Source: a virus
IMG/VR virus record: IMGVR_UViG_3300034104_006814
Location: 7,108 to 71,107 of that record
Length of the DNA stretch: 64,000 bases
Strand: one strand, 5' to 3'
Below are positions 1 through 64,000 of this stretch, in pieces; within the stretch, counting starts at the first letter, position 1, and each line of letters begins with the position of its first letter. The position numbers and the translations under genes are program-made. The notes under the pieces were generated by a model that did not search any database, was not told where the DNA came from, and was given only the letters and a program-made list of their open reading frames with translations.

Positions 1-194
1 GAAAAAGCTATCGGAATAGAGAATGAGACAGATGTATCTTTTGCAACATGAATTTCATAACCATCAATTGTTACAATAATTGCATTGTCATGATTATTGT
101 TTATTCCATGTATAAAACTTGCTCCGTTAATAGATATGTAAGTATTAGAAGATAAATTATATAATTTTCCAACTTTTAGATAATTATTACTCAT
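1..194 (-). CDS. hypothetical protein, partial (runs off window edge)
   Basis: Not in ORF track; open frame MSNNYLKVGKLYNLSSNTYISING... from ATG at 194, with GTGTAA motif 8 nt upstream. Confidence 0.7.
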   Translation of the reverse strand, partial: MSNNYLKVGKLYNLSSNTYISINGASFIHGINNNHDNAIIVTIDGYEIHVAKDTSVSFSIPIAF

Positions 195-245
195 AATATT
201 TCTTACACTTTCTAGAAAGCTACACTAAAACTATTATAATCTGAT

Positions 246-713
246 ATGAAATTTAGTCTATACAAGCCAAATTCAAAAGTAACTGGATGCGCATTCCAAT
301 TTAAAATTGGACAGGGTAAGGGAGACGAAAAAACCTTATATGTAAGCGCTATTCAACAATCCTCTTGGAATGAAAATACGAAAACTGGATCATTTTCAGA
401 TAACGCAAAAAATCCAGAAAAAACACTTAATATTAAATTAAACGAAAATGAAATTGGCGGATTGCTATATGCCATTCGTGTTTATTCAGAATTTTCTGCG
501 TTTCATACGTTTGATGAAAATAAAACTCAAATTTCATTTAAGCCATACACGAAGCAAAATGGAACAAAAGCTTTTTCTTTTTCTATTTCTAGAAACGGAA
601 ATCAAAAATTTGGAATTGGCATTGAGCTTGGCGAAGCTGAAGCTTTGTCAGAGTTTCTCAAATTTACACTGGTTCAAATTTATTCTAATAGATCTGTGTC
701 GAAAACAGAATAA
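246..713 (+). CDS. hypothetical phage protein (possibly nucleic-acid-binding beta-fold)
   Basis: 155-aa ORF, coupled to next gene by TAATG overlap. Confidence 0.7.
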   Translation: MKFSLYKPNSKVTGCAFQFKIGQGKGDEKTLYVSAIQQSSWNENTKTGSFSDNAKNPEKTLNIKLNENEIGGLLYAIRVYSEFSAFHTFDENKTQISFKPYTKQNGTKAFSFSISRNGNQKFGIGIELGEAEALSEFLKFTLVQIYSNRSVSKTE

Positions 714-2605
714 TGAAAAAGATATTATTTCATTCAAATTTTTCTAGAGCATTCACTGGTTTTGGGAAGAATGCTAAAAATATTCTTAGATACTTATTTT
801 CAACTGGAAAATATGAAATTATCGAAGCTGCAAACGGAATGCCCTTTGAGGGACCAGAAACTTTAAGACAACCTTGGAAAAGCTATGGAACACTTCCCTC
901 TCAACAAAAAGCCGAACAATTAAAAATTCAATTTCCAGGAATCGAAAATTCTTTTGGCTACGGCTCTGCAATGATCGATGAAATTATTGAATTAGTTAAG
1001 CCAGATATTTATATTGGGGCTGAAGATATTTGGGCATTTAATGGTTATTGGGATAAGCCTTGGTGGAATAAAATTAATTCAATTATTTGGACTACGTTGG
1101 ATAGTTTACCAATTTTACCAGACGCAGTAAATGCAGCACCTAAAATAAAAAATTATTACGTATGGGCTTCTTTTGCCGAAAAAGCAATGAAGCAAATGGG
1201 CTATAACCACGTTCAAACTTTAAGAGGATGCTTGGACACAAGCAAATTTTACAAGTTACAGGATTCTGAAAAGAATTTTTTAAAAACTCAATTTAATTTA
1301 AATGATTCGTTTGTTATTGGATTTGTTTTTAGAAATCAGTTAAGAAAATCAGTTCCAAATTTATTGGATGGATTTAATTTATTTAGAAATGCAAATCCAA
1401 AAGCGAATGCAAAATTACTGCTTCATACTCATTGGTCAGAAGGCTGGGACATTCCAAGACTTCTAAAAGAAAAGCAAATTCCAAATAATTTAATTTTAAC
1501 AACTTATTATTGCTCTGCGTGCTCAAGATATGAAGTAAAATCTTTTACAAAGCAAGGAATTGCTTGCAAGTATTGTGGTACTCAAAATAGTCAAAATACA
1601 ACAAATGTAAGTGCGGGAGTTTCTGATGAACAGCTTAATGAAATTTATAATTTAATGGATGTTTACTGTCATCCATTTACAAGCGGAGGGCAAGAAATTC
1701 CAATTCAAGAGGCAAAATTAACAGAACTAATAACTTTAGTAACAAATTATTCTTGCGGAGAAGATTCGTGCTCTTCAGAAAGCGCTGGATTATCATTAAA
1801 TTGGAATGAATACAGGGAGCCAGGAACTCAGTTTATTAAAGCTTCTACATGCCCTAAAAGCATTTGCGAAAAATTAACGGAAGTGTTTTTCACGCATCCA
1901 GATAAAAAAAATAAAATTGGAAAAATTGCAAGACAATGGGTAATTGAAAATTTTTCAGTAGAAGCTATTGGAAAAAAGCTTGAATGCATTTTTGATTCAA
2001 TGCCAGACGCATCTTTTAATTGGAATAATGAAAAAGATATTGACGTTAATTACATGTTTCCACAAATACACAGCGATGAAGATTTCATTATTGATCTTTA
2101 TAAAAATATTTTAAAAGAAGATATTGATAAAAATCACTCAATATGTATTGATTTAGTTAATCATATAAAAAACGGAGCACAAAGAAATCAAATACATAGC
2201 CATATAATTGAACAAGCTAAACAAAAATTAAATAAACCTAAACAAATTGAATTTAAAGATTTGCTTGATGCTGACGATGAAGGAAAAAGAATGGCTGTAG
2301 TAATCCAACAATCTGGTGGAGACGTTTTAATGGTAAACGCCCTGTTGGAAAATTTAAAAAACCTATATCCAGATTATAATTTGTATATTTTTACTGAATC
2401 AAAATTTTTTGATTTAATAAGAGACAATCCAGCGGTTCATAAAGTTGTGCAATATAATTCAATGTGCGACAATCTTCTATTTTTAGAGGGTCAGGGGCAA
2501 CATAAAGGATTTTTTGAATTAGCATTTTTACCAACAATTACGACTCAAAAATATTTTGGATATCAACACAACGGGAAAGATAAACTTCAATTTTCATTAA
2601 AATAA
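713..2605 (+). CDS. GT-B glycosyltransferase (GT4-like) with C-terminal GT9-like domain
   Basis: TGFG N-terminal motif, FRNQLRK, YNLMDVYCHPFTSGGQEIPIQEA; C-terminal SGGDVLM...NPAVHKV. Confidence 0.8.
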   Translation: MKKILFHSNFSRAFTGFGKNAKNILRYLFSTGKYEIIEAANGMPFEGPETLRQPWKSYGTLPSQQKAEQLKIQFPGIENSFGYGSAMIDEIIELVKPDIYIGAEDIWAFNGYWDKPWWNKINSIIWTTLDSLPILPDAVNAAPKIKNYYVWASFAEKAMKQMGYNHVQTLRGCLDTSKFYKLQDSEKNFLKTQFNLNDSFVIGFVFRNQLRKSVPNLLDGFNLFRNANPKANAKLLLHTHWSEGWDIPRLLKEKQIPNNLILTTYYCSACSRYEVKSFTKQGIACKYCGTQNSQNTTNVSAGVSDEQLNEIYNLMDVYCHPFTSGGQEIPIQEAKLTELITLVTNYSCGEDSCSSESAGLSLNWNEYREPGTQFIKASTCPKSICEKLTEVFFTHPDKKNKIGKIARQWVIENFSVEAIGKKLECIFDSMPDASFNWNNEKDIDVNYMFPQIHSDEDFIIDLYKNILKEDIDKNHSICIDLVNHIKNGAQRNQIHSHIIEQAKQKLNKPKQIEFKDLLDADDEGKRMAVVIQQSGGDVLMVNALLENLKNLYPDYNLYIFTESKFFDLIRDNPAVHKVVQYNSMCDNLLFLEGQGQHKGFFELAFLPTITTQKYFGYQHNGKDKLQFSLK

Positions 2606-2606
2606 T

Positions 2607-3755
2607 ATGGCTCACTTAATAGAAGAATATGCAAAATCGTTAGGAGTTAAAATTGGAAAACCTACTTTGTTAGATCATTTTTATCCAACACTACACGATA
2701 AGTATATTACAATTCATGCTGACGATAAAATAGATTCGAAAAATTATGAATACTTTCCTCAAGTAATAAATTTATTAAAACCCTTTTTAGAAAAATATAA
2801 TTATAAAATATACCAGATAGGCGGACATCAAGATCCTATTTTGCCAAATACAGATGCTTGTTTTCTAAACTTAAATTATAAGCAATCTGCTTTTTTAATA
2901 AAAAATTCTAAACTTCATATCGGTATAGATAGTTTGCCAATTCATGTTGCTAGTATTTATGATGTCCCAATTGTTGTTTTATATTCTCATATTTATTCAT
3001 CTAACGCTTATCCATATTGGAGCACAAAAGAAAAAGTAAAAATATTAGAATCAGACAAAAATGGCAATAAAGCTTCTTTAAGCTATCAAGAGTCACCCAA
3101 AACGATAAGAACAATAAAACCAGAAGAAATTGTAAAATCTGCTTTGTCACTCTTGCAAATCGAAGATTGTTTAAATTTTAAAACATTAAAAATAGGAAAT
3201 CATTATCATATCCCGATAGTTGAAATTGTTCCAAATTTTCAAGCCTCAATACAAGATCAAAAAGATAAAACTCTTTATATTAGATGTGATTTACATTATG
3301 ATGAGCAAAATATAGCCTTTTGGTGCTCAAACCATAAAGTAAAATTAATTTCTGAAAAAATATTACCTTTAGATTTATTAAATTATTTTTCTTCAAAAAT
3401 AGAACATGTATTCTTTAAGTTAAAAGAGTTCGATATTCCAGTTGATTACTTTAATCAAGTAAAAAAAACAAAAATAAATTTTACCATTTGCACATCAGAA
3501 AAAAAGCTACTACCCAAAATAAGAAATAAATTTTTTGATTTTAAGGTTGAACTTGATGATGTTAAAGAAAGGAGTTGTTCATTTGAAAAAATAAAATCAA
3601 AATTTTTTACAAATAAAATTATTGTATCTAACGCTAATTTATACCCCAGCGAAGCTCACTTAAAAATAGACAAAAAACTTGACACTATAAATGAAACAAT
3701 ATATGATGATGATGATTTCTGGAAAGATTTAGAGCATTATTATCTATATGAATAA
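2607..3755 (+). CDS. GT9 (heptosyltransferase-like) glycosyltransferase
   Basis: YQIGG, SAFLIKNSKLHIGIDSLPIHVA motif. Confidence 0.75.
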   Translation: MAHLIEEYAKSLGVKIGKPTLLDHFYPTLHDKYITIHADDKIDSKNYEYFPQVINLLKPFLEKYNYKIYQIGGHQDPILPNTDACFLNLNYKQSAFLIKNSKLHIGIDSLPIHVASIYDVPIVVLYSHIYSSNAYPYWSTKEKVKILESDKNGNKASLSYQESPKTIRTIKPEEIVKSALSLLQIEDCLNFKTLKIGNHYHIPIVEIVPNFQASIQDQKDKTLYIRCDLHYDEQNIAFWCSNHKVKLISEKILPLDLLNYFSSKIEHVFFKLKEFDIPVDYFNQVKKTKINFTICTSEKKLLPKIRNKFFDFKVELDDVKERSCSFEKIKSKFFTNKIIVSNANLYPSEAHLKIDKKLDTINETIYDDDDFWKDLEHYYLYE

Positions 3756-4455
3756 TTTTAAATTTAATGAAGATGGAAGCGTTAATTGGAGAGCAATGGT
3801 TAAAGAAGAGCACCTTTATCCAAATAAAGATTGGTTTGCGCTGCGCGGACAGTCCGTTCCAAATAGCGTTGAAGGATTGGCAGACAATCAACTTTTAATT
3901 AAATTAAGCGGCCTTAAAGAACTGGCAAAACTGCGAGGCTATAACCAAGTGAGTTATGACGTAATTAAATGTGAAAAAGACCACGTAGTCGTTAAATGTA
4001 AAATTTCTTGGAAAGCATTAATGGCTGATAAACCATCGATGGTTGCTCTTGAAGATCCGTGTATTTTTGAAGATATGGCAAATGCAACTTTAGAAAATAC
4101 AAACGATTTTTGCGCAAAATTTTTAGAAACAATTGCCACAAATCGAGCTTTTGTTCGATGCGTTCGAAATTACCTAGGAATTAATATTGTTGGAGACGAC
4201 GAAATTGATAAGTCAAAAAATAAAACTTTAGCGCATGAAAACACGGAGTCTAATATCGTAAACATTACACCTCAAGGTCTTTTGAAGAAATTAGCAAAAG
4301 ATAAATTAGGTTGCAACAATTTTGATGATTTTAAAACTCACCTTCGCAAGCTTTGGCAAGAAGAAAAATATAAAAATGAAGAAGCAAAAACTTGGAATGA
4401 CTTTACTGCAATTCCAGCTAAAGAATGCAGAAAATTAACTTCTTTTATTAAATGA
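3748..4455 (+). CDS. putative ssDNA-annealing/recombination protein (Rad52/Sak-like)
   Basis: GLKELA...ANAT...ETIATNRAFVRCVR resembles the annealase core helix; family call tentative. Confidence 0.45.
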   Translation: MNNFKFNEDGSVNWRAMVKEEHLYPNKDWFALRGQSVPNSVEGLADNQLLIKLSGLKELAKLRGYNQVSYDVIKCEKDHVVVKCKISWKALMADKPSMVALEDPCIFEDMANATLENTNDFCAKFLETIATNRAFVRCVRNYLGINIVGDDEIDKSKNKTLAHENTESNIVNITPQGLLKKLAKDKLGCNNFDDFKTHLRKLWQEEKYKNEEAKTWNDFTAIPAKECRKLTSFIK

Positions 4456-4916
4456 AATCATATTCTATAAAAAAAATAGAATGCCCTGATGAACTAAGAT
4501 CAATTCTTGATAACCTTTTTCTAAAACATAAAAATTACTTAGATAATTTTCTGCATCCCCCATTTTTTGATTCAGAATTAGTTAAAACATCAATATGCCA
4601 TGAAAATTTATTAAATAGTCAATTTTCAGCATGGACTTTATTTAAGGATGAAGATCCTGATTCAATATTTATTGGATGTATTGCAAAGTTAGAAAAAATA
4701 AATAAAAAAATTTATTCTGAATATTTATTTTTGAACTCTTCTAAACGCGGCCTCCTTTTAATAAAGGAGGCTTTAAATTTTGCAAAAAAAAATAATTGTA
4801 AAAAGTTCTTTTTAAGTATTTCCGATAGAAATCAATCCTTTTTAAAGGCTGAAAAAGTTTTAAGCAAAAGATCTTTTCAAAAATTTACGAATGTTTACGA
4901 TTTAACTATATCGTAA
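4452..4916 (+). CDS. hypothetical protein (possible GNAT-like fold)
   Basis: 154-aa ORF; GLLLIKEALNFAKKNNCKKF pattern. Confidence 0.5.
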   Translation: MKSYSIKKIECPDELRSILDNLFLKHKNYLDNFLHPPFFDSELVKTSICHENLLNSQFSAWTLFKDEDPDSIFIGCIAKLEKINKKIYSEYLFLNSSKRGLLLIKEALNFAKKNNCKKFFLSISDRNQSFLKAEKVLSKRSFQKFTNVYDLTIS

Positions 4917-7797
4917 TTGTTTTTGTAGTCATTTCGGAAGTTCTGCGAGATGTATTATTATATTCTAGAACAAAACTTTCTATACCAACTTTAAAAGTGC
5001 CTACAGAATTTATCGGCTGTAAAAAATAAAAAGAATACTCTTTTGTGACCGAATTGAATTCAAAAATTCGTATTGCATTTGAAAATATTGGGGTGGTGCC
5101 AGTAACCGTTCTTGTTAAAACTTGAATATCTGAATTTGGTCTTATTATATATAAATTATAACCAATGACATTCACAGCAGCTTTCCAAGTTGCTTTTATT
5201 GCAATTGTTGTTGAATTAATATTTACTTTTTCTACTTTTGAAAAGAAAACTGATTGAGGTCTAGAAATAACCGAAGCATCACTATTAGCAATGTAAAAAT
5301 AATTATCAGTATTTATATCTTTAGGAGATTCTCCTTCAATTATATCAAACTTTGTGGTACAAAATTCAGTTGCAAATACTGAAAATTCAGAAGCAGAATT
5401 TTCTATTATAGAATTTATTTTATAAACTTTATCTTTTTTATCCTTTAATCTTAAAGAGTAAATTGAGTTTTCGTTAAAACTCAAAGCGCAAATATTTTGG
5501 CGAACCAGTGAAAAGCTACATTCATTATAATAAATATCATTTCTATTAATATTTTTATTTGCACACGAAATGCCAGAATTGTGCAGAGTTACATATGTAC
5601 CACAAATAGTGAACGAATCAGATAAAGTTTGAAATGATTTTATAAAATAAGTACATTTTTCTACATCAAAATATGAATTATTTCCATCATTGAATTGTTT
5701 TCTAAATAAAACATCCATTTTTGTTGTGTCAAAAAATCTTGAATCCAAACATGTATCTAAGAAAAGTCTAACTTCATTAAATGGAAGAGCGCATACAGTC
5801 GATACATCTAAAATTTTTCCGAATTGTTTTCTATCTTCCATGTCAGTAGATAGTTTAATTAAATCTCCAACTCCATAAGCTAAAATTTTAGAATCAATAG
5901 AGAAAGAAACATTACTGCTTTCTTTTGCAGTTTGAAATAAAATATTTTTTGCATATCGAATAGCTTGCCCTCTTGAAGTTATTCCCATTGGAGATATTTG
6001 TTTTTTTAAAATTCCCCTTTTTCTTATTGCCTCAGAGTCTTCAACGTATTCAATTTTTGGTTTGTAAAAATCTCTTTTGTCTAAATAGGTAACCTCAATA
6101 ACAGTAAACTCATCATCTTTTTTAAGGTTTCCAAAATTAAAAATTCCATCCAAAACATCAGTTGAAGCTATTGTTCCTGATATGTCTTTTAATCTATTAT
6201 CGTCAAAAGAAATTATTGAATTCGAGTAATACACATTGCCATTAAACAATGACATTATGTTATTGATCATGTCATATACATTATATTTTTCATTTATTAA
6301 CGCATTAAATGAATATCTAGGTTCATAGCCCGAAAATGTATCTGGTACTCCCCAAAAAATTCCATTTTCATCACAGGCATCGCACCATTTTGCTATTTGG
6401 TATAATTCCCAAATGTCTATTTGATCAGATTCAATATAATTTCCTAAACCATATCTTTTATTTATTAAAAGATCCAAAAGAATCCAAGCTGGATTATCCG
6501 TCCAGCCCAATTTAAAAGTTCCATCCCAAACCCCTTTATAAATAACATTAGAACCCCTACCTTGAGAGTATCTTAAATCTCTTCCCAAATTATCAAAAGG
6601 AAAATAATTTGAAGGTATTAATATTTTTTTTAATTTACAATCAAAACTTCTTGCGGGCAAAGACGACATAGATCTTGAATCTATTTTTGTTGCAGCAATT
6701 GCAGAGAAAGGATAAGAAAAATTATTTGGAATGATTTCTGTAATTTTATCTAAATTTATATTTCTTTTTATTAATGTAGATCTTGTTTCTGGAGAAAGTT
6801 TAGTTATTTTTACGTATCTTTTTACTGGAAACCCCTTGGAATCAACTTTTGCTGGCGGTAAAAATATTGGTGAAGAAGTTTCAGATTTTAAATCATAAAA
6901 ATCATAATATTTAGATTCTTCGGCCTTTAAATAAGCTGGTCTATTTCCGAAAGATATGTTAAAATTATTAATTTCTGATGCAGTATAAAACTTAATAGAA
7001 TTAAAGTATTTTATATTTAAATTACCACCATTATTTCCTTGAAGAATCATGTCTCCGACAGGAGATATGGAATAATCAACAACTTTATAATTGAGACTAG
7101 CAAAAAGAGGATGATATTGCTTTAATAAATCTTGACTTTTTAAAATAATATTTTTTCTATTATAATCCGATCCTTTTAAGAAGGAATGTATTAAATAATA
7201 ACCTCCTAAAATTCTTGCGCTTGATATTTGGTTTATATCATCATTAAATTTATTAAAATCTAAAACAGAATTTATTTTATTTGATATATCTGTTTGAAAA
7301 CATAAGTAATAATCTACATACTCATGTTTCCAAATGCTTAAATCTTTTATAAAATATGCAGAAGACACAACTCCATTTTCATAAACGCAAGTAAGTTCTT
7401 GAATTTGATTTACATTATTATAAATATTAGTTTGCAGTTGAGAAACGCTGCACCTACTATAAAAAGAACTTGACTGATTAAAGTACGTTCCAATTCCTTG
7501 TTGAGAAGCTAAAATATAACTAAATCCAATACATGGATTAGTTGCAGACGAAACTTCACTAGAGCAATTTAACAAATAGCTTTCGAAGTCATTTACAACT
7601 CCATATTTTGTTAATATAGAATTATTTAAAGGAGAATATTTATAAGCTTTAGTTTGAGTATCTAATGAAAAATTTTGCGATAAAAAACTAGTAAAATTTA
7701 AAGTTGGAATTTCTAAAGTTGGATTACTCGAAGAAATAATAATAGAAAAAATTTCTTTTTGATAATTATATATAGTATAAAATTTTGGATTAATCAT
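4906..7797 (-). CDS. tail tip/host specificity protein J, C-terminal part
   Basis: YPFSAIAATKIDS, WDGTFKLGWTDNPAWILLDLLINKRYGLG, EPRYSFN, GITSRGQAIR motifs of lambda gpJ family. Confidence 0.9.
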   Translation of the reverse strand: MINPKFYTIYNYQKEIFSIIISSSNPTLEIPTLNFTSFLSQNFSLDTQTKAYKYSPLNNSILTKYGVVNDFESYLLNCSSEVSSATNPCIGFSYILASQQGIGTYFNQSSSFYSRCSVSQLQTNIYNNVNQIQELTCVYENGVVSSAYFIKDLSIWKHEYVDYYLCFQTDISNKINSVLDFNKFNDDINQISSARILGGYYLIHSFLKGSDYNRKNIILKSQDLLKQYHPLFASLNYKVVDYSISPVGDMILQGNNGGNLNIKYFNSIKFYTASEINNFNISFGNRPAYLKAEESKYYDFYDLKSETSSPIFLPPAKVDSKGFPVKRYVKITKLSPETRSTLIKRNINLDKITEIIPNNFSYPFSAIAATKIDSRSMSSLPARSFDCKLKKILIPSNYFPFDNLGRDLRYSQGRGSNVIYKGVWDGTFKLGWTDNPAWILLDLLINKRYGLGNYIESDQIDIWELYQIAKWCDACDENGIFWGVPDTFSGYEPRYSFNALINEKYNVYDMINNIMSLFNGNVYYSNSIISFDDNRLKDISGTIASTDVLDGIFNFGNLKKDDEFTVIEVTYLDKRDFYKPKIEYVEDSEAIRKRGILKKQISPMGITSRGQAIRYAKNILFQTAKESSNVSFSIDSKILAYGVGDLIKLSTDMEDRKQFGKILDVSTVCALPFNEVRLFLDTCLDSRFFDTTKMDVLFRKQFNDGNNSYFDVEKCTYFIKSFQTLSDSFTICGTYVTLHNSGISCANKNINRNDIYYNECSFSLVRQNICALSFNENSIYSLRLKDKKDKVYKINSIIENSASEFSVFATEFCTTKFDIIEGESPKDINTDNYFYIANSDASVISRPQSVFFSKVEKVNINSTTIAIKATWKAAVNVIGYNLYIIRPNSDIQVLTRTVTGTTPIFSNAIRIFEFNSVTKEYSFYFLQPINSVGTFKVGIESFVLEYNNTSRRTSEMTTKTITI

Positions 7798-7798
7798 A

Positions 7799-8974
7799 TT
7801 AAATAATTACGTTTTTGCATTTTATTTCAGAATAATAATCTGAAGACACTGGAGGATTGAGATTAATTTCTGAAGATAAATCTAAATTTGGTAAACCGTG
7901 ATATTGCTGACAAAAATTTGTAGTATTTAAATACCAGTTATTTGCAAAATTTTTAACATCGCAACAAAAATTTGTAAAAAAAGTATTTTTACAGTAACAA
8001 AAATAAAAACCAGAAGAATTTCCAAAATCAATTATGCATTGTTGAAAATCATAAACATTACCATTTTTATCTATTGACGTATAAATTTTATTAAAATTAT
8101 TAGAAAATAATTGAACGCGAGAAGAAAATGCACCTATAAATTCTCCAGAATAATTTAATCCACTATAGTAACCATTTATATCAGAAACTCCACAAGAAAT
8201 ACAATCAGAATTGGGTGCATACCCATAATTGGAAATTAAATATTTATTTTTTAACAAACATATATTCTCACAATCTTCTATGTAAAAATCACAAAATAAA
8301 TGTCCATTTTTAGACAAAAAATATTTTTTTTCTACATATGGATTTTGGCGCTGATAATAAAAATATATTAATCTATTATAAACAGTATCATTTGTGTTTG
8401 GATATAATTCTGGATTTATAAATATTGGAAAATGCCTTTCGTACCAAGGAACGCCAACTAAATTAAAATTTAAATTTGGATACGCCAAGTTTAAATTGGA
8501 TAAAATATTAATTGAATTAAACGAGTTATTTAAATAAGTTAAATCTTGACTCTGCGGTATATTATTTTTTCCTATTTGAGAGTAACAGTATAAAATATTA
8601 TTAAAATAAATAGGCAAGCATATCTTATAGTCTTCCGTTTGAGCTTCTATGCGAGATAATATTTTTTGTCTTAAATCTACAGTTTCTTGACTTTTTTCAA
8701 AGGTGGAGTCCCAAATATGCAAACTAGAAGGATCAATTAAATGATTTTTATATAAACCATCTTTTATTATAGAATACCCTTTATAGTAGTCGCATATATT
8801 TTTGGATGAAAATTTTGAATGCAAACATATTGAATTGCTTGCATCGTAGAAAAAATTAAATATTTGAGACCCATTATTAAAATAATTAAATCTTAAAACC
8901 GTTTCAACTTGAATGTGCTGAAAACATAGTCCAGTTATTAAAGGATTTAAATCCCAATTATAATCAATATTCAT
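7799..8974 (-). CDS. hypothetical tail-associated protein between the two J parts
   Basis: 391-aa ORF tightly packed in tail operon. Confidence 0.7.
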   Translation of the reverse strand: MNIDYNWDLNPLITGLCFQHIQVETVLRFNYFNNGSQIFNFFYDASNSICLHSKFSSKNICDYYKGYSIIKDGLYKNHLIDPSSLHIWDSTFEKSQETVDLRQKILSRIEAQTEDYKICLPIYFNNILYCYSQIGKNNIPQSQDLTYLNNSFNSINILSNLNLAYPNLNFNLVGVPWYERHFPIFINPELYPNTNDTVYNRLIYFYYQRQNPYVEKKYFLSKNGHLFCDFYIEDCENICLLKNKYLISNYGYAPNSDCISCGVSDINGYYSGLNYSGEFIGAFSSRVQLFSNNFNKIYTSIDKNGNVYDFQQCIIDFGNSSGFYFCYCKNTFFTNFCCDVKNFANNWYLNTTNFCQQYHGLPNLDLSSEINLNPPVSSDYYSEIKCKNVII

Positions 8975-8985
8975 TTTAAAATAAT

Positions 8986-11949
8986 TTAATTTACTATATT
9001 TCCATAAGCATCCTTATAAGAAACAAAAATATACTTAGGAGTTCCAATAAGATATCTAACAGTTTTAATTTCGTTTATAAAACCATAATTATTTTTTGCC
9101 GTAATTACTTCTTGAATTGGTATTTGATATTTAAAAACTTCATAAGAAAAAGATCCACCAAGCCATCTTGTTGTTTCAGGAGTTTCAAGAGTGTAAGAAT
9201 TTACATAAGTAAATTGATAAAGTCTAATATCTTGAACAACACTAGAGCTGAATCCATCGTATCTATAAATTTTATTATTAGTTGTTATGAAATGAATTTT
9301 AGGTGCAAAAAAAGCAACTCCTGTATCGGTATTTAATTTTGAATCCTCCGCAAAAAAAGTATATGGACTATCTTTCGTAGTATTTGTATTAATGTAACCC
9401 GCAGATAGTAAAAAAGTATATAAATTACTTGGCAATTCAGCCGTCCTTGCCGTATACGTATAACTAGTACCAGTTAAATACTCTCGAGTATTATAATATA
9501 AGATATCATCTTGCGCTACTTTGAGAGAACCATAAGTACTTGAGGCAGTTAGATCTTGAATTTTATATATTATATTATAAATGGGATCAACATTTAACGC
9601 TCTTGTTGGAACTGGCGGAGGATTAAATATAGTTGGCGTTATAGTTGGCGTTATAGTTGGCGTTATAGTTGGCGTTATATCTGGAATATTAATAAATACA
9701 ACATCAATTCTTGTTATTTTTGAATTTATTATTTCATATATAAAAAAGTCACCATCAGTACTTAGGATGGCAACTCCATTTGGAAGAAGAGAATTCAATT
9801 CTTTATTAAAATAAACTTCAATTCCTTCGTCAAGCGCTAGATTTTTTATTTCTGAATAAATGCTAATTTCAGGGGCATCAGAAATTCTATCAACTAAATA
9901 ATCTTTTTGTTGACTTTCTAAAAAAGAAATTAAAATATCAAAATAATTAAAAAGATCTGTTGATTTTTTTTCAATAAATCTAAAACCACTCCATTCTTTA
10001 AATTTAGTTTCAAAATATGTTACTTTTATTTCAACGCTTGGATCGTACACTTGATAAGGATTTAAATGAACTGCGCTAGTTACAAAACTGCTTGAAGATT
10101 TATATGAATAAACATATCTTAAATAATTTAAATCTTTTCTTCCAAAATCTAACATTGTATTAGTTCCCTGAACTAAACCAAAAATATCATACCTATATGC
10201 AAAATAACTAGAAGAAGAAAATTCCTTAGATCCATCTGAATCTGTTTCATATCCAGTTTCTACTTTAAAAGAAACAATTGCTGGAATTCTAGTGCCAGCC
10301 GCAATTGTTTGAAATGCATTTTTAAAATCAAAAGGTTGAGGCTCCAAATTATCTCCCAAAGCCCCAAGATTTCCAGCTGTTCCAGGGTTTACGTTTTTTC
10401 TAAAATATGAAGCTGTTTTTAAATAATCTAAGTCACAAAATTTTTCTGTACCTTGCGGCACAAGTTCTGTATTATAAAATTTTGTGGTATTCATTCCCGA
10501 ATTATTATAGGCCAAGTCAACATGAGATGTATCATGCAATTGAGATAAAGCCAGTGTGACATAAACACATTCTGCATTTTGATTTAAAACATAATGCGTG
10601 TAAGGATATGCATCTTGGTCAAGAATATTTTTTGTAGTGTCATCATACTCAGAATAACTCATTGTTATATTGCATATTATATACGGATTATTATTTATAT
10701 CATATTCAACAGGCCAAGATCTAACATATCTTAAATCGGAGCTTCCTTCTTGTTCTAATTGTATATTTGTACATGGAGGCGTAGAAGAGTCTGCTAAAAA
10801 AGATTTTAATCTTCTTATGGAACCATTTTTCTTAAATGGACCCAACAAATCTTTTTGTATTTTGTAGTCAATTTCAACATTTTTAATTGAATCAATTGAC
10901 TCTTGATACTGAGATCCATTTTTAAATTCAACTTGAACCGAGTTAAAGTTATATAAACTTTTTTTATTTTGATTTGCGTAAAAATTGAAATATTTTTTAA
11001 GAACGGCAGAGTCATAAACTGGCAATACAGATCCGTTTATATTTTTTGCAATTGACCATATTTGAAATCTAATAAAATTATTTGAACGAGAAGATCCATT
11101 AATTTTTATAAAATTTCCAATAGAATCAGTTCTAATTAAATTTATTGATCCATAAGTGACAGTAGATTTTGGCATCTCAAAATAAGAATAAAGAGAAAAC
11201 AAATCAGAACAAATTTTGGGATAAAGTTCTTCACTTATGTTATATATATCTAACGATATTGACGAAAGATCCGAAGCGTCTATATTTTTATTTGTTAAAT
11301 AAGTTTCAATATGAGAAGTACAAATTTCAGTTAAAAATAAACCATTTTCACAAGATAATTCTGAACTTAGCCACTCTTGTCTTTTTGAAGGACTTAAAAA
11401 AGTTAAAGATGATTCCAAGGTGCAAGTTTTAATGTAAAATGGATTTGTAGGAACATTAACAGGAGAATTCTGATAAGTAAAATTTCTTCCAATTGAATTT
11501 TTCCAACTTTGTTCTATAATTGAAGAAATATAGTTTGAAAGTAACTCAAAAGAATTATAACTCAAATCTGAAGTTTCTTTAACTGGAGAATTATTAAAAT
11601 AAACACCTTCAAATAAATTATTGCCGTCTACTTTAACTCCATTTTTATTCACAAGGCCATCTATAGGACCATCAGAAAGAAGCTCAATAACTTCAGAATA
11701 TTGATAAGACTCAATTGTTTCTAACCCCCCATTCTGGGGCGGGGTCAAAACATTTGGATATTGGATTACTTTTGGTGGTTGTGGAGGAGGTGGCGGTGAT
11801 GGTTTTTTTCTTTTCCAAAAACCACCTAAAAAAAAGACTGGACCATAAAATTTTAATGCAAAAATATTAAATAAATTTACAAGCGTATTTGTGGACGCAT
11901 CTATTTTAAATACGTTAATTATATCTTGAATTAAATCAATAAGCCACAT
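8986..11949 (-). CDS. tail tip protein J, N-terminal part
   Basis: IELLSDGPIDGL, GVYFNNSPV, YNFNSVQVEFKNGSQYQ motifs of gpJ N-terminus; follows L-K-I. Confidence 0.8.
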   Translation of the reverse strand: MWLIDLIQDIINVFKIDASTNTLVNLFNIFALKFYGPVFFLGGFWKRKKPSPPPPPQPPKVIQYPNVLTPPQNGGLETIESYQYSEVIELLSDGPIDGLVNKNGVKVDGNNLFEGVYFNNSPVKETSDLSYNSFELLSNYISSIIEQSWKNSIGRNFTYQNSPVNVPTNPFYIKTCTLESSLTFLSPSKRQEWLSSELSCENGLFLTEICTSHIETYLTNKNIDASDLSSISLDIYNISEELYPKICSDLFSLYSYFEMPKSTVTYGSINLIRTDSIGNFIKINGSSRSNNFIRFQIWSIAKNINGSVLPVYDSAVLKKYFNFYANQNKKSLYNFNSVQVEFKNGSQYQESIDSIKNVEIDYKIQKDLLGPFKKNGSIRRLKSFLADSSTPPCTNIQLEQEGSSDLRYVRSWPVEYDINNNPYIICNITMSYSEYDDTTKNILDQDAYPYTHYVLNQNAECVYVTLALSQLHDTSHVDLAYNNSGMNTTKFYNTELVPQGTEKFCDLDYLKTASYFRKNVNPGTAGNLGALGDNLEPQPFDFKNAFQTIAAGTRIPAIVSFKVETGYETDSDGSKEFSSSSYFAYRYDIFGLVQGTNTMLDFGRKDLNYLRYVYSYKSSSSFVTSAVHLNPYQVYDPSVEIKVTYFETKFKEWSGFRFIEKKSTDLFNYFDILISFLESQQKDYLVDRISDAPEISIYSEIKNLALDEGIEVYFNKELNSLLPNGVAILSTDGDFFIYEIINSKITRIDVVFINIPDITPTITPTITPTITPTIFNPPPVPTRALNVDPIYNIIYKIQDLTASSTYGSLKVAQDDILYYNTREYLTGTSYTYTARTAELPSNLYTFLLSAGYINTNTTKDSPYTFFAEDSKLNTDTGVAFFAPKIHFITTNNKIYRYDGFSSSVVQDIRLYQFTYVNSYTLETPETTRWLGGSFSYEVFKYQIPIQEVITAKNNYGFINEIKTVRYLIGTPKYIFVSYKDAYGNIVN
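9629..9676. repeat. 12-bp tandem repeat x4 (ATAGTTGGCGTT) encoding ITPT linker
   Basis: Seen directly. Confidence 0.95.
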
Positions 11950-11950
11950 A

Positions 11951-12613
11951 TTATGAAATGAAACCTGTAGATATTCTATTTATAGAATCATTCAATGAAA
12001 ATTCCGAATACAAATTTTTATTTGTTGGGTAAGCTTTAATTGAAGTTTGTATTATTTTGCTTCCAACTCTCATTCTGCCATAGCCTATCGGTACTGGAAC
12101 ATTTTGAGCCGATACATTATCTACATTAGAAAAAGCATAATTTTGAGATTGAGATGCGCTAGACATTGTTTGACCTCCAACAAACTGAGTGTTTGATCTT
12201 TGGGGTTCAGCTTTTGGTTTATTTAAAGCTTGAGATAAAAGACTTAAGCCAGTAGCTAACGCTCCCACCGCCAAAGCAACTCCTAAAGATGCACCACCAG
12301 TAAAAACAGCCAAACCAACCATAAGCCCAGTAAAAAGAGCGCCTAAAAAATCAAATCCTCCACATACGTTGGGCACCAAATCAATTTTTTTAATTTTGCG
12401 CAAACAAAAAAAATTATTTTTGTCATAAATCCACTCATCGTCAATTATTACGGAGTATGTCAATCCGTTTTTTTGCAAATCTTTTAGTTTATTCAAAAAT
12501 CCTCTTTTAATACATTCTATAGCCTTTAATGCAAAAAAAGCATTCTTCGCATTAATTTGAAATTCTTTTCCGAACTCATGCCCTAAAATGCCATGTAACT
12601 TTATTTTTATCAT
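11951..12613 (-). CDS. tail assembly protein I-like
   Basis: IKLHGILG N-terminus, hydrophobic Gly-rich middle, PVPIGYGRMRVGS. Confidence 0.9.
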   Translation of the reverse strand: MIKIKLHGILGHEFGKEFQINAKNAFFALKAIECIKRGFLNKLKDLQKNGLTYSVIIDDEWIYDKNNFFCLRKIKKIDLVPNVCGGFDFLGALFTGLMVGLAVFTGGASLGVALAVGALATGLSLLSQALNKPKAEPQRSNTQFVGGQTMSSASQSQNYAFSNVDNVSAQNVPVPIGYGRMRVGSKIIQTSIKAYPTNKNLYSEFSLNDSINRISTGFIS

Positions 12614-13008
12614 ACTTTTAATTTTATTGGTTCAATAATACTTACATCATAATCTTTAGTTTGAGGTTCAAAAAGACTAAATTTCTCAGTAATCACAGAG
12701 TATATTAAATATGCTTTGCAACAATTTCTCGCATTTAAAATGTCAATTTCCGATGGCTTTTCATTTCCAGAAATGTGAGTATGAAAAATGCAAAAACATT
12801 TATGATTTGTAATGAAATCTAAATAATCTTTTGGAGATATTTTAAAGAAATTATTTTCCGAACTTATGTTTTTCATTGGTTTGTAAAAAAAATAACCATT
12901 CTCAAAAGAAAGCAAGCCACATATTTCCGTTAATAAATTTTTTTCACCTTCTTTTTTTAAAAAACTTAATAAATCATCTGGCAATAAAAATTTATACACC
13001 TCATTCAT
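12610..13008 (-). CDS. tail assembly protein K-like (JAB/MPN domain)
   Basis: EICG...FHTH...PSEID; start moved to ATG 13008. Confidence 0.85.
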   Translation of the reverse strand: MNEVYKFLLPDDLLSFLKKEGEKNLLTEICGLLSFENGYFFYKPMKNISSENNFFKISPKDYLDFITNHKCFCIFHTHISGNEKPSEIDILNARNCCKAYLIYSVITEKFSLFEPQTKDYDVSIIEPIKLKV

Positions 13009-14047
13009 ATTTAAAAATTTCAGTGCCTGGAAACCCACCAAATCTTAATGTATTGTTGGTTACATCAGAGTCATTTAGGTATGTGCGACCATTGTCATCT
13101 CGTGTGAAAGATGACAAAAATCTTTTTTTACAAGCTGAAATTGTTTTTGAGCAACCATCTTTTACCCAATAATCAGGTTTTTCATTTGGCTGTAAAAAAT
13201 AAGAAGATGTGTGGCTTTTTACGCACACAAACCAAGTAAATTCTGGATCTTTTTTTCCATTTAAATCTATGTTTTCAACAGTGATTATATCTCCAACTGC
13301 ATAAGATATATTTTCAGCCCATTTATATGATTCCGCAGCTAACCTATAGCTCGAAGTGATTGTTCCATTTTTTCTTCTATAAGAATTCAATCCAGCTTTA
13401 AAATTATTTACAGTTCCAGAATCGAAAGGTTCATTATTTTCCTTGCATATTAGGTCTCCAGAATAGCCACAACCAAGACCTCTATATTGCCAATAGCAAT
13501 ATCTGCCCATAATACTTCTATTCATTGAATCTAAAGTCTGCAAATCAAACGGAGAAATTAATTCAAATTGAATTGCGTGTTTATTTTCATACATTTTTTG
13601 AGAGATTATGAATGTTTCCAGCGAAACATAAACTCCAGCACTTGTATTTGAAAAAGGATTTATTGAGCCATCAAAATTTTCAGCATCCAAATGTCGAACT
13701 AAAACTTTTCTTCTTGTTATTTTGGAATCTCTTAAATCTGAATAATCTTTTAAAATAGCAGAAAAAATATTTTCAGTATTGATTATTGTTAATTTTGGTC
13801 TCGGTAACTTTCCAGTCATATTTGACTCAAAATCACTTGTATCTACTGCAATTGGATAATATCTATTACCATTCCAAATCACATCACTTAAATTATTTGT
13901 TCCAGGGTGAAACCTAAAAGGATCAGAAGTTGGGCTATAAAACAATTCAAATAATTCAATGACTGCAGTTGGCTCTAAAAAAGTCAATGAATCTCTAACT
14001 CTAATTTTTCTCAAATTTTCTAAATAAATTTTTTCTTGTAATGTCAT
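13001..14047 (-). CDS. minor tail protein L-like
   Basis: IELFEL, LPRPKLTI, CYWQYRGLGCGY, DGCSKTISACKKRF, FGGFPG. Confidence 0.92.
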   Translation of the reverse strand: MTLQEKIYLENLRKIRVRDSLTFLEPTAVIELFELFYSPTSDPFRFHPGTNNLSDVIWNGNRYYPIAVDTSDFESNMTGKLPRPKLTIINTENIFSAILKDYSDLRDSKITRRKVLVRHLDAENFDGSINPFSNTSAGVYVSLETFIISQKMYENKHAIQFELISPFDLQTLDSMNRSIMGRYCYWQYRGLGCGYSGDLICKENNEPFDSGTVNNFKAGLNSYRRKNGTITSSYRLAAESYKWAENISYAVGDIITVENIDLNGKKDPEFTWFVCVKSHTSSYFLQPNEKPDYWVKDGCSKTISACKKRFLSSFTRDDNGRTYLNDSDVTNNTLRFGGFPGTEIFKYE

Positions 14048-14099
14048 ATGTAATAATAAAATATCTTGACTTTCGTTAATAAAGTTTTACACTGTGTAT

Positions 14100-14612
14100 A
14101 TGACATATCGAAATTCATTTGATTTTAATGGACAGAATCAACTGTCTGGAGAAAAAGCTGAAGATTTTTTTGAAAAAATTGCGTTAAAAAAAAATTTAAA
14201 AGTGCAAAAAGCCACTACAAAACAGCAACTCTCTCATGTAGATTTTATTTTAACCAATGCAAAAAATGAAAGTTTTCTTTTCGACGTAAAAGCTAGAAAA
14301 AAAATTTCTAGATCATCTGAAAATTTTTCTGACGATTTAGTTTGGATTGAATTTAAAAATGTGGCTGGAAATCAAGGATGGCTTTATGGAGCTTCTGATT
14401 ACATTGTTTTTGAAAGAGAGCATGATTTCGTTATAGTTCCAAGAAAAAATTTAGTTTCGTTGTGTGACAGATTAGTATCGAATGTTACAGTTGATAAATC
14501 AAAAGATTGTTTATATAAAAAATATTCAAGAAAAGATAGAAAAGACGAATTATCTTTAATTAAAATGGAAGATATTTTAAAAAATATTAAAGTTTCAATC
14601 TGGCAAAAATGA
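14100..14612 (+). CDS. PD-(D/E)XK family nuclease
   Basis: G-x-x-x-E, VDF...DVK, WIEFKN...GWLYG...DYIVFE. Confidence 0.7.
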   Translation: MTYRNSFDFNGQNQLSGEKAEDFFEKIALKKNLKVQKATTKQQLSHVDFILTNAKNESFLFDVKARKKISRSSENFSDDLVWIEFKNVAGNQGWLYGASDYIVFEREHDFVIVPRKNLVSLCDRLVSNVTVDKSKDCLYKKYSRKDRKDELSLIKMEDILKNIKVSIWQK

Positions 14613-14881
14613 TCGCGACAATTAAAATTATAGGAGTCAACAATTATCATAAAGGGCTTATTGATAGAACTTTAAAAAATGTAAAAATTGCAAGAAACGG
14701 TGAAGGTTCAATAGTTTTTATTACTCAAGATAATGTTATTAAAGAATTTTTTCTAGATAAAAATTCCTCAATTCACTTTACGGATCATGGTTTTGTGGTA
14801 GAAGGTTACGGAGTAGTCGGTTACAATGTTGGTAAATTATCTATTTTAATTCAATCTTATGAAACAAATGCTCTCTTATAA
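14609..14881 (+). CDS. hypothetical protein
   Basis: ATGA overlap with upstream gene. Confidence 0.65.
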   Translation: MIATIKIIGVNNYHKGLIDRTLKNVKIARNGEGSIVFITQDNVIKEFFLDKNSSIHFTDHGFVVEGYGVVGYNVGKLSILIQSYETNALL

Positions 14882-15827
14882 AGATGTAATTTTACTACCA
14901 AATTATTCAGAAGTAAAATCTAGAGATGATATTAATACTTCTATTAATTTATTTAATTTTAATTTTAAATCACCAGTAATACCATCAAACATGGCTTGCT
15001 GCATTGATTTTAAATCGGCAGAAATTTTAGGAAAATCAGGATATTTTTACATTCTTCATAGATTCTATGATTATTATACGCAAATAACACCTTGGTTAGC
15101 TACGTCTCAGGGTAAATTTCCTTTAAGCATAAGTATTGGAGTTAAAGCTATTGATTTTAATTTTTTAGAAGATTTGGCTGGATCTTTTTTAAAAGTTGAT
15201 TTTATCACTATTGATGTAGCTCATGGACATCATGTTTTAGTTAAAAATATTTGCAATCATTTTCATTCCATAACTTGGAAAAATGGATGTAAGCCAAAAT
15301 TAATTGTTGGAAATTTTGGTTCATTTGATGGCGTAAAAGACGCAAAAGAATGGGGTGCAGATATGGTAAAAGTAGGACTCTCAATGGGAGCCGCTTGTAC
15401 CACGTATAACTCAACTGGAGTTGGAACACCAATGTATTCAATAGTAAATGAAATTTATAATGATTTATATGAAGACGATATTCCAATTATTGCTGATGGA
15501 CAAATTAGAGAAATTGGAGATGTAGCAAAAGCGCTAAATGCTGGCGCATCATTAGTAATGATAGGAGGCATGTTTGCAGCTTGCGAAGATAGTCCAGCAG
15601 AATTTAATTTTTATAAAACTCATAAATATTTTTATGGCTCCGCTTCCGCAAAAAATAAAGGGTATGATAAATATACTGAAGGAAAAGAGTCTCTGATAGA
15701 ATGCAATAAATTAACAATGCTTAAATTAAATGAAAAAATTGAACAAGGATTAAGGTCAACAATGTCATATGCTGGTGTAGATGATGTATATGGTCTACGC
15801 GAAATGGAGGCCAGACAACGATTATGA
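14859..15827 (+). CDS. guaC: GMP reductase (IMPDH/GMPR family)
   Basis: LSYKDVILLP, TIDVAHGH, VKVGLSMGAACTT, PIIADG, YGSAS; no CBS domains. Confidence 0.8.
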   Translation: MKQMLSYKDVILLPNYSEVKSRDDINTSINLFNFNFKSPVIPSNMACCIDFKSAEILGKSGYFYILHRFYDYYTQITPWLATSQGKFPLSISIGVKAIDFNFLEDLAGSFLKVDFITIDVAHGHHVLVKNICNHFHSITWKNGCKPKLIVGNFGSFDGVKDAKEWGADMVKVGLSMGAACTTYNSTGVGTPMYSIVNEIYNDLYEDDIPIIADGQIREIGDVAKALNAGASLVMIGGMFAACEDSPAEFNFYKTHKYFYGSASAKNKGYDKYTEGKESLIECNKLTMLKLNEKIEQGLRSTMSYAGVDDVYGLREMEARQRL

Positions 15828-16492
15828 CACCAGAAATTAAAAATAAAATTCAAAAAATTGTAAATGTTTTTGAAAGTGGAAGTCCAAACGGTGATTATGG
15901 ATGTATATCACTATATGAAGATGGCCCAAACGGAATTAAACAAATTACATATGGAAAAAGCCAAACAACCGAATGGGGAAATTTATCCCAGCTTATTAAA
16001 CTTTATATTAGCTTTAGTGGCCAATTTGCCAATGAATTTATTAAGTATGTCGATACTATCGGAAGGACTTCTCTTGTTAATGATAAAAATTTTATTTCAC
16101 TACTAAAACAAGCCTCAAAAGATCCAATTATGAAAGAGTCGCAAGATTCTTTTTTTGACACTCATTATTGGGAACCAGCTAAAAAATGGTTTGATAAAAA
16201 TAATTTTAAATTAAATCTAAGCATGTTAGTAATTTATGATTCTTTTATTCACTCTGGTTCTATTTTAAAATTTTTAAGAAATAGATTTCCAGAAACAACT
16301 CCAGTAAATGGAGGCGATGAAAAAGCTTGGATTGAAAAATATTGCCATGTAAGATTAAATTGGTTAAATAATCATTCAAATCCAATTTTAAGAAAAACAA
16401 ATTATAGAGTTATAGATTTTATTGCAGCTATGGAAAAAAATAATTGGGATTTAGGAAAAGAATTTTCAGCAAATGGGACAAAAATTCCTTGA
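15824..16492 (+). CDS. GH46 chitosanase-like protein, probable endolysin
   Basis: IVNVFESG...YEDG...ITYGKSQTTE, YWEPA, IYDSFIHSG. Confidence 0.75.
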   Translation: MTPEIKNKIQKIVNVFESGSPNGDYGCISLYEDGPNGIKQITYGKSQTTEWGNLSQLIKLYISFSGQFANEFIKYVDTIGRTSLVNDKNFISLLKQASKDPIMKESQDSFFDTHYWEPAKKWFDKNNFKLNLSMLVIYDSFIHSGSILKFLRNRFPETTPVNGGDEKAWIEKYCHVRLNWLNNHSNPILRKTNYRVIDFIAAMEKNNWDLGKEFSANGTKIP

Positions 16493-16528
16493 CTTTGACT
16501 AAATATTAGTTATTATCCATACAACACT

Positions 16529-16798
16529 ATGCAAAACTCAGAAATTCCTACAATCTCTCAAGCAATTCAAAATGCAAATTCAGCCCAAGTGGATTGCCTT
16601 TGGGCAATCTTAAAGTATAAAGAAATTGGCATTTTGAGGAAAGTTAAATGCATGTCTGAATTACTAAGGTTTGACCTTGATAAGGCTTGCAGTGAACTTC
16701 CTGTAAATGAAAATGGTTTTATTGTAGATTACAAGAGCCGCCATTTAATTCACGATATCCTTTTGGAAAAGTCTCGAAATGTCTCAACAAGAGCTTAA
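16529..16798 (+). CDS. hypothetical protein
   Basis: ORF behind TTGACT..TATTAT promoter. Confidence 0.7.
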   Translation: MQNSEIPTISQAIQNANSAQVDCLWAILKYKEIGILRKVKCMSELLRFDLDKACSELPVNENGFIVDYKSRHLIHDILLEKSRNVSTRA

Positions 16799-17021
16799 TT
16801 TTAAAGATTTAATTACTTCTACCATTCAGAGCGAAGTAACAGCATACGAAATTGTTGATGGCAACAATGACTATGTTACATCCTATAGTGCTCTCTTAAA
16901 AAAGAATACTAATGGAAGATTGGATGGTTTGAAGCTCGCTAAAGATGCCGTTAAATACAAACAAGATTATAAAATCTTAGAAGTGTACGAAAACGGTTAC
17001 AGAAAATTATTAGAAATTTAA
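16779..17021 (+). CDS. hypothetical protein
   Basis: 80-aa ORF in operon. Confidence 0.65.
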   Translation: MSQQELNFKDLITSTIQSEVTAYEIVDGNNDYVTSYSALLKKNTNGRLDGLKLAKDAVKYKQDYKILEVYENGYRKLLEI

Positions 17022-17022
17022 T

Positions 17023-17098
17023 CGCGGGATAGCCAAGTGGGAAGGCGGTAGTCTCATAAGCTACCTATTCGAGAGTTCGATTCTCTCTCCCGCAACCA
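17023..17098 (+). tRNA. tRNA-Met(CAU), initiator-like acceptor stem
   Basis: Cloverleaf, anticodon loop CTCATAA, C1:A72 mismatch, encoded CCA. Confidence 0.9.
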
Positions 17099-17100
17099 CT

Positions 17101-17419
17101 TTTCTCAGTAACCACGAACCCAATGGTATATAGGTCTTGTTGTAATTGGAATGTAGCAACATAGAAATCCTGCTGAGAAGCGACACATGCCATTCTGTGA
17201 ATGCGGAGTGCTTGGTTCGGGTTTACTCGAACGCTGAGTTGTGTGACTAATCGGAGAGACGATTTATATAATCCCCCAATTGGGGTGCGACACCTGCTAG
17301 TGGCTCCATGCCGCTAGGCTTGATTTGGCGAAAGCTAGTTGAGTTAGTGGTGTGACAGATCGGAGAGACGAGTATCGAGGTGACACCTACCAAAGTGGTG
17401 TGACACTGGGAGAGACTAG
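17101..17419 (+). ncRNA. candidate structured RNA with three repeated units
   Basis: Three GACAC...GTGTGAC-hairpin(GAGAGA loop) units between two tRNAs; no ORF. Confidence 0.6.
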
Positions 17420-17426
17420 AAATTTT

Positions 17427-17508
17427 GGGCAGTTCGCATAGCGGCTATTGCAGGAGACTGTAAATTTCCCGACTTCGGTCATCGGTGGTTCGAGTCCACC
17501 ACTGCCCA
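17427..17508 (+). tRNA. tRNA-Tyr(GUA)
   Basis: Anticodon loop CTGTAAA, long variable arm, GGTTCGAGTCC; CCA not encoded. Confidence 0.92.
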
Positions 17509-17531
17509 CTTTTTAAGTGTAAAATATTCTT

Positions 17532-18896
17532 ATGAAAGACTGCAGAAATCATCCAAACTCCTTTTCTACAAAAAGAGAGTTTTTAACTAATTTTGGTTGG
17601 GGTATTGGAGGTTTGTCATTAGCTTCTATTTTTGGAATAAATCCATTAAATGCTGAAACTTTGTCTCCGCTTGCTGCAAAGCCACCTCATTTTCCAGTCA
17701 AAGCAAAAGCAGTTATTCAATTGTTTGCTTCTGGAGCGCCATCTCATGTAGATACTTTTGATTATAAACCAGAGCTTCAAAAGAGAGATGGTCAGAAAGG
17801 TGAATATGGAAATTTATTAGCCTCACCATTTGAATTTCCGCGATTTGGTAAATCTGGCTTACCCATATCTGAAGTGTGGTCTAAGCTTGGGCAACATGCT
17901 GATAGCATGGCAATTATTAATTCCATGCAAACTGATGTTCCAGATCATAACATTGCAGCTAAAATGTTTAATACTGGCTCAACTCAACTTCCTAAACCAA
18001 GCTTGGGAAGCTGGCTCACATACGGATTAGGCACAACTAATCAAAATATGCCTGCATTTATCACTTTAAATGGAGCGCCCGAGTGGAGGCAGTGTTCATT
18101 TCTTCCAGGCATGTTTCAAGGTTGTAACGTGCAATTTCGCACTGGTATGAAGCCAGATGAAATTTTAGCAAATTTGAAAAGTCAATTTTCAACTTTAGGC
18201 AGACAAAGAAGACAAATAGATTTTGCAAATATTATAAATAAAGAGCACATGGATAAGCTTCAAAAAGATATCCAACTTGAAGCTAGAATTGAATCTTTTG
18301 AAACTGCATTTAAAATGCAGACTGAAGCTACTGATGCCTTTGATCTCTCTAAAGAATCAGATAATATTAAAGATTTATATGGTCGCAATGAAGAGGGTAA
18401 CAAGATGATTGTTGCGCGCCGTCTAGTTGAAAGAGGAGTTAGATTTGTGCAGGTCCAAGTTGGAGGTTACGATCATCATTCCGACATCAAAACGGCAATG
18501 ACTAACACCGCAATGCGATACGACCAAGCTTTTGCAGGATTATTAACTGATTTAAAACAAAGAGGTCTACTTGATTCTGTTCTTGTGATTTGGGGTGGAG
18601 AATTTGGCAGGACAGTTACTGCTGGTGGCGGCGCAGGAGCACCTGGACGCGATCATAACGGCAAAGCATTTTCCGTATGGATGGCTGGTGGCAATGTTAA
18701 AGGGGGTCAACGCTATGGTGAAACTGATGAAACTGGCGGCAAATCAATTAAAGATATTGTTCATATACATGATCTTCATGCCACTATTCTTCATCTTATG
18801 GGTTTTGATCACACTAAGTTGACATACAATTATAACGGTCGCGAATTTAGGTTGACAGATAATTTTGGCAATGTTATAAAAGAACTAGTAGCATAG
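17532..18896 (+). CDS. DUF1501 family protein (PVC-type, Tat-like signal)
   Basis: TKREFL..GIGGLSLA, PHFPVKAKAVIQLF.SGAPSHVDTFDYKP, ARRLVERGVRFVQ, WGGEFGRT, GRDH, DLHATILHLMG. Confidence 0.92.
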   Translation: MKDCRNHPNSFSTKREFLTNFGWGIGGLSLASIFGINPLNAETLSPLAAKPPHFPVKAKAVIQLFASGAPSHVDTFDYKPELQKRDGQKGEYGNLLASPFEFPRFGKSGLPISEVWSKLGQHADSMAIINSMQTDVPDHNIAAKMFNTGSTQLPKPSLGSWLTYGLGTTNQNMPAFITLNGAPEWRQCSFLPGMFQGCNVQFRTGMKPDEILANLKSQFSTLGRQRRQIDFANIINKEHMDKLQKDIQLEARIESFETAFKMQTEATDAFDLSKESDNIKDLYGRNEEGNKMIVARRLVERGVRFVQVQVGGYDHHSDIKTAMTNTAMRYDQAFAGLLTDLKQRGLLDSVLVIWGGEFGRTVTAGGGAGAPGRDHNGKAFSVWMAGGNVKGGQRYGETDETGGKSIKDIVHIHDLHATILHLMGFDHTKLTYNYNGREFRLTDNFGNVIKELVA

Positions 18897-18939
18897 TTTT
18901 CGTTGAATAGATCAAGTTTAGCTTTAACATATAGTCAAT

Positions 18940-19014
18940 TCCTCTCTACCATAACGGAAATGGAACGTCCTGTTAAGACGTAATATCTTGGTTCAAATCC
19001 AAGGGGAGGAGCCA
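18940..19014 (+). tRNA. tRNA-Asn(GUU)
   Basis: Anticodon loop CTGTTAA, G discriminator, CCA. Confidence 0.9.
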
Positions 19015-19020
19015 CTTTTT

Positions 19021-19095
19021 GCCAACATAGCTCAGTGGTAGAGCAATGGTTTTGTAAACCATCGGTCGTCAGTTCAATCCTGACTGTTGGCTCCA
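19021..19095 (+). tRNA. tRNA-Thr(UGU)
   Basis: Anticodon loop TTTGTAA, canonical D arm, CCA. Confidence 0.93.
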
Positions 19096-19113
19096 TGTGT
19101 AAATATATTTGTT

Positions 19114-19320
19114 ATGTCTTTAGAAAAAGCAATCTTACATGGCAAGGAAAAGAGGCAGCAATACAGAGGAAGAACGTCAAAAAGATTTGATCGCAGTTGT
19201 CGTAATCATGGCAACTGTAGTTGGTGCGAAAATAATCGTCTATTTTCTTTTCGAAAGGTAAAATTTAAAGCAAGCGAAGAGATTAAAGAATTTCGAACAT
19301 TTGAAGAATGGCCAGAATAG
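19114..19320 (+). CDS. small basic hypothetical protein
   Basis: MSLEKAILHGKEKR...CRNHGNCSWC; start moved to ATG after GTGTAA motif. Confidence 0.75.
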   Translation: MSLEKAILHGKEKRQQYRGRTSKRFDRSCRNHGNCSWCENNRLFSFRKVKFKASEEIKEFRTFEEWPE

Positions 19321-19721
19321 ATAAAATTACTTGGTGGCTTTTATTGGCTGAATTAGCTTCAGAAAGAAGCGAAGATCCTTGGTGTAAGGTTGGAGCAATA
19401 GGAGTTCGCGAAGATGGATCTATCGCTGGCGTTTCTTATAATGGAGCGCCTCCAAAAATTGAAATAGATTGGAGCAATCGTGATAAACGTAGACAATACG
19501 TTGTTCACGCTGAAACTAATTTATTAAGATATATTAAACCAAATGAGTGCCCTATAGTTGCAACTACTATTTCTCCTTGTTATGATTGTTTAAAAAATCT
19601 AGCAAGTTATGGCGTGAAGCAAATTTATTTTAAAGAATACTACGATAAATGCGATAAAAAAGAGTTGCAAAAGATGGCTGAGTTATTTAAGATTGACCTA
19701 TATCAATGCAATTCACAGTAA
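19308..19721 (+). CDS. dCMP deaminase
   Basis: RSEDP..KVGA, YNG, HAE, SPCYDC. Confidence 0.9.
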   Translation: MARIDKITWWLLLAELASERSEDPWCKVGAIGVREDGSIAGVSYNGAPPKIEIDWSNRDKRRQYVVHAETNLLRYIKPNECPIVATTISPCYDCLKNLASYGVKQIYFKEYYDKCDKKELQKMAELFKIDLYQCNSQ

Positions 19722-19803
19722 AATTACAAATTTTACAATTTATTGTTCAAATAATTGTTGGAGCAGGACTTTTAATTCAAGGCTATTTACTTCTTAAAAA
19801 AAA

Positions 19804-20004
19804 ATGAAATACTTATTATTCGCTGGAATGGAATATTATGCGAGAGGTGGAGTCCGCGATTACCAAAAATCAGCAGACTCTATAGAAGAGTTGGTGGAAT
19901 ATTTTTACGATAATGAAGATGAAAAATTTTGGGATTGGTATCAAATAACTGATCAAAATTTAAACGTCGTTAGAGAAACAGAAAAGCAAGCGTTTTCTTA
20001 TTAA
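19804..20004 (+). CDS. hypothetical protein
   Basis: MKYLLFAGMEYYARGG. Confidence 0.7.
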   Translation: MKYLLFAGMEYYARGGVRDYQKSADSIEELVEYFYDNEDEKFWDWYQITDQNLNVVRETEKQAFSY

Positions 20005-20216
20005 AGGAGTCCAATTGCACCATCGTTTGAAACATCCGACCATTTAACTTCTTCAGATGCATTTGCTTTTTTCTTTTTTCTTTCGCTAAATTGGCGATAG
20101 CAAATTGCTGCTCTTTGTTTTTGATCTTTATATTCTTTATTCATGGTTGGATCACCCATGCAATCTTGCATAAATGAACTTTCATCTTGATTTTTCTTTG
20201 GAGATGGAATAGGCAT
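20001..20216 (-). CDS. hypothetical phage protein
   Basis: MPIPSPKK..FMQDCM..QRAAICY; GTGTAA motif 10 nt upstream of ATG 20216. Confidence 0.75.
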   Translation of the reverse strand: MPIPSPKKNQDESSFMQDCMGDPTMNKEYKDQKQRAAICYRQFSERKKKKANASEEVKWSDVSNDGAIGLL

Positions 20217-20233
20217 ATATAAAATATTACACA

Positions 20234-21163
20234 ATGAAAACTTTAATTATAGATTCCCATAAAGGAAATTTAAATAATAAGAATCTACATCTCATTAATG
20301 CGCATCAAATTGCAGCTAAGTTAAATGCCGATTTGATTTGTTCTTACGAAGGAGTTAATGACGAAATTAAATCCGATTATGACACTATTATCTTTAATCA
20401 TGCATCTGCTTATTCTTTTGTTGATTATGCATGGTTAGAGGCAAGCCCAAATGCCAAACTTTTTTATATTACAAATGAATATAATTTAGGTGAGCCGCGA
20501 ATTCTTTGGATGGCTGCAAAAAGAGCAAATAGAAAATATACAGTAATTGCAAATCATCCAGCGGCAGCGAGCAAAGTAGTAACAAAATATACTAATGATT
20601 GGTTAATAACTAATTTGAATTCTCTTGTTTATCAACATGAGAATAAGTGTACAATACAAGACAAAACAAAAGATATTATTTATTATGGCTCATTTAGAAG
20701 TGATAGATGCAAATACTTTAGTAAATATTTTACTGACGATCTTACTGTTTCTTCCCATCCTAAAAATGTGGAAAAGTTTAAAGCAAGGGGGGTAAACGCT
20801 AATTTTATTCCACGAATAGATTGGGCTAAAGACGGCTTAAAAGATTATCATTGCTCTCTTTATATTGAAGATGAAACAACGCATACTCATTACAATCATT
20901 TAGCAAATAGATTTTATGAAGCATTAAATTATAATGTAGTACCAATTTTTTCTGAAGAATGCATCGGCACGATTGAGAAATCGGGCTATCCAATTACTAC
21001 TGATTTAATTTTTTCAAACATAGATCAAATAAAAAAAGTTGTTCAAATGGTGAAAAATAGTTCAGATATTATGGTGCAGTATCTAGTTCATTACCGCATG
21101 AAAGCAAACGAAGAAAAACAGAAAACATTGGATTATATTAAAAAAACAATTAATGAAGGCTAA
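20234..21163 (+). CDS. GT-B glycosyltransferase resembling T4 DNA beta-glucosyltransferase
   Basis: DIIYYGSFRSDR and SLYIED...NRFYEAL...PIF motifs. Confidence 0.6.
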   Translation: MKTLIIDSHKGNLNNKNLHLINAHQIAAKLNADLICSYEGVNDEIKSDYDTIIFNHASAYSFVDYAWLEASPNAKLFYITNEYNLGEPRILWMAAKRANRKYTVIANHPAAASKVVTKYTNDWLITNLNSLVYQHENKCTIQDKTKDIIYYGSFRSDRCKYFSKYFTDDLTVSSHPKNVEKFKARGVNANFIPRIDWAKDGLKDYHCSLYIEDETTHTHYNHLANRFYEALNYNVVPIFSEECIGTIEKSGYPITTDLIFSNIDQIKKVVQMVKNSSDIMVQYLVHYRMKANEEKQKTLDYIKKTINEG

Positions 21164-21371
21164 TGTAGTTTTAACTAAAGAAGACGTTCAACTAATTTTC
21201 GAAGCTCTCGATCATTTATATTTTGAAAGTGATAGGGCTGCAAGAGAGAATCATGTAGACTATCTTCCCAAACTAAAAGAGCATTTCTTAAATAAGAAAA
21301 AAAATACAAAAAATCTCCTTAAAAGAATTAAGAGTTGCACTGGTAAAGTAAACTATTTAACTTCTATTTAA
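21153..21371 (+). CDS. hypothetical protein
   Basis: ORF in operon. Confidence 0.6.
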   Translation: MKANVVLTKEDVQLIFEALDHLYFESDRAARENHVDYLPKLKEHFLNKKKNTKNLLKRIKSCTGKVNYLTSI

Positions 21372-21390
21372 GTGTGTAATTATAATTGTT

Positions 21391-21936
21391 ATGATTATAG
21401 ATCACACTAAAAATGAAATTTACTATAAAAAAGGCACTGGATTAATTCAATTTGAAGACTCTGAAGAGTCTAAATGCTTTGCTACTACTGGAGATTTAAA
21501 TAATTATTTACATAAAAATCAGACTGGAAATTTTTTAAACAAAAACACATTCAATTGCATAATTACGACAGGATCAATGTATATTGATCCTAATATACCA
21601 GTTGTCGCGGTAAGTGGATTGAAAATATGCAACGCCTTTTATCAATCAGTGTGCAAAACTGGAGTTATTGATGAAACAGTGCAATTACATACAACTTGTG
21701 CGACAAATTGGATAGGAACTGGAGGATCAAATGGCCACTCTTTAATATTGCAACTTCCAACTACTGGAGAACTAATTTTAAACGATATTGGTTTAACTTA
21801 TAAAGCAATAAATTTATCAACAAATAATTCCCACATGTGTTTTAAACAAGGTGCTACGGACATAATTTTTGCTGGACAAGGTTGCGTTGCTACGGTAATA
21901 TGGGATGGACAGTGCTGGAATGGATTTCATTTTTAA
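21391..21936 (+). CDS. hypothetical protein, possibly virion-associated
   Basis: TG-rich beta-type sequence, GTGTAA motif upstream. Confidence 0.65.
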   Translation: MIIDHTKNEIYYKKGTGLIQFEDSEESKCFATTGDLNNYLHKNQTGNFLNKNTFNCIITTGSMYIDPNIPVVAVSGLKICNAFYQSVCKTGVIDETVQLHTTCATNWIGTGGSNGHSLILQLPTTGELILNDIGLTYKAINLSTNNSHMCFKQGATDIIFAGQGCVATVIWDGQCWNGFHF

Positions 21937-21939
21937 AAT

Positions 21940-22146
21940 ATGAAAATAAATTATAAAGAAGCAAGAATGACAAGTAAAACTGTTGATTTTATGGGTCAAA
22001 CAGAAGATGGAAAATCATTCACAATTACTGCAAATTGGAATGATTGGGATGATTGGACGATAGATGAAATTGCGTGGGACGAAGAGGCGGGAACGGATGA
22101 GCAAGAAGAAGAGATTAGAGAAGATTTCATGTCCGAAATGAATTAA
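21940..22146 (+). CDS. small acidic hypothetical protein
   Basis: D/E/W-rich 68 aa. Confidence 0.65.
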   Translation: MKINYKEARMTSKTVDFMGQTEDGKSFTITANWNDWDDWTIDEIAWDEEAGTDEQEEEIREDFMSEMN

Positions 22147-22149
22147 GTT

Positions 22150-22767
22150 ATGGGAATGTTTGATTCTATACTTGTAGCTAAATCACTGCTAGATGATTTA
22201 GTAAAAGAGCACGGTCTACTTTTGGAGCAAAGCGAAGGTTATTACGACTTTCAAACGAAAGATCTTGATAATTCTTTAACTACATTTTATATTCAAGCTG
22301 ATGGCAGTTTTGTTTGGAAAAAGCAAAAATATAAATGCACAACTAAAGAAGAAAATCCAGATTTAAAATGGCCAACTTCTGAGCCTGTAGGCGATCCAGA
22401 ATTTATTCCATATAAAAGTCCTGTTTATATAGAATTTTACGATTTATATACCACTGAAGAAGATCGTTTTTTTGTTACTTTTATCGCTCATGTTAATGAC
22501 GGTAAACTTGTTGAGCCAATTAAATTAAAAGAAATTGAAAAAAACAATTTAAAAGAAGAAGCAGAAAGAAATAAACCTTACCACGAAAAGTGGGAAAAAA
22601 TTAGAGCTTCTTTTGAATGGCAAGTTGCTGAAGTAATCACAAATGCTAGATGGAAAATTAATAGAATTTTTTATCCGTTCTCAAAATTACTCGATGATTT
22701 AAATAGTAATTTAAGAAGTAAAGCTAAGAAAAAATATTTAGATGAAAACGACCCTAGTTATTGGTGA
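22150..22767 (+). CDS. hypothetical phage protein
   Basis: MGMFD...FQTKDLD motif. Confidence 0.75.
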   Translation: MGMFDSILVAKSLLDDLVKEHGLLLEQSEGYYDFQTKDLDNSLTTFYIQADGSFVWKKQKYKCTTKEENPDLKWPTSEPVGDPEFIPYKSPVYIEFYDLYTTEEDRFFVTFIAHVNDGKLVEPIKLKEIEKNNLKEEAERNKPYHEKWEKIRASFEWQVAEVITNARWKINRIFYPFSKLLDDLNSNLRSKAKKKYLDENDPSYW

Positions 22768-23467
22768 CATTCATTTGCGTTTTGATAAAGTTCAGCGCAT
22801 TTTAAACAAATGGGATGGACCAATTATTCAGACTGGTGATTGGTTTGATAATTTTAATGAAGAAGAGTGGCAAACCAAAGAAACGGCAAAACTTTTTAAA
22901 GAATTTGTTCATCGCCCAAATACAGTTGCTTTAATGGGCAATCACGATATTCAATATAGAATTCGTGATAAAAATGGAATTTATTGTTCTGGGTATGAGC
23001 CTTGGAAATATGACGTAATAAATAGTATAGTTTCAGAGAATGATTGGTGTAAATTGAAATACTTTCATCATGAACAAAATTACTGGTTTTCTCACGCTGG
23101 GATTAGCACTTATTGGTTTGGGCATCCTGTATATGGAACGACAACCGAAATCATCGAAAGCAGAATAGCTCAGGCTGAAAAAGCTTTAAAAGCAAGAATT
23201 TATTCTGAAATTGGATGTTTGTATGCCGCAGATTATTATAGAGGTGGAAATTTTCCATTAGGAGGATTACTCTGGAATGATTGGCACAACATTGAGACTC
23301 ACGAAGGAATTACTGAAGTTGTAGGCCATACTCCAAGTTCTAAAATTCAAATCAGAAAAAGAAAAAAAAGTTGCAGTATTAATGTTGATTGTTTCTTAAA
23401 TGAGTTATTGATTATCCATGAAGATGGAAAATTAGAAAGAGTCAAAACAAAAAAATTTATAGATTAA
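22742..23467 (+). CDS. calcineurin-like metallophosphoesterase
   Basis: GDIH, GDWFD, GNHD, SHAG, VGHT. Confidence 0.92.
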   Translation: MKTTLVIGDIHLRFDKVQRILNKWDGPIIQTGDWFDNFNEEEWQTKETAKLFKEFVHRPNTVALMGNHDIQYRIRDKNGIYCSGYEPWKYDVINSIVSENDWCKLKYFHHEQNYWFSHAGISTYWFGHPVYGTTTEIIESRIAQAEKALKARIYSEIGCLYAADYYRGGNFPLGGLLWNDWHNIETHEGITEVVGHTPSSKIQIRKRKKSCSINVDCFLNELLIIHEDGKLERVKTKKFID

Positions 23468-23468
23468 T

Positions 23469-23822
23469 ATGAGTCATCATTTCGTAGAAAAAGGCTGGGG
23501 CAGTGAAGAGTGGATCACAAACACCCCAAAGTATTGCGGCAAATTATTAAGAATTAATAAGGGTAAAAAAACTTCTTGGCATTACCACAAATTAAAAGAT
23601 GAGGTGATGTATGTGCATACTGGAAAAGTAAAAATTATACATGGTCGAAATGAAAATATTAATAGCATTTCAAATTTAGACGTTACTTTATTTAATGGTG
23701 AAAGTTTTCATATTCCAGTTGGATTAATTCATCAGATTATTGCGTTAGAAGATACTGAGTTGTTTGAATTCTCAACCGAACATTTTGACTCAGATAGTTA
23801 TCGAATAATTAAAGGAGATTAA
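23469..23822 (+). CDS. cupin (mannose-6-phosphate isomerase-like)
   Basis: VEKGWG.E, SWHYHKLKDE, H..,EFST. Confidence 0.85.
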   Translation: MSHHFVEKGWGSEEWITNTPKYCGKLLRINKGKKTSWHYHKLKDEVMYVHTGKVKIIHGRNENINSISNLDVTLFNGESFHIPVGLIHQIIALEDTELFEFSTEHFDSDSYRIIKGD

Positions 23823-23824
23823 TT

Positions 23825-24100
23825 ATGTTAATGACGCTTATCACAAGCCTAGTTAAGGCTTTATCTGCTTATTTAGAACTTAAAAACAAATCATTTTATT
23901 ATGACATCCTCGAAAAATCCAGAAACCGACAATCACAACTCAGCAAAGAAATTGAGAAACTTAGGGCTGAAGGCACTAATGATTCTAACGATATTGCTGA
24001 CGCAATCTTCTTGCAACTCATTGCCGAACAAAAGTACTGCAAACATCTATCAGCCACTTATTCTCCGACTGAAAGCAAAGCAGCAGATTCAAACAAGTGA
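23825..24100 (+). CDS. putative i-spanin-like protein
   Basis: N-terminal hydrophobic helix plus coiled coil; overlaps a lipoprotein ORF. Confidence 0.45.
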   Translation: MLMTLITSLVKALSAYLELKNKSFYYDILEKSRNRQSQLSKEIEKLRAEGTNDSNDIADAIFLQLIAEQKYCKHLSATYSPTESKAADSNK

Positions 24101-24185
24101 CGGACTCTATACTCCAGAAACGGACGAAGTTTGGCATAGTGATGCTAGATTTCGCAAACTAGAGCGTCAAATTACAATGCACTGA
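23979..24185 (+). CDS. putative lipoprotein (o-spanin-like)
   Basis: MILTILLTQSSC lipobox-like signal from ATG 23979, overlapping upstream gene in another frame. Confidence 0.5.
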   Translation: MILTILLTQSSCNSLPNKSTANIYQPLILRLKAKQQIQTSDGLYTPETDEVWHSDARFRKLERQITMH

Positions 24186-24889
24186 TGAAAGTAGATTTTA
24201 TTACCAAAATGGGGACTGATTTAACGGTCGCTAATGCGGCTAGAGTCAGTTTTAGCAAACAATCTGAATGGGATACAGATTTCAAAGAAGAATATGATTT
24301 TGAAACTAGAACTGTTTACAATGTTCCCTCTTTTACTTTAAAAGAAAAAGATGTTAAATTAATTAATTTTCTAGCTCGCGAAAATCATTGGACTCCATTT
24401 GGTCACTGTTCTCTCCAGTTTAGAATTAAAGCTCCAATCTTTGTTGCCCGTCAATTAGCGAAGCATCAAGTTGGACTCGTATGGAATGAAGTTTCTCGTC
24501 GCTATGTAGATAGTGAGCCAGAATTTTACTTTCCAGAAAAGTGGAGAAAAAAGAATCCAGACAAAAAACAAGGAAGTTATGAAGATGAGTTTGTTGACAT
24601 GACTTTTGGCGAAGAAAATAATCCCCAAAGCGTTATAAAAGCATGCGCAAATATGTACAATGCATTACTCGCAATGGGAACTTGCGCAGAGCAAGCAAGA
24701 ATGATTCTGCCTCAAAACATGTACACTGAATGGTATTGGTCAGGAACATTATTTGCTTTTGCAAGAGTATGTAGACTTCGTATTAAAAAAGATACACAAA
24801 AAGAAACGAGAGATATCGCAGATCAAATCTACAATCTTACAGAGAAGCATTTTCCAGTTTCGTGGAAAGCTCTTATGTGTAAAGATTAG
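24185..24889 (+). CDS. thyX: FAD-dependent thymidylate synthase
   Basis: AARVSF, HWTPF, PIFVARQLAKH, NEVSRRY, EQARMILPQ. Confidence 0.96.
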   Translation: MKVDFITKMGTDLTVANAARVSFSKQSEWDTDFKEEYDFETRTVYNVPSFTLKEKDVKLINFLARENHWTPFGHCSLQFRIKAPIFVARQLAKHQVGLVWNEVSRRYVDSEPEFYFPEKWRKKNPDKKQGSYEDEFVDMTFGEENNPQSVIKACANMYNALLAMGTCAEQARMILPQNMYTEWYWSGTLFAFARVCRLRIKKDTQKETRDIADQIYNLTEKHFPVSWKALMCKD

Positions 24890-24890
24890 T

Positions 24891-25091
24891 ATGATACAAG
24901 CATTAACATGGTTATCTGCACACGCAGATCAGATAGTTGGGGCACTCACGTCTATAGTAACTGGTGCTTCAGCATTAGCTGCGCTAACTCCAACACCAAA
25001 AGACGATTCAATTATCGGCAAACTATACAAAGTAGTTGATTTTTTGGCTTTAAATATTGGCAAAGCTAAAGATAAAGGTGATAAAAAATAA
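24891..25091 (+). CDS. holin-like small membrane protein
   Basis: ASALAALTPTPKDD...LALNIGKAK; start moved to ATG after GTGTAA. Confidence 0.6.
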   Translation: MIQALTWLSAHADQIVGALTSIVTGASALAALTPTPKDDSIIGKLYKVVDFLALNIGKAKDKGDKK

Positions 25092-25110
25092 TTAGAAATA
25101 AGAATAATAT

Positions 25111-25140
25111 AAAACCCGATTCGCAAGAATCGGGTTTTTT
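25111..25140 (+). terminator. intrinsic terminator
   Basis: AAAACCCGATTC-GCAA-GAATCGGGTTTTTT. Confidence 0.9.
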
Positions 25141-25156
25141 GCTGTAAAGTTATATA

Positions 25157-25639
25157 ATGAGTTTAATAGAACAGCTGTATGATAAAAAATCTATAGATTT
25201 GATTAGATCTATTTATTCTGAAGATAAATCATCTAGAGATGCGCTTTTTAAAACTATAGGAGAAAAAATAATTGAAAGTCAAGAAGTTTTTTTAACAGCA
25301 AAACCTTTAGATATATTAAGTTTAATTTGTATGACTGCATCATTCGCCTCTTCAAAAGAAGAATGTCAGCAAGTTGCAATTATTGTAGCCAAAAGAATAA
25401 ATGACGAAAACCCTTTGCCGTATATTTTAGATGATAATGGATTGCTTTTGGCCGAAAAAACATTAGTTTCTTTAGCTTTTTATTCAAAAGCTATGGAAAA
25501 AAGATGGAAGTATAAAGGTGCGCCCAAACCAAGTTTTTATAGAGACTGTTCTAAATTAATTTTTAAAAAAAATAATTTAGATTACATAGCAGATAATCAT
25601 GAAAAATGGGAAAGTTTTTTATCTGAATTTTTTGTATAA
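25157..25639 (+). CDS. hypothetical protein
   Basis: 160-aa ORF. Confidence 0.7.
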   Translation: MSLIEQLYDKKSIDLIRSIYSEDKSSRDALFKTIGEKIIESQEVFLTAKPLDILSLICMTASFASSKEECQQVAIIVAKRINDENPLPYILDDNGLLLAEKTLVSLAFYSKAMEKRWKYKGAPKPSFYRDCSKLIFKKNNLDYIADNHEKWESFLSEFFV

Positions 25640-25660
25640 CTATGGCGTGTAATAAGTTAT

Positions 25661-26071
25661 ATGGATCAAGTCCAATATACGTCAGAATTAATACGAATAC
25701 TTCATTCTTTTATTGATGGAGGTTGGTTAGTTTTGATAGTTGGAATGGCTGGAATGATGGCTAGGTTAGCTCTTTTTTCTGGCAAAGTAACACTTATTTA
25801 TTGTATAAAAAATTTATTAGCTGCAATGTTTTGCAGTTGCATAACTTGGTTTATTCTTGAAGAAATTAAAATTCATTTTATGTATAAAGCTATTATTTAT
25901 ACATTAGCTGGTTTAGACGCTCCAGAGTTGATGAGCGGAACAGTAAAATTAGCCCGTGGCTTTGCACAGGATCCACATTCATTTTTAGTTCAATTAAAAA
26001 AAGGAAAATTATATGGAGCAAAAGAAGAAAGTTCAACAAATAACAGAAGACGCAGGGCAAGAAGTAAATAG
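25661..26071 (+). CDS. multi-pass membrane protein (holin-like)
   Basis: Three hydrophobic segments, basic C-tail. Confidence 0.6.
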   Translation: MDQVQYTSELIRILHSFIDGGWLVLIVGMAGMMARLALFSGKVTLIYCIKNLLAAMFCSCITWFILEEIKIHFMYKAIIYTLAGLDAPELMSGTVKLARGFAQDPHSFLVQLKKGKLYGAKEESSTNNRRRRARSK

Positions 26072-26783
26072 AAATAAAATATTTGTAATTTTACTTGGTT
26101 TCCTAATTTTAGGAATGGCATTTTTTGGAAAAATTATTAATGATAGCGCGAACGACGCTTTTGATAAAGTGGAGCAGCATTTTTCATTATCTAATGATTA
26201 TTTATCTTATGTTTTTGATACTTACTCATGCGTAACTGTAGATGGAATAGTAAAAATTGCACATAAAATAAAAGATGAAAAAGAGATATTAAAAGAAATG
26301 AAGGAAAGATTTCCAATTGCGCAGGAAAAATTAAAATTTTATATTGAAAACACCCCTTGCCATCAAAAAGAATTAATAAAAATACTTGAAATACAAACAA
26401 AAAGAACTAATCCGTTTTGGGATAAAATTATAAAAAATATTGAAGACGGAAATGCATTTATTTTTGCAACAGAAACTCTTGAGAGTGGCGAACTTTATAA
26501 ATATACTGATGATATTTTAAGTACAATAAATTCATTGTTAAACTGTCATTTAGAAACCGCAAAAACTGAAAATGATAAATGCCAAAAATCCTTGAAATCT
26601 TTTAAGAGAATATGTATTGTAAGCTCATCAGTTGGACTTACAATAATAATGGCAGTTATTTTAAAATTCTTTTCTGAAAAAAATGAAATTCAAAAAAGGC
26701 GTATCAACAATATTAGTGGAAAAGCTGTGGGACGAAAAAAGCCAGCAGCACCTCGTAAAAAAACAGTTCCAAACAAAAAATAA
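26013..26783 (+). CDS. membrane protein with two TM helices flanking a helical extracytoplasmic domain
   Basis: TM near residues 24-38 and 200-220. Confidence 0.65.
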   Translation: MEQKKKVQQITEDAGQEVNRNKIFVILLGFLILGMAFFGKIINDSANDAFDKVEQHFSLSNDYLSYVFDTYSCVTVDGIVKIAHKIKDEKEILKEMKERFPIAQEKLKFYIENTPCHQKELIKILEIQTKRTNPFWDKIIKNIEDGNAFIFATETLESGELYKYTDDILSTINSLLNCHLETAKTENDKCQKSLKSFKRICIVSSSVGLTIIMAVILKFFSEKNEIQKRRINNISGKAVGRKKPAAPRKKTVPNKK

Positions 26784-27126
26784 ATACGAAAGAGAAAGAG
26801 ATTTTTATATTGGATACGGGTTATTTTTTGATTTTGTAACTGATTTAATTAAATTTGACGATAAAGAAAAAACTATTTGGACTAAATATTGTGGAGTTTC
26901 TTTAAATTTAAAATATCCTCCTTTGGAGAGATGTAGATTCAAAAAACAAATTAGATCCATTGCAGATCAATTAAAAAATTTTAATTTATTTCACAACGAT
27001 ATTCGTTGGAAAAATATTACAGAAAATGACTTTGGAGAGTTGTTTTTGATTGACTTTGAGGTCATCTCAAATGAGAATAAAGAGAGAGATCCAGAATGGA
27101 TTCTCAGAGATAAACCACAAAAATGA
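26683..27126 (+). CDS. minimal protein-kinase-like protein
   Basis: VKK...RE, HNDIRWKNI, LIDFE. Confidence 0.7.
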   Translation: MKFKKGVSTILVEKLWDEKSQQHLVKKQFQTKNKYERERDFYIGYGLFFDFVTDLIKFDDKEKTIWTKYCGVSLNLKYPPLERCRFKKQIRSIADQLKNFNLFHNDIRWKNITENDFGELFLIDFEVISNENKERDPEWILRDKPQK

Positions 27127-27521
27127 AAAAAATTCCAACAGTACACGAGCTACGGCAACAAGGTTATAAAGTCAGGGTAACGCATGTTAGAAAGTTTCAT
27201 CGTTTTGACCCAAGAACGGGCAAGAAAACTCAATTTTTTGCTCCATTTCAAAGTTCTAAAACAAAAAAGAAAAACTTAACTTCACATCCAGAAGCCATAA
27301 CTCAAGGTGAAGAATTCTTTTTGTCTGGGAAAGGCGGAGAAACAATTATTGAAATTGCCACTGCAGATCATAAAGAGTTGGCTAAAGGAGTTGCAGTTTG
27401 CTCTGATTGCGACTCATATGTTAAAGGTTATGGCGTTAAAAAGGCAACTGCTATTGCACTTAGAAATATGGAAGCTAACAAAGATCCATATTTTCATATA
27501 AGACAATTTTTCAATAAATGA
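27123..27521 (+). CDS. hypothetical phage protein
   Basis: ELRQQGYKVRVTH..KGG.T..GVAVCS..D. Confidence 0.7.
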   Translation: MKKIPTVHELRQQGYKVRVTHVRKFHRFDPRTGKKTQFFAPFQSSKTKKKNLTSHPEAITQGEEFFLSGKGGETIIEIATADHKELAKGVAVCSDCDSYVKGYGVKKATAIALRNMEANKDPYFHIRQFFNK

Positions 27522-27665
27522 TTTTTTGGAAAATAATATGTCTTATATATTATTATTTAGGAGATTTAGCCTGCAAATTTGATGATTATAATTGTTATCA
27601 ATATTTAATGGCGAAATCTGTAGAAATAAATGATAAATATAATTTAGGAATTTGGAAAGAAGTTG

Positions 27666-27698
27666 AAAAACCCTCTAATGAAAATTAGAGGGTTTTTT
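27666..27698 (+). terminator. intrinsic terminator
   Basis: AAAAACCCTCTAAT-GAAA-ATTAGAGGGTTTTTT. Confidence 0.85.
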
Positions 27699-27712
27699 GT
27701 GTAAATCGTATT

Positions 27713-28753
27713 ATGAACTCAGTCAAAATGAATCTAGGGTGTCTTAAAGATAAACCAGACGCAAGAGATCGCAAGTTTGTTAAAACGATTCATTGGACAG
27801 AGCTACAGCCCATTGATTTAAGGGAGTTTTGCCCACCTGTTAGAGCGCAAGGTGGCTTAGGATCTTGCACGGCATTTGGTGCAACTCAATTAGTAGATTT
27901 TTTAAGAAGAAAAAATAAATTTAAAAACTGGCTTCCATCTCCATTATTTACTTATTATGCAACAAGAAAAGCTGAAAATACTATAGAAGAAGATAGTGGA
28001 GCAACGATTAGAGAAGCTATAAAATCTACAGCGAGAGATGGAGTTACAATGGAAAGAATTTGGCCATATGATGTAAAAAAATTTAAACAAAATCCACCAG
28101 AAGAAGTATGGATAAATGCCGAAAAACATCAAAGCCTCGAATATCTTAGGATAAATGATGGTTACAAAAGTGAATTTTTAGGCTGCTTAAATGATGGTTA
28201 TCCTTTTATTTTTGGATTAAATTTATATACTTCTTTTCATTCTTTCCAAACTGTCTTGACTGGAATTGTTTCCACACCCGACATAGAAAAAGAAAAAATT
28301 ATCGGCGCTCATTGTATGATGGCTGTTGGTTGGAAAAAAATAGAACAAGATGGAAAAGAAAAAGAGTTTTTAATCGTACAAAATTCTTGGGGTCTTGATT
28401 GGGGCGATTACGGATTTTGCTACATACCTCTTGAATACATAATGACGAATGATTCTTTTGATTTTTGGACAATTAGATTAACGGAAGAGTGCGCAGAAGA
28501 CACAGAAGACCTTGCGCCAGAACCTCTTAAATCAACACCCATTCCCGAACCTTCCAAGCCAAATCCAGAACCGATTCCTACACCAAATCCAGAACCGATT
28601 CCTACACCAAATCCAGAACCTCCCAAGCCAGAACCTCCCAAGCCAGAACCTTCGGTTGTGGATGAGTATGAGAAAGAATCAATATGGAAAAATCCGATAA
28701 CCTATTTTTTAATAGGTTTTATTGGTTTTCTTTTGTTTTTCTTTTTTGGATAA
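27713..28753 (+). CDS. papain-like cysteine peptidase (C1) with Pro-rich linker and C-terminal TM
   Basis: QGGLGSCTAF, GAHCMMAVGW, QNSWGLDWGDYG. Confidence 0.92.
   Translation: MNSVKMNLGCLKDKPDARDRKFVKTIHWTELQPIDLREFCPPVRAQGGLGSCTAFGATQLVDFLRRKNKFKNWLPSPLFTYYATRKAENTIEEDSGATIREAIKSTARDGVTMERIWPYDVKKFKQNPPEEVWINAEKHQSLEYLRINDGYKSEFLGCLNDGYPFIFGLNLYTSFHSFQTVLTGIVSTPDIEKEKIIGAHCMMAVGWKKIEQDGKEKEFLIVQNSWGLDWGDYGFCYIPLEYIMTNDSFDFWTIRLTEECAEDTEDLAPEPLKSTPIPEPSKPNPEPIPTPNPEPIPTPNPEPPKPEPPKPEPSVVDEYEKESIWKNPITYFLIGFIGFLLFFFFG
28559..28651. repeat. 24-bp and 15-bp tandem repeats encoding PNPEPIPT / PEPPK
   Basis: Seen directly. Confidence 0.9.
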
Positions 28754-28814
28754 ATTTCACAAACATGTAAAATTTGAATTGACATTGCTATTTTTCTAAA
28801 TACTATACGAGAAG

Positions 28815-29099
28815 ATGAATTCGACCTTTATAGAGATCGCTGCAGATAAATTTCACGAATTTATCATTGAAAATCTTCCAAAGCATCAAGCTTCAGCCAA
28901 CTTAGTTAATGAGTTAGCGTATCAAAGATTTCATTTAATGAATTCTTTCAAAAAAAATTTTATTAATGAAATATTAAATAATTATTACGGCATTCATTAC
29001 GTTGGATTTGCAAACACAAATGATCAAAATTTAATTTATAAATTGTCAGTTATAGATAAAAAACTTTGTACTTTTTTTCTTTTGAAATATGGAGCATGA
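28815..29099 (+). CDS. short paralogue-family protein (VID...LKYG C-terminus)
   Basis: Ends KLSVIDKKLCTFFLLKYGA; TTGACA-16-TACTAT promoter. Confidence 0.75.
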   Translation: MNSTFIEIAADKFHEFIIENLPKHQASANLVNELAYQRFHLMNSFKKNFINEILNNYYGIHYVGFANTNDQNLIYKLSVIDKKLCTFFLLKYGA

Positions 29100-29532
29100 A
29101 TTAACGCCAGAACAAAAACTTAAAGGAGCTTTAATTTTTAAATATCTTAGAACTGGCAAAATACCCAAAAGAAAAGGCTTATTTAAAGCATTATTTTATT
29201 TAGCTGGAGAGTATAGGAATTTTAAAGGAATTATGATGACATCCTCCAGCACTACTCAAAAAAGACCTTTAATTGATAGAACCGTTCAAATAAAAATCAA
29301 AAATACTTTGAATCACGATTCTGTATTTAGGATTTTTGAAAAATATCTTTTAAATTTTCAAACAAAAATAAGCAGATCTACTGTTGATATAGATTTTTTA
29401 ACAGTATACTATTCTTCCGAATCCATTCAATGGGCTTTGATTGACGAAGAACTCAGAACAAACCATAAAGAAAATATAAACGAAGAATCTGGTCTGCCTA
29501 AAATCATTAATTTCAAGTATGAAAAAAAATAA
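29089..29532 (+). CDS. hypothetical protein
   Basis: 11-nt overlap with upstream gene. Confidence 0.65.
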   Translation: MEHELTPEQKLKGALIFKYLRTGKIPKRKGLFKALFYLAGEYRNFKGIMMTSSSTTQKRPLIDRTVQIKIKNTLNHDSVFRIFEKYLLNFQTKISRSTVDIDFLTVYYSSESIQWALIDEELRTNHKENINEESGLPKIINFKYEKK

Positions 29533-29797
29533 AATAGAAGCCGTTGACAAAACATCATATTATAGTGCATTTAATAAATGGTTGAATGCATCAACTGAAT
29601 TTTTTGATTTAAAGAATGAAATTCTCATGAATGAAAAATGGTTAAAATTTGCAGGGGATCTAGGACTAGTTTTAGGTAGCTATGATTTAAATGGAAATTT
29701 ATTAGTTGAAGTAGAAGATAATGTTTGTTGGAAAGAGGCTAAAAAATATTATTCTATTATTTCTTTTAGGGCTGAATTAAAAGAACAAGAAGTATGA
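29519..29797 (+). CDS. hypothetical protein, divergent paralogue-family member
   Basis: LGLVL...VEVEDNVCWKEAKKYY. Confidence 0.6.
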   Translation: MKKNKIEAVDKTSYYSAFNKWLNASTEFFDLKNEILMNEKWLKFAGDLGLVLGSYDLNGNLLVEVEDNVCWKEAKKYYSIISFRAELKEQEV

Positions 29798-29969
29798 CAT
29801 ACAAATTTCAAAGAAACATTCCTATGTATATTCCAGCTATTATATTTACTTTTATTTCGTTTGGAATTTTTGCAATCGGTTTTAGCTGCGGAAAGATGTG
29901 CGAAAGCGCAAAAATAAAGAAAGAAAAAGAAAGACAAATTTTAGTTCAAAAAGAAATACATAGAATCGC

Positions 29970-30395
29970 ATGATTAAATATTTAATTACTTTTGCTTTGT
30001 TGAGTTGTGACTGTTTTGCAATCAATAAAACAGAAAATCCTTTTTCTCTGAAACTAGATCAAGAAACATTCTTAACTGATAAGAATGGAGTTTTTATTGC
30101 AAATAATGTTTTAAAATTAATACCTGGAAATGCAATTAAAATTTATCTAACTGATGGAACTGAATTAAACGGTTTAGTTAAATCTACAGAACTTTTAAAT
30201 GGCCAAGTCTTTAAAGTTTTTGGAGAAATTGTAAATAAAAATAATACAGGCTTTGGGTTTGTCTTAACTAAGGACGCAATATTTGCAGGTGCAGTAGTAT
30301 TTCGAGACTCTAATGTTACATATGCAATCGCTTACGATGAATTAAGAAAAGGCTTTACTCTGGTAAAGCAAGTTTCTGCAAAAATTGGATCTTGA
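29970..30395 (+). CDS. secreted hypothetical protein
   Basis: N-terminal signal peptide. Confidence 0.7.
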   Translation: MIKYLITFALLSCDCFAINKTENPFSLKLDQETFLTDKNGVFIANNVLKLIPGNAIKIYLTDGTELNGLVKSTELLNGQVFKVFGEIVNKNNTGFGFVLTKDAIFAGAVVFRDSNVTYAIAYDELRKGFTLVKQVSAKIGS

Positions 30396-30426
30396 CATTT
30401 ATTAACTTCTCTATAGAGTTGCCATC

Positions 30427-30930
30427 ATGCAAACGCAAATATCTACCGAAGAATTTAACGCTCTTTATAAAGAATGGACTCCAAAATTAAGAGCTTATGC
30501 TAATAAATTTCTTTACAACCAAGAAAATGTTGAAGATTGCGTTCAAGAAGTTTTTAGAAAATTATTAAATCAAGACTTTGACAAAATTAAAGATCACATC
30601 CAATCATGGATGTTTGTTGTTTGCAGAAATACAAGTCTCAAAGTTAAAGCCAAGCAAAAATTATTTGTAGATCGTTTTGAGGAAAACGAGGCTATTTGCG
30701 AAGATTACAATCCTTTTGAATCTTTAGATAGAAAAGAACTTTATAAAAAAGTTCAAAATATAATTAAAAGTTTGACTCCTCAACAAAGAAAAATGATTCA
30801 ACTAAGGTACAAGTCAGATCTAAGTTACGAACAGATTGCTAAAAAAATGAAAACAACTTCAGGAAATGTAGGCTTTCATTTATGTACTGCATTAAAAAAT
30901 ATTAGAAAAAATTTATTGAAATCAATTTGA
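30427..30930 (+). CDS. ECF-type sigma-70 factor
   Basis: EDCVQEVFRKL, SWMFVVCRN, LTPQQR...LSYEQIAKKM. Confidence 0.9.
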   Translation: MQTQISTEEFNALYKEWTPKLRAYANKFLYNQENVEDCVQEVFRKLLNQDFDKIKDHIQSWMFVVCRNTSLKVKAKQKLFVDRFEENEAICEDYNPFESLDRKELYKKVQNIIKSLTPQQRKMIQLRYKSDLSYEQIAKKMKTTSGNVGFHLCTALKNIRKNLLKSI

Positions 30931-30962
30931 CAAGCGATAACCAATCATATACCTTAAAACAA

Positions 30963-32051
30963 ATGAAAACTGAAACTACTCCTCTTAATAATCTGACTCT
31001 TTCTCCAACCGAAATCAAAGAAGCCATTTATGACTGCTTTGAAGTTCGTCAACCCGTAATGATCTGGGGCCCGCCAGGGATCGGCAAATCTGACATCATT
31101 CATGAAATTGGAAAGGAAACGAATCGTAAAGTAATTGATATTCGGCTTGCGCTTTGGGAGCCTACCGACATTCGAGGTATCCCATATTTTGATGGAGAAT
31201 CCAAGCAAATGCGTTGGGCACCTCCATCCGAACTTCCCAAGCTAATCAGTGACAATTCAATTATCTTTCTTGATGAGTTTCCAAGTGCAGTTCCAACTGT
31301 GCAGGCGGGTGCATATCAATTAATTTTAAATCGCAAAATCGGTGAGTATGAACTTCCCCCAGCAGTTGATATGGTTGCTGCTGGCAACAGGGAAAATGAC
31401 AGAGGCATTTCATACAAAATGCCTGCGCCATTGGCTAATAGGTTTACTCATCTTGAATTAAAGCCAAATTTTAATTGCTGGCTCAACTGGGCAATTAAGA
31501 ATGATATTGATAGCTCTATCATTTCTTATCTAACTTGGTCTAAGAAAGATTTGTATGATTTCAATCCAAAATCTTCTTCTAAAGCTTTTGCAACTCCGCG
31601 CAGTTGGACTTTTGCAAACAAGTTTATCTCTAAAGGTAAGCGCTCCAAAAATTCCGAAAGCCTTCTGACTGCGCTGCTTGCGGGAACTATCGGAGAAGGA
31701 CTGGCAATTTCTTTTTCTACGTTTAAGAAAACTTCTGCGAAACTTCCAAAAGTCGAAGAGATCCTTTCTGGAAAGCTCAAGAAGTTTAAATATAACAAAG
31801 ATATTTCTTTGCTTTATTCAATTGTTATTAATTGTTGCGTTGAACTCAAATCTCAGATTGGCCAAAAGGATTGGATAAAAAGTGTAGACAATTTCTATAA
31901 ATTCATGCTTGATAATTTTCCTCAGGAGGTCATTATTATGGGAGTGAGAACTTCAATTAGGAACTATCAACTTCCTATCAATCCAGAATCTCTTTCGACC
32001 TATAAAGAGTTTGTTGAAAAAGTAGAAAAATTTATTTTCGTCCAAGATTAA
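30963..32051 (+). CDS. MoxR-like AAA+ ATPase
   Basis: WGPPGIGKS, IFLDE, AAGNR, LANRF, TPRSW; start moved to ATG 30963. Confidence 0.92.
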   Translation: MKTETTPLNNLTLSPTEIKEAIYDCFEVRQPVMIWGPPGIGKSDIIHEIGKETNRKVIDIRLALWEPTDIRGIPYFDGESKQMRWAPPSELPKLISDNSIIFLDEFPSAVPTVQAGAYQLILNRKIGEYELPPAVDMVAAGNRENDRGISYKMPAPLANRFTHLELKPNFNCWLNWAIKNDIDSSIISYLTWSKKDLYDFNPKSSSKAFATPRSWTFANKFISKGKRSKNSESLLTALLAGTIGEGLAISFSTFKKTSAKLPKVEEILSGKLKKFKYNKDISLLYSIVINCCVELKSQIGQKDWIKSVDNFYKFMLDNFPQEVIIMGVRTSIRNYQLPINPESLSTYKEFVEKVEKFIFVQD

Positions 32052-32052
32052 T

Positions 32053-33240
32053 ATGAGCTTATTTAATAAACCAGAAGACCTCTCTTTAGAAGAAAGGTTG
32101 GTTGCAGCAAAAGTTAAGATGTTAATGAGTCTGCCATTTTTCGGCAGTTTAGCATCTGGCTTGAATATTAAAACCGTCGATTGGATGTTTGATAAAGATA
32201 CTCCAATGAGCGCTGCAACTGATGGAGTTAATTTCTTTTATAATCCAGAAGGAATTAAGAATCGCACTATTTCAGAATTGGTTTGGTTATTTGCACATGA
32301 AGTCAGTCACGTTTGTTGGCAGCACTTCATGCGCATGGGCGACCGCAATCAAACTCTTTGGAATATCGCAACTGACTATGCCATCAATGGTTTATTAAGA
32401 ATAAATAGAATCGGAAAACCTTTTGATAATATTCTTGATGATCAAAAGTATGACGGCATGTGTGCCGAACAAATTTACGATAAACTTTATAAAGAAGCTC
32501 CAAAATTAAATTTGGATCAATTATCTAAAATGCTTGCCGACAAGCATTTACAAATGGATAAAAACGAAGACGGCTCTCCAAAATCTGAACAGCAGATTCA
32601 AGATCTTGTCAATAAGATTAAGGAAGATATTGTAAAAGCTACGCAAGCAATGGAAGCGGGTTCTATCCCCGCTGGTTTTGATAGGTTGATAGAAAGTATT
32701 ACAAATCCACAACTTCCTTGGCAGGAAATCTTGAGGGACCGCATTAAATCTAAAATCAAAACAGATTTTACTTTTATGCGCCCAAATAGAAGAAGTGGCA
32801 ATATGAATGGAATTATTTTTCCAAGCATGACCGTTGAAGATCAAATAGATATTTGTATTGGTATGGATATGTCAGGTTCAATTGGAGATGATATTGCTTC
32901 GGAATTTATGTCCGAACTTTATGGAATAATTTCTGATTTTAAATCTTGGAATATTAAGTTGTGGAGTTTTGATACTCAGGTTTATCATGAGAAAGAATAC
33001 TCTTCAGATGCAGACGACGATATTCTTTCATATAAGCCAAAAGGCGGAGGTGGAACCGATTTTGAATGCAATTGGAAATACATGAAAAACAATGGCATTG
33101 AGCCTAAACTGTTTATTATGTTTACCGACTTATATCCTGGCGGTGGATGGGGCGACCCAGATTATTGCGATACATTATTTATTGGGTATGGCGGCTGCAA
33201 AGCTATTGCGCCCTTTGGAGAAACAATTCATATTAAATAA
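32053..33240 (+). CDS. metallopeptidase-like + vWA domain protein (DUF2201-type)
   Basis: AATDG, HEVSH, WNIATDYAIN, DMSGS, GGGGTDF, FTD. Confidence 0.9.
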   Translation: MSLFNKPEDLSLEERLVAAKVKMLMSLPFFGSLASGLNIKTVDWMFDKDTPMSAATDGVNFFYNPEGIKNRTISELVWLFAHEVSHVCWQHFMRMGDRNQTLWNIATDYAINGLLRINRIGKPFDNILDDQKYDGMCAEQIYDKLYKEAPKLNLDQLSKMLADKHLQMDKNEDGSPKSEQQIQDLVNKIKEDIVKATQAMEAGSIPAGFDRLIESITNPQLPWQEILRDRIKSKIKTDFTFMRPNRRSGNMNGIIFPSMTVEDQIDICIGMDMSGSIGDDIASEFMSELYGIISDFKSWNIKLWSFDTQVYHEKEYSSDADDDILSYKPKGGGGTDFECNWKYMKNNGIEPKLFIMFTDLYPGGGWGDPDYCDTLFIGYGGCKAIAPFGETIHIK

Positions 33241-33624
33241 ATGAGCACTCTTTATAGAAAGATTGGTAGGCGTTACGAGCCAGTACACGACAGCGAGGCT
33301 TATAGCGGCCTTTCGAATGGCTGTTGGCTAGTTCAAGTAGAAAACGGTTGTACATCTATTAAGAAAGCTGTAGATCCTAATTTTGCTGCAATTCAATTTG
33401 CCACCATGATGATGTCAAATAAAATTTGTAAATATTTAAGTGACGTAAGCACCGCTCGACCCGCAACTATGCCATACACAAAAAAGCAAAAAGAAATATT
33501 TAAACTTATGCAGACTTTGCCAGATAAAGATAGATTTTTTTATTGGCAGTATGACTCTTTACAAGGCATGGCTGAAAATATTTTAAAACTAATCTTAGAA
33601 GATTATGATAAGAGCACTAAATAA
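33241..33624 (+). CDS. hypothetical protein
   Basis: LYRKIGRRYEPV. Confidence 0.7.
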   Translation: MSTLYRKIGRRYEPVHDSEAYSGLSNGCWLVQVENGCTSIKKAVDPNFAAIQFATMMMSNKICKYLSDVSTARPATMPYTKKQKEIFKLMQTLPDKDRFFYWQYDSLQGMAENILKLILEDYDKSTK

Positions 33625-33841
33625 TTTTTTAAATTTATTTGAAGCGTTTTGCTGGAGATTACTAATTGCCACTTTATTTTTAATTATCATTCCATTCGTG
33701 GCAATTCTTTTTGTATTTGGTTTTTTTAGTTTAAAAATAAAAAAAGAAGAAATAACAGAAGAATAAATTTATCATATCAAAAATAATTGTTGATATGATT
33801 ATTTTTTTTAGCGCCTAAACAAGTTAGATACATTCTTTAAT

Positions 33842-34630
33842 ATGTTAAAGAGGCCGAAAACATGTATAACATCAACTTGCTTTGAATTATCTGAAGAATC
33901 AAATAGATATGTTCAGTGTGCTAAAAATTTAATATCTAGTAATTTAAAATATACAGATTTTGATATTTTATTATTAACAAATAAAAAAGAAGATTTTAAT
34001 GATGTAAACCACGCCAGAGTTAAAATTATAAACTATTTTGATTTTTTTAACGAACCTATCGTTTCTGGAAAAAGATTTAACATGCATTTAAAGAGATATC
34101 CTTTGAAGCTATGCATTAATTATGGTTATGATATAATATATTATAATGATTGTGATTGTTTTATAGACGGTTGGGATGACTATAGTTTTCAAAATAAAAT
34201 AAAGGAAGATTTTGATGTTTTTTTTGTTTCGCATTCTGACCCGCAATTAGGAGGTCTCAGAAGACAATACAAACACTTTCAAGAAATCATAGATACTGAA
34301 TTGTGTGGACTTTATACTGAAGACATGGATTTGGCTCCTAATCCAGCCGAAACTAGAGTTATTTTTAAAAATAATGAAAAGCTTTCTTCTTTTTTATTAT
34401 TTTGGGATAAAATTTCAAACAATAATAAAGACTATTTTACATATCATGATGGGGTATACTTGGGTACATCTGCAATATATGCTAAAATGAAAATGAGTTC
34501 CATTGTCAGAAATGACGCCTTTTCTAAGCATTGTTTTATACATCATGCCGATGGTATTTTAGATTGTTTTGGCATAAGAGCCAATTTAAATGAAATTAAA
34601 AAAGAAAAAATAAATCAAATAGAAGAATAA
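33842..34630 (+). CDS. putative GT-A glycosyltransferase
   Basis: FNMHLKR...IYYNDCD (DxD). Confidence 0.6.
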   Translation: MLKRPKTCITSTCFELSEESNRYVQCAKNLISSNLKYTDFDILLLTNKKEDFNDVNHARVKIINYFDFFNEPIVSGKRFNMHLKRYPLKLCINYGYDIIYYNDCDCFIDGWDDYSFQNKIKEDFDVFFVSHSDPQLGGLRRQYKHFQEIIDTELCGLYTEDMDLAPNPAETRVIFKNNEKLSSFLLFWDKISNNNKDYFTYHDGVYLGTSAIYAKMKMSSIVRNDAFSKHCFIHHADGILDCFGIRANLNEIKKEKINQIEE

Positions 34631-34646
34631 ATTTATTATATCAAAA

Positions 34647-35894
34647 ATGAAGAATTCAAAAATATTTATACAAATAGCTTCTTATAGAGATCCTCAGTTG
34701 CTTCCTACAATAAGAGACTGTATTAAAAATGCAAAGCATCCAGAAAATTTAGTTTTTGCAATTTGTTGGCAAAGAGATGAAACAGAATCGCTAGAAGAAT
34801 TTGCCAATGATGAAAGATTTAGAATTATAGACGTTCCTCACATGGAAAGTCGTGGAGCTTGTTGGGCAAGAAATAAAATTCAACAGCTTTATAAGAGCGA
34901 AAAATATACATTGCAATTAGATTCTCATCATAGATTTATAAAAAACTGGGATGAAGAATTAATTAGCATGTTAGAAAATTTAAGAAAAAAGGGCCATAAA
35001 AAACCCCTTTTAACAAGTTATATTCCTAGCTTTGATCCAGATAATGATCCAGAAAAAAGAGTTCAAGCGCCTTGGAAAATGGATTTTGATAGATTCATTC
35101 CTCAAGGTGCAGTTTTCTTTTTGCCATCAACAATAGAAAACTGGCAACAATTAACAGAACCAATCCCAGCCAGATTTTATTCGGCACATTTTTGTTTTAC
35201 GGTTGGCAGATTTGCAAGAGAGGTTCAACATGACCCAGAATATTATTTTCATGGCGAAGAAATAAGCATAGCTGTTAGGGCATATACTCACGGATACGAC
35301 TTATTTCATCCCCATAAAGTTATAGCTTGGCATGAATATACCAGAAAAGGCAGAACTAAACATTGGGATGATGTTAAAGACTGGGGAGATTTGAATGCAA
35401 AATGCCACAAAAAAAATAGAATACTTTTTGGAATGGATGGCGAAAATCCAAAATCAATTGATTTTGGAAAATATGGATTTGGCACAAAAAGATCTTTAGA
35501 AGATTATGAAAGATATGCTGGAATTTCTTTTTCAAAAAGAGCCGTTCAAAAATATACAAAAGACAATCATATTGCGCCAAATCCAGTTATAGAAAATAAA
35601 GAAGAATATGAAAAATCTTTTTTAAGTATTTTTAAGCATTGCATTGATATAGGATATCATCAAGTTCCAGAAAAAGATTACGATTTTTGGGCTGTTATTT
35701 TTAAAGATGAAGACGATAAAGATTTATATAGAAAAGATGCCGTACCAGATGAAATAACAATGATGAAAAACGATCCAGATAAATATTGCAAACTTTGGAG
35801 AGAATTTCATACAGAAAAACCTCCTAAAAAATGGATTGTTTGGCCTCATAGTCTATCAAAAGGATGGTGTGATATGATTCAAGGCGTTCTTTAA
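34647..35894 (+). CDS. GlcNAc-transferase family protein (Skp1 GlcNAcT-like)
   Basis: IFIQIASYRDP, GACWAR, LQLDSHHRF, FHGEEI..AVRAYTHGYD. Confidence 0.85.
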   Translation: MKNSKIFIQIASYRDPQLLPTIRDCIKNAKHPENLVFAICWQRDETESLEEFANDERFRIIDVPHMESRGACWARNKIQQLYKSEKYTLQLDSHHRFIKNWDEELISMLENLRKKGHKKPLLTSYIPSFDPDNDPEKRVQAPWKMDFDRFIPQGAVFFLPSTIENWQQLTEPIPARFYSAHFCFTVGRFAREVQHDPEYYFHGEEISIAVRAYTHGYDLFHPHKVIAWHEYTRKGRTKHWDDVKDWGDLNAKCHKKNRILFGMDGENPKSIDFGKYGFGTKRSLEDYERYAGISFSKRAVQKYTKDNHIAPNPVIENKEEYEKSFLSIFKHCIDIGYHQVPEKDYDFWAVIFKDEDDKDLYRKDAVPDEITMMKNDPDKYCKLWREFHTEKPPKKWIVWPHSLSKGWCDMIQGVL

Positions 35895-35927
35895 TTTATC
35901 GTAATATTTTTAGATTTTTAATAATTA

Positions 35928-36827
35928 ATGAATATACAATTTGTAACAGCAATATATTCAAATTTATACGGAACTAAATTTGGAGGAAGACAATCAAGAT
36001 ATTGGCATTATAGATATAGCCTACTATCTTTATTAAAAATGACAAAAGCAGATTTCTTGTGCTATACATGCGAAGAAGAAATAGAAGATCTTGAAAATTT
36101 TTTTTACAAAGATAATTTAATTTTACCAGAAAGATTAAAATTTAAAACTTTTGATCTGAGCAGTGGTCCACATCAAGATTTAATAGAAAAATATAAAGAT
36201 TTTGAAGATGTCAAAACTTCAATGAGATGCTCAGAATTGCAATATTTAAAATTTTATTGGCTTTCGCTTTCATTGCAAGATGATTACGATTATATCTATT
36301 GGATTGACGCTGGATTGTCTCACGCTGGATTGTTTCCAATTAAACATTTATCAATGCAGCAGAAAAAAAATGAATCTCTAGGGTATGATTTAAGAGATTA
36401 TTTTGAATGCCATTTATTTAATAATAATTTATTAGATTCAATAATTAACTTTACTGAAGATAAAATATTTGCTATAAATGGAGAAATCATCGAGCGCCGC
36501 GCCCCAGAAAAATTTTTTATAAAAGAAATTGATTCTAAACATGTTATCGGTGGAATTTTTGGTGGAAAAAAATTACTAATTAAAAAATTAGTAGAGGCAT
36601 TTGATTATTATGTTAGAGAAATAATTAATGATGCTCAATATTTATGTTTGGAGGAGCAAGTTTTAACGGTAATTGTCAATCAAAATAGAAATTTATTTAA
36701 TACAAAAAATTTTACTCTTTGGTGGCATGAAGATTCTGCAATTGCTGGTTTTACGGATAATCCCGAAATTATGAAGAATCATAAATCTTTTTATAAAATT
36801 ATAGAAGAACTTTTAGATATAAAATGA
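35928..36827 (+). CDS. HtrL/YibB-like glycosyltransferase
   Basis: FVTAIY, YWIDAGL, IGGIFGG, EEQVL. Confidence 0.7.
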   Translation: MNIQFVTAIYSNLYGTKFGGRQSRYWHYRYSLLSLLKMTKADFLCYTCEEEIEDLENFFYKDNLILPERLKFKTFDLSSGPHQDLIEKYKDFEDVKTSMRCSELQYLKFYWLSLSLQDDYDYIYWIDAGLSHAGLFPIKHLSMQQKKNESLGYDLRDYFECHLFNNNLLDSIINFTEDKIFAINGEIIERRAPEKFFIKEIDSKHVIGGIFGGKKLLIKKLVEAFDYYVREIINDAQYLCLEEQVLTVIVNQNRNLFNTKNFTLWWHEDSAIAGFTDNPEIMKNHKSFYKIIEELLDIK

Positions 36828-38419
36828 AAACTATTATAATTCATAATCCTTGCAACGAGCACACAAGATATTATAGAAATTATAATTTATTTTGGGATGC
36901 TTTGACAGACCGCTTAAAAGAAAATTATAATGTAATAGAAAATCGAAATTTTCAATTTGCAAATGTGGGCGCATCTACCATTTTTCTTAAAAAAGGTCTA
37001 AATCGAGAAGAGGGCTTAAAAATTCTTGAATGCGAATATATAATTGAATTTGAAGAAACTGGAGATTTTTATGTTTTATCCGTATCAGATTCTTTGACTT
37101 CAACTATTTTAAATGAGAGGTCCAATCCTTTTTTAAAAAAGGTGCTGGTGTCACAATTTAATAAAAAAGAATTGGAACATCATGTGGGTAAAAATATTGA
37201 TAAATATGAACCTTGGATATACTTTCAATCTCAAGTGTATGACCTTGAAACCATCTATAATAAAAGATTATCTATTGTAAATTTTATTAATAAAATGTAT
37301 TTTCGAGGCACTTCCTTGGAAGATAGAAGTATATTATCTCATATTAATCCAGAATATCTAGAAGGAGTAAGGTGCATTGGTGGACAAGAAGCTTATTTTG
37401 AAGATTTAATTAAATATAAGATAGGTTTGTCTGTTGGAGGAAGAGCCGAAATTTGCTACAGAGATATAGAATACATGGCAATTGGAATTCCATTTATTAG
37501 ATTTAATTATTTAAATGAATTAAATCCTAAATTAATACCAAATTATCATTATATAGCAGTTGAAAGGCCAAATGATTTAAATCTTGATAGGCTGGGCGGT
37601 CCAGAACATGCAAAAATTATTCAAGATAGATTTCTACAAGTAAAAGATGATGAAGAATTTTTAAATTTCATTTCTAAAAATGCGAGAGATTATTATGAAA
37701 AATATTTATCTTTAAATTCTTCAATTGATCATACATTAAATTTATTAAATTTTCAGGAAAAAAATAACGATATGAACGAAGATAAAAATACAGACGAATA
37801 CTATGAAGACATAAAAAGAGGACTATTTAGCTACAATGGAATTGGAATAATGCAAAATCCCAAAATTTCAGTTCCTTTTTTAGAACTTTTTTCACAAAAA
37901 AAACCCAGTCAGATTTTAGAAATTGGAACTGCATATGGAGGATTAACTATTTTTCTAAGAGACTTATTAGATAATCTAAATTTAAAAGATACAATTATTC
38001 GCACCCATGATTTGCATTCAAATAATTGCATACTTTCTCATAAAAACTCTTCAAAAATAGAGATGGTAACAGAAAATCTTTTTGGTTCAAATTATACGAA
38101 ATTAGTTGAAGAAGAAAAAGAAAAGTTAATTAATTTTATTAGAAAGCCTGGCGTTACTATTGTTTTATGCGATGGAGGAAGCAAAAAGAATGAATTTAAT
38201 CTATTATCAGAATTTTTGAAAGAGGGCGATATAATTATGGCTCACGATTACGCGCCATCACTAGAATTTTCTATGGAGAAAATGCAGAATAAAATTTGGA
38301 ATTGGCATGAAATTTTGGATGCTGACATAGAAGAGTCGTGTAAAAAATTTAATTTAACGCCTTTCTTGCAAGAAGAATTTTTAAATGTAGCTTGGGTTTG
38401 TAGACAAAAAAGTAATTAA
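36824..38419 (+). CDS. glycosyltransferase-like domain fused to SAM methyltransferase
   Basis: YFRG...CYRDIEYMAIGIP; ILEIGTAYGGLT...LCDGG...AHDY. Confidence 0.7.
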   Translation: MKTIIIHNPCNEHTRYYRNYNLFWDALTDRLKENYNVIENRNFQFANVGASTIFLKKGLNREEGLKILECEYIIEFEETGDFYVLSVSDSLTSTILNERSNPFLKKVLVSQFNKKELEHHVGKNIDKYEPWIYFQSQVYDLETIYNKRLSIVNFINKMYFRGTSLEDRSILSHINPEYLEGVRCIGGQEAYFEDLIKYKIGLSVGGRAEICYRDIEYMAIGIPFIRFNYLNELNPKLIPNYHYIAVERPNDLNLDRLGGPEHAKIIQDRFLQVKDDEEFLNFISKNARDYYEKYLSLNSSIDHTLNLLNFQEKNNDMNEDKNTDEYYEDIKRGLFSYNGIGIMQNPKISVPFLELFSQKKPSQILEIGTAYGGLTIFLRDLLDNLNLKDTIIRTHDLHSNNCILSHKNSSKIEMVTENLFGSNYTKLVEEEKEKLINFIRKPGVTIVLCDGGSKKNEFNLLSEFLKEGDIIMAHDYAPSLEFSMEKMQNKIWNWHEILDADIEESCKKFNLTPFLQEEFLNVAWVCRQKSN

Positions 38420-38427
38420 ATCTTTTT

Positions 38428-40242
38428 ATGGAATCGTTAAATCAATTTTCCGAAAATAAAAAATATATTCAAAATGAAATATATAATAGTGTTGAAAAAA
38501 TTTTAACTAAAGAATCCATAAATAAAAATGTTTGCGACGAAATTTACAAATCAATAGAAAAAATTTTAAATAAAGAAAATGTTGTTAATGAAACAAATTT
38601 AACAGTAGTTACTGGAATTTGGGATTTAAAAAGAGATCAGGCTGGAGAAGGATTTAAAAGGCCATTTTCTCATTATATTGATAATTTTAAAAAGTTGCTA
38701 AAAACAGATGTGAATATGTTAATTCATATTGAAAAAAAATATGAACATATAGTATGGGAAAACAGAAGCCCTCATAATACAAAAGTAGTCCTAAAAGAAG
38801 TTGATTATTTTCGAAATAATTTTGATTTTTACGATCAAATTCAAAAAATTAGAAATGATGAAAGTTGGGTTAATTCTGCAGAGTGGCTAAAAAATAGCAC
38901 GCAAGCAACATTGGAATTATATAATCCAATGGTTATGTCTAAATTTTTTATGCTGCATGACGCAACATGCTTTAATTATTTCAATACCGATTACTTTTTA
39001 TGGATTGATGGAGGTTTGACCAATACGGTTCACGAAGGATATTTCACTCATGATAAAGTTTTAAATAAAATAACAAAATATTTAAAATCTTTATTTTTCT
39101 TATCATTTCCATATGTTGGAAATGATGAAATTCATGGATTTAGTAGAGAGGGAATGAATAAATTTTGCAATAAAAAATACGTTGATTATGTTTGTAGAGG
39201 AGGTTTGTTTGGAGGTCATAAAGATTTTATTAAAAAACATAATTCAACTTACTATGAAATTTTAAGATCATCTCTTTCAGAAGAATTTATGGGCACAGAA
39301 GAAAGTATATTAACTATACTTTCTCATAAACACCCGAGAGATTGCTCCAGATATATTTTGGATGAAAATGGATTGGTTGGAAAATTCTTTGAAGCATTAA
39401 AAAATGATGAAGTAGAAAAAGATTTAATTTTTGAAAAAGAAAAAAAAGTTTCTTTATATGTTTTAACTTATAATTCTCCAGATCAATTTGAAACATTGAT
39501 TGAAAGCTACTTGAAACATAAAAATTTTGTAACAAAAACAGATAATTACTTAATAGATAACAGTAAAGATTTAAGCACTACAGAAAAATATTTGGAACTA
39601 TGTAAAAAATATAATTTTCAACATATTAAAAAAGATAATATTGGAATATGTGGCGGCAGACAATTTGCAGCTGAACATTTTGAATCCTCAGATTCTGATT
39701 TTTATATCTTTTTGGAGGATGATATGAATTTAATGCCTCCAAATAATTCAGTTTGCAAAAGTGGCTTTTTAAGATATACAGAAAATCTTTTTGAAAAATG
39801 TCTTGAAATAATGACGAAAGAGAAGTATGATTTTCTAAAACTTAGTTTTTCTGAATTTTATGGAACCAATAACATCCAATGGGCTTGGTATAACGTACCT
39901 CAAGATATTAGAGACAAATTTTTTGAGAAGAAGCAGTTGCCACATTTAGGATTAGATCCAGACGCCCCGCACTTAACATTTAAAAATATTAAAGTTTATA
40001 AAAATTTAGCTTATGCAGATGGAGATGTTTATTATTGCAATTGGCCACATTTTATTTCAAAAGATGGAAATAAAAAAATTTTTTTAGATACAAAGTGGGC
40101 ACGCCCATTTGAACAAACATGGATGTCTCATGCATTTCAACTCACAAAAGAAAATAAAATAAATTCAGCAGTCCTACTATTATCTCCAATAGATCACGAA
40201 AGATTCGATCATTATTCAGCAGAAGAAAGGAAAGAAAGTTAA
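38428..40242 (+). CDS. HtrL-like + GT2-like two-domain glycosyltransferase
   Basis: TVVTGIWD, WIDGGL, GGLFGG, GTEE; LYVLTYN, LIDNS, FLEDD. Confidence 0.75.
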   Translation: MESLNQFSENKKYIQNEIYNSVEKILTKESINKNVCDEIYKSIEKILNKENVVNETNLTVVTGIWDLKRDQAGEGFKRPFSHYIDNFKKLLKTDVNMLIHIEKKYEHIVWENRSPHNTKVVLKEVDYFRNNFDFYDQIQKIRNDESWVNSAEWLKNSTQATLELYNPMVMSKFFMLHDATCFNYFNTDYFLWIDGGLTNTVHEGYFTHDKVLNKITKYLKSLFFLSFPYVGNDEIHGFSREGMNKFCNKKYVDYVCRGGLFGGHKDFIKKHNSTYYEILRSSLSEEFMGTEESILTILSHKHPRDCSRYILDENGLVGKFFEALKNDEVEKDLIFEKEKKVSLYVLTYNSPDQFETLIESYLKHKNFVTKTDNYLIDNSKDLSTTEKYLELCKKYNFQHIKKDNIGICGGRQFAAEHFESSDSDFYIFLEDDMNLMPPNNSVCKSGFLRYTENLFEKCLEIMTKEKYDFLKLSFSEFYGTNNIQWAWYNVPQDIRDKFFEKKQLPHLGLDPDAPHLTFKNIKVYKNLAYADGDVYYCNWPHFISKDGNKKIFLDTKWARPFEQTWMSHAFQLTKENKINSAVLLLSPIDHERFDHYSAEERKES

Positions 40243-40419
40243 TATGAAACAAAATACAGTGCCATTTGAATTGGATTTAAACGAATTCCCCAAAGATCTT
40301 CTCATAGAATTTATTATTTACGCTCATGAAAAAGACTTGACATTCAATCAAGCTTTAGTTAAATTGCTTGAGGATTTTCTATCTCTAGAAAATAAAAATC
40401 AATCAGAACTACCATTACA

Positions 40420-40674
40420 GTGAAAAAAATATTTCTACTTGTCGCAGTATTAATAACGTCAGTAACAATCTATATGAATGCAGAATCTCCATTAAAATGT
40501 GAAGTTTGCAACAACGGAATTTTAAAGAAAACAAATAAAACGGCAATTTTTGAACTTTCCGATAATGTTTTAAAACCCAGATTAGATGCAGAATTTTTAA
40601 AGTGCGATCATTGTCAATCTTTTGTACCAACAAAAAATTATAATGCTTATTTTTCAATTCCCGCTCCTAAATAA
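40420..40674 (+). CDS. secreted Cys-pair (Zn-ribbon-like) protein
   Basis: Signal peptide, CEVC...CDHC. Confidence 0.65.
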   Translation: MKKIFLLVAVLITSVTIYMNAESPLKCEVCNNGILKKTNKTAIFELSDNVLKPRLDAEFLKCDHCQSFVPTKNYNAYFSIPAPK

Positions 40675-40742
40675 CTAAAACTTAACAAAAATCAAAAACA
40701 CGCACTTGACATAAGTTCTTGTGCGTGTTATTTTTTGGCACT

Positions 40743-41030
40743 ATGAAAAAAATCCTCCTTGTTTTAACTCCTCTCGTGTTGCTCGGCATGAAGTTTGAAC
40801 AGACCGAAGAAATTAAACCAGCAAAAGAAGAGTTTAAAATAAAAGAAATTGTTTACCCTTCGGCGCAATGCGCAGCAGCTATAAGCAATAATCAAATTCA
40901 GGTAAGCGGCGATGACGTGGCTCCTTATGCTCACTGCAACACTTGCGGTTACGGAGCATTTCTAGGAGATGAAGGCAATGAAAAATGCACATACTGTGGA
41001 GTCAAAAAAAACTACGCTTCCAGAAAATAG
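40743..41030 (+). CDS. secreted Cys-pair (Zn-ribbon-like) protein
   Basis: MKKILLVL signal, CNTC...CTYC; TTGACA promoter. Confidence 0.7.
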   Translation: MKKILLVLTPLVLLGMKFEQTEEIKPAKEEFKIKEIVYPSAQCAAAISNNQIQVSGDDVAPYAHCNTCGYGAFLGDEGNEKCTYCGVKKNYASRK

Positions 41031-41244
41031 CGTAAAGATCCAAGATATATTATATTGGAACGCATTCACTCAACTTTTCGAAGAGCACGAAGAATCTTCG
41101 TGGTATGATCTAAGTTACCAAGAATTAGATGTAATGTGGCTTGGTTTAAAAGAAATATCTTTCGAATCCGACTCTGGCCACAGAGTTTTTGAAGTAATTG
41201 ATAAAAAAAAATATCTCTGGGCTAAATTGAAATATGGAATCTAA
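40969..41244 (+). CDS. paralogue-family protein
   Basis: Ends FEVIDKKKYLWAKLKYGI; start uncertain. Confidence 0.75.
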   Translation: MKAMKNAHTVESKKTTLPENSVKIQDILYWNAFTQLFEEHEESSWYDLSYQELDVMWLGLKEISFESDSGHRVFEVIDKKKYLWAKLKYGI

Positions 41245-41530
41245 AAAACAATTTCCTCTTCTAAAAATAGAAAGAGAAAAATATTGGGATATAGTTTATT
41301 CTTGCCTAAGCAAAAAGACAAAAGAATCCTACGAAGATTTTGGCGATTGGTTTGAAAGCGATAATTCTGTTTTATTTAGTCATTTAGTAGATTACAGAAT
41401 GGGTCTTCGAATTTGTAGAGAAGAAGAAGATGGAGACTTTTACGGAGATGAAGATTATCACCATGTATTTTATTTCAATATAATTGATCAGAAAAAGTGT
41501 TTGTGGGCTAGACTAAAATATGGAATATAA
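41234..41530 (+). CDS. paralogue-family protein
   Basis: Ends FNIIDQKKCLWARLKYGI. Confidence 0.8.
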   Translation: MESKKQFPLLKIEREKYWDIVYSCLSKKTKESYEDFGDWFESDNSVLFSHLVDYRMGLRICREEEDGDFYGDEDYHHVFYFNIIDQKKCLWARLKYGI

Positions 41531-41759
41531 AATTAAATCTTCCACATTTTGGACAAATATAAAAAATGTATACAATCATAGTGACGACTGGCATCTTGCT
41601 GAGAAAAAAATTCAAAAAATTACTCAAAAAGAATTGGGTCTAAAATTTATAGAAACTTTTTATTCGGACGAGCTAGATCGCCCTTATGACTCTATATTTC
41701 TTTTTGAGGTTGTAGATCAAAATAAATTTCTCTGGGCTAAATTAAAATATGGAATATAA
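41520..41759 (+). CDS. paralogue-family protein
   Basis: Ends FEVVDQNKFLWAKLKYGI. Confidence 0.8.
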   Translation: MEYKIKSSTFWTNIKNVYNHSDDWHLAEKKIQKITQKELGLKFIETFYSDELDRPYDSIFLFEVVDQNKFLWAKLKYGI

Positions 41760-41985
41760 ATCTACTTCATTTGGAGTAACTGTTGACCATGATTTAAGTT
41801 TGGACGAAATTGAAAATGTTCATCGTTTTTGGAGAGAATATAGAGAACAAGATTTTTTTCTTTATATGACTTGGAATGAATTTAAAGATTTAATCGGTTT
41901 AAGTCACATGCATGACAGGCTTCCAAGATGGAAGATTGAAAACAAAGAAAAATGGATTTGGGCAAAACTTAAACATGGAATTTGA
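41749..41985 (+). CDS. paralogue-family protein
   Basis: Ends WKIENKEKWIWAKLKHGI. Confidence 0.8.
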   Translation: MEYKSTSFGVTVDHDLSLDEIENVHRFWREYREQDFFLYMTWNEFKDLIGLSHMHDRLPRWKIENKEKWIWAKLKHGI

Positions 41986-42175
41986 TCAAATTAATATTTA
42001 TTGTAAAACTTACGACGACCTTTGTTTTAAACTTGGCCAAGAATTAGATATTTCTTTTGAAGAAATAGATTATAAATTTGGTTTGGTTTTTGTAAAAACA
42101 TTGGGAGAAATTTATACTTTTGAAGTTAGAGATAAGGGTAAATATTTAATGGCAAAATTGAAATACGATATTTAA
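41975..42175 (+). CDS. paralogue-family protein
   Basis: Starts MEFDQ at 41975, ends FEVRDKGKYLMAKLKYDI. Confidence 0.8.
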   Translation: MEFDQINIYCKTYDDLCFKLGQELDISFEEIDYKFGLVFVKTLGEIYTFEVRDKGKYLMAKLKYDI

Positions 42176-42176
42176 T

Positions 42177-42536
42177 ATGGGATTAGATTCATTTTTAAAA
42201 TATGTTGATATAAAAGACGCAATTGACGATTTTACTGTCGCACAAGACAGTAGAATGAATGAATTTAGATATTGGAGAAAACATCATCCTTTACATAATT
42301 GGATGCGAAGACTTTTTGTAAGAAAGGGCGGAGATTTATCAGTTAATCAATTCAATTGTGATAATGTTAGAGTAACAATTCAAGATTTAGAATCATTAAA
42401 AAATGATATGGACTGGCATGATGAATATGGAGATGATTACGACCATCGGTATAATGATCTAGCATTTGCAGATGAGGCAATTTTTTTTCTCAAAAAAAAT
42501 CCAGATAAAACTTTCTATTTTTATAGTTGGTATTAA
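42177..42536 (+). CDS. hypothetical phage protein
   Basis: MGLD...YWRKHHPLHNWM...FNC...YSW motif. Confidence 0.8.
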   Translation: MGLDSFLKYVDIKDAIDDFTVAQDSRMNEFRYWRKHHPLHNWMRRLFVRKGGDLSVNQFNCDNVRVTIQDLESLKNDMDWHDEYGDDYDHRYNDLAFADEAIFFLKKNPDKTFYFYSWY

Positions 42537-42589
42537 TTTTTCAACAAACCTCTTGATTTGTCAAAATTTTCACCTATAGTGGCCTCACC

Positions 42590-42805
42590 ATGAGCTTAAC
42601 ATCTATCAAAACCCTCTGCACTTGCTGCCAGCAACCACTGACTTGCGAATGGCCAAATCAAATGAATTGGCAAGGCGAAACTGTATCCGCTATCGAATAC
42701 ATGGTTCATGCATTAAATTCTGATGATGTGCAAATTTTATGTGATCAATGTTTAGATGAGTTACCAGAAGTTGAAATGGAAAGCATGGAAGTAGAATATA
42801 TTTAA
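42590..42805 (+). CDS. small Cys-containing acidic protein
   Basis: CTCC...CDQC; TTGATT..TATAGT promoter. Confidence 0.7.
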   Translation: MSLTSIKTLCTCCQQPLTCEWPNQMNWQGETVSAIEYMVHALNSDDVQILCDQCLDELPEVEMESMEVEYI

Positions 42806-42806
42806 T

Positions 42807-43121
42807 ATGAAACAATACGTTAAATTAACTAAAATTAAAGCCTCTGAAAATCCCGAGTATCCAACTCCGCATTGGAACACTTATAAACATGGAACTATAA
42901 ATAAAAATACTTCCATACCGATTGATTATTGGGTAGAAGGTTATTTGATCAAGCCAATTGAGGTGGGTCAATCTGTAGCTATTGATAGAACCGTTAGAAA
43001 TGGCGAAAGAGTTTCTGGCATTATGGTAACTTCAAAGATTATTGAGATCAATGGAGGTATTTTAGAGACTTTAAATTCAATTTATAAGATTGAATATTTG
43101 GAAGAAAATTCAGTAAAGTGA
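42807..43121 (+). CDS. hypothetical protein
   Basis: ends ETLNSIYKIE. Confidence 0.7.
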   Translation: MKQYVKLTKIKASENPEYPTPHWNTYKHGTINKNTSIPIDYWVEGYLIKPIEVGQSVAIDRTVRNGERVSGIMVTSKIIEINGGILETLNSIYKIEYLEENSVK

Positions 43122-43157
43122 GTTGACTTTGGTAAATGTTTGCCGTATATTGCACCT

Positions 43158-43391
43158 ATGAGTCCAAGCATCCTTGTTAAAGATTGCAACACGCAACAGT
43201 TCGTTAAAATTTTCGCTACCTCCAGCGATCTTACTGCTTTCCTTGCCAGCGAAAAGCAGTTGGGTGTAGACATTGCCGATAGATATTTAGTTTATAAATT
43301 TGCTGTTGATCAGGTTTTTTGCGCGGACGAAGCTCTTGATGCAATCAAGAGTTTCGGTTACCTTCCAAGCTATGACGAATATCAAGCCTAA
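43158..43391 (+). CDS. hypothetical protein
   Basis: ATG 6 nt after TATATT -10 box. Confidence 0.65.
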   Translation: MSPSILVKDCNTQQFVKIFATSSDLTAFLASEKQLGVDIADRYLVYKFAVDQVFCADEALDAIKSFGYLPSYDEYQA

Positions 43392-43395
43392 TAAC

Positions 43396-43563
43396 ATGGA
43401 AAAGTTCAACCTTGATATCACAATTGAATCCTGCGAAAGTGAAGACGTATACATGCTTCATTCGCGAGTAATGAAATGCTGCTACCCAGTCAAAAAAGAA
43501 CATATCTTTTCTGAGGTTGAAGATCTGATCAAGGAGTACATCGACATCCAATCTAGCTATTAA
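43396..43563 (+). CDS. hypothetical protein
   Basis: MEKFNLDITIES in operon. Confidence 0.55.
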   Translation: MEKFNLDITIESCESEDVYMLHSRVMKCCYPVKKEHIFSEVEDLIKEYIDIQSSY

Positions 43564-43564
43564 T

Positions 43565-43888
43565 ATGAAATATATTGCATTGTTTTTATTGTTCTGCGTA
43601 AACTGTTCAGCTAACGAAGGTGTAGCATCATGGTATGGAAGAGAAAACAGAATCAGTTCTACTGGCAAGCCTCTCAATAATAAACTTTTTGCAGCTGCTC
43701 ATAGGCACCTACCTATCGGTAGTAAAGTAAAAGTCACATCAATCAGAACAAAGAAATCTGTTGTTGTGGTAATTGAAGATCGCGGACCTTATGCAAAATC
43801 AAGAATTATTGATTTAAATTATCTTGCCGCAAAAAAGTTGGGCATTCTTAAATGTGGGATCACTAAGGTCAAATTAGAAAGAATTTAA
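43565..43888 (+). CDS. rlpA: RlpA-like double-psi beta-barrel (lytic transglycosylase) protein
   Basis: GVASWYG, AAHRHLPIG, VVVIEDRGPY, RIIDL. Confidence 0.9.
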   Translation: MKYIALFLLFCVNCSANEGVASWYGRENRISSTGKPLNNKLFAAAHRHLPIGSKVKVTSIRTKKSVVVVIEDRGPYAKSRIIDLNYLAAKKLGILKCGITKVKLERI

Positions 43889-43889
43889 T

Positions 43890-44734
43890 ATGAAAAAATG
43901 GCCACAGGTTGGTGCTAAAATAAAGTATAATGGTATTGGCACTTTCTGGTTTAATGATATTGTTAATAACGCTCGCGAAAACTTAGAAGTTGGTAAAATT
44001 TATACAATAAGAACAATAAAAGTTCTTTCTAGTTGGTGCAGTATTACGTTAGAAGAAACAGGTAATATAGTTTATTCCCTTAATTTTTTTGATTATGAAG
44101 CATAAAATTGTTGTTCAAGATTATTATCAAGAGTGTGGAGAAGGATGCTGCGTAGAGTACGGACATCTATGGTTTGTTGATGGTAATCATATTCACAGCA
44201 GCCCATGCCAAGACAGCGGATGGTTAGCTGTTTTAAATTATTTAGGAATTGAAGCTGAGTTGGTTGGTAAGAATGAAAACGGAGAAGAAACTTGGTCGCT
44301 TTAACATGAAGATTATACTCAATAATTATAAATATATTGAGAAAATTTTTAAGATTAAGTTTTTAAAGCCCGAAATTAAAATCCATAAAAATGGATTTAT
44401 TTCTGTTGTGGTTGATTGGTCCACAAAGAATTGTGACGAAGGAGAAGGTTATAAATTTAAATATGTTGAACTGGCTTACAGTAGTTCTGGTGGATTAGTT
44501 TACCTACCGACAAGAAAGAAGCCTCTTTATAATCTTAGAACTGCATCTTTTGATTTTGAAGATCTTAAAGATCATTCATTGAAACAGCCTCCGTTTGATA
44601 TCACCATAGCTTCCGACAAAGAAGACAATGATTACGATTATTTATTTTTCCATAACACAAAGTATGGAATAATTTGTTGGTTTGCACCAAGAGGTTGGGA
44701 AGATTGGGATAACGCAGTAGATTTCAAACAATAA
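43890..44734 (+). other. three small hypothetical CDS (43890-44105, 44095-44304, 44306-44734)
   Basis: Contiguous + strand ORFs. Confidence 0.6.
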
Positions 44735-44737
44735 ATT

Positions 44738-45256
44738 ATGAATAAAATATCTCAAGAACCTGTAGTTGATGTTTATAATTTTATTTATAATATATCTTAT
44801 AATATGTTGGAATGCCATCATGTTTCATTAGACATGGCTCAAAGCATTTATTTAAAATATCTTAAAAAGCTAGAAGAAAATCCAGAAATGGATGAAAACT
44901 ATAAAAGATTTTGGCTAATAAGAGTTGTAAAAAACAAATGCTCAAATTACGTAAGAGATAATAAAAAATTTTCATCTTTAGATTCTTTAGATTCGATTGA
45001 TTTTACGCTTGCTATTGATCAATCCCCTAATCCACAAGAAGCTTTAGAACAAAACGAAGAAAAAGATTGTTTGTATAAAAAATTAAGAGATAATATAGCC
45101 AAACTTCCAATTGATCAAAGAAAAGTTTTAAATTTAAAATACGATCAACAACTTCGCTGCGAAGAGATTTCCAAGAAAACTGGATTTACTGTGTCCAAGA
45201 TAAAATGCGTGATACATAGAGCCAAAACAACCCTGAGAAAAAAAATGACAAGATGA
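44738..45256 (+). CDS. second ECF-type sigma-70 factor
   Basis: DMAQSIYLK, WLIRVVKNKCSNYVR, LPIDQRKVL...EEISKKTG...IHRAKTTLR. Confidence 0.85.
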   Translation: MNKISQEPVVDVYNFIYNISYNMLECHHVSLDMAQSIYLKYLKKLEENPEMDENYKRFWLIRVVKNKCSNYVRDNKKFSSLDSLDSIDFTLAIDQSPNPQEALEQNEEKDCLYKKLRDNIAKLPIDQRKVLNLKYDQQLRCEEISKKTGFTVSKIKCVIHRAKTTLRKKMTR

Positions 45257-46495
45257 AAAAGCCGACTCAAAAACAAAAAATTGAAATGTATGAAAAATTT
45301 ATTGATAATCTTGCTCTATATGCCGAAGTGGGTAATGCTAAATTATTATGGACATTAATTGATAACGCTGCAGAATTTTCTTATGCTCATAGAGTTGGCA
45401 ATGGAGAGTACGAAGAAGAACAGCAAGAAAAAATTATTGCAGCAAAGTTTTGGAATCTAACAACAGTTCCAGATGTATTTTTATGAATTATACAAAAATT
45501 GGCGCGCTGCCGACACATAGGTATATCTGGGTCGATAGTAAGTACACTCACGAAAAGCCAGAGGGTCTTGTTGAGGCTATGTGGGTAGGGCTAACATCCA
45601 TTCCTGGACGGGCATGGGGCATCAATGTCATTCTCCGCGATGGAGGCGCGTTGTACCGCAATATACCTCCTCATGCGATAGCTTTCTGCAATGCATCCCT
45701 CATCGAATGGCACATCAGTGATGCTCAGTTGTGGGATTGTTATAGTTATAATTTTTCAATATTGCAGAATCCTATCATGCGAGGCATGGAAGTAACTGCA
45801 AAAATAAATAGCGAAACCATCTTGCATGGAGAATACCTTTTCTCAGTTACGCATTTGCACGATGGTTGGTCCGACTCGCCAGATCAAGACAAAGAATTTA
45901 TCTTCATAAAGCTTGACAATGGTAGACTAACAATTCAACCTACTAACAAAGTTCTCTTTATTGATCCGAGTTTTGTCACTCCAAGAATACCACAATTAAA
46001 ATTACAAGAACAAATATACTCCTGCGAATAATATGGGACACTCAAACTACGAACTAACAGACGAACAGAAGAAAGCATTGGATTTCATTGCTGAGATCTT
46101 CATTGATAAAATTGAAGATGCATTGGCAGATGATGCTGGAGGCATTCTAGATCCATATGTAGGCAGAGAGTTAGACAACAATAAACTCACTGCAATGGTA
46201 TGGTACGTTGGTGATTATATTTCTGCTTCTTAATATGAATCTACTTAAATTAACAATAGCTAATGGACCTGAAAAAGGTGGTTCTCTTTATCTCAACAAA
46301 GACAAGATCTGTGGTTTCACTCCAATCATATGTCTATTGGGACCAGCTTCAGAGTACGGAAAAGAAAAAGGTTCTAATGTTTTAATGGAATGCCATCGTT
46401 CATACGAGGTTGAAGAAAAGGTTGAAGATATTTGTAAAATGTTAGAAAGCAGTAATGGTTATCTTCAGATAACTTCTATGCCTAAGAAAGATTAA
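45253..46495 (+). other. four small hypothetical CDS (45253-45486, 45483-46031, 46033-46233, 46235-46495)
   Basis: Contiguous coupled ORFs. Confidence 0.65.
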
Positions 46496-46496
46496 T

Positions 46497-46850
46497 ATGA
46501 GAACAATCAAGTTTAGGATGTGGTCAAAAGAAGCAAAGAAATTCTTTTATGATCCAGAAAATGTGTACGAGTGTTTAAAGTTTAGTCAATTGCCTGCTAC
46601 AGCAAATTTATACCAAGATATGGTATGGCAACAATTCACTGGATTTTACGATAAAGGAGGACAAGAGATTTACGAGGGAGACATCGTAAAAGATACATTC
46701 TATCAAGAGATTACTGCAAAAATTGTTTACAATTTGGGTTGCTTTTGGTTAGATAGTAGTCATCTTGGAGAAGATCGTGAAAGAGAACTTTATGATTCAG
46801 GTCATTTAAACATTGAAGTAGTAGGAAACATTTTTGAAAATGAAATTTAA
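46497..46850 (+). CDS. YopX family protein
   Basis: MRTIKFRMW, QFTGFYDKGGQEIYEGDIV, EVVGNIFEN. Confidence 0.92.
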   Translation: MRTIKFRMWSKEAKKFFYDPENVYECLKFSQLPATANLYQDMVWQQFTGFYDKGGQEIYEGDIVKDTFYQEITAKIVYNLGCFWLDSSHLGEDRERELYDSGHLNIEVVGNIFENEI

Positions 46851-48641
46851 CAGAAAACTCCTTGAAGAAGAAACTCTTCAAAAGATTAAAGAAGTTAATG
46901 ATGAAGCTGGATACCGAAGTTATCTTGAGGTTCCAGAGATGGTGAATATTATTGCTTCTATTATTGAGCAGCAAGCGCAGGACTGGGAATCTTGTGCCGA
47001 CAATTTAGTTGACTATGCTCATGAATTTGTGGCAAACTTATCTACATGGGGCAAAGGATACGATAGATACGACAAAGATATCAAAAAAGCGGAAGACGCT
47101 ATTGAACAATATAAAATATTAAAAAATGGAACAGTATAAAATTAACCTACTTAAACTTGCAGCTAAACATAATTTCATTTATGATGTTGCATGGAACGAG
47201 GATCTAGTGTTTAGTATTACTTGCGGCGATGTATTTTATCGTGCGGCAGATGATGAAGTCATCACTTCACAAGAAGATGTTGACATGCTTGAACAAGCAT
47301 CTAAAGATCTGTTAGAAATTAATGATAATGCAAATGCTTGGGCCACTATTTTATTTACAGCAAGAAAGCGTAAGATGCGACCTTTAAAAGATTGGTATCT
47401 TGGGCTTGACGATGAGATTGTAAAATTATTTAATGCTTGCGCACCAAAACGTCACGCTACCAAAGAAGAAGCATTAGCCCAGTATAATTGGTTAAAGGCC
47501 AATAGCAAAAGAAACAAAAAATGAAAATCAATAGAGAAGAACTCCACAGACTATACCTCAACAAAGTAACCGAAGTTGCAGAAGAATGCGATTGGGTCAC
47601 TTCTTTTTCTATTGAAGATGTTGTTCGTTTGATTTCTTTGGTTATTGAACAGAATCCTCACGTTGTTCAGGTTGACATCAATCCGCATGATGGATCTACT
47701 TTAGATAATTTTCTATTAGAAGAAGAGAATGCAAGACTTAAAAAAGAATTAAAAAGACTCGAAAGAACAAACTCGCAACTAAGGGACGAATTATCAAATC
47801 CTCCAGCAGATGTTCAAGAATATGTCTTGCATAAGTTGGGGGTTCGTGAGATAATCATGGAGCTAGAGAAAGAAATAAGAGATCTTAAAGATCATATCAA
47901 ATAATATGAAAATCTTCATGATTATTCTTGCATTAGCTATACTCTACGCTTCTTCTCATTGGGAACATCATGATTAAAATACAAGATGAGATAATTTTTG
48001 GAATACTTAATGCTTTGTCTATTCTCGCTTTGATTGCTTTTGGTAGATGGTTTGATAAACACATATGAAAGAATATCCAGAAGACTACAAAGGTCCAAAA
48101 GCAGGTCATTCTTCTGACGAAGAATGGCTTGCGGTTCGATGGTATGAAGCTTATATTTATATTTTAAATGGCACATGGACATATTGTGATTTTGATTGTT
48201 TTTGCGTAGCATTAGAGAGAAGTAAAATTAAGTAAATAATTATGGAAAAGAAAAGAGTTTACGTTGTTTTTGCGGATACGCCTTTCGCTGATTATCAATT
48301 TCGCGCCCTCTTCTTCACGGAAGAGGCTGCAAAACAATATGTTTCAAAGCGTGCTACACCAAAAAATTGCACAATAGAGATATTTGAAGAAATGGAAGAT
48401 GGAGCAAGCAAAGAGATTTATTAATATGAACTTACAAGATTTTACAAACAAAAAGCACACACATTATCTTATTGGTTATCTCGAAGATGATGAGTTTTGG
48501 TGTGTGAATGAATGCGGCAGTCTCAAAAGCGCTTTCGAAATGATTGAGCATCATAAAATTCTTTCTAAATCTAATAATTTAAATCATAGAGATTATATCA
48601 TTTTAGAAAAGCAAATCACATACTCTCAAGTAAAAGTATGA
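46840..48641 (+). other. run of small hypothetical CDS (46840-47139, 47126-47524, 47521-47904, 48242-48424, 48426-48641)
   Basis: Contiguous + strand ORFs. Confidence 0.6.
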
Positions 48642-48696
48642 ACGGAAAAGGATCAAAACCGCGACCAATTAAAAATATTAATAAATACATATCAAA

Positions 48697-48936
48697 TTGG
48701 GAACAGATAAACTGGAAAAAGACGAAGTCCAATTCAACTGGCAAAGGCTCAAGTTGATGATGATGAAAATGGGTCACTTCGATAAAACGGGTGATCCAAT
48801 TGCGCAGTTTAGATGGACAAATATAGGTTTAGAGCGTAAGATTTATAATCAATTAAATTACGGCTGGGTATTTAAGGTAGTGGATAAGCAAAAGTTTACC
48901 CATGCCGTAATTAAATATGACTTGCTTTCATCATGA
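48697..48936 (+). CDS. paralogue-family protein
   Basis: Ends FKVVDKQKFTHAVIKYDL; start uncertain. Confidence 0.7.
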   Translation: MGTDKLEKDEVQFNWQRLKLMMMKMGHFDKTGDPIAQFRWTNIGLERKIYNQLNYGWVFKVVDKQKFTHAVIKYDLLSS

Positions 48937-49229
48937 GTGAATATATTGTTTTAGACCAGTACATGAAGATCCAGAAGACTGGCAATGATTTCATTTACAT
49001 GGAATGGTCTAGCTTGAGTAAATTGATGATAAGTTTAGGATGGATTAATAAAGATATAGCTGCTTTCTCAGCTTATAATTACAAATGGGAATTTATTGGT
49101 TTAAAATATATCAAAAGGACTTTTAAAAAATCCACTCTGTTACATTTTGAGGTAGTAGATAAAAATAAATTTTTGTTTATACTTCTAAAACACTGCACTG
49201 ACTTCGATGGAATACATTATCATAGATAA
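48933..49229 (+). CDS. paralogue-family protein
   Basis: IGL...FEVVDKNKFLFILLKH. Confidence 0.75.
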   Translation: MSEYIVLDQYMKIQKTGNDFIYMEWSSLSKLMISLGWINKDIAAFSAYNYKWEFIGLKYIKRTFKKSTLLHFEVVDKNKFLFILLKHCTDFDGIHYHR

Positions 49230-49524
49230 ATTTTTGATTTGGCAGATTGAGGAAGAAATTCTAAAAGAAAATGTTGATGTAGGTATAGAAAATTATACCA
49301 ATCAAATGCTTGACCAAATAGAAGAAATACTAGGAATCGAGCATCATATTGTAGATTTAGATACTATAATTGATACATTAGATTTGCATGACAACTATCT
49401 ATTCAAGGTAGTAAATAAGCATAATTTTTTGTTCGCGGTTATAAAATATAATTTGAAATTTACTGTTGTTGATATTGATCCCAAAGCATACAAAAGAGAT
49501 TTTAATAAATCGTGGATTCTCTAG
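49207..49524 (+). CDS. paralogue-family protein
   Basis: LGI...FKVVNKHNFLFAVIKYNL. Confidence 0.75.
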   Translation: MEYIIIDKFLIWQIEEEILKENVDVGIENYTNQMLDQIEEILGIEHHIVDLDTIIDTLDLHDNYLFKVVNKHNFLFAVIKYNLKFTVVDIDPKAYKRDFNKSWIL

Positions 49525-49525
49525 A

Positions 49526-49789
49526 ATGAGCTTTATTAAAATTGACATCGTAACTATTGCTCAAATGGCGATAAAATACACAACCCTGTATCCTAATGAA
49601 GGTACAGATTGGAAACATTTTGGCTTAGAAAGAGTAATGGATAAAAATAAATCTAATTATAAAGAAGCTTTCCCCACAGGAGAAAGGGTACTTCCAGGCA
49701 TATTTGAGATAATAGATAAAGAAAAGTTTTTGTGGGTAATTATGAGTTTTGATTTTAAATATACTGTTTATGAATGTGGCGATCAATAG
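49526..49789 (+). CDS. paralogue-family protein
   Basis: FGL...FEIIDKEKFLWVIM. Confidence 0.75.
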   Translation: MSFIKIDIVTIAQMAIKYTTLYPNEGTDWKHFGLERVMDKNKSNYKEAFPTGERVLPGIFEIIDKEKFLWVIMSFDFKYTVYECGDQ

Positions 49790-49985
49790 AGATGCGGCAT
49801 TGAGAGCAATATTTGCATTTGAAATGGATAACAAAAAAGAATTTAGATATTGGGAAAATTTAGGCATCGAATATCTCCAAAGTGGAGATGGCAGCAGATG
49901 GTATTTCAAAGTAATTAATAAAGAATTATTAATGTGGTCTATGCTTAAATACGGATTTGAAATCGAGTCATATAGTAATTTGTAA
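49770..49985 (+). CDS. paralogue-family protein
   Basis: LGI...FKVINKELLMWSMLKYGF. Confidence 0.75.
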   Translation: MNVAINRDAALRAIFAFEMDNKKEFRYWENLGIEYLQSGDGSRWYFKVINKELLMWSMLKYGFEIESYSNL

Positions 49986-50294
49986 TAAGATGCCCCTTGT
50001 AAAAGGCATTTGTGACGCATTGAGACACGATTGTAGGGGTTGATTTATTGATTGGCTACATTGTGCCAACTTCGTTGGCAACTGCCACGCAACAGAGTAA
50101 ATTGTAACAACGTCTCGCCCGCCTTGTATAATAAACAATAGAAGAATGAATAAAGTATATAATAGGACATACAGTAAAGAAAAGAAAAGAAAGTATTAAT
50201 AAGAATTAAAATGTGAAATAACTGAAGTAAAATGTTATATAAAAAGTGAAATGTTATAATAAAATACAAAATGTGAAATGAAAAACAGCAAAAA

Positions 50295-50384
50295 TGAAAG
50301 AGGTAAAATGAGGGAAAGTGAAAGAGGTAAAGTGAAAGAGGTGAAGTGAAAGAGGTGAAGTGAAAGAGGTAAAATGAGGGAAAG
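50295..50384. repeat. purine-rich direct repeats (TGAAAGAGGT x5, last four at 14-bp period)
   Basis: Copies at 50295, 50319, 50333, 50347, 50361. Confidence 0.9.
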
Positions 50385-50982
50385 CATCTGCCCCCTTTAT
50401 CTTTCTTTTCGTTCAATTCCTTAATGCAACTCACTTGCAATAACGCCCCACAATCCCGCTCGGGCAAAACATGCCGACAAAACTTCAAAATATCTCAAAA
50501 AACTACCGAACGGGAAAAACATGCCGACGAAATTTCCAAAAAATTATTTGACACGGGCCAAATAAACGTATATACTGGGACAAACTGTGCTTTGTAAACG
50601 CCTGCGCCGCAAGACGTTATGGCACCGAATAAAAACTTAACTCAAAAAAATCCAAAAAATTACTTGACACGAACCAAATAAGCGTCTTGCGGCGGGGGGT
50701 CAAAAAATTACCAAAAAATTACCAAATAAAGCCCAAATAACGGCCAGGACTTTTGGGGGGGTTTCGCAGCGTTTCGCACGATTTCAAATGTTTTCGTTAG
50801 ATTAGATAAGATCTGCTTATAATAGGAAGAATCAAAAATTAGCGGGAAAGAACGAAATAAAGGGTGAGGTTGGGGCCAGGGGCACCCCTGGCCTAGCACG
50901 TCCCATGCCAACTGGCATGGGATATTTTTTTGTTAAAAAGCTGTTGACCACCTCATTTGTATGTGGTTTAATTATCACCGTT

Positions 50983-51273
50983 ATGAACAACAACATTGTT
51001 ACCTCCACCTCCACTGAAACCGCAACTGTCAAGCGTGGGCGCGGTCGCCCGCATGGCAGCAACTCGTTTGAAAATGTGCAGATCAAGCATCTGCTTAATT
51101 TCCTTTCTGAGGATGCCAGCGTTCCTGTATCCAAGATCTGGATGCGCGACACGCTTGGTTGCATTATCGAAGCTCGTCCGTTGCAGGTTATCAAGAGTGA
51201 TGATACTACCCACCACATCATTGAACAACCAGAAGAAAAAGTTCAGTACGCACTCGAAACTTTCGAGGAATAG
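50983..51273 (+). CDS. AT-hook-containing small DNA-binding protein
   Basis: KRGRGRPHGS; TTGACC promoter upstream. Confidence 0.75.
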   Translation: MNNNIVTSTSTETATVKRGRGRPHGSNSFENVQIKHLLNFLSEDASVPVSKIWMRDTLGCIIEARPLQVIKSDDTTHHIIEQPEEKVQYALETFEE

Positions 51274-51313
51274 TTGTTGACTTGCCTTTTTAATTGCCTT
51301 ATATTCATTGCTT

Positions 51314-52246
51314 ATGTTTGACAACCTCATTGGACAACCCGAAATCAAAAAGCAGTTGGAATTTTATTCCAATGCTTATCAGAAAACGTCAGTCGTACCC
51401 TTTCTCCTACTCAATGGCGCAAAGGGTTTGGGTAAGACTGAGTTTCTCAAGCAGTTCAGCAAGTCGCTGACCAATGTGGACGGCAAGCCTCGTCCCATGC
51501 TTGAACTCAACAGCTCCACAATCAAGAACAATCAAATGTTCTTCGAGCAGATCTTCCTTCCGATTGTGCAGGGTAACGAAGTAACTCTTTTCTTTGATGA
51601 GTGTCACGCACTCCCCAAGGATTTGGTGATGGCATTCCTGTCCATCCTTAACACTGAGCGCACTCCTTTTAAGGAATTTAATTGGCGCGAATTTACTTTC
51701 CAATTTGACTTCACAAAGATTTCCATGATCTTTGCGACGACTGAGTTGGATAAGCTGTTCCCACCTCTAAAGGATCGTCTGACCATCCTCGACTTCAAGC
51801 CGTACAAAACGGATGAGTTAAGTCAGATCATTAAAGGTCGCCTCAATGACGTTGACTTCGAGGATGGTGTACTCGAAGATATTGCGAGCACCACTCGCGG
51901 CAATGCTCGTAGCGCAGTCAAACGCGCAAAAGAGATTGAGATTTACTGCGAGACTAACAACTCTGCCACCTTCTTCAAGGAGGAGTGGCTTGAGCTTCGC
52001 CAAATTCTCGGCATCAAACCTCTCGGTTTGTCAAACACTGAGATTCAAGTCTTGGAAATTCTTGCGGAACGCGGCCCATCTACACTCCAGACTATCGCAG
52101 CGGTCACGGGTATGTCACGCACTGCGATCCAGCGTGATGCCGAACTGTATCTTTTACAGCGTGGACTTATGAAGATCGATGGCACTCGCGAGATCACCAG
52201 AGCAGGAGTTGAAGTTCTGCATGAGATCACAGCAAAAGGTTTTTAG
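51314..52246 (+). CDS. ruvB: RuvB-like Holliday junction helicase
   Basis: FDNLIGQ, GAKGLGKT, FFDECH, FATT...PLKDR, RGNARSA, C-terminal wHTH (E.YLLQRGL). Confidence 0.8.
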   Translation: MFDNLIGQPEIKKQLEFYSNAYQKTSVVPFLLLNGAKGLGKTEFLKQFSKSLTNVDGKPRPMLELNSSTIKNNQMFFEQIFLPIVQGNEVTLFFDECHALPKDLVMAFLSILNTERTPFKEFNWREFTFQFDFTKISMIFATTELDKLFPPLKDRLTILDFKPYKTDELSQIIKGRLNDVDFEDGVLEDIASTTRGNARSAVKRAKEIEIYCETNNSATFFKEEWLELRQILGIKPLGLSNTEIQVLEILAERGPSTLQTIAAVTGMSRTAIQRDAELYLLQRGLMKIDGTREITRAGVEVLHEITAKGF

Positions 52247-52302
52247 AATGTGACTGGCTGGCCACAATAAAGTCCTACATGTGTAGGATCTACGAAAGTA
52301 GG

Positions 52303-52333
52303 AACCCTTGACTCCGTGAGTCAAGGGTTTTTT
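52303..52333 (+). terminator. intrinsic terminator
   Basis: AACCCTTGACTC-CGT-GAGTCAAGGGTTTTTT. Confidence 0.9.
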
Positions 52334-52518
52334 ATTTTAAAAGTTAAAGAAAAATTAACTAAATAAGGGCAAATAAGCGATTAGCTCCAGGGGTGCCCCT
52401 GGGCTCCAGCACAAAACCCCACAACCCTCTCGGGTTGTGGGGCTTAGGCTTAGGGGGAATTTTTATTTATTATTTTTGAAGTACGCCGCAGCAAACACTA
52501 GTACAGCGATCAACAGCA

Positions 52519-53064
52519 TCATAAAACTTGTCGATAGCAAGTCTCAAGGGTGATAAGTTCGAGGTCTTCGCTGATCGGGCGGAGCAGTCTGGCTTGCCAG
52601 TTCTTTGCCGTTTCGATCTGCGCGGGCGTGGGTCGAGCGGGATAGTAGGCGAAGATTCTGCCCGTCGTGCTGTTGCGGATGGCATGAGTCTTGCCGCGTG
52701 GGTGCATGAGCCATAGGGTGCCATCATAGCATCTTTCGGGAATCTTGCCTAGCTTCAACATCCACTTTCTCCACACGGGGGAATGAGAGAGAACCTTGCG
52801 CTCTTCATACTCCAAGGCGTGCGCCCATTCGTGGACGATGGTTTCTTGAATCTTGTCAAGGAAGTTTGGGATGCTAAGATTCAACGAAACAATCTTTGTG
52901 GACAGTTCGATGTACTTCATTCCCCGCTTGACAACGCAGCGACCCATTGCATTTGTCAATCGGGTATTCCAACGGAACGCCCAACCAGCAAGCTGTGGAT
53001 GATTGCGCTTGATGACTTCACTGAGTGAATTGTATTTTTCGGCAACTTGAGCAAATGTGGTCAT
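52519..53064 (-). CDS. SprT-like metalloprotease
   Basis: GRC...IELS, ETIVHEWAHAL, H...W. Confidence 0.85.
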   Translation of the reverse strand: MTTFAQVAEKYNSLSEVIKRNHPQLAGWAFRWNTRLTNAMGRCVVKRGMKYIELSTKIVSLNLSIPNFLDKIQETIVHEWAHALEYEERKVLSHSPVWRKWMLKLGKIPERCYDGTLWLMHPRGKTHAIRNSTTGRIFAYYPARPTPAQIETAKNWQARLLRPISEDLELITLETCYRQVL

Positions 53065-53065
53065 A

Positions 53066-53266
53066 TTAGCAAACTATGTTGTGCGCATCATTGTACAGAG
53101 CCGTACCTTCTTCGTCAATCTCAAAAGACTCGTCTAGGTAATGTTCATTACCCTCATTATTCACAGAGGCTTCCAAAGCAAATTCTTTTGCAGCTTCCAA
53201 CGATTCGGCTTGAATGTTGATGGTTCCGTATGTGGTGTATTGATAAGCAATTTTATATGTTTTCAT
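53066..53266 (-). CDS. small acidic hypothetical protein
   Basis: MKTYKI...IQAESLEAAKE. Confidence 0.7.
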   Translation of the reverse strand: MKTYKIAYQYTTYGTINIQAESLEAAKEFALEASVNNEGNEHYLDESFEIDEEGTALYNDAHNIVC

Positions 53267-53267
53267 A

Positions 53268-53453
53268 TTAGTCTTCGTCTCTGAACATAACCTCATCCTC
53301 GATATAGTCAATCAAATTCAACAGCCCGTCCATATGTTCGCGCATTTCATCTGTCCACTCAATTTTTTCATCCATCAGTTTGTAGAGTGTTTGTTTTTGT
53401 TTGCTTAGGAGATCGGGGCAAACACTGATTTCGATGTCGTAGATGGGTTTCAT
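53268..53453 (-). CDS. hypothetical protein
   Basis: LLSKQKQTL...DGLLNLIDYIED. Confidence 0.7.
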   Translation of the reverse strand: MKPIYDIEISVCPDLLSKQKQTLYKLMDEKIEWTDEMREHMDGLLNLIDYIEDEVMFRDED

Positions 53454-53477
53454 ATATTTAAGCAATTAAAAAAGTGA

Positions 53478-53552
53478 TGGTGGTTCTAGCTGGATTCGAA
53501 CCAGCAATAATTCTTTAGAAGAGAACTGTGATATCCCTTTCACCATAGAACC
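53478..53552 (-). tRNA. tRNA-Arg(UCU)
   Basis: Anticodon loop CTTCTAA, GGTTCGAATCC, CCA. Confidence 0.9.
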
Positions 53553-53595
53553 ATTGTTCACTTGGATATTATTTAGGTGTAATACTTACTGAACT

Positions 53596-54105
53596 ATGGA
53601 TAAAATTACACTAGAGCACCTCATAAGTCAAGGGCTTTCTTCGCATGAAATTGCGAAAAAGATGAACTGCGGCCAAACAAACATTATGTACTGGATGAAA
53701 AAACATAATTTAAAAACTTTAAACAGAGTTCGAGAACAAAAAGAGAAGAAGTGTCCTCGATGTCAATCTTTTTTTGATCTCTCTTTTTTTTATCAAAGAC
53801 GAGGTAAAATTGGAGGTTCTGTTTATTGTAAGAATTGCACTTCCGCGCAAACAGTAGAAAGACAAAAAAGATTTAAAATAGAATGCGTAACCTATAAAGG
53901 TGGTTGCTGTCAATCATGTAATTATTCAAAATCTCTTTCTGCTTTAGAATTTCATCACATAGATAAGGGAGAAAAAGATTTTGAAATATCAAGAGCAAAA
54001 TTAAAAACATTTAATGATTCAATTAAGAAGGAGTTAGATAAATGCGTTCTACTTTGTGCAAATTGCCATAGAGAAGAACATGATAAAAGTCAACCAGAAA
54101 CTTGA
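53596..54105 (+). CDS. HNH endonuclease with N-terminal HTH
   Basis: YKGGCCQSC, ALEFHH, ELDKCVLLCANCHRE. Confidence 0.9.
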   Translation: MDKITLEHLISQGLSSHEIAKKMNCGQTNIMYWMKKHNLKTLNRVREQKEKKCPRCQSFFDLSFFYQRRGKIGGSVYCKNCTSAQTVERQKRFKIECVTYKGGCCQSCNYSKSLSALEFHHIDKGEKDFEISRAKLKTFNDSIKKELDKCVLLCANCHREEHDKSQPET

Positions 54106-54170
54106 AAAGTTTCTGGAAAAGTGCGTAATAATAACACTTGACAGCCAGGCCAGGGGCACCCCTGGCGGGG

Positions 54171-55040
54171 TCACACCCGCAACTGTAACACTGCAAGATT
54201 CTTTTGTTTTGCTTCTAACTCTATGTCTACATTACTGTACTTAGGAAGAGATACGACATAGTCGCTGTGCGCACGATCCAAGGCGTGGTCTTTACCCTCA
54301 GAGTAATGAAACAAAGGAGTTACACCTTTCCATGTAGAAACACAGAAATCGTGAGCTTCTTGTTCAGTCTCACCCTCGTTGTTAATCAAGCGGTGATGAT
54401 AGTCTAATGTAATGGGAACATTAGAAAAGTATTGTGCGATCTTCTGATAAGTCCAGAAAGATTTATCTTCCGTCTCAAACACTAAGCGAGAGGTAACACT
54501 ATAAGATAATAGAGCAAAATTCTTGATAGCATTAACAGCCGCGATTTCTCCTAGCTTACCATTAGAGATGTGAATGTTAATCGGGTAAAAGAAATCTTGT
54601 GGAATCTCTAGCATATCAAACATCTTAGCATGATATTCGAGGTTCTTAATTCCTTTCTTGTTTACTTCTTCATTGTCTGAAGAGATAACACAAAATTGAT
54701 CGGGGTGTGTGCTGACACGACCACCCGCAGAAAGATAATCACGGATAGCTTGACGAGCTTCTAACCAAAAGTATTCCTTAGAACAAAAGAAGTTCCAATA
54801 ATGTTCAAACTCCTCATGGTCAGCGAGCGGGAACATATCGGATGAAATGCGGTACATCCAAATCTTTTCTTTGGTCAAATACTTTAATGCCTTGACAAGC
54901 TCACTGAGATTGTGGCGATAGACATCAAAAATCTTTTCTTGAGGTTTAGCCTCGGCTTGCGTGCGTTTAAGCTGCAAAGTCTTGAACTTGGTGGCTTCAT
55001 CACCAAGAATCAAACAACAAACTCCAATACGATTAGACAT
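54171..55040 (-). CDS. uvsE: UV damage endonuclease
   Basis: IGVCC, YRISSDMFP, STHPDQF, INIH, ETED, TLDYHH, PLFHYSE, RAHSDY, ELEAKQK. Confidence 0.93.
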   Translation of the reverse strand: MSNRIGVCCLILGDEATKFKTLQLKRTQAEAKPQEKIFDVYRHNLSELVKALKYLTKEKIWMYRISSDMFPLADHEEFEHYWNFFCSKEYFWLEARQAIRDYLSAGGRVSTHPDQFCVISSDNEEVNKKGIKNLEYHAKMFDMLEIPQDFFYPINIHISNGKLGEIAAVNAIKNFALLSYSVTSRLVFETEDKSFWTYQKIAQYFSNVPITLDYHHRLINNEGETEQEAHDFCVSTWKGVTPLFHYSEGKDHALDRAHSDYVVSLPKYSNVDIELEAKQKNLAVLQLRV

Positions 55041-55113
55041 ATAGACAGAATAGCTAAAAATTACAGAGAGTCAAAACAAATAACAACCAATTAAAACCAG
55101 GGGCACCCCTGGG

Positions 55114-55188
55114 TGGTGGATAGGGAGGGACTCGAACCCTCAACCAACGCCTTAAAAGGGCGCTGCTCTACCATTGAGCTACCTATCC
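55114..55188 (-). tRNA. tRNA-Lys(UUU)
   Basis: Anticodon loop CTTTTAA, CCA; 3' end 1 nt from a palindrome copy. Confidence 0.93.
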
Positions 55189-55253
55189 TTTGTGCCAGAG
55201 CCTCCCCCGCACTCGCGGGGGAGGATGGATGACACCAAACCAACCAACAGAAA

Positions 55254-55547
55254 TTATTTTCTTGCAGACTCGAAACAATGCCCAGCATGAGCATCGAGAT
55301 AAGCCCGAATAGAACCAATGTTTGACCATTGGACTTGTCGCTGCGCTCTGGCTTTCAGCCACGCCTCATCACCCAGAGGGTAGTAATCACGAGAATGAAA
55401 TTCTATTTCTTGAAACACGCTTTCAAACTGCTGAAGCGCTTTCAATGCTTCAAAGTACTGATGCCCCAACTTTGAACCATCGTTTCCACCCATGTGGATG
55501 ATGGGCAACTGCATTTCGGGATATTGTTCTGCAACGTATGTATTCAT
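55254..55547 (-). CDS. hypothetical phage protein
   Basis: PIIHMGG...FHSRDYYP; start moved to ATG 55547. Confidence 0.75.
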   Translation of the reverse strand: MNTYVAEQYPEMQLPIIHMGGNDGSKLGHQYFEALKALQQFESVFQEIEFHSRDYYPLGDEAWLKARAQRQVQWSNIGSIRAYLDAHAGHCFESARK

Positions 55548-55563
55548 TTTATTTGATTGTAAT

Positions 55564-55649
55564 TGGTACTGATGGCGGGACTCGAACCCGCACGCCCTAA
55601 AGGGCAACAGATTTTAAGTCTGTTGTGTCTGCCATTTCACCACATCAGC
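55564..55649 (-). tRNA. tRNA-Leu(UAA)
   Basis: Anticodon loop CTTAAAA, long variable arm, CCA. Confidence 0.93.
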
Positions 55650-55663
55650 ATTAGAAAGTCAAG

Positions 55664-55736
55664 TGGGAACGGTGGGACTCGAACCCACACTCAAGCGATT
55701 ATGAGTCGCCTGCTTTAACCTTTAAGCTACATTCCC
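55664..55736 (-). tRNA. tRNA-Ile2(CAU), lysidine type
   Basis: GCAGGCGACTCATAATCGCTTG anticodon arm typical of Ile2; CCA not encoded. Confidence 0.85.
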
Positions 55737-55743
55737 GTGAAGA

Positions 55744-56058
55744 TTAAAAAGAACCAACAATAATGTTAGACTCAGGAAAGCCCGATTCTGGATAATTGAT
55801 CCAGTCACCTTCGTCAACAGAGTAGCCCAACTCCGTGAGTGCTGTCAAGGCTGCATTTTCAAACCATCCTTCTTTGAAGGCCCACACGAAATCGCCATTG
55901 ACATCTACCAAAGTATAATCTTTGATGTTAGACGAATCATATTGATCGTCAGTCTTCAGAAAATACCCAACATGGCCCAGAACATCTGAATAAAGATATT
56001 CGGGATTTTCGATATTGATTGTTTCGTCTGCGCCTTCGAAGGTGATCGTGTAGGTCAT
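55744..56058 (-). CDS. acidic hypothetical protein
   Basis: ATG 6 nt after -10 box. Confidence 0.75.
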   Translation of the reverse strand: MTYTITFEGADETINIENPEYLYSDVLGHVGYFLKTDDQYDSSNIKDYTLVDVNGDFVWAFKEGWFENAALTALTELGYSVDEGDWINYPESGFPESNIIVGSF

Positions 56059-56260
56059 GCATTCAATCTATCACAGAATCAGAGGAGAGCAACAGAAATC
56101 TTCACGAATGTGAAGATTTTCAAAGTTTACCTAAATAACTGTTAATAAAGGACTTAGCTCCAGGGGTGCCCCTGGGCGAAAAAAATGCAGGCCGCGCATG
56201 GCGCGACCTGCATTGATGGGGGGAGAAGCGGCGGGCCGTAACCCGCCGCCCCCGTGGGGC

Positions 56261-57028
56261 TTACTCAGCCGCCGCAAGTTCCTCAACGTCAACCGCTTCC
56301 ACCTCGATCACGCTGGAGTGACCCGCCCGCGTATCGAACAGGGACTGCATAACCATCGTCCGCGCAGGGAGTTTGGTCAGGTCAGAACCCTTGAGGTTCT
56401 CGGTGACCGCGTTGTACAAGTTCCACAACGTAGGGCTGTTGAACTCGGGATGGCGCGGAGCCTTGAACTCTTGGATGACGGGGAACAGGTCGCGAGCGGG
56501 AAGTGCCTTGCTTTCAGCGAGTTGCACCGCGAGGGCGCACGCATCGTTGAATCCGATCTCGGTTTGCTGATAGCGGTTGATCCGCGTTTCCATGTCAGTC
56601 CAGTGCGAGAGCAAACGCCCGATTGCTTCACTCAGCACGCGGGGAATGTCGCGGAGGATGTTCGTCGTGTGACGACGGGCGAGCTTGATGTCTGATGAGA
56701 AACAGAGGTTCTCACAAACGATCATGCGGTTGCCCACACAAATCGAAGCGGCGAAGGTGCGGTCGTGCGAGTTGCGCAATCCCAGAACGAGCTTGCGTTC
56801 GCTGCTGTTGATGTCAGGCCCAGCGATCTGGAACCCGCCGAAGTACCGCTGGCCGAAGCGGGCGAGAGCGTGCTTCTCTTCAGTGACGGAGTAGCCCGCA
56901 CGATCCAGAGCTTCCAAGGTCTGATCGACCAGAAAGGAATGTGCGATGGGCGTGAAGGAATCGGTCGCATCAGGCGTGCGGACGGTGGCGAGTTCTTCAC
57001 GGGTGACGAGGTTTTTTGCAATGATCAT
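56261..57028 (-). CDS. DUF932/DUF945 family protein
   Basis: PIAH, LGLRNSHDRTFA...G.RMIVCENL, TLWNLYNAVTE. Confidence 0.85.
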   Translation of the reverse strand: MIIAKNLVTREELATVRTPDATDSFTPIAHSFLVDQTLEALDRAGYSVTEEKHALARFGQRYFGGFQIAGPDINSSERKLVLGLRNSHDRTFAASICVGNRMIVCENLCFSSDIKLARRHTTNILRDIPRVLSEAIGRLLSHWTDMETRINRYQQTEIGFNDACALAVQLAESKALPARDLFPVIQEFKAPRHPEFNSPTLWNLYNAVTENLKGSDLTKLPARTMVMQSLFDTRAGHSSVIEVEAVDVEELAAAE

Positions 57029-57214
57029 GGTGTGATGATGTTGATGGTTTGAACTAACGATGAAAACAATACCACAACCAAAGCGGAGTTCAACGGTTTT
57101 TTTTGATTTTGTTCATCTTTTTCAATACAAGACCCATGCCAAGCGCAAATATTTTTGCGCTTGGACGTAATAGTGCTTGACGGCCCAGGCCAGGGGGGCC
57201 CCTGGCGTCAACGG

Positions 57215-57240
57215 AAAAACCCCGCTTTCGCGGGGTTTTT
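57215..57240 (-). terminator. intrinsic terminator (bidirectional-looking)
   Basis: AAAAACCCCGC-GAAA-GCGGGGTTTTT. Confidence 0.85.
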
Positions 57241-57304
57241 AATCCTTTCTATCTCTTTGATGCTGTGACCATTGCGCACAGCACCAACACGCTGATGATC
57301 AGGA

Positions 57305-58009
57305 TCATAGAACGTGAAGCACAAAGCCAGTTTCGTCTTGCTTTGCTGGCCCCTTTGCACGCAGGCCAACGATCACACCTTTCTTGTCTAGAAAGCGGAG
57401 GTCGTGCTTGTCTCCGTCAATTACTTCGCGCCCCTTGTATTCTGAGGGCAAGTCAAATCCTTTTTTCGTGCTGAACACGGCTGCAACATTATGCCCAGCA
57501 TTCAATGCTAATGCGCAGTGAACATGATTGAGCGCAGTTTCACTGCGTGAAAAAGTCAAGTGATAATTTGGGATTCCGTGAGACAAACGAGAAAACGATT
57601 TCGTGTAGTCGTAGAATTGGCTATTGGGGAATTGCTCAAAAACTGTCTTGCCATTATGGCGAATGCGTTCCCACTTGATGTCACTGGTGAGATTGAGTCG
57701 AAAGCAAGGAATCAAACCTTTTTTCTCACAATAGTTTATTGCTTTCTGAATCTCGGAAAACAGATTCTCCATAAAGGTGGAGATGTTCGCGAAAAATGAT
57801 TTTGTCTTTTCAATTCTTGCCTCTTTGACGTTTCCCTGTTGTCCGCGTCCAGCAAAGTCAAGACACGATTGCTTGCAACCCTCGGAAGCATCGGGGCAAA
57901 CGTCAAACCCTGACAGGTCGCTATGCGCGAAGTGTATGCCATAGGTCAGGTAACCAAGCGCAAGCGCTTTTTTGATCTTATCGTTTTGGGTGGTCAAGAT
58001 TTTCTGCAT
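57305..58009 (-). CDS. gene-product-88-like protein (radical-SAM-related)
   Basis: VCPDASEGCKQSCL...GRG, RLNLTSDI.WE, QFYDYTK, YHLTFS.SE, IDGDKHDLRFLD, GLRAKG; start moved to 58009. Confidence 0.8.
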   Translation of the reverse strand: MQKILTTQNDKIKKALALGYLTYGIHFAHSDLSGFDVCPDASEGCKQSCLDFAGRGQQGNVKEARIEKTKSFFANISTFMENLFSEIQKAINYCEKKGLIPCFRLNLTSDIKWERIRHNGKTVFEQFPNSQFYDYTKSFSRLSHGIPNYHLTFSRSETALNHVHCALALNAGHNVAAVFSTKKGFDLPSEYKGREVIDGDKHDLRFLDKKGVIVGLRAKGPAKQDETGFVLHVL

Positions 58010-58162
58010 GAAAAGAAGATACCAAAAAAGCAGAGAAGCGCAACAAAAAAGAATAAAAAAAGAACAAACTATTACGCACCTTGTGCGTAATAGTGCTTGA
58101 CACGCCCCCCAGGGGCACCCCTGGCTCCACAACCCTTTCGGGCTGTGGAGGTTGGGATTCAG

Positions 58163-58390
58163 CTAGACATATTCTAGCGCAATAGCTAACAGACTAAGCG
58201 CATTGTTTACATCTAAAACAACGTCTTTTTCCACTTTGCCATTGATTGCGGAAGTGTATCGCACATTAGGGAAGTCGAGCTTGTGAAACTTCAGAACCAT
58301 AATCGTGTCTTTGACTTTTTTCTGAAGAATGATGCTGGTAGATTCGATGAGCATGTTCGCTGCCTGCTTGAGGGTGTCTTTCTTTGCCAT
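58163..58390 (-). CDS. hypothetical protein
   Basis: MAKKDTLKQ; ATG 6 nt after -10. Confidence 0.7.
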   Translation of the reverse strand: MAKKDTLKQAANMLIESTSIILQKKVKDTIMVLKFHKLDFPNVRYTSAINGKVEKDVVLDVNNALSLLAIALEYV

Positions 58391-58539
58391 ACAAAAAAGA
58401 TAGCACAACTAGACCGCAGCACAATAAAAAAGAATAAATATTACGCACTTTGTGCGTAATAGACATAATGCGCGCCAGGGGCACCCCTGGTTGCAAACGC
58501 CCCACAACCCTTTCGGGCTGTGGGGGTTAGCTTTACCCA

Positions 58540-58824
58540 CTACTGAATGGAAATTGCTTCCCAGTTCTTTGCTTTCACTTCTCTGATGTTAGCAAGATAC
58601 AAAGTGCGGTAACCGAAGTTTGTTCTGTCTCCATCTTTGCTCACAGCATAGAGCGTGACAGTTCCCTTGGGCGCATAATTCGTGCCACCTTTAAGATCCT
58701 TCTTTACTCCAGTGCGCACTACATAACGCGAGACATCACCCAGCTTGTTCCTGTAAAGAACAGAAAAGAACTTGCCTTTGGTGGAGTCAATGATTTGTTG
58801 TTTTGTTTTGTTGAAGTTATCCAT
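58540..58824 (-). CDS. WYL_2/SH3-like fold phage protein
   Basis: GKFFSVLYRNKLGDVSR...RTGVKKDLKGG...GYRTL. Confidence 0.65.
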   Translation of the reverse strand: MDNFNKTKQQIIDSTKGKFFSVLYRNKLGDVSRYVVRTGVKKDLKGGTNYAPKGTVTLYAVSKDGDRTNFGYRTLYLANIREVKAKNWEAISIQ

Positions 58825-58887
58825 ATTGTTTAGATTTTGCAGATTGGGTGTAGATCATCTCTTGCCATCAACTCTTCTTCAGTCATA

Positions 58888-59133
58888 TTACCAAACTGTT
58901 GATTCAATTTCCTGAGCGTGTTCTGTGCGGATTTCAGCGATCCAAGCGAAATGCTCAAGAGCTTTTTCGGTTGTTCTGATATTTTCTTTGTTCAATTCAT
59001 CATAGATCTCTTTTCGAGTCCAGCACTCAACAATCTCTTGCCAACCATAAGAATCATGATATGAGGCTTTCGCAAGAAACTGTACAGCTTCAACAAGGTT
59101 CAGTAGCAAGTGGGTTTCGTCAATGGGATTCAT
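58888..59133 (-). CDS. hypothetical protein
   Basis: YGWQEIVECWTRKEI. Confidence 0.7.
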   Translation of the reverse strand: MNPIDETHLLLNLVEAVQFLAKASYHDSYGWQEIVECWTRKEIYDELNKENIRTTEKALEHFAWIAEIRTEHAQEIESTVW

Positions 59134-59252
59134 ATTGGACTTTCATTAAAGCATGAGAGCAGCAAGAGAGCAAATAAAAAAGACAAATATTACGCACTTT
59201 GTGCGTAATAGACATAATGCGGGCCAGGGGCACCCCTGGATATAAAAGGAAT

Positions 59253-59280
59253 AAAAAACCCCGCCTTTCGGCGGGGTTTT
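59253..59280 (-). terminator. intrinsic terminator
   Basis: AAAACCCCGCC-GAAA-GGCGGGGTTTTTT. Confidence 0.88.
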
Positions 59281-59295
59281 CCTTGACTTGGTCAA

Positions 59296-59553
59296 CTAGA
59301 CACTTGCCACACTGTGATCGAGTTTCAGGAGTTCAGGTGATGGGTCGAGATACCAAGTCTTGCTTCTACCCTTTGAGTCAAGCTCATTGAGTGAGAAAAA
59401 TGAATTGTCGGCAGAACCGATAGTGCAGGGAAAATACTTGAGCGTAGCTCCTTTCGACAGCTTCCTCTTGATATTGTCAAGAGAAATGTGGAAGTTTTTG
59501 TAGATCACGCTGTTCGTGGTGGTGTGGGCAACTTTGATTGTCGGTGTCTTCAT
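59296..59553 (-). CDS. hypothetical protein, paralogue of 61215-61451
   Basis: MKTPTIKVAH...PSPELLKLDH. Confidence 0.8.
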   Translation of the reverse strand: MKTPTIKVAHTTTNSVIYKNFHISLDNIKRKLSKGATLKYFPCTIGSADNSFFSLNELDSKGRSKTWYLDPSPELLKLDHSVASV

Positions 59554-59705
59554 AACGTAGAGAATATTGCCATAACTATGGAAAGATACAAACAAAAAAG
59601 AAGAAAAAAACAAAGATTACGCACTTTGTGCGTAATAGGCATGATGCGCGCCAGGGGTAGCCCTGGCCCCACAACCCTTTCGGGCTGTGGGGTTTACGCT
59701 GTCCA

Positions 59706-59963
59706 CTAAACTAGCGGAGTGGCTTTCGATGGGATGAACAGCCTGCCTCTGTAGAGGTGCTCTTGAGCGATGTTGTCCCAACCGAATACTTCGTAGGATT
59801 CGCCACTTTTGTGACGCTGGATGACGCGATTATCTGGCAACATACAGTCGTGCAGAGTGGTTGCGAAAACAGGAACCATGCCATCTTCGCAATCAAACCA
59901 TGCATAGAGGTTCTCACTGAAGATGGTATTTTTCCACTGAATCATGATGGTGTCTTTAGGCAT
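59706..59963 (-). CDS. hypothetical protein
   Basis: ATG 6 nt after TATACT. Confidence 0.75.
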   Translation of the reverse strand: MPKDTIMIQWKNTIFSENLYAWFDCEDGMVPVFATTLHDCMLPDNRVIQRHKSGESYEVFGWDNIAQEHLYRGRLFIPSKATPLV

Positions 59964-59983
59964 ACAAACAGTATAGCACAGTT

Positions 59984-60247
59984 TTACTCGGAATCAACAA
60001 AACCTTCCGCAATTTCTTTCCAATCAACCTTCGTGAGGAACTGATTCATCACACAAGCTGCAAGATCTGAAAGAGTATGCATTTCAAATTCTATTTCCGA
60101 AACTATGCTTTCGAATGCTTCCGCAAGCTCATCAATTGAGCGATAGTGGTTTTCATTTGCAATGTTTTGGAAAGTGTCCTCATAGGTGAGGCGCGTGTTC
60201 CAAGTTTCCCAGTTTTTCCAGCCGTTGTATTTAGCGTTGTCTGTCAT
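59984..60247 (-). CDS. hypothetical phage protein (YNGW.NWETW family)
   Basis: YNGWKNWETW...VDWKEIA. Confidence 0.8.
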   Translation of the reverse strand: MTDNAKYNGWKNWETWNTRLTYEDTFQNIANENHYRSIDELAEAFESIVSEIEFEMHTLSDLAACVMNQFLTKVDWKEIAEGFVDSE

Positions 60248-60273
60248 ATAAGCAATTTAGTTGATGTTCGCGG

Positions 60274-60393
60274 TTAGTCAATTATTTTCATGATTAAATC
60301 TTGGATTAGTGCAACTAATCCAAAAATGCCTAGCGATAAGAAACCCGCTAGAAAGAAGTTGAAGAAGAGTTCGAAGCCAGAGAGTAAATCCAT
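60274..60393 (-). CDS. 39-aa single-TM peptide (not in ORF track)
   Basis: MDLLSGFELFFNFFLAGFLSLGIFGLVALIQDLIMKIID behind TTGATT-16-TAAAGT. Confidence 0.6.
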   Translation of the reverse strand: MDLLSGFELFFNFFLAGFLSLGIFGLVALIQDLIMKIID

Positions 60394-60549
60394 ATTTGTC
60401 ACACGCGAACTTTACACCCAACAGAGTAGAAATCAAATAAAAAACATAAATATTACGCACTTTGTGCGTAATAGCCATGATGCGCGCCAGGGGCACCCCT
60501 GGGGGTTCGCCCCACAACCCTCTCGGGTTGTGGGACTTAGGTTCGCCTC

Positions 60550-60762
60550 TTACTTTGCCTGCTTGATGCCTGCTTCAATTAGCATTTCATCGAACTGACT
60601 CAGGACTTTGAGCTTGCTGCCCTTCAGGGCGAACTCTTTCTTGATCTGCGCATATGCAGAACATCCCTTAATGGGATAGATCCCTTTGGTTTCGAGCTTC
60701 AGGGCGCTTGCCAGCATCAGGAGGCGATAAGCGGAGATTTGTTCGGGTGTGTTAAATGTCAT
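60550..60762 (-). CDS. hypothetical phage protein
   Basis: LASALKLETKG...SAYAQIKKEFALKGSK. Confidence 0.75.
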   Translation of the reverse strand: MTFNTPEQISAYRLLMLASALKLETKGIYPIKGCSAYAQIKKEFALKGSKLKVLSQFDEMLIEAGIKQAK

Positions 60763-61019
60763 ATGTTGTGGATGTTGACGTTGTTGATTGCGCAGTAGTC
60801 CAGAGCTTTCTGGATGTCTTCTTGGTTGTTCAGGAAGTAGGTGGTGTGCCCCTCCTGAAGCGGATGTTCGATGTTCAGGCTAATGCACCGCTCACCATTA
60901 GGCAAGTTAAATGATGCTGCACTAATTACCTTGCGGTAAGAAGTGTCAACAGTAACCTTGCTGTTGATTTCGTTGCGGATGTAGGTGGTGGAGAACGTGG
61001 GTTTCAGTGTCAATTTCAT
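60759..61019 (-). CDS. hypothetical protein
   Basis: Behind TTGCAA-16-TATCTT. Confidence 0.7.
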   Translation of the reverse strand: MKLTLKPTFSTTYIRNEINSKVTVDTSYRKVISAASFNLPNGERCISLNIEHPLQEGHTTYFLNNQEDIQKALDYCAINNVNIHNI

Positions 61020-61168
61020 TGCTTAGGTAAGATATCAAATCCCCGACGCTTTGCAATTAAAAATGACTAAAAAACAAAAACAATTTCCGTGCCAACCCAA
61101 ACATTAATCAAGCGCTATGTAATAGTGCTTGACATCGGCCCCAGGGGTGCCCCTGGCATATGCGCAAT

Positions 61169-61196
61169 AAAAAACCCCGCCTTTCAGCGGGGTTTT
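61169..61196 (-). terminator. intrinsic terminator
   Basis: AAAACCCCGCT-GAAA-GGCGGGGTTTTTT. Confidence 0.88.
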
Positions 61197-61214
61197 GTTG
61201 TCGATTGCTCTTGA

Positions 61215-61451
61215 CTACTTCCAGAAGTCGTGTTCGAGCTTCGAGAGTTCAGGGGATGGCTCAAAGAACCAATTCCTATAGCGCCCTTTCTTATCCCGCT
61301 CTTTCAGGACGAAGAACGGCAGGTTCCCCATATAGTGCGAGAGCTTCGCACCTTTTTCGATTTTCTTCTTGATCTTGTCGATGGAAAAACGCAGGTGCGT
61401 GTAGATCGTGTCGTTGTTGGAGTGCGTGACCTTAATGGTTGGTTTCTTCAT
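61215..61451 (-). CDS. hypothetical protein, paralogue of 59296-59553
   Basis: MKKPTIKVTH...PSPELSKLEH. Confidence 0.8.
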   Translation of the reverse strand: MKKPTIKVTHSNNDTIYTHLRFSIDKIKKKIEKGAKLSHYMGNLPFFVLKERDKKGRYRNWFFEPSPELSKLEHDFWK

Positions 61452-61593
61452 AACGGAATTGAATGTATCACAGGCTAACGCATAGGCAAATAAAAAAGAC
61501 AAATATTACGCACTTTGTGCGTAATAGGCATAATGTGGCCAGGGGTAGCCCTGGCCCCACAACCCTTTCGGGCTGTGGGGTTTACGCTTGAGG

Positions 61594-62058
61594 CTAGGCG
61601 TGAGTCGCACGCTCGAAGCGTGATGCAGATTCCTCAATTAGCTCTTCGCGCATTGCTTCGATTGCCATTGCAATCTTGGCTAAGTCGTCTGCGTTGAGAC
61701 ACTTATCACGAATCTCTCTGATTATGTTATCTGAGTGGTTGGTTGGCTTGCGGTTAGAAAACTTCATGACTTCATGAGCTTCGATGAAGCAAGCGACCTG
61801 CATTTGTCCAGACAATTTGCGAAGCGTCTTTTCTTTGTAGTCCAAAGCAAAAATGCAAATCGTCCAATTCAGCGCGGGCGCGGGCGAATAAATCTCCACT
61901 CCGTATCCGTTCGGGAACTCGTACAGATAAGAGTTGAGATTGAGGTCTTTCACGCGGAAGCTGTCTAGCTTCGCATTGTTTTCCTCATTAAGCAATTCGC
62001 TGTACTGCGAAGGAAGGCTTTCAACATACTGGGCAATCTGCTCAATCGTGTATTTCAT
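61594..62058 (-). CDS. hypothetical protein
   Basis: YEFPNGYGV; C-terminal NADDLAKIAMAIEAMREEL. Confidence 0.75.
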   Translation of the reverse strand: MKYTIEQIAQYVESLPSQYSELLNEENNAKLDSFRVKDLNLNSYLYEFPNGYGVEIYSPAPALNWTICIFALDYKEKTLRKLSGQMQVACFIEAHEVMKFSNRKPTNHSDNIIREIRDKCLNADDLAKIAMAIEAMREELIEESASRFERATHA

Positions 62059-62214
62059 GGCGCAGTCAATATAGCATACAACGCAGCAAAAGATACATAA
62101 AAAAATGAAATATTACGCACTTTGTGCGTAATAGGCATATTGCGCGCCAGGGGCACCCCTGGGGGCAAACGCCCCACAACCCTCTCGGGTTGTGGGGGTT
62201 GCATGGGGAGGAAG

Positions 62215-62409
62215 CTACTCCGCGAACATCGCTTTCCACTCTTCGGGCGTGATGCCCGTCTTCAGGAACTCCCGCTGGTCAGGAGTCAAGTTGGGGAATG
62301 CGTTCTGGATCAGAGCGCCGTTTTGCCATGCGGCGATCTGCTCCTCCGTGATGGGGAGGTCGAGCGAGTGAACCTTGTTGGTTGCGAGGGAGGTGCGGGT
62401 GATGATCAT
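62215..62409 (-). CDS. hypothetical phage protein
   Basis: MIITRTS...LIQNAFPNLTPDQREFLKTGITPEEW. Confidence 0.8.
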   Translation of the reverse strand: MIITRTSLATNKVHSLDLPITEEQIAAWQNGALIQNAFPNLTPDQREFLKTGITPEEWKAMFAE

Positions 62410-62410
62410 A

Positions 62411-62536
62411 TTAGTCGATGAGGTTGGTGATGGTGTAAGCGAGCAGAGAGAGAATCGCAGTAATCGGTACAAAAGTAAAGAAAATCTTCGTGAAAACCTG
62501 AAGCACAATAATCATTTCGTAATTAGCATTTAGCAT
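62411..62536 (-). CDS. 41-aa single-TM peptide
   Basis: MLNANYEMIIVLQVFTKIFFTFVPITAILSLLAYTITNLID; ATG 6 nt after TATAGT. Confidence 0.6.
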   Translation of the reverse strand: MLNANYEMIIVLQVFTKIFFTFVPITAILSLLAYTITNLID

Positions 62537-62700
62537 GTCCGAACTATACCGCATGACGCTTAAAAAACAATTAAAAAACAAAACAATTTCCGTGCCAAAC
62601 CCAAACATTTCTCAAGCACTATGTAATAGTGCTTGACGGCCCAGGCCAGGGGCACCCCTGGCCCCACAACCCTTTCGGGCTGTGGGGGTTAGGTGGGATG

Positions 62701-62976
62701 CTAGTCCATCCCGAAGCACTCCGTCTGCGACTCCCAGAAGGAGTCGAGGAAGCGGTCTTCTCTGTCGCACTCCGCGTCAAGCGCGATAAACTCATCGCGC
62801 TCAAACCGCTCAACCTGAGCGAGTTCCTCATCCACTTCAGCTTGGCGATCCTGAAGGGTGAACTCGATCTGGGTTGCGAGCGAGGCGAGCGCGGCGAGCT
62901 GGTCGTTCGTGAGCGCGGACGCGGGGGTTTCTTTGATGGCGGCGACGAGGGCGAGGATGTGAGCGGAATTAACCAT
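62701..62976 (-). CDS. acidic helical hypothetical protein
   Basis: ATG 6 nt after TACATT; ends LDSFWESQTECFGMD. Confidence 0.75.
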   Translation of the reverse strand: MVNSAHILALVAAIKETPASALTNDQLAALASLATQIEFTLQDRQAEVDEELAQVERFERDEFIALDAECDREDRFLDSFWESQTECFGMD

Positions 62977-63132
62977 GCCCAAAATGTACCGCATTTCAGA
63001 AAAGAGCGCAATAAAAATTAAAAACAATTCCTATGCCAAACGCAAAATTTTTGCGTTTGGGCGTAATAGTGCTTGACACGCGGCCAGGGGCGGCCCTGGC
63101 CCCACAACCCTTTCGGGCTGTGGGGTTTACGA

Positions 63133-63390
63133 TTACTCGTAGTCTTCGTCCGTGCCCCAGCCCGCGCTCGCAAGCCACTCCGCGTCCGCGCCGTCATCGG
63201 ACGGCTCGCCGTCGTCGATGCACCCGTCGTTGCAGCCGTCGCAACCGCCGTCGCAACCGTCGCAACGGTCGTCGGGCGCGGCCTCCGCAAGCTCCTCGCG
63301 CATGGCCTCGACGGCCATCGCGACCTGCGCGAGGCAGTCGGCGTTCATGTGGTTTGCGCGGATGAGGGAGATCAGTTCGTTCGTGGTCAT
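63133..63390 (-). CDS. very acidic Cys-rich small protein
   Basis: CDGCDGGCDGCNDGC...DAEWLASAGWGTDEDYE; ATG 6 nt after TACAAT. Confidence 0.8.
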   Translation of the reverse strand: MTTNELISLIRANHMNADCLAQVAMAVEAMREELAEAAPDDRCDGCDGGCDGCNDGCIDDGEPSDDGADAEWLASAGWGTDEDYE

Positions 63391-63547
63391 GTGGCAATTG
63401 TACCAAAAAAACTGTGTTTTGCAATATGCTATTTTCATGCCAACCAAAACTAAAAATTTCACTAAATCAGCGTAATAGAGCTTGACACGCTGCCAGGGGC
63501 AGCCCTGGCCCCACAACCCTTTCGGGCTGTGGGACTTAGGCTCGCGC

Positions 63548-63784
63548 CTACATGAGCTGCAACTCGCCCTCAAACCCCTGCGCGACAAGGGTGCCACCCT
63601 TGTACACCCACACCCAACAGTCGGCCCAGTTCGTGGCCGTACTCCGCTCGTACTGATCCCACGCCTGCGCGCTCGCGCAGGCCATAGCCTTCGAGAGGCT
63701 ACGGCTCATCCCGCGCCCGTGCGGGTGGACGCCCTCCCTGTTGGTGAAGATCGCGTAGCGGACAGTGAAGAAGTTCGTAGTCAT
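63548..63784 (-). CDS. hypothetical protein
   Basis: ATG 6 nt after TATAAT. Confidence 0.75.
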   Translation of the reverse strand: MTTNFFTVRYAIFTNREGVHPHGRGMSRSLSKAMACASAQAWDQYERSTATNWADCWVWVYKGGTLVAQGFEGELQLM

Positions 63785-63936
63785 GCGGTAATTATAGCAA
63801 ACAAACTGTGTTTTGCAATATGCTATTTTCATGCCAACTAAAACTAAAAATTTCATCAAATGTGCGTAATAGTGCTTGACAGCGGCCAGGGGCACCCCTG
63901 GGCGCTTGTCAAGTATTTTTTCTGTTTTTTTTGCAC

Positions 63937-63963
63937 AAAAAAGCCCCGCCTTTCGGCGGGGCT
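63937..63963 (-). terminator. intrinsic terminator of next cassette (gene outside window)
   Basis: AGCCCCGCC-GAAA-GGCGGGGCTTTTTT. Confidence 0.85.
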
Positions 63964-64000
63964 AAGTTGCTGCGCCCGTGCGGGTTACACCAGATGCGCA

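Follow-up and report, generated by a model that had tools for sequence, protein, structure and literature searches.

The question raised by this locus is what is encoded between the tRNA-Met and tRNA-Tyr genes of the virus. The window (the whole stretch of 64,000 nt that was analyzed) comes from a 71-kb viral record, the completeness of which is estimated at ~53%, and lake-water metagenomes contain DNA near-identical to the stretch. Among its products are a tail protein L of the lambda type and a Phage-tail_3 protein. The relatives of the tail protein L all show less than 40% identity and those of the SU10-type capsid protein that precedes many of the arrays described below all less than 31%; a 630-aa ORF has no relative among GenBank phages. 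An earlier note on this DNA had described a tandem three-unit structured RNA in the region 17101–17419.

The placement of this region between tRNA-Met and tRNA-Tyr agreed with the ARAGORN analysis, which called only the two flanking tRNAs and neither a tRNA nor a tmRNA within 17101–17419. The distance between the two tRNA genes is 328 nt. As the earlier note had claimed, the region is richer in GC than its surroundings (0.45–0.52 against about 0.30–0.34 upstream) and holds no ORF worth the name, since the ORFs overlapping it are all of 48 aa or less and all lie on the minus strand. The plus strand of the region folded better than shuffled sequences (z −2.49), and the minus strand did so to a lesser degree (z −1.39). 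The region 17101–17419 is a composite non-coding RNA of the plus strand, which consists of a module at the 5' side (module A), three two-hairpin units, and a small palindromic hairpin. The features are as follows (P1 and P2 are the two stems of a unit).

17023–17098, plus strand: tRNA-Met (CAT), called by ARAGORN and by the Rfam tRNA model (55.3 bits); the upstream boundary.
17101–17179, plus strand: module A, a conserved, separate structured RNA of 80 nt (18-mer scan, RNAalifold).
17180–17266, plus strand: unit 1, which encloses two internal hairpins (sequence itself, model match).
17180–17187, plus strand: the 5' strand of unit 1, GCGACACA.
17240–17247, plus strand: the 3' strand of unit 1, TGTGT-GAC.
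17249–17264, plus strand: P2 of unit 1, AATCG-GAGAGA-CGATT.
17273–17285, plus strand: palindromic hairpin CCCCCAATTGGGG between units 1 and 2, a reading by eye that carries no statistics.
17287–17375, plus strand: unit 2, with two internal hairpins; model match of 36.6 bits, E 1.2e-8.
17287–17294, plus strand: the 5' strand of unit 2, GCGACACC.
17349–17356, plus strand: GGTGT-GAC of unit 2.
17360–17371, plus strand: P2 of unit 2, TCG-GAGAGA-CGA.
17380–17422, plus strand: unit 3, the minimal form; model match of 36.9 bits, E 9.5e-9.
17380–17387, plus strand: the 5' strand of unit 3, GTGACACC, followed by a 9-nt loop.
17397–17404, plus strand: GGTGT-GAC of unit 3.
17406–17419, plus strand: P2 of unit 3, CTGG-GAGAGA-CTAG.
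17420–17426, plus strand: A/U-rich 7-nt spacer AAATTTT, which serves as the 5' leader of tRNA-Tyr.
17427–17509, plus strand: tRNA-Tyr (GTA), called by ARAGORN; the downstream boundary.

The three GTGTGAC strings start at 17241, 17350, and 17398, exactly where they had been reported together with the GAGAGA-loop stems. The reported change of the closing helix was also found in the sequence: ACACA/TGTGT in unit 1 (17183–17187 paired with 17240–17244), and ACACC/GGTGT in unit 2 (17290–17294 with 17349–17353) and unit 3 (17383–17387 with 17397–17401). The same is true of the extra hairpins of units 1 and 2 and of the minimal form of unit 3. The pattern GTGTGAC-N3-6-GGAGAGAC occurs 3 times in the 64 kb, and none of 100 shuffled sequences contained any match to it.

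For the search of relatives, a covariance model of 49 positions and 11 pairs, named R1, was built using minimal units from 20 places, all of them in other contigs. R1 matched exactly the three units in the window and no other place in the 71-kb record. In unit 1, the model picked a nearer 5' partner and the match covers 17229–17266 (25.2 bits, E 1.8e-5); the layout given above for this unit is the same in the homologous units of the loci L010, L298, L339, and L341. All three units fit the definition of the family, namely G-N-R, a 5-bp P1 and GAC, then a short linker and a P2 of 4–5 bp with a GAGAG(A/U) loop.

Across the family, the unit reads G-N-R, ACACC, U-G-C, a variable insert, A-G-U, GGUGU, and G-A-C, usually followed by 1 nt and then by stem P2 with the loop GAGAG(A/U). 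P1 consists of 5 bp of the almost fixed sequence ACACC/GGUGU, and the insert at its tip is from 8 to more than 100 nt long and contains 0, 1, or 2 hairpins. The conserved positions flanking P1 form no standard pairs: N-R stands opposite G-A below the helix and U-G-C opposite A-G-U above it. Read from its sequence as a duplex, the unit has G.G and C.A mismatches on each side of P1, and we infer that P1 and these flanking mismatches would form a quasi-symmetric rod. The string GGAGAGAC was present in 49 of the 86 distinct units of a set that had not been selected on the loop. Most of the other 37 retain GAGAG(A/U) with different closing pairs (C-G, A-U, U-A, etc.), and a minority of them deviate or have no hairpin.

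P2 is 4–5 bp long in 169 of the 198 units, and the linker between P1 and P2 is 1 nt in 138 of the 198. As far as lengths can tell, these near-equal and constrained helices with a 1-nt linker suggest that P1 and P2 may pack side by side, with the GAGAG loop docking on P1 where its tip forms a conserved internal loop. A pyrimidine pentamer that could pair with GAGAG follows P2 within 12 nt in 57 of the 196 units, against 3 and 4 of the 196 in control windows, and such a tract is found after the last unit of an array in 47 of 127 cases against 10 of 69 for the inner units. A U tract, about 3 nt away from the stem, is present in about a third of the units. The pyrimidine tract could belong to a tRNA leader or to a weak terminator, or could optionally pair with the loop in a pseudoknot. 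An obligatory pseudoknot between the loop and its flank was rejected, as the upstream tract occurs in 4 of the 196 units and the downstream one in only 57.

The analysis of homologous units indicated that the motif works at the level of RNA. Standard pairs filled 96.4% and 97.3% of the paired cells in two alignments, compared with 80.8% and 79.9% in the shuffled ones, and the observed covariation was reached by none of the 500 shuffles. Being fitted to the model, these alignments favor the structure; the pairing evidence is robust in spite of this because of the size of the effect and because pairing fell to 20–54% when the partner was slid by 1–3 columns. Changes on both sides were seen in 4 of the 5 P2 pairs and then in 5 of 5, in dozens of sequences, and one pair of P1 changed from A-U to G-C in 17 and 12 sequences of the two alignments. 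The orientation of the motif is equally consistent. None of the 129 loci with complete units carried them on both strands, and all 46 tRNA genes within 500 nt of the motif were on its strand. The nearest ORFs of at least 150 aa were on the same strand in 127 cases and on the opposite one in 35, a count inflated by spurious ORFs in GC-rich contigs. The unit is thus a modular RNA fold, conserved and specific to one strand, in which the purine loop is invariant and one helix is conserved in sequence. The repeated structured RNA proposed in the earlier note is borne out by the covariation in hundreds of homologues and by this strand-specific placement.

One more reading, that of a double-stranded DNA operator or a palindrome acting at the DNA level, was rejected, since the two arms of P1 stand anywhere between 8 and more than 100 nt apart and the orientation follows transcription.

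To see how widely the motif is spread, two scans of viral sequences were used. The first one looked for the exact pattern GTGTGAC-N3-6-GGAGAGAC, in which the loop is required, and gave at least 120 loci; the second was anchored on the two P1 strands only and added at least 93 new loci. Among the matches listed, R1 found 127 in 76 of 100 viral pattern loci, 31 in 16 of 20 further viral loci, and 137 in the 93 loci of the P1-only scan. The viral total is at least 295 units in at least 213 contigs, in arrays of 1–5 units each; besides the record of the window, at least 16 loci of the first scan have 2–5 matches in tandem. In bacterial genomes, the pattern is mostly due to chance; R1 nevertheless gave 16 matches, of up to 55.8 bits, in 15 of 100 pattern loci. 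The carriers are titled Microbulbifer, Xenorhabdus, Roseovarius, Bryobacteraceae, Gemmatimonadales, Sulfotelmatobacter, and others, and the units lie in prophage-like regions of several bacterial phyla. The hosts range over Gammaproteobacteria, Alphaproteobacteria, Acidobacteriota, and Gemmatimonadota, and few RNA motifs keep 20 or more nt nearly unchanged across hosts this distant. We consider it very probable that the region is a real member of a new and widespread phage RNA family.

Nothing in Rfam accounts for this family. The Rfam 15 collection (4227 models) includes tRNA, tmRNA, manA, GOLLD, ROOL, HDV-type, hammerhead, twister, pistol, hatchet, Mu-gpT-DE, and the PyrR site. At the gathering threshold only tRNAs were found in the window, and at E ≤ 10 over 16900–17600 there was no match within 17101–17419, which leaves the RNA outside the named phage RNA families, to none of which the earlier note could assign it. 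In 15 related loci, the gathering threshold gave tRNAs and one distant hammerhead only; in 7 loci, capsid-downstream arrays and a Mu-like prophage included, nothing was found on the units at E ≤ 1. BLAST of the 328-nt region and of a 12-kb flank against GenBank phages returned chance matches of 24–28 nt or none, and the Xenorhabdus copy had no match in phages and E. coli genomes. Overall, BLAST found nothing past the short core in GenBank phages or, for the enterobacterial-type copy, in E. coli. The letters of the motif in RNA spelling are absent from the main articles of the searchable literature, and in DNA spelling they return only unrelated primer or 16S papers. Within the same scope, we found no description of the motif in the literature on phage structured RNAs, ribozymes, and tmRNA-linked RNAs. 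The motif is previously uncatalogued, being absent from both Rfam 15 and the searchable literature.

Several known systems still deserve comparison. Mu-gpT-DE RNA lies downstream of a major head protein gene. Many of the present arrays are likewise 3' of a major capsid gene, and a Mu gp36 gene is found just downstream of one bacterial copy, but no match to the Mu-gpT-DE model was found at gathering (15 loci) or at E ≤ 1 (7 loci). Mu-gpT-DE is listed in Rfam as RF03012 (PMC7657543). The manA, GOLLD, ROOL, and theta (HDV-like) RNAs are also structured phage RNAs in or near tRNA clusters; the Rfam models of the first three had no match in the window and 15 related loci, and for theta the same is true of the general HDV-type families. 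The stable RNAs C and D (species 1 and 2) of phage T4 are structured, lie within the tRNA cluster, and are presumably freed by tRNA-processing enzymes. By description, they resemble the present RNA as small structured RNAs among phage tRNA genes, but the present motif is modular, repeated, and also found far from tRNAs. The CsrB/RsmZ sponges and ToxI antitoxins similarly carry several hairpin units with a conserved loop on one abundant transcript; the loop motif and the P1 rod of the present unit are probably unlike those RNAs, and the present units are divergent rather than near-identical. A ToxI-like RNA array of a type III toxin–antitoxin system, where an endoribonuclease toxin gene comes after tandem repeats that are almost identical, was rejected, since the units of one array diverge widely outside the core. 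No toxin family was found in the subset of flanking genes scanned, where DUF1501, capsid, primase, and HNH proteins were among the families hit and several ORFs matched nothing.

Two further identities were set aside. Mimicry of 5S rRNA (RF00001), a lead that arose from short words which we take to be shared with 5S rRNA, was rejected, as there was no 5S match at E ≤ 10 in the 71-kb record and the topology differs; the same search matched 14 of 14 control genomes, in 13 of them over the cut-off. A Shine–Dalgarno or standby-site reading of the GGAG in the loop fails because some of the closing pairs remove GGAG and many units precede tRNAs.

The genomic neighbors of the motif are diverse. Among the first-scan loci listed, about 28 of 120 arrays begin 25–90 nt past the stop codon of a protein of 350–360 aa, which is the SU10-type major capsid protein (PF17236, phrog_1328), and about 22 of 120 have tRNAs of the same strand next to them. 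In 7 of the first-scan loci listed, a tRNA starts 5–10 nt past P2, as tRNA-Tyr does in the window. The bacterial copies, where neighbors were scanned, adjoin a PriCT-2/Toprim primase, a replication-organiser-like protein, Mu gp36, or tRNAs, and some of the neighbors scanned are ordinary cellular genes (OmpA, MacB/FtsX, methyltransferase). In the flanks examined, we saw no gene family co-occurring with the motif. What the loci share is not a particular neighbor gene but their place in an intergenic spacer, within a transcription unit that is long and heavily transcribed. Three phages available in culture carry the motif as well:

Pseudomonas phage Itty13: upstream of the small terminase gene, in a gap of ~880 nt that has no annotation (35.2 bits).
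Marinobacter phage PS3: close to the integrase (32.6 bits).
Morganella phage IME1369_02: between an Rz1-like lysis gene and an HNH-terS-terL block (27.8 bits).

Since these phages are in culture, the function of the motif is directly testable. For the region itself, one metatranscriptome contig, which represents a relative ~91% identical, covers 16505–17420, upstream ORFs included, and a contig from another metatranscriptome library covers 17145–17356. The two contigs are a weak hint of expression; they show neither ends, strand, nor level, and may stem from DNA carry-over, and stretches that no such contig covers are uninformative.

The motif is common and sits in the most heavily transcribed parts of phage genomes, and the conservation of 20 or more nt across distant phyla suggests either a self-contained activity or a universal partner. 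For the function, the earlier note had named a decoy or protein-binding RNA, a signal for processing, or a ribozyme as options. Our tentative reading is that the unit is a specific binding site by which the RNA acts as a multivalent sponge, decoy, or recruiter for a putative conserved host factor. The RNA begins 2–3 nt after the encoded CCA of tRNA-Met and ends 7 nt before tRNA-Tyr, and because of this position the enzymes that trim tRNAs may release it: RNase P at the 3' side and tRNA 3'-end processing at the 5' side would free a stable RNA of ~320 nt. P1 and P2 would fold into one compact module with the GAGAG loop docked on the tip of P1, and a conserved host factor that acts in RNA metabolism or in translation would bind to it. 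Each transcript would carry several copies of the module, and the phage would place them on the transcripts it makes most of, those of the tRNA clusters and of the region 3' of the major capsid gene, so that the copies could titrate or recruit the factor as a sponge or decoy.

The copy number, the placement on abundant transcripts, and the sequence-conserved P1 all suit such a recognition site. But the units of one array are divergent and their subtypes occur in a conserved order, neither of which is needed by a simple sponge, and many loci have a single copy before replication or packaging genes, where a cis-acting element fits better than a pure sponge.

A self-contained activity could instead be catalytic. 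The unit would then be a new class of small self-cleaving ribozyme, in which GAGAG and the non-canonical loops around P1 form the active site; we regard this as unlikely, and with the same reserve we note that cleavage would separate tRNA-cluster and late polycistronic transcripts into separately stable pieces. The less specific version, in which the unit is a ribozyme or some other new self-contained catalytic or ligand-binding fold in phages of many phyla, seems to us no likelier. In favor of the ribozyme, the unit is self-contained and does not depend on its context: the same 40-nt core recurs in phages and prophages of very different hosts and in spacers of any gene content. The conserved nucleotides cluster in loops and junctions, leaving P2 and the insert at the P1 tip free, and the helix lengths are constrained, as they would be for loop-to-loop docking. 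Hammerhead, twister, and HDV-like theta ribozymes are also located in phage intergenic regions and next to phage tRNAs, and one unit-bearing contig has a type II hammerhead (43.1 bits) about 7 kb away. Yet no conserved dinucleotide stands out at a candidate cleavage site, the position before G1 is not conserved, and no Rfam ribozyme family matches. P1, moreover, is conserved in sequence and not merely in pairing, and 3–5 ribozymes in a row would have no obvious purpose in a 3' untranslated region.

The single copies before replication and packaging genes bear on a cis-acting role in transcription, in which the nascent unit would bind the elongating RNA polymerase or a Nus-type factor. Such antitermination would allow read-through of terminators and of Rho-dependent stops in untranslated tRNA/tmRNA clusters and at the junctions of operon modules. 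The distribution of the units is suggestive: in prophage-like islands they stand before primase or replication-organiser genes, in IME1369_02 the unit separates the lysis genes from HNH-terS-terL, and in Itty13 it is upstream of terS; others come after the capsid gene or lie in or before untranslated tRNA/tmRNA runs. The put RNAs of phage HK022 consist of two adjacent hairpins with a very short linker and act on their own transcript. The present unit, two hairpins 1 nt apart, resembles this layout, but we know of no put RNAs in arrays, and the known antitermination sites do not come as up to five copies in tandem. The HK022 genome gave no significant R1 match, and we saw neither a boxA-like element nor a consistent downstream terminator. 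Overall, we find this role doubtful in both its parts, the binding of polymerase and the read-through. Kinship with put was rejected on its own account: with filters off, the best R1 match in the 40.7-kb HK022 genome, 11.7 bits with an E of 0.065, lies inside a tail gene and is not significant.

The arrays directly 3' of the major capsid gene (about 28 of the 120 loci, among the loci listed) would also suit a protective role. The unit would in this case be a compact, nuclease-resistant fold shielding capsid mRNA, downstream messages, or tRNA precursors from exonucleases, and at times the final P2 would also serve as a weak intrinsic terminator. The pyrimidine tract after P2 (57/196), commoner after the last unit than after inner ones, is in keeping with the latter. 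Any stable GC-rich hairpin protects bacterial 3' ends, though, which leaves the 20 or more near-invariant nt across phyla unexplained. The U tract, in turn, is present in only about a third of units and stands ~3 nt from the stem, and when the region of the Morganella phage was scanned for terminators with a simple method, the unit was not among the calls. We therefore judge the shielding improbable, and the doubling as terminator no less so.

A ligand-binding aptamer or tandem riboswitch is hardly credible: the core is compact and conserved with variable peripheral stems, and a glutamine riboswitch is reported to adjoin ssrA (tmRNA) in aquatic phages (PMC9004378), but the function of the downstream genes is inconsistent, the units also occur between tRNA genes and in 3' untranslated regions, the arrays reach five copies, and, as the P2 loop is itself invariant, there is no evident expression platform.

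The units are not the only structured part of the region. The earlier note had seen an extra stem preceding unit 1. This stem is present, but it is not an accessory of unit 1: it closes the separate 80-nt module A. Its strands, TTCTCAG.../...CTGAGAA, pair 17102–17109 with 17172–17179 and enclose an ACCA/UGGU hairpin as well as a covarying hairpin with an invariant 18-nt loop region (17141–17158). A complete scan found the invariant 18-mer in 24 viral loci, one of them inside an apparent coding sequence. A unit directly follows the closing stem in 20 loci, the record of the window included; at one locus, module A directly precedes an apparent tmRNA 5' end, the tmRNA not being called by ARAGORN. 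Of the 20 pairs that RNAalifold predicted from 20 module A sequences, 7 show double-sided changes, in the main hairpin and the closing stem. Module A had no Rfam match at E ≤ 10 over 16900–17600, and the Rfam searches of the 15 and 7 related loci yielded no family for it either.

In 4 relatives, ARAGORN places a tmRNA gene right after the block of module A plus units, where tRNA-Tyr stands here. As module A, the units, and tmRNA or tRNA genes combine in this way across relatives, the block belongs to a set of RNA modules which these phages line up in series with tRNA and tmRNA genes. The motif joins a growing set of uncatalogued RNA modules around phage tRNA and tmRNA genes, and knowledge of its partner or action would help to explain the RNA islands of phages. 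The palindromic hairpin CCCCCAATTGGGG between units 1 and 2 is kept in relatives as well, and by eye it shows a compensating change, CUCC/GGAG, in the locus L347.

The RNA block of the window, consisting of a conserved structured RNA (module A) and three copies of a two-hairpin motif (the units), follows a tRNA-Met gene (17023-17098), and tRNA-Met precedes this block in at least eight related loci. The acceptor stem of the window tRNA-Met is topped by a C1 x A72 mismatch, a hallmark of the bacterial initiator tRNA; its anticodon stem does not show the three G-C pairs of an initiator tRNA. In four relatives, the place taken by tRNA-Tyr in the window is occupied by a tmRNA gene, which lies directly 3' of the block formed by module A and the units:

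L344 3315-3705, tmRNA gene
L349 3893-4284, tmRNA gene
L351 2877-3269, tmRNA gene
L341 1122-1547, tmRNA gene

The tag encoded by these tmRNAs is long (30-32 residues) and ends in LAA or AAV at the C-terminus.

Further small RNA elements were seen in the window and at other loci:

Window 17273-17285, 13-nt palindromic hairpin CCCCCAATTGGGG between units 1 and 2
L058 about 2690-2740, also L064, L027 and L008, examples of a conserved element of ~48 nt
L047 11570-11632, minus strand, type II hammerhead ribozyme (RF02276, 43.1 bits)

The 13-nt hairpin is kept in relatives, one of which carries a compensating change, and its self-complementary loop could allow the pairing of two RNAs. The ~48-nt element, the third conserved and uncatalogued one, recurs upstream of or between the units in the arrays located directly 3' of the SU10-type major capsid gene. 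It is composed of an inner GNRA-capped hairpin enclosed by a GC-rich closing stem, together with a CCUCAAACC stretch, and had no match in Rfam. The hammerhead ribozyme shares a strand with the units carried by its contig and is separated from them by about 7 kb.

In Pseudomonas phage Itty13, a stretch of about 880 nt carries no annotation (L356 2450-3330; about 34660-35540 of the record). It contains a unit, a repeated GGCTGCATCGGA word and several T-arm-like hairpins that were not called as tRNAs by ARAGORN. This stretch of a cultured phage may represent a larger RNA island.

The protein genes in and around the tRNA cluster of the window are as follows:

17532-18896, DUF1501 protein of 454 aa (PF07394, E 2e-130)
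14859-16492 and 19308-19721, auxiliary genes on the cluster flanks

The DUF1501 gene lies inside the cluster, with tRNA-Tyr on one side and tRNA-Asn/Thr on the other, and is an unusual phage passenger. The flanking genes encode a GMP reductase/IMPDH-family protein, a glycosyl hydrolase family 46 protein and a dCMP/cytidine deaminase.

A gene of Morganella phage IME1369_02 that bears a holin annotation (L358 2578-2931) matches an HNH endonuclease (PF01844, E 8.5e-16). Given this match and the position of the gene in the usual HNH-terS-terL arrangement, the annotation looks wrong.

What the first reader, a model, noticed from the sequence alone, without database searches (positions are those of the whole stretch)
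50876..63963. Array of modular expression cassettes delimited by an invariant palindrome CCAGGG-N4-CCCTGG (18 copies)
Seen: 18 intergenic copies (50876, 52387, 54150, 55097, 56160, 57190, 58109, 58475, 59224, 59651, 60487, 61141, 61539, 62147, 62646, 63084, 63493, 63886), about 0.4-1.8 kb apart. I saw none in the first 50 kb. Both 6-bp arms are perfect in every copy, while the 4-nt centre varies (GCAC, GTGC, GGGC, GTAG, GCGG, GCAG). Read on the minus strand, most junctions have the same order: gene stop > hairpin > palindrome > CTATTAC motif > control box > sigma70-type promoter > next gene. The units between copies mostly hold 1-3 unrelated small genes or tRNAs. Inference: no compensatory change in the arms argues for a site read by a dimeric protein rather than an RNA stem. 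It could be a recombination site for shuffling or capturing cassettes (integron-like logic without attC features), a transcription roadblock/insulator, or a nucleoid-organising, segregation or DNA-entry site in the early region. No recombinase is visible in this window, and the array continues past the right edge.
Basis: partly seen in the sequence, partly recalled or inferred. Interest (0 to 1): 0.92.

Follow-up and report, generated by a model that had tools for sequence, protein, structure and literature searches.

The report
Invariant palindrome joining phage early-gene cassettes
An uncultured lake-water phage strings its small early genes together as self-contained promoter-gene-terminator units, each joint carrying the same 16-base palindrome, and related phages have swapped units at these joints, much like cassettes already described in T4-type phages.

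Summary
There are 18 exact CCAGGG-N4-CCCTGG copies at the stated places, none elsewhere in the 71-kb phage contig, and 0 in 100 shuffles.

The copies lie in a GC-rich island of minus-strand early genes. Each joint reads: gene stop, GNRA hairpin, palindrome, second stem-loop with T-run or a box, sigma-70-type promoter, near-leaderless ATG.

Four related contigs carry 54 more exact copies. More distant relatives have a different palindrome of their own at the same joints.

Cassette order and content differ between relatives. The promoter segment follows the downstream gene, so the exchange point lies at or just before the palindrome. No integrase or resolvase was found.

Best reading: a PeSL-like terminator/promoter joint. 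Its fixed core is read by sequence as double-stranded DNA, probably by a symmetric protein, and serves as the shared homology for cassette exchange. The binding protein is unknown.

The integron-like reading is only partly supported. This scan has noted similar arrays before on other phage DNA, relatives of this phage included. Verdict: a new variant of a known kind, of moderate interest.

The parts
63886..63901 (.). palindrome J1 (CCAGGGGCACCCCTGG), flanked by TTGACA-N5 ... N5-TGTCAAG
63493..63508 (.). palindrome J2
63084..63099 (.). palindrome J3
62646..62661 (.). palindrome J4
62147..62162 (.). palindrome J5 (class A joint)
61539..61554 (.). palindrome J6 (class A joint)
61141..61156 (.). 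palindrome J7
60487..60502 (.). palindrome J8 (class A joint)
59651..59666 (.). palindrome J9 (class A joint)
59224..59239 (.). palindrome J10 (class A joint). Homology with G001 stops exactly at its edge.
58475..58490 (.). palindrome J11 (class A joint)
58109..58124 (.). palindrome J12 (class A joint)
57190..57205 (.). palindrome J13
56160..56175 (.). palindrome J14
55097..55112 (.). palindrome J15, directly after tRNA-Lys. Scored as terminator-like with the T-run that follows.
54150..54165 (.). palindrome J16
52387..52402 (.). palindrome J17 at the convergent junction. No promoter follows it on either strand. It is kept in all five lineage-I contigs.
50876..50891 (.). palindrome J18. On the plus strand it precedes a stem-loop with T-run, a promoter, and the ATG at 50983 (91 nt away).
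59667..59692 (-). example of the GNRA hairpin that abuts the palindrome (CCCCACAGCCC-GAAA-GGGTTGTGGGG). It has a G.U pair on the sense strand only.
59188..59210 (-). example of the class A 23-bp palindrome TATTACGCACAAAGTGCGTAATA followed by a T-run. Scored as terminator-like. There are seven such in the window.
63791..63818 (-). example of a cassette promoter: TTGCAA-16-TATAAT, with the ATG 6 nt after the -10
63548..63784 (-). cassette gene, 78 aa, no family
63133..63390 (-). cassette gene, 85 aa, no family
62701..62994 (-). cassette ORF, 97 aa (likely start at 62976)
62215..62608 (-). two small genes of one cassette (62411-62608 ORF and 62215-62409)
61594..62058 (-). cassette gene, 154 aa
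61215..61451 (-). cassette gene, 78 aa, paralogue of 59296-59553
60550..61019 (-). two genes of one cassette (86 and 70 aa)
59706..60393 (-). three genes of one cassette (39, 87 [DUF7249] and 85 aa)
59296..59553 (-). cassette gene, 85 aa
58540..59133 (-). two genes of one cassette (81 and 94 aa). In G001 they are separate cassettes in the other order.
58163..58390 (-). cassette gene, 75 aa
57305..58009 (-). cassette gene, 234 aa, Pfam GP88 family
56261..57028 (-). cassette gene, 255 aa, DUF932
55114..56058 (-). cassette with two genes (104 and 97 aa) and tRNA-Met, tRNA-Leu(TAA) and tRNA-Lys(TTT)
54171..55040 (-). cassette gene, 289 aa, UvdE-type endonuclease
52519..53552 (-). cassette with SprT-like gene (181 aa), two small genes and tRNA-Arg(TCT)
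53596..54105 (+). HNH endonuclease gene, 32% GC, opposite strand, inside the same cassette
50983..52246 (+). plus-strand cassette: small AT-hook protein (50983-51273) and RuvB homologue (51314-52246)

Best explanation
The palindrome is the constant core of a repeated joint that separates self-contained early-gene cassettes of a lytic-looking lake phage.

Shown. Each joint, read on the gene strand, has this order: the upstream gene's RNA hairpin (usually a GNRA loop, with variable stems and G.U pairs); then the invariant CCAGGG-N4-CCCTGG; then a second stem-loop with a T-run (class A) or a GTCAAG/CTATTAC box (class B); then a sigma-70-type promoter whose -10 lies about 6 nt before the ATG. This is the layout of the PeSL (promoter-early stem-loop) terminator/promoter cassettes of T4-type phages. 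Related phages carry the same joints with different cassette order and content, and the promoter segment travels with the downstream gene.

Inferred. (a) The 16-mer is read as double-stranded DNA by its sequence, most likely by a symmetric (dimeric) protein of the phage or the host that marks or insulates each cassette boundary. Odds about 0.5. (b) Because it is the one stretch shared by all joints, it also serves as the homology patch at which ordinary homologous recombination, not a site-specific recombinase, exchanges, deletes and inserts cassettes. Cassettes that keep the tag stay exchangeable, which helps keep it invariant. Odds about 0.7. The binding protein is not identified.
For: Real and confined. 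18 of 18 copies are exact, there are 0 in shuffles, and none lie outside the GC-rich island.

Conserved in relatives. G001-G004 have 14, 15, 10 and 15 exact copies, giving 72 with this contig, against 3 one-mismatch copies and 1 centre-less copy. This holds although the body DNA is only 65-82% identical.

Sequence rather than structure. Information is 2.0 bits in the arms against 0.0-0.8 in the 45 nt on either side before the T-rich stretch, though the arms were selected as exact. Centres vary (13 kinds), and four kinds occur in both orientations. The 60 nt upstream of each palindrome fold on the gene strand into hairpins with many different stems. 35 of 72 have GAAA loops, 62 of 72 have at least one G.U pair, the sense strand is the more stable in 49 of 72, and 47 of 72 end 0-2 nt before the palindrome. 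The palindrome itself has no wobble variant in 72 copies.

Lineage-specific switch at the same joints. L080/L082 have a 27-bp GTAAGTCGTTGA-N3-TCAACGAGTTAC palindrome around a GGGGCCCC core. L081 has G7-8-CTG-C7-8. L117 has GACCCC-N3-GGGGTC (7 copies). L125 has TAGTACGT-NN-ACGTACTA (7 copies).

PeSL layout. 26 promoter-like sites were found against 15.4 in shuffles, and 29 terminator-like sites against 15.0. Seven of the terminator-like sites are class A stem-loops with a T-run. TANNNT lies 6 nt before the ATG in 24 joints. The distance from palindrome to ATG is 87-91 nt in 27 of 67 joints that had an ORF, and 91 nt on the other strand at J18.

Exchange. Cassette families are reordered among the five contigs. 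By tblastx, 19 junction pairs are homologous on both flanks against 88 on one flank only. Promoter identity is 0.805 when the downstream gene is shared and 0.667 when only the upstream gene is shared (Mann-Whitney p = 3e-5, pairs not independent). The corresponding hairpin figures are 0.715 and 0.643 (p = 0.105). Alignments break at the palindrome edge.

No recombinase. Phage_integrase was found in 0 of 5 records and Resolvase in 0 of 5.

Literature. PeSLs are sigma-70 promoters plus stem-loops, often polyG followed by polyC, that terminate transcription and mediate modular shuffling (PMC2839356, section 13 and abstract read; PMC4122927, abstract read).
Against: No protein that binds the site was found. 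Ten small cassette proteins gave no credible DNA-binding domain, and the model of the conserved AT-hook protein was too poor to use.

The 16-mer can fold as a 6-bp RNA hairpin of -9 to -11 kcal/mol. In class A joints a stem-loop with a T-run follows it, so it may be transcribed in the 3' UTR.

The arms were selected as exact matches, so the 2.0-bit figure is partly circular. Only the count of 72 exact against 4 decayed joints is independent of that.

Invariance could come from concerted evolution among repeats rather than from a binding protein.

Spacing to the promoter is tight only in G002-G004 (21 of 37). It is loose in this contig (4 of 16) and in G001 (2 of 14).

The palindrome's centre follows neither flank clearly.

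Not all rearrangements map to the palindrome.

The hairpin-to-upstream-gene linkage is only a trend.

All genomes are incomplete (25-87%), so a recombinase or regulator could lie on unseen DNA.
Confidence: 0.5

Rival explanations
1. RNA element. The palindrome is a second hairpin in a multi-hairpin 3' UTR or terminator (the PeSL stem-loop proper), or a processing or antitermination signal. On this reading its invariance comes from copying among repeats.
For: It folds to -9.2 to -10.7 kcal/mol. It sits 0-2 nt after the upstream hairpin in 47 of 72 joints. It precedes a stem-loop with T-run in seven joints, and J15 with its T-run scores as a terminator. PeSL stem-loops are often polyG followed by polyC and terminate in vivo (PMC2839356, section 13). 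The centre is biased in orientation on the gene strand (CTAC 23 against GTAG 5).
Against: There is no G.U or compensatory variant in 72 copies, while neighbouring hairpins vary freely. The loop is unconstrained but the stem is invariant, the reverse of known protein-RNA hairpin recognition (established knowledge, recalled). All 3 one-mismatch copies would break pairing in RNA of the gene strand. Lineage II has a GGGGCCCC core that cannot make a useful hairpin. GTGC (13) and GCAC (10) both occur. The orientation bias can be inherited by descent.
Confidence: 0.22
2. Site-specific recombination site of a cassette-capture system (integron-like or shufflon-like), served by an unseen or novel recombinase.
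For: Cassette gain, loss and reordering occur with break points at the palindrome edge. The arms are invariant and the short centre is variable, like a core site. Centre pairs occur in both orientations. Contigs of two runs join 58102 to 63488, within 7 nt of two palindromes.
Against: There is no Phage_integrase or Resolvase in 5 of 5 records, one of them 87% complete. Each cassette has its own promoter and terminator. The centres differ among copies, which would block exchange by known recombinases (established knowledge, recalled). Some break points lie in other repeated boxes or inside cassettes. The contig joints lie in repeated sequence and may be assembly-graph paths.
Confidence: 0.08
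3. DNA-structure element. The palindromes extrude as cruciforms or ssDNA hairpins that are handled by the phage's own RuvB-type motor and its AT-hook partner, or act as topological barriers between cassettes.
For: A full-length RuvB homologue and a conserved AT-hook protein sit at the array's end in every lineage. Perfect Watson-Crick symmetry without wobble fits a DNA structure. Other lineages have 12-bp arms.
Against: 6-bp arms are too short for stable extrusion (established knowledge, recalled). A structure alone does not explain sequence invariance. An earlier scan note on a relative (e1-6110508, unchecked) judged the neighbouring palindromes not to be the motor's substrate.
Confidence: 0.05
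4. Restriction- or defence-related site. It would be a target, decoy or methylation site, since each copy holds two CCWGG in a genome that otherwise avoids them.
For: CCGG occurs 0 times against 35-80 expected in G000 and G002-G005. Outside the palindromes CCWGG is 2-4 fold depleted, and 36 of 56 CCWGG in this contig lie in palindromes.
Against: Lineages with other palindromes avoid CCWGG as well (21 against 66 expected in G005), so the avoidance is independent of the palindrome. No methyltransferase or nuclease was linked to it. The position at every joint is not explained.
Confidence: 0.04

Closest known systems
PeSLs (promoter-early stem-loops) of T4-type phages RB49/phi1, T4/PST and KVP40/nt-1 (PMC2839356, section 13 and abstract read; PMC4122927, abstract read)
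   Same: Both are repeated intergenic joints made of a sigma-70-type early promoter, an AT/T-rich stretch upstream of -35 and a stable G/C-rich stem-loop. Both are concentrated among small genes of unknown function. Both act as terminator plus promoter. Both are the points where relatives differ by insertion, deletion and replacement through homologous recombination.
   Different: This is not a T4-type phage. It has a lambda-J-like tail protein and no T4 markers were seen. The joint holds an extra, strictly invariant interrupted palindrome beside the variable hairpins. Each lineage has its own palindrome. Genes are near-leaderless rather than having Shine-Dalgarno sites. The cassettes form one GC-rich island in an AT-rich genome. 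Mini-circles are not shown here.
17-bp palindromic repeat TGTTCGG-N3-CCGAACA of Cluster O mycobacteriophages (PMC4351075, section 8 read)
   Same: Both have invariant arms with a free centre and no clear orientation. Both number tens of copies. Both are enriched in short intergenic gaps of a leftward early arm. Deletions between copies are seen in relatives. The authors suggested a dimeric binding protein, and the function is unknown.
   Different: About a third of the Cluster O sites lie inside genes and most are not near promoters. Here all copies are intergenic and tied to terminator/promoter joints. The sequence and the phage group are unrelated.
Stoperators of Cluster A mycobacteriophages (PMC9283540, abstract read only)
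   Same: Both are many copies of one short site spread between genes. Stoperators are bound by one protein that stops transcription elongation, a precedent for a boundary or roadblock role.
   Different: Stoperators are asymmetric, bound by a monomeric immunity repressor of temperate phages, and oriented. Here the site is symmetric, and no repressor or integrase was seen.
Integron attC sites and gene cassettes (recalled, no call)
   Same: Both form an array of small, unrelated genes separated by a repeated palindromic element, with cassette content varying between relatives.
   Different: There is no IntI-type integrase. attC sites are long, imperfect and read by structure. Integron cassettes lack promoters and share one Pc promoter, whereas here each cassette has its own promoter and terminator.

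Membership tests
PeSL cassettes | sigma-70-type early promoter in the repeated motif | tested here: met
   26 promoter-like sites against 15.4 in shuffles, for example TTGCAA-16-TATAAT. TANNNT lies 4-11 nt before the ATG in 40 of 72 joints.
PeSL cassettes | stable stem-loop that can terminate or attenuate, often polyG followed by polyC | tested here: inconclusive
   Hairpins upstream of the palindrome average -23.7 kcal/mol. There are 29 terminator-like sites against 15.0 in shuffles. The palindrome itself is a G-run/C-run. Termination was not measured.
PeSL cassettes | AT-rich stretch upstream of -35 | tested here: met
   A T-rich consensus lies at +35 to +45 after the palindrome, at 0.6-1.1 bits.
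PeSL cassettes | placed among small, variable genes of unknown function | tested here: met
   Most cassette genes are 39-154 aa without a family.
PeSL cassettes | indels and replacements between close relatives occur at the motifs | tested here: met
PeSL cassettes | host phage of the T4 type | tested here: not met
   No T4-type markers among the proteins scanned. There is a lambda-J-like tail protein, and the terminase matches generic PHROGs. Only part of the genome was seen.
PeSL cassettes | mini-circles formed between neighbouring motifs | not testable with these tools
   Only contigs, not raw reads, were available. One 'goes back 1111' joint is ambiguous.
Integron | IntI-type tyrosine recombinase next to the array | tested here: not met
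   PF00589 in 0 of 5 records. The records are 49-87% complete.
Integron | promoterless cassettes driven by one common promoter | tested here: not met
   Each cassette has its own promoter-like site and hairpin.
Integron | attC: imperfect, variable-length palindrome read by structure | tested here: not met
   A fixed 16-mer with perfect arms in 72 copies.
Stoperator system | asymmetric site, oriented with transcription, plus an immunity repressor of a temperate phage | tested here: not met
   The site is symmetric, both centre orientations occur, and there is no integrase. A repressor was not searched for specifically.
Cluster O-type palindromic repeat | invariant inverted arms, free centre, tens of copies per genome | tested here: met
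   This is an analogy only; there is no sequence or phage relationship.

The most novel reading that the evidence does not exclude
The palindrome is the address tag of a cassette-exchange system not yet described. A lineage-specific, symmetric DNA-binding protein or nuclease, possibly working with the conserved AT-hook protein and the RuvA-less RuvB motor encoded at the array's end, would recognise the tag and promote capture, excision and reshuffling of promoter-gene-terminator units without a tyrosine or serine recombinase. The tag and its reader would have switched specificity at least five times in this phage group.
Probability: 0.08. Interest if true: 0.85.

Novelty: new variant of a known kind. 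Interest (0 to 1): 0.5.

Why it matters
The finding shows that PeSL-style modular early-gene cassettes are not confined to T4-type phages. Here they carry a sharper signature: one strictly invariant interrupted palindrome per lineage, replaced by a different palindrome in each related lineage.

That pattern points to a reader that recognises sequence and has not been identified, and it gives a concrete target for finding it. The joints also mark where accessory early genes, the likely host-takeover and anti-defence genes, are exchanged among co-occurring lake phages. The tag can therefore be used to find and delimit such genes in metagenomes.

This scan has met similar arrays repeatedly, including in relatives of this phage. 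So the phenomenon looks general while its mechanism remains open.

Tried and rejected
Searches for close isolates. A DNA search of the array against 50,697 phage records found only a tRNA-sized hit. Protein searches with a glycosyltransferase and with the DUF932 gene found only distant Xanthomonas/Stenotrophomonas jumbo phages and Salinibacter phages. The phage type and host stay unknown.

Palindrome-only scan of IMG/VR with the centre fixed as GNNC. It gave 67 stretches, and only G001 had an array. This pattern missed G002-G004, whose centres differ. They were found through the RuvB gene.

Genome-contig scan with the same pattern. The 80 printed rows each hold a single site (one place, counted on both strands), in diverse bacteria. 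It gave no host clue and no array.

Rfam. Only tRNAs were found.

Pfam on ten small cassette proteins. Only DUF7249 passed its cut-off, and no DNA-binding domain was found.

AlphaFold2 of the AT-hook protein with 8 sequences. Mean pLDDT was 60.7 and pTM 0.29, so no fold search was made.

Ungapped identity profile anchored on the palindrome. Indels blurred it, so the gapped comparison was used instead.

Reads. All 24 runs are kept as contigs, so no RNA ends, strand or circles can be read from them. DNA contigs stop at the joint repeats, as expected of assembly graphs. None of the 9 RNA contigs of run X24 (a 90-95% identical relative) crosses a palindrome, but cover is thin, so this is no more than a hint. 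The joints 58102>63488 (two runs), 63509>58067 and 59181>58071 lie in repeated boxes and may be graph paths.

The sigma-54-like TGGCAY-N5-TTGY box of class B joints (first noted in the scan note e1-6175990). A strong sigma-70 -35/-10 pair overlaps it and most copies have GT rather than GC at -12. I did not pursue it.

A genome-end or DNA-entry role is rejected, because in G002-G004 the contig runs on past the array.

Supplementary files of the PeSL papers (reporter data, figure S1) were not seen.

Full report
OBSERVATION. None was found in 100 dinucleotide-preserving shuffles. The window is bases 7108-71107 of a 71,107-base IMG/VR virus record that CheckV rates 53% complete. The whole record holds the same 18 copies and no others, and the reversed-pattern control gave 0. 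There are no one-mismatch copies in this record. The copies lie in the last 13 kb. That stretch is 42-55% G+C, against 26-37% in the first 50 kb.

ANATOMY. Almost all genes in the stretch are on the minus strand. Read on that strand, the joints have a common order. First comes the stop codon. Then comes an RNA-type hairpin, then the palindrome. Next is either a 23-bp palindrome TATTACGCAC-AAA-GTGCGTAATA followed by a T-run (class A, seven joints) or a GTCAAGCACTATTACG box (class B). Last come a -35/-10 pair and an ATG that often lies 6 nt after the -10.

A consensus scan found 26 promoter-like sites against 15.4 in shuffles, and 29 terminator-like sites against 15.0. All seven class A stem-loops with their T-runs score as terminators on the minus strand.

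I folded the 60 nt upstream of each of the 72 palindromes of this contig and four relatives:
- They form hairpins averaging -23.7 kcal/mol.
- The stems are of many different sequences.
- 35 of 72 have a GAAA loop.
- 62 of 72 have at least one G.U pair.
- The gene strand is the more stable in 49 of 72.
- In 47 of 72 the hairpin ends 0-2 nt before the palindrome.

With a simple first-ORF rule, the distance from the palindrome to the ATG is 87-91 nt in 27 of 67 joints. By contig that is 21 of 37 in G002-G004, 4 of 16 here and 2 of 14 in G001. J18 (50876) has the same layout on the other strand: palindrome, stem-loop with T-run, promoter, and an ATG 91 nt away. J17 (52387) lies between convergent terminators with no promoter, and it is kept in all five contigs.

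CARGO. The larger cassette genes are a RuvB homologue (aligned over residues 2-287 to solved RuvB), an SprT-like protein, a UvdE-type endonuclease, a DUF932 protein and a GP88-family protein. An HNH endonuclease of 32% G+C sits on the opposite strand. The rest are 39-154 aa proteins without a family. Four tRNAs lie in the array: Arg-TCT, Lys-TTT, Leu-TAA and Met.

RELATIVES. A composite pattern found one IMG/VR relative, G001, with 14 palindromes, and 14 metagenome stretches. The RuvB gene found G002, G003 and G004, at 80-82% protein identity, with 15, 10 and 15 exact palindromes. Their centres are mostly GTAG/CTAC. In all there are 72 exact copies, 3 with one mismatch and 1 that lacks the centre. 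This holds although the bodies of the genomes are only 65-82% identical in DNA.

In G002-G004 the contig runs on past the array into a plus-strand arm with PhoH, a ferredoxin-like gene, an ERCC4-type nuclease and the large terminase. So the array is a GC-rich leftward early arm inside the genome, not a genome end.

More distant relatives keep the layout but have other palindromes:
- L080/G005 and L082 (58% identity): a 27-bp GTAAGTCGTTGA-N3-TCAACGAGTTAC, in pairs around a GGGGCCCC core. All 13 such cores in the 112-kb G005 lie within 97.6-107.5 kb.
- L081/G006 (41%): G7-8-CTG-C7-8 flanked by TTGAC...GTCAA.
- L117 (61%): GACCCC-N3-GGGGTC, seven copies.
- L125 (39%): TAGTACGT-NN-ACGTACTA, seven copies, each beside a G-run/C-run.
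- L122 (39%): CACTTGGCACG...CGTGCCAAGTG.
- L118-L121 and L124: no exact palindrome repeated four times or more.

EXCHANGE OF CASSETTES. I clustered the units between palindromes. The distal large-gene cassettes are shared, while the small-gene cassettes are reordered, gained or lost among the five contigs.

Of junction pairs from different contigs, 19 are homologous on both flanks by tblastx and 88 on one flank only. The 110 nt after the palindrome are 0.805 identical when the downstream gene is shared, and 0.667 when only the upstream gene is shared (Mann-Whitney p = 3e-5; the pairs are not independent). The 45 nt before it are 0.715 identical when the upstream gene is shared and 0.643 when only the downstream gene is shared (p = 0.105). 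Background values are 0.57-0.68. Pairwise alignments show homology stopping at the palindrome's edge.

The unit that moves is therefore promoter-gene(s)-terminator, and the exchange point lies at or just before the palindrome. It is not the only such point. The two genes at 58540-59133 share one cassette here but are separate, reordered cassettes in G001. One contig joint in a lake metagenome lies in the class A box.

No Phage_integrase and no Resolvase domain was found in five records. One of them is 87% complete, and the controls were positive.

DNA OR RNA. The 16-mer could form a 6-bp RNA hairpin, and in class A joints it may be transcribed. Five points argue for a site read as duplex DNA:
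- The arms never vary and never show wobble, while the neighbouring RNA hairpins do both.
- The centre is free, and four kinds of centre occur in both orientations.
- The three one-mismatch copies would break pairing in RNA of the gene strand.
- The lineage II core is too short to fold.
- Other lineages have long perfect palindromes with 2-3 nt centres.
That each lineage has its own invariant palindrome fits a reader whose specificity has switched. The orientation bias of the centre (CTAC 23 against GTAG 5) can be explained by descent of same-sense copies.

WHAT IS KNOWN. The layout and the behaviour match PeSLs of T4-type phages. These are repeated sigma-70 promoter plus stem-loop motifs, often polyG followed by polyC, among small variable genes. 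They are shown to promote and to terminate, and they mediate modular shuffling by homologous recombination (PMC2839356, abstract and section 13 read; PMC4122927, abstract read).

An invariant interrupted palindrome of unknown function, with deletions between copies, is described for Cluster O mycobacteriophages (PMC4351075, section 8 read). Stoperators give a precedent for one protein acting at many intergenic sites (PMC9283540, abstract only).

The present case differs in five ways: the phage group, the strictly invariant tag beside variable hairpins, the lineage-specific tags, near-leaderless genes, and a single GC-rich island.

Earlier notes of this scan describe similar arrays in other phages and in relatives of this one, and reach the same comparison. 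They are unchecked AI notes and not independent evidence.

VERDICT. The protein-site inference is the better-supported reading but is unproven. The integron-like model is not supported beyond the fact that cassettes are exchanged at the joints. This is a new variant of a known kind, of moderate interest.

Noticed in passing
whole contig and relatives G001-G005: CCGG is absent: 0 copies against 35-80 expected in G000 and G002-G005, and 1 in G001. GTAC and ACGT are also low. CCWGG is depleted 2-4 fold outside the palindromes. GGWCC is absent from the arrays of this contig and G002, the two checked. This is a strong restriction-avoidance signature.
   Followed up: partly
window 1-50000 against 50001-64000: The early island is 42-55% G+C and the rest 26-37%. 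The phage tRNAs (Arg-TCT, Lys-TTT, Leu-TAA, Met, Tyr, Asn, Thr-TGT) read A/U-rich codons. This suggests a higher-GC host, early genes tuned to host tRNAs, and late genes served by phage tRNAs. An earlier scan note on a relative draws the same inference.
   Followed up: partly
window 50180-50400: Tandem GTGAAAGAGGT-type repeats in an AT-rich non-coding stretch, followed by two consensus-like plus-strand promoters (for example TTGACA-17-TATACT at 50548-50576). They lie just upstream of the AT-hook/RuvB gene pair. This may be an origin or control region.
   Followed up: no
window 50983-52246: A small protein with a KRGRGRP AT-hook motif is followed by a full-length RuvB homologue without RuvA. 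The pair is conserved next to the cassette array in the lineages checked by tblastn (10 loci).
   Followed up: partly
window 53596-54105: An HNH endonuclease gene of 32% G+C lies on the opposite strand inside a 40-50% G+C cassette beside tRNA-Arg. It looks like a later insertion.
   Followed up: no
window 59296-59553 and 61215-61451: Two paralogous 78-85 aa genes sit in separate cassettes. They have the same kind of canonical terminator (AACCCCGCC-GAAA-GGCGGGGTT with a T-run), unlike the GNRA hairpins without a T-run elsewhere. The terminator travels with the gene.
   Followed up: partly
L006 (G001) right end, G001 62158-63990: The relative's contig ends in a C-run/G-run. It carries five or so further minus-strand genes without the palindrome, after two one-mismatch copies. 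The array decays at its upstream end.
   Followed up: partly
L103/L104 (G003) about 62188: One joint has CCAGGGCCCTGG: both arms are intact but the 4-nt centre is missing, and it sits ahead of a normal class A/B box.
   Followed up: no
L077 and L078 9211-9424: Four to five copies of TAGGCA-N5-TGCCTA about 70 bases apart lie upstream of the AT-hook/RuvB pair in G002 and G003. This is a different palindrome array.
   Followed up: no
window 57126-63837 (class B joints): A conserved TTGGCAYG-N4-TWGY box resembles a sigma-54 -24/-12 element and recurs as palindrome arms in lineages L081 and L122. It overlaps strong sigma-70 -35 boxes.
   Followed up: partly
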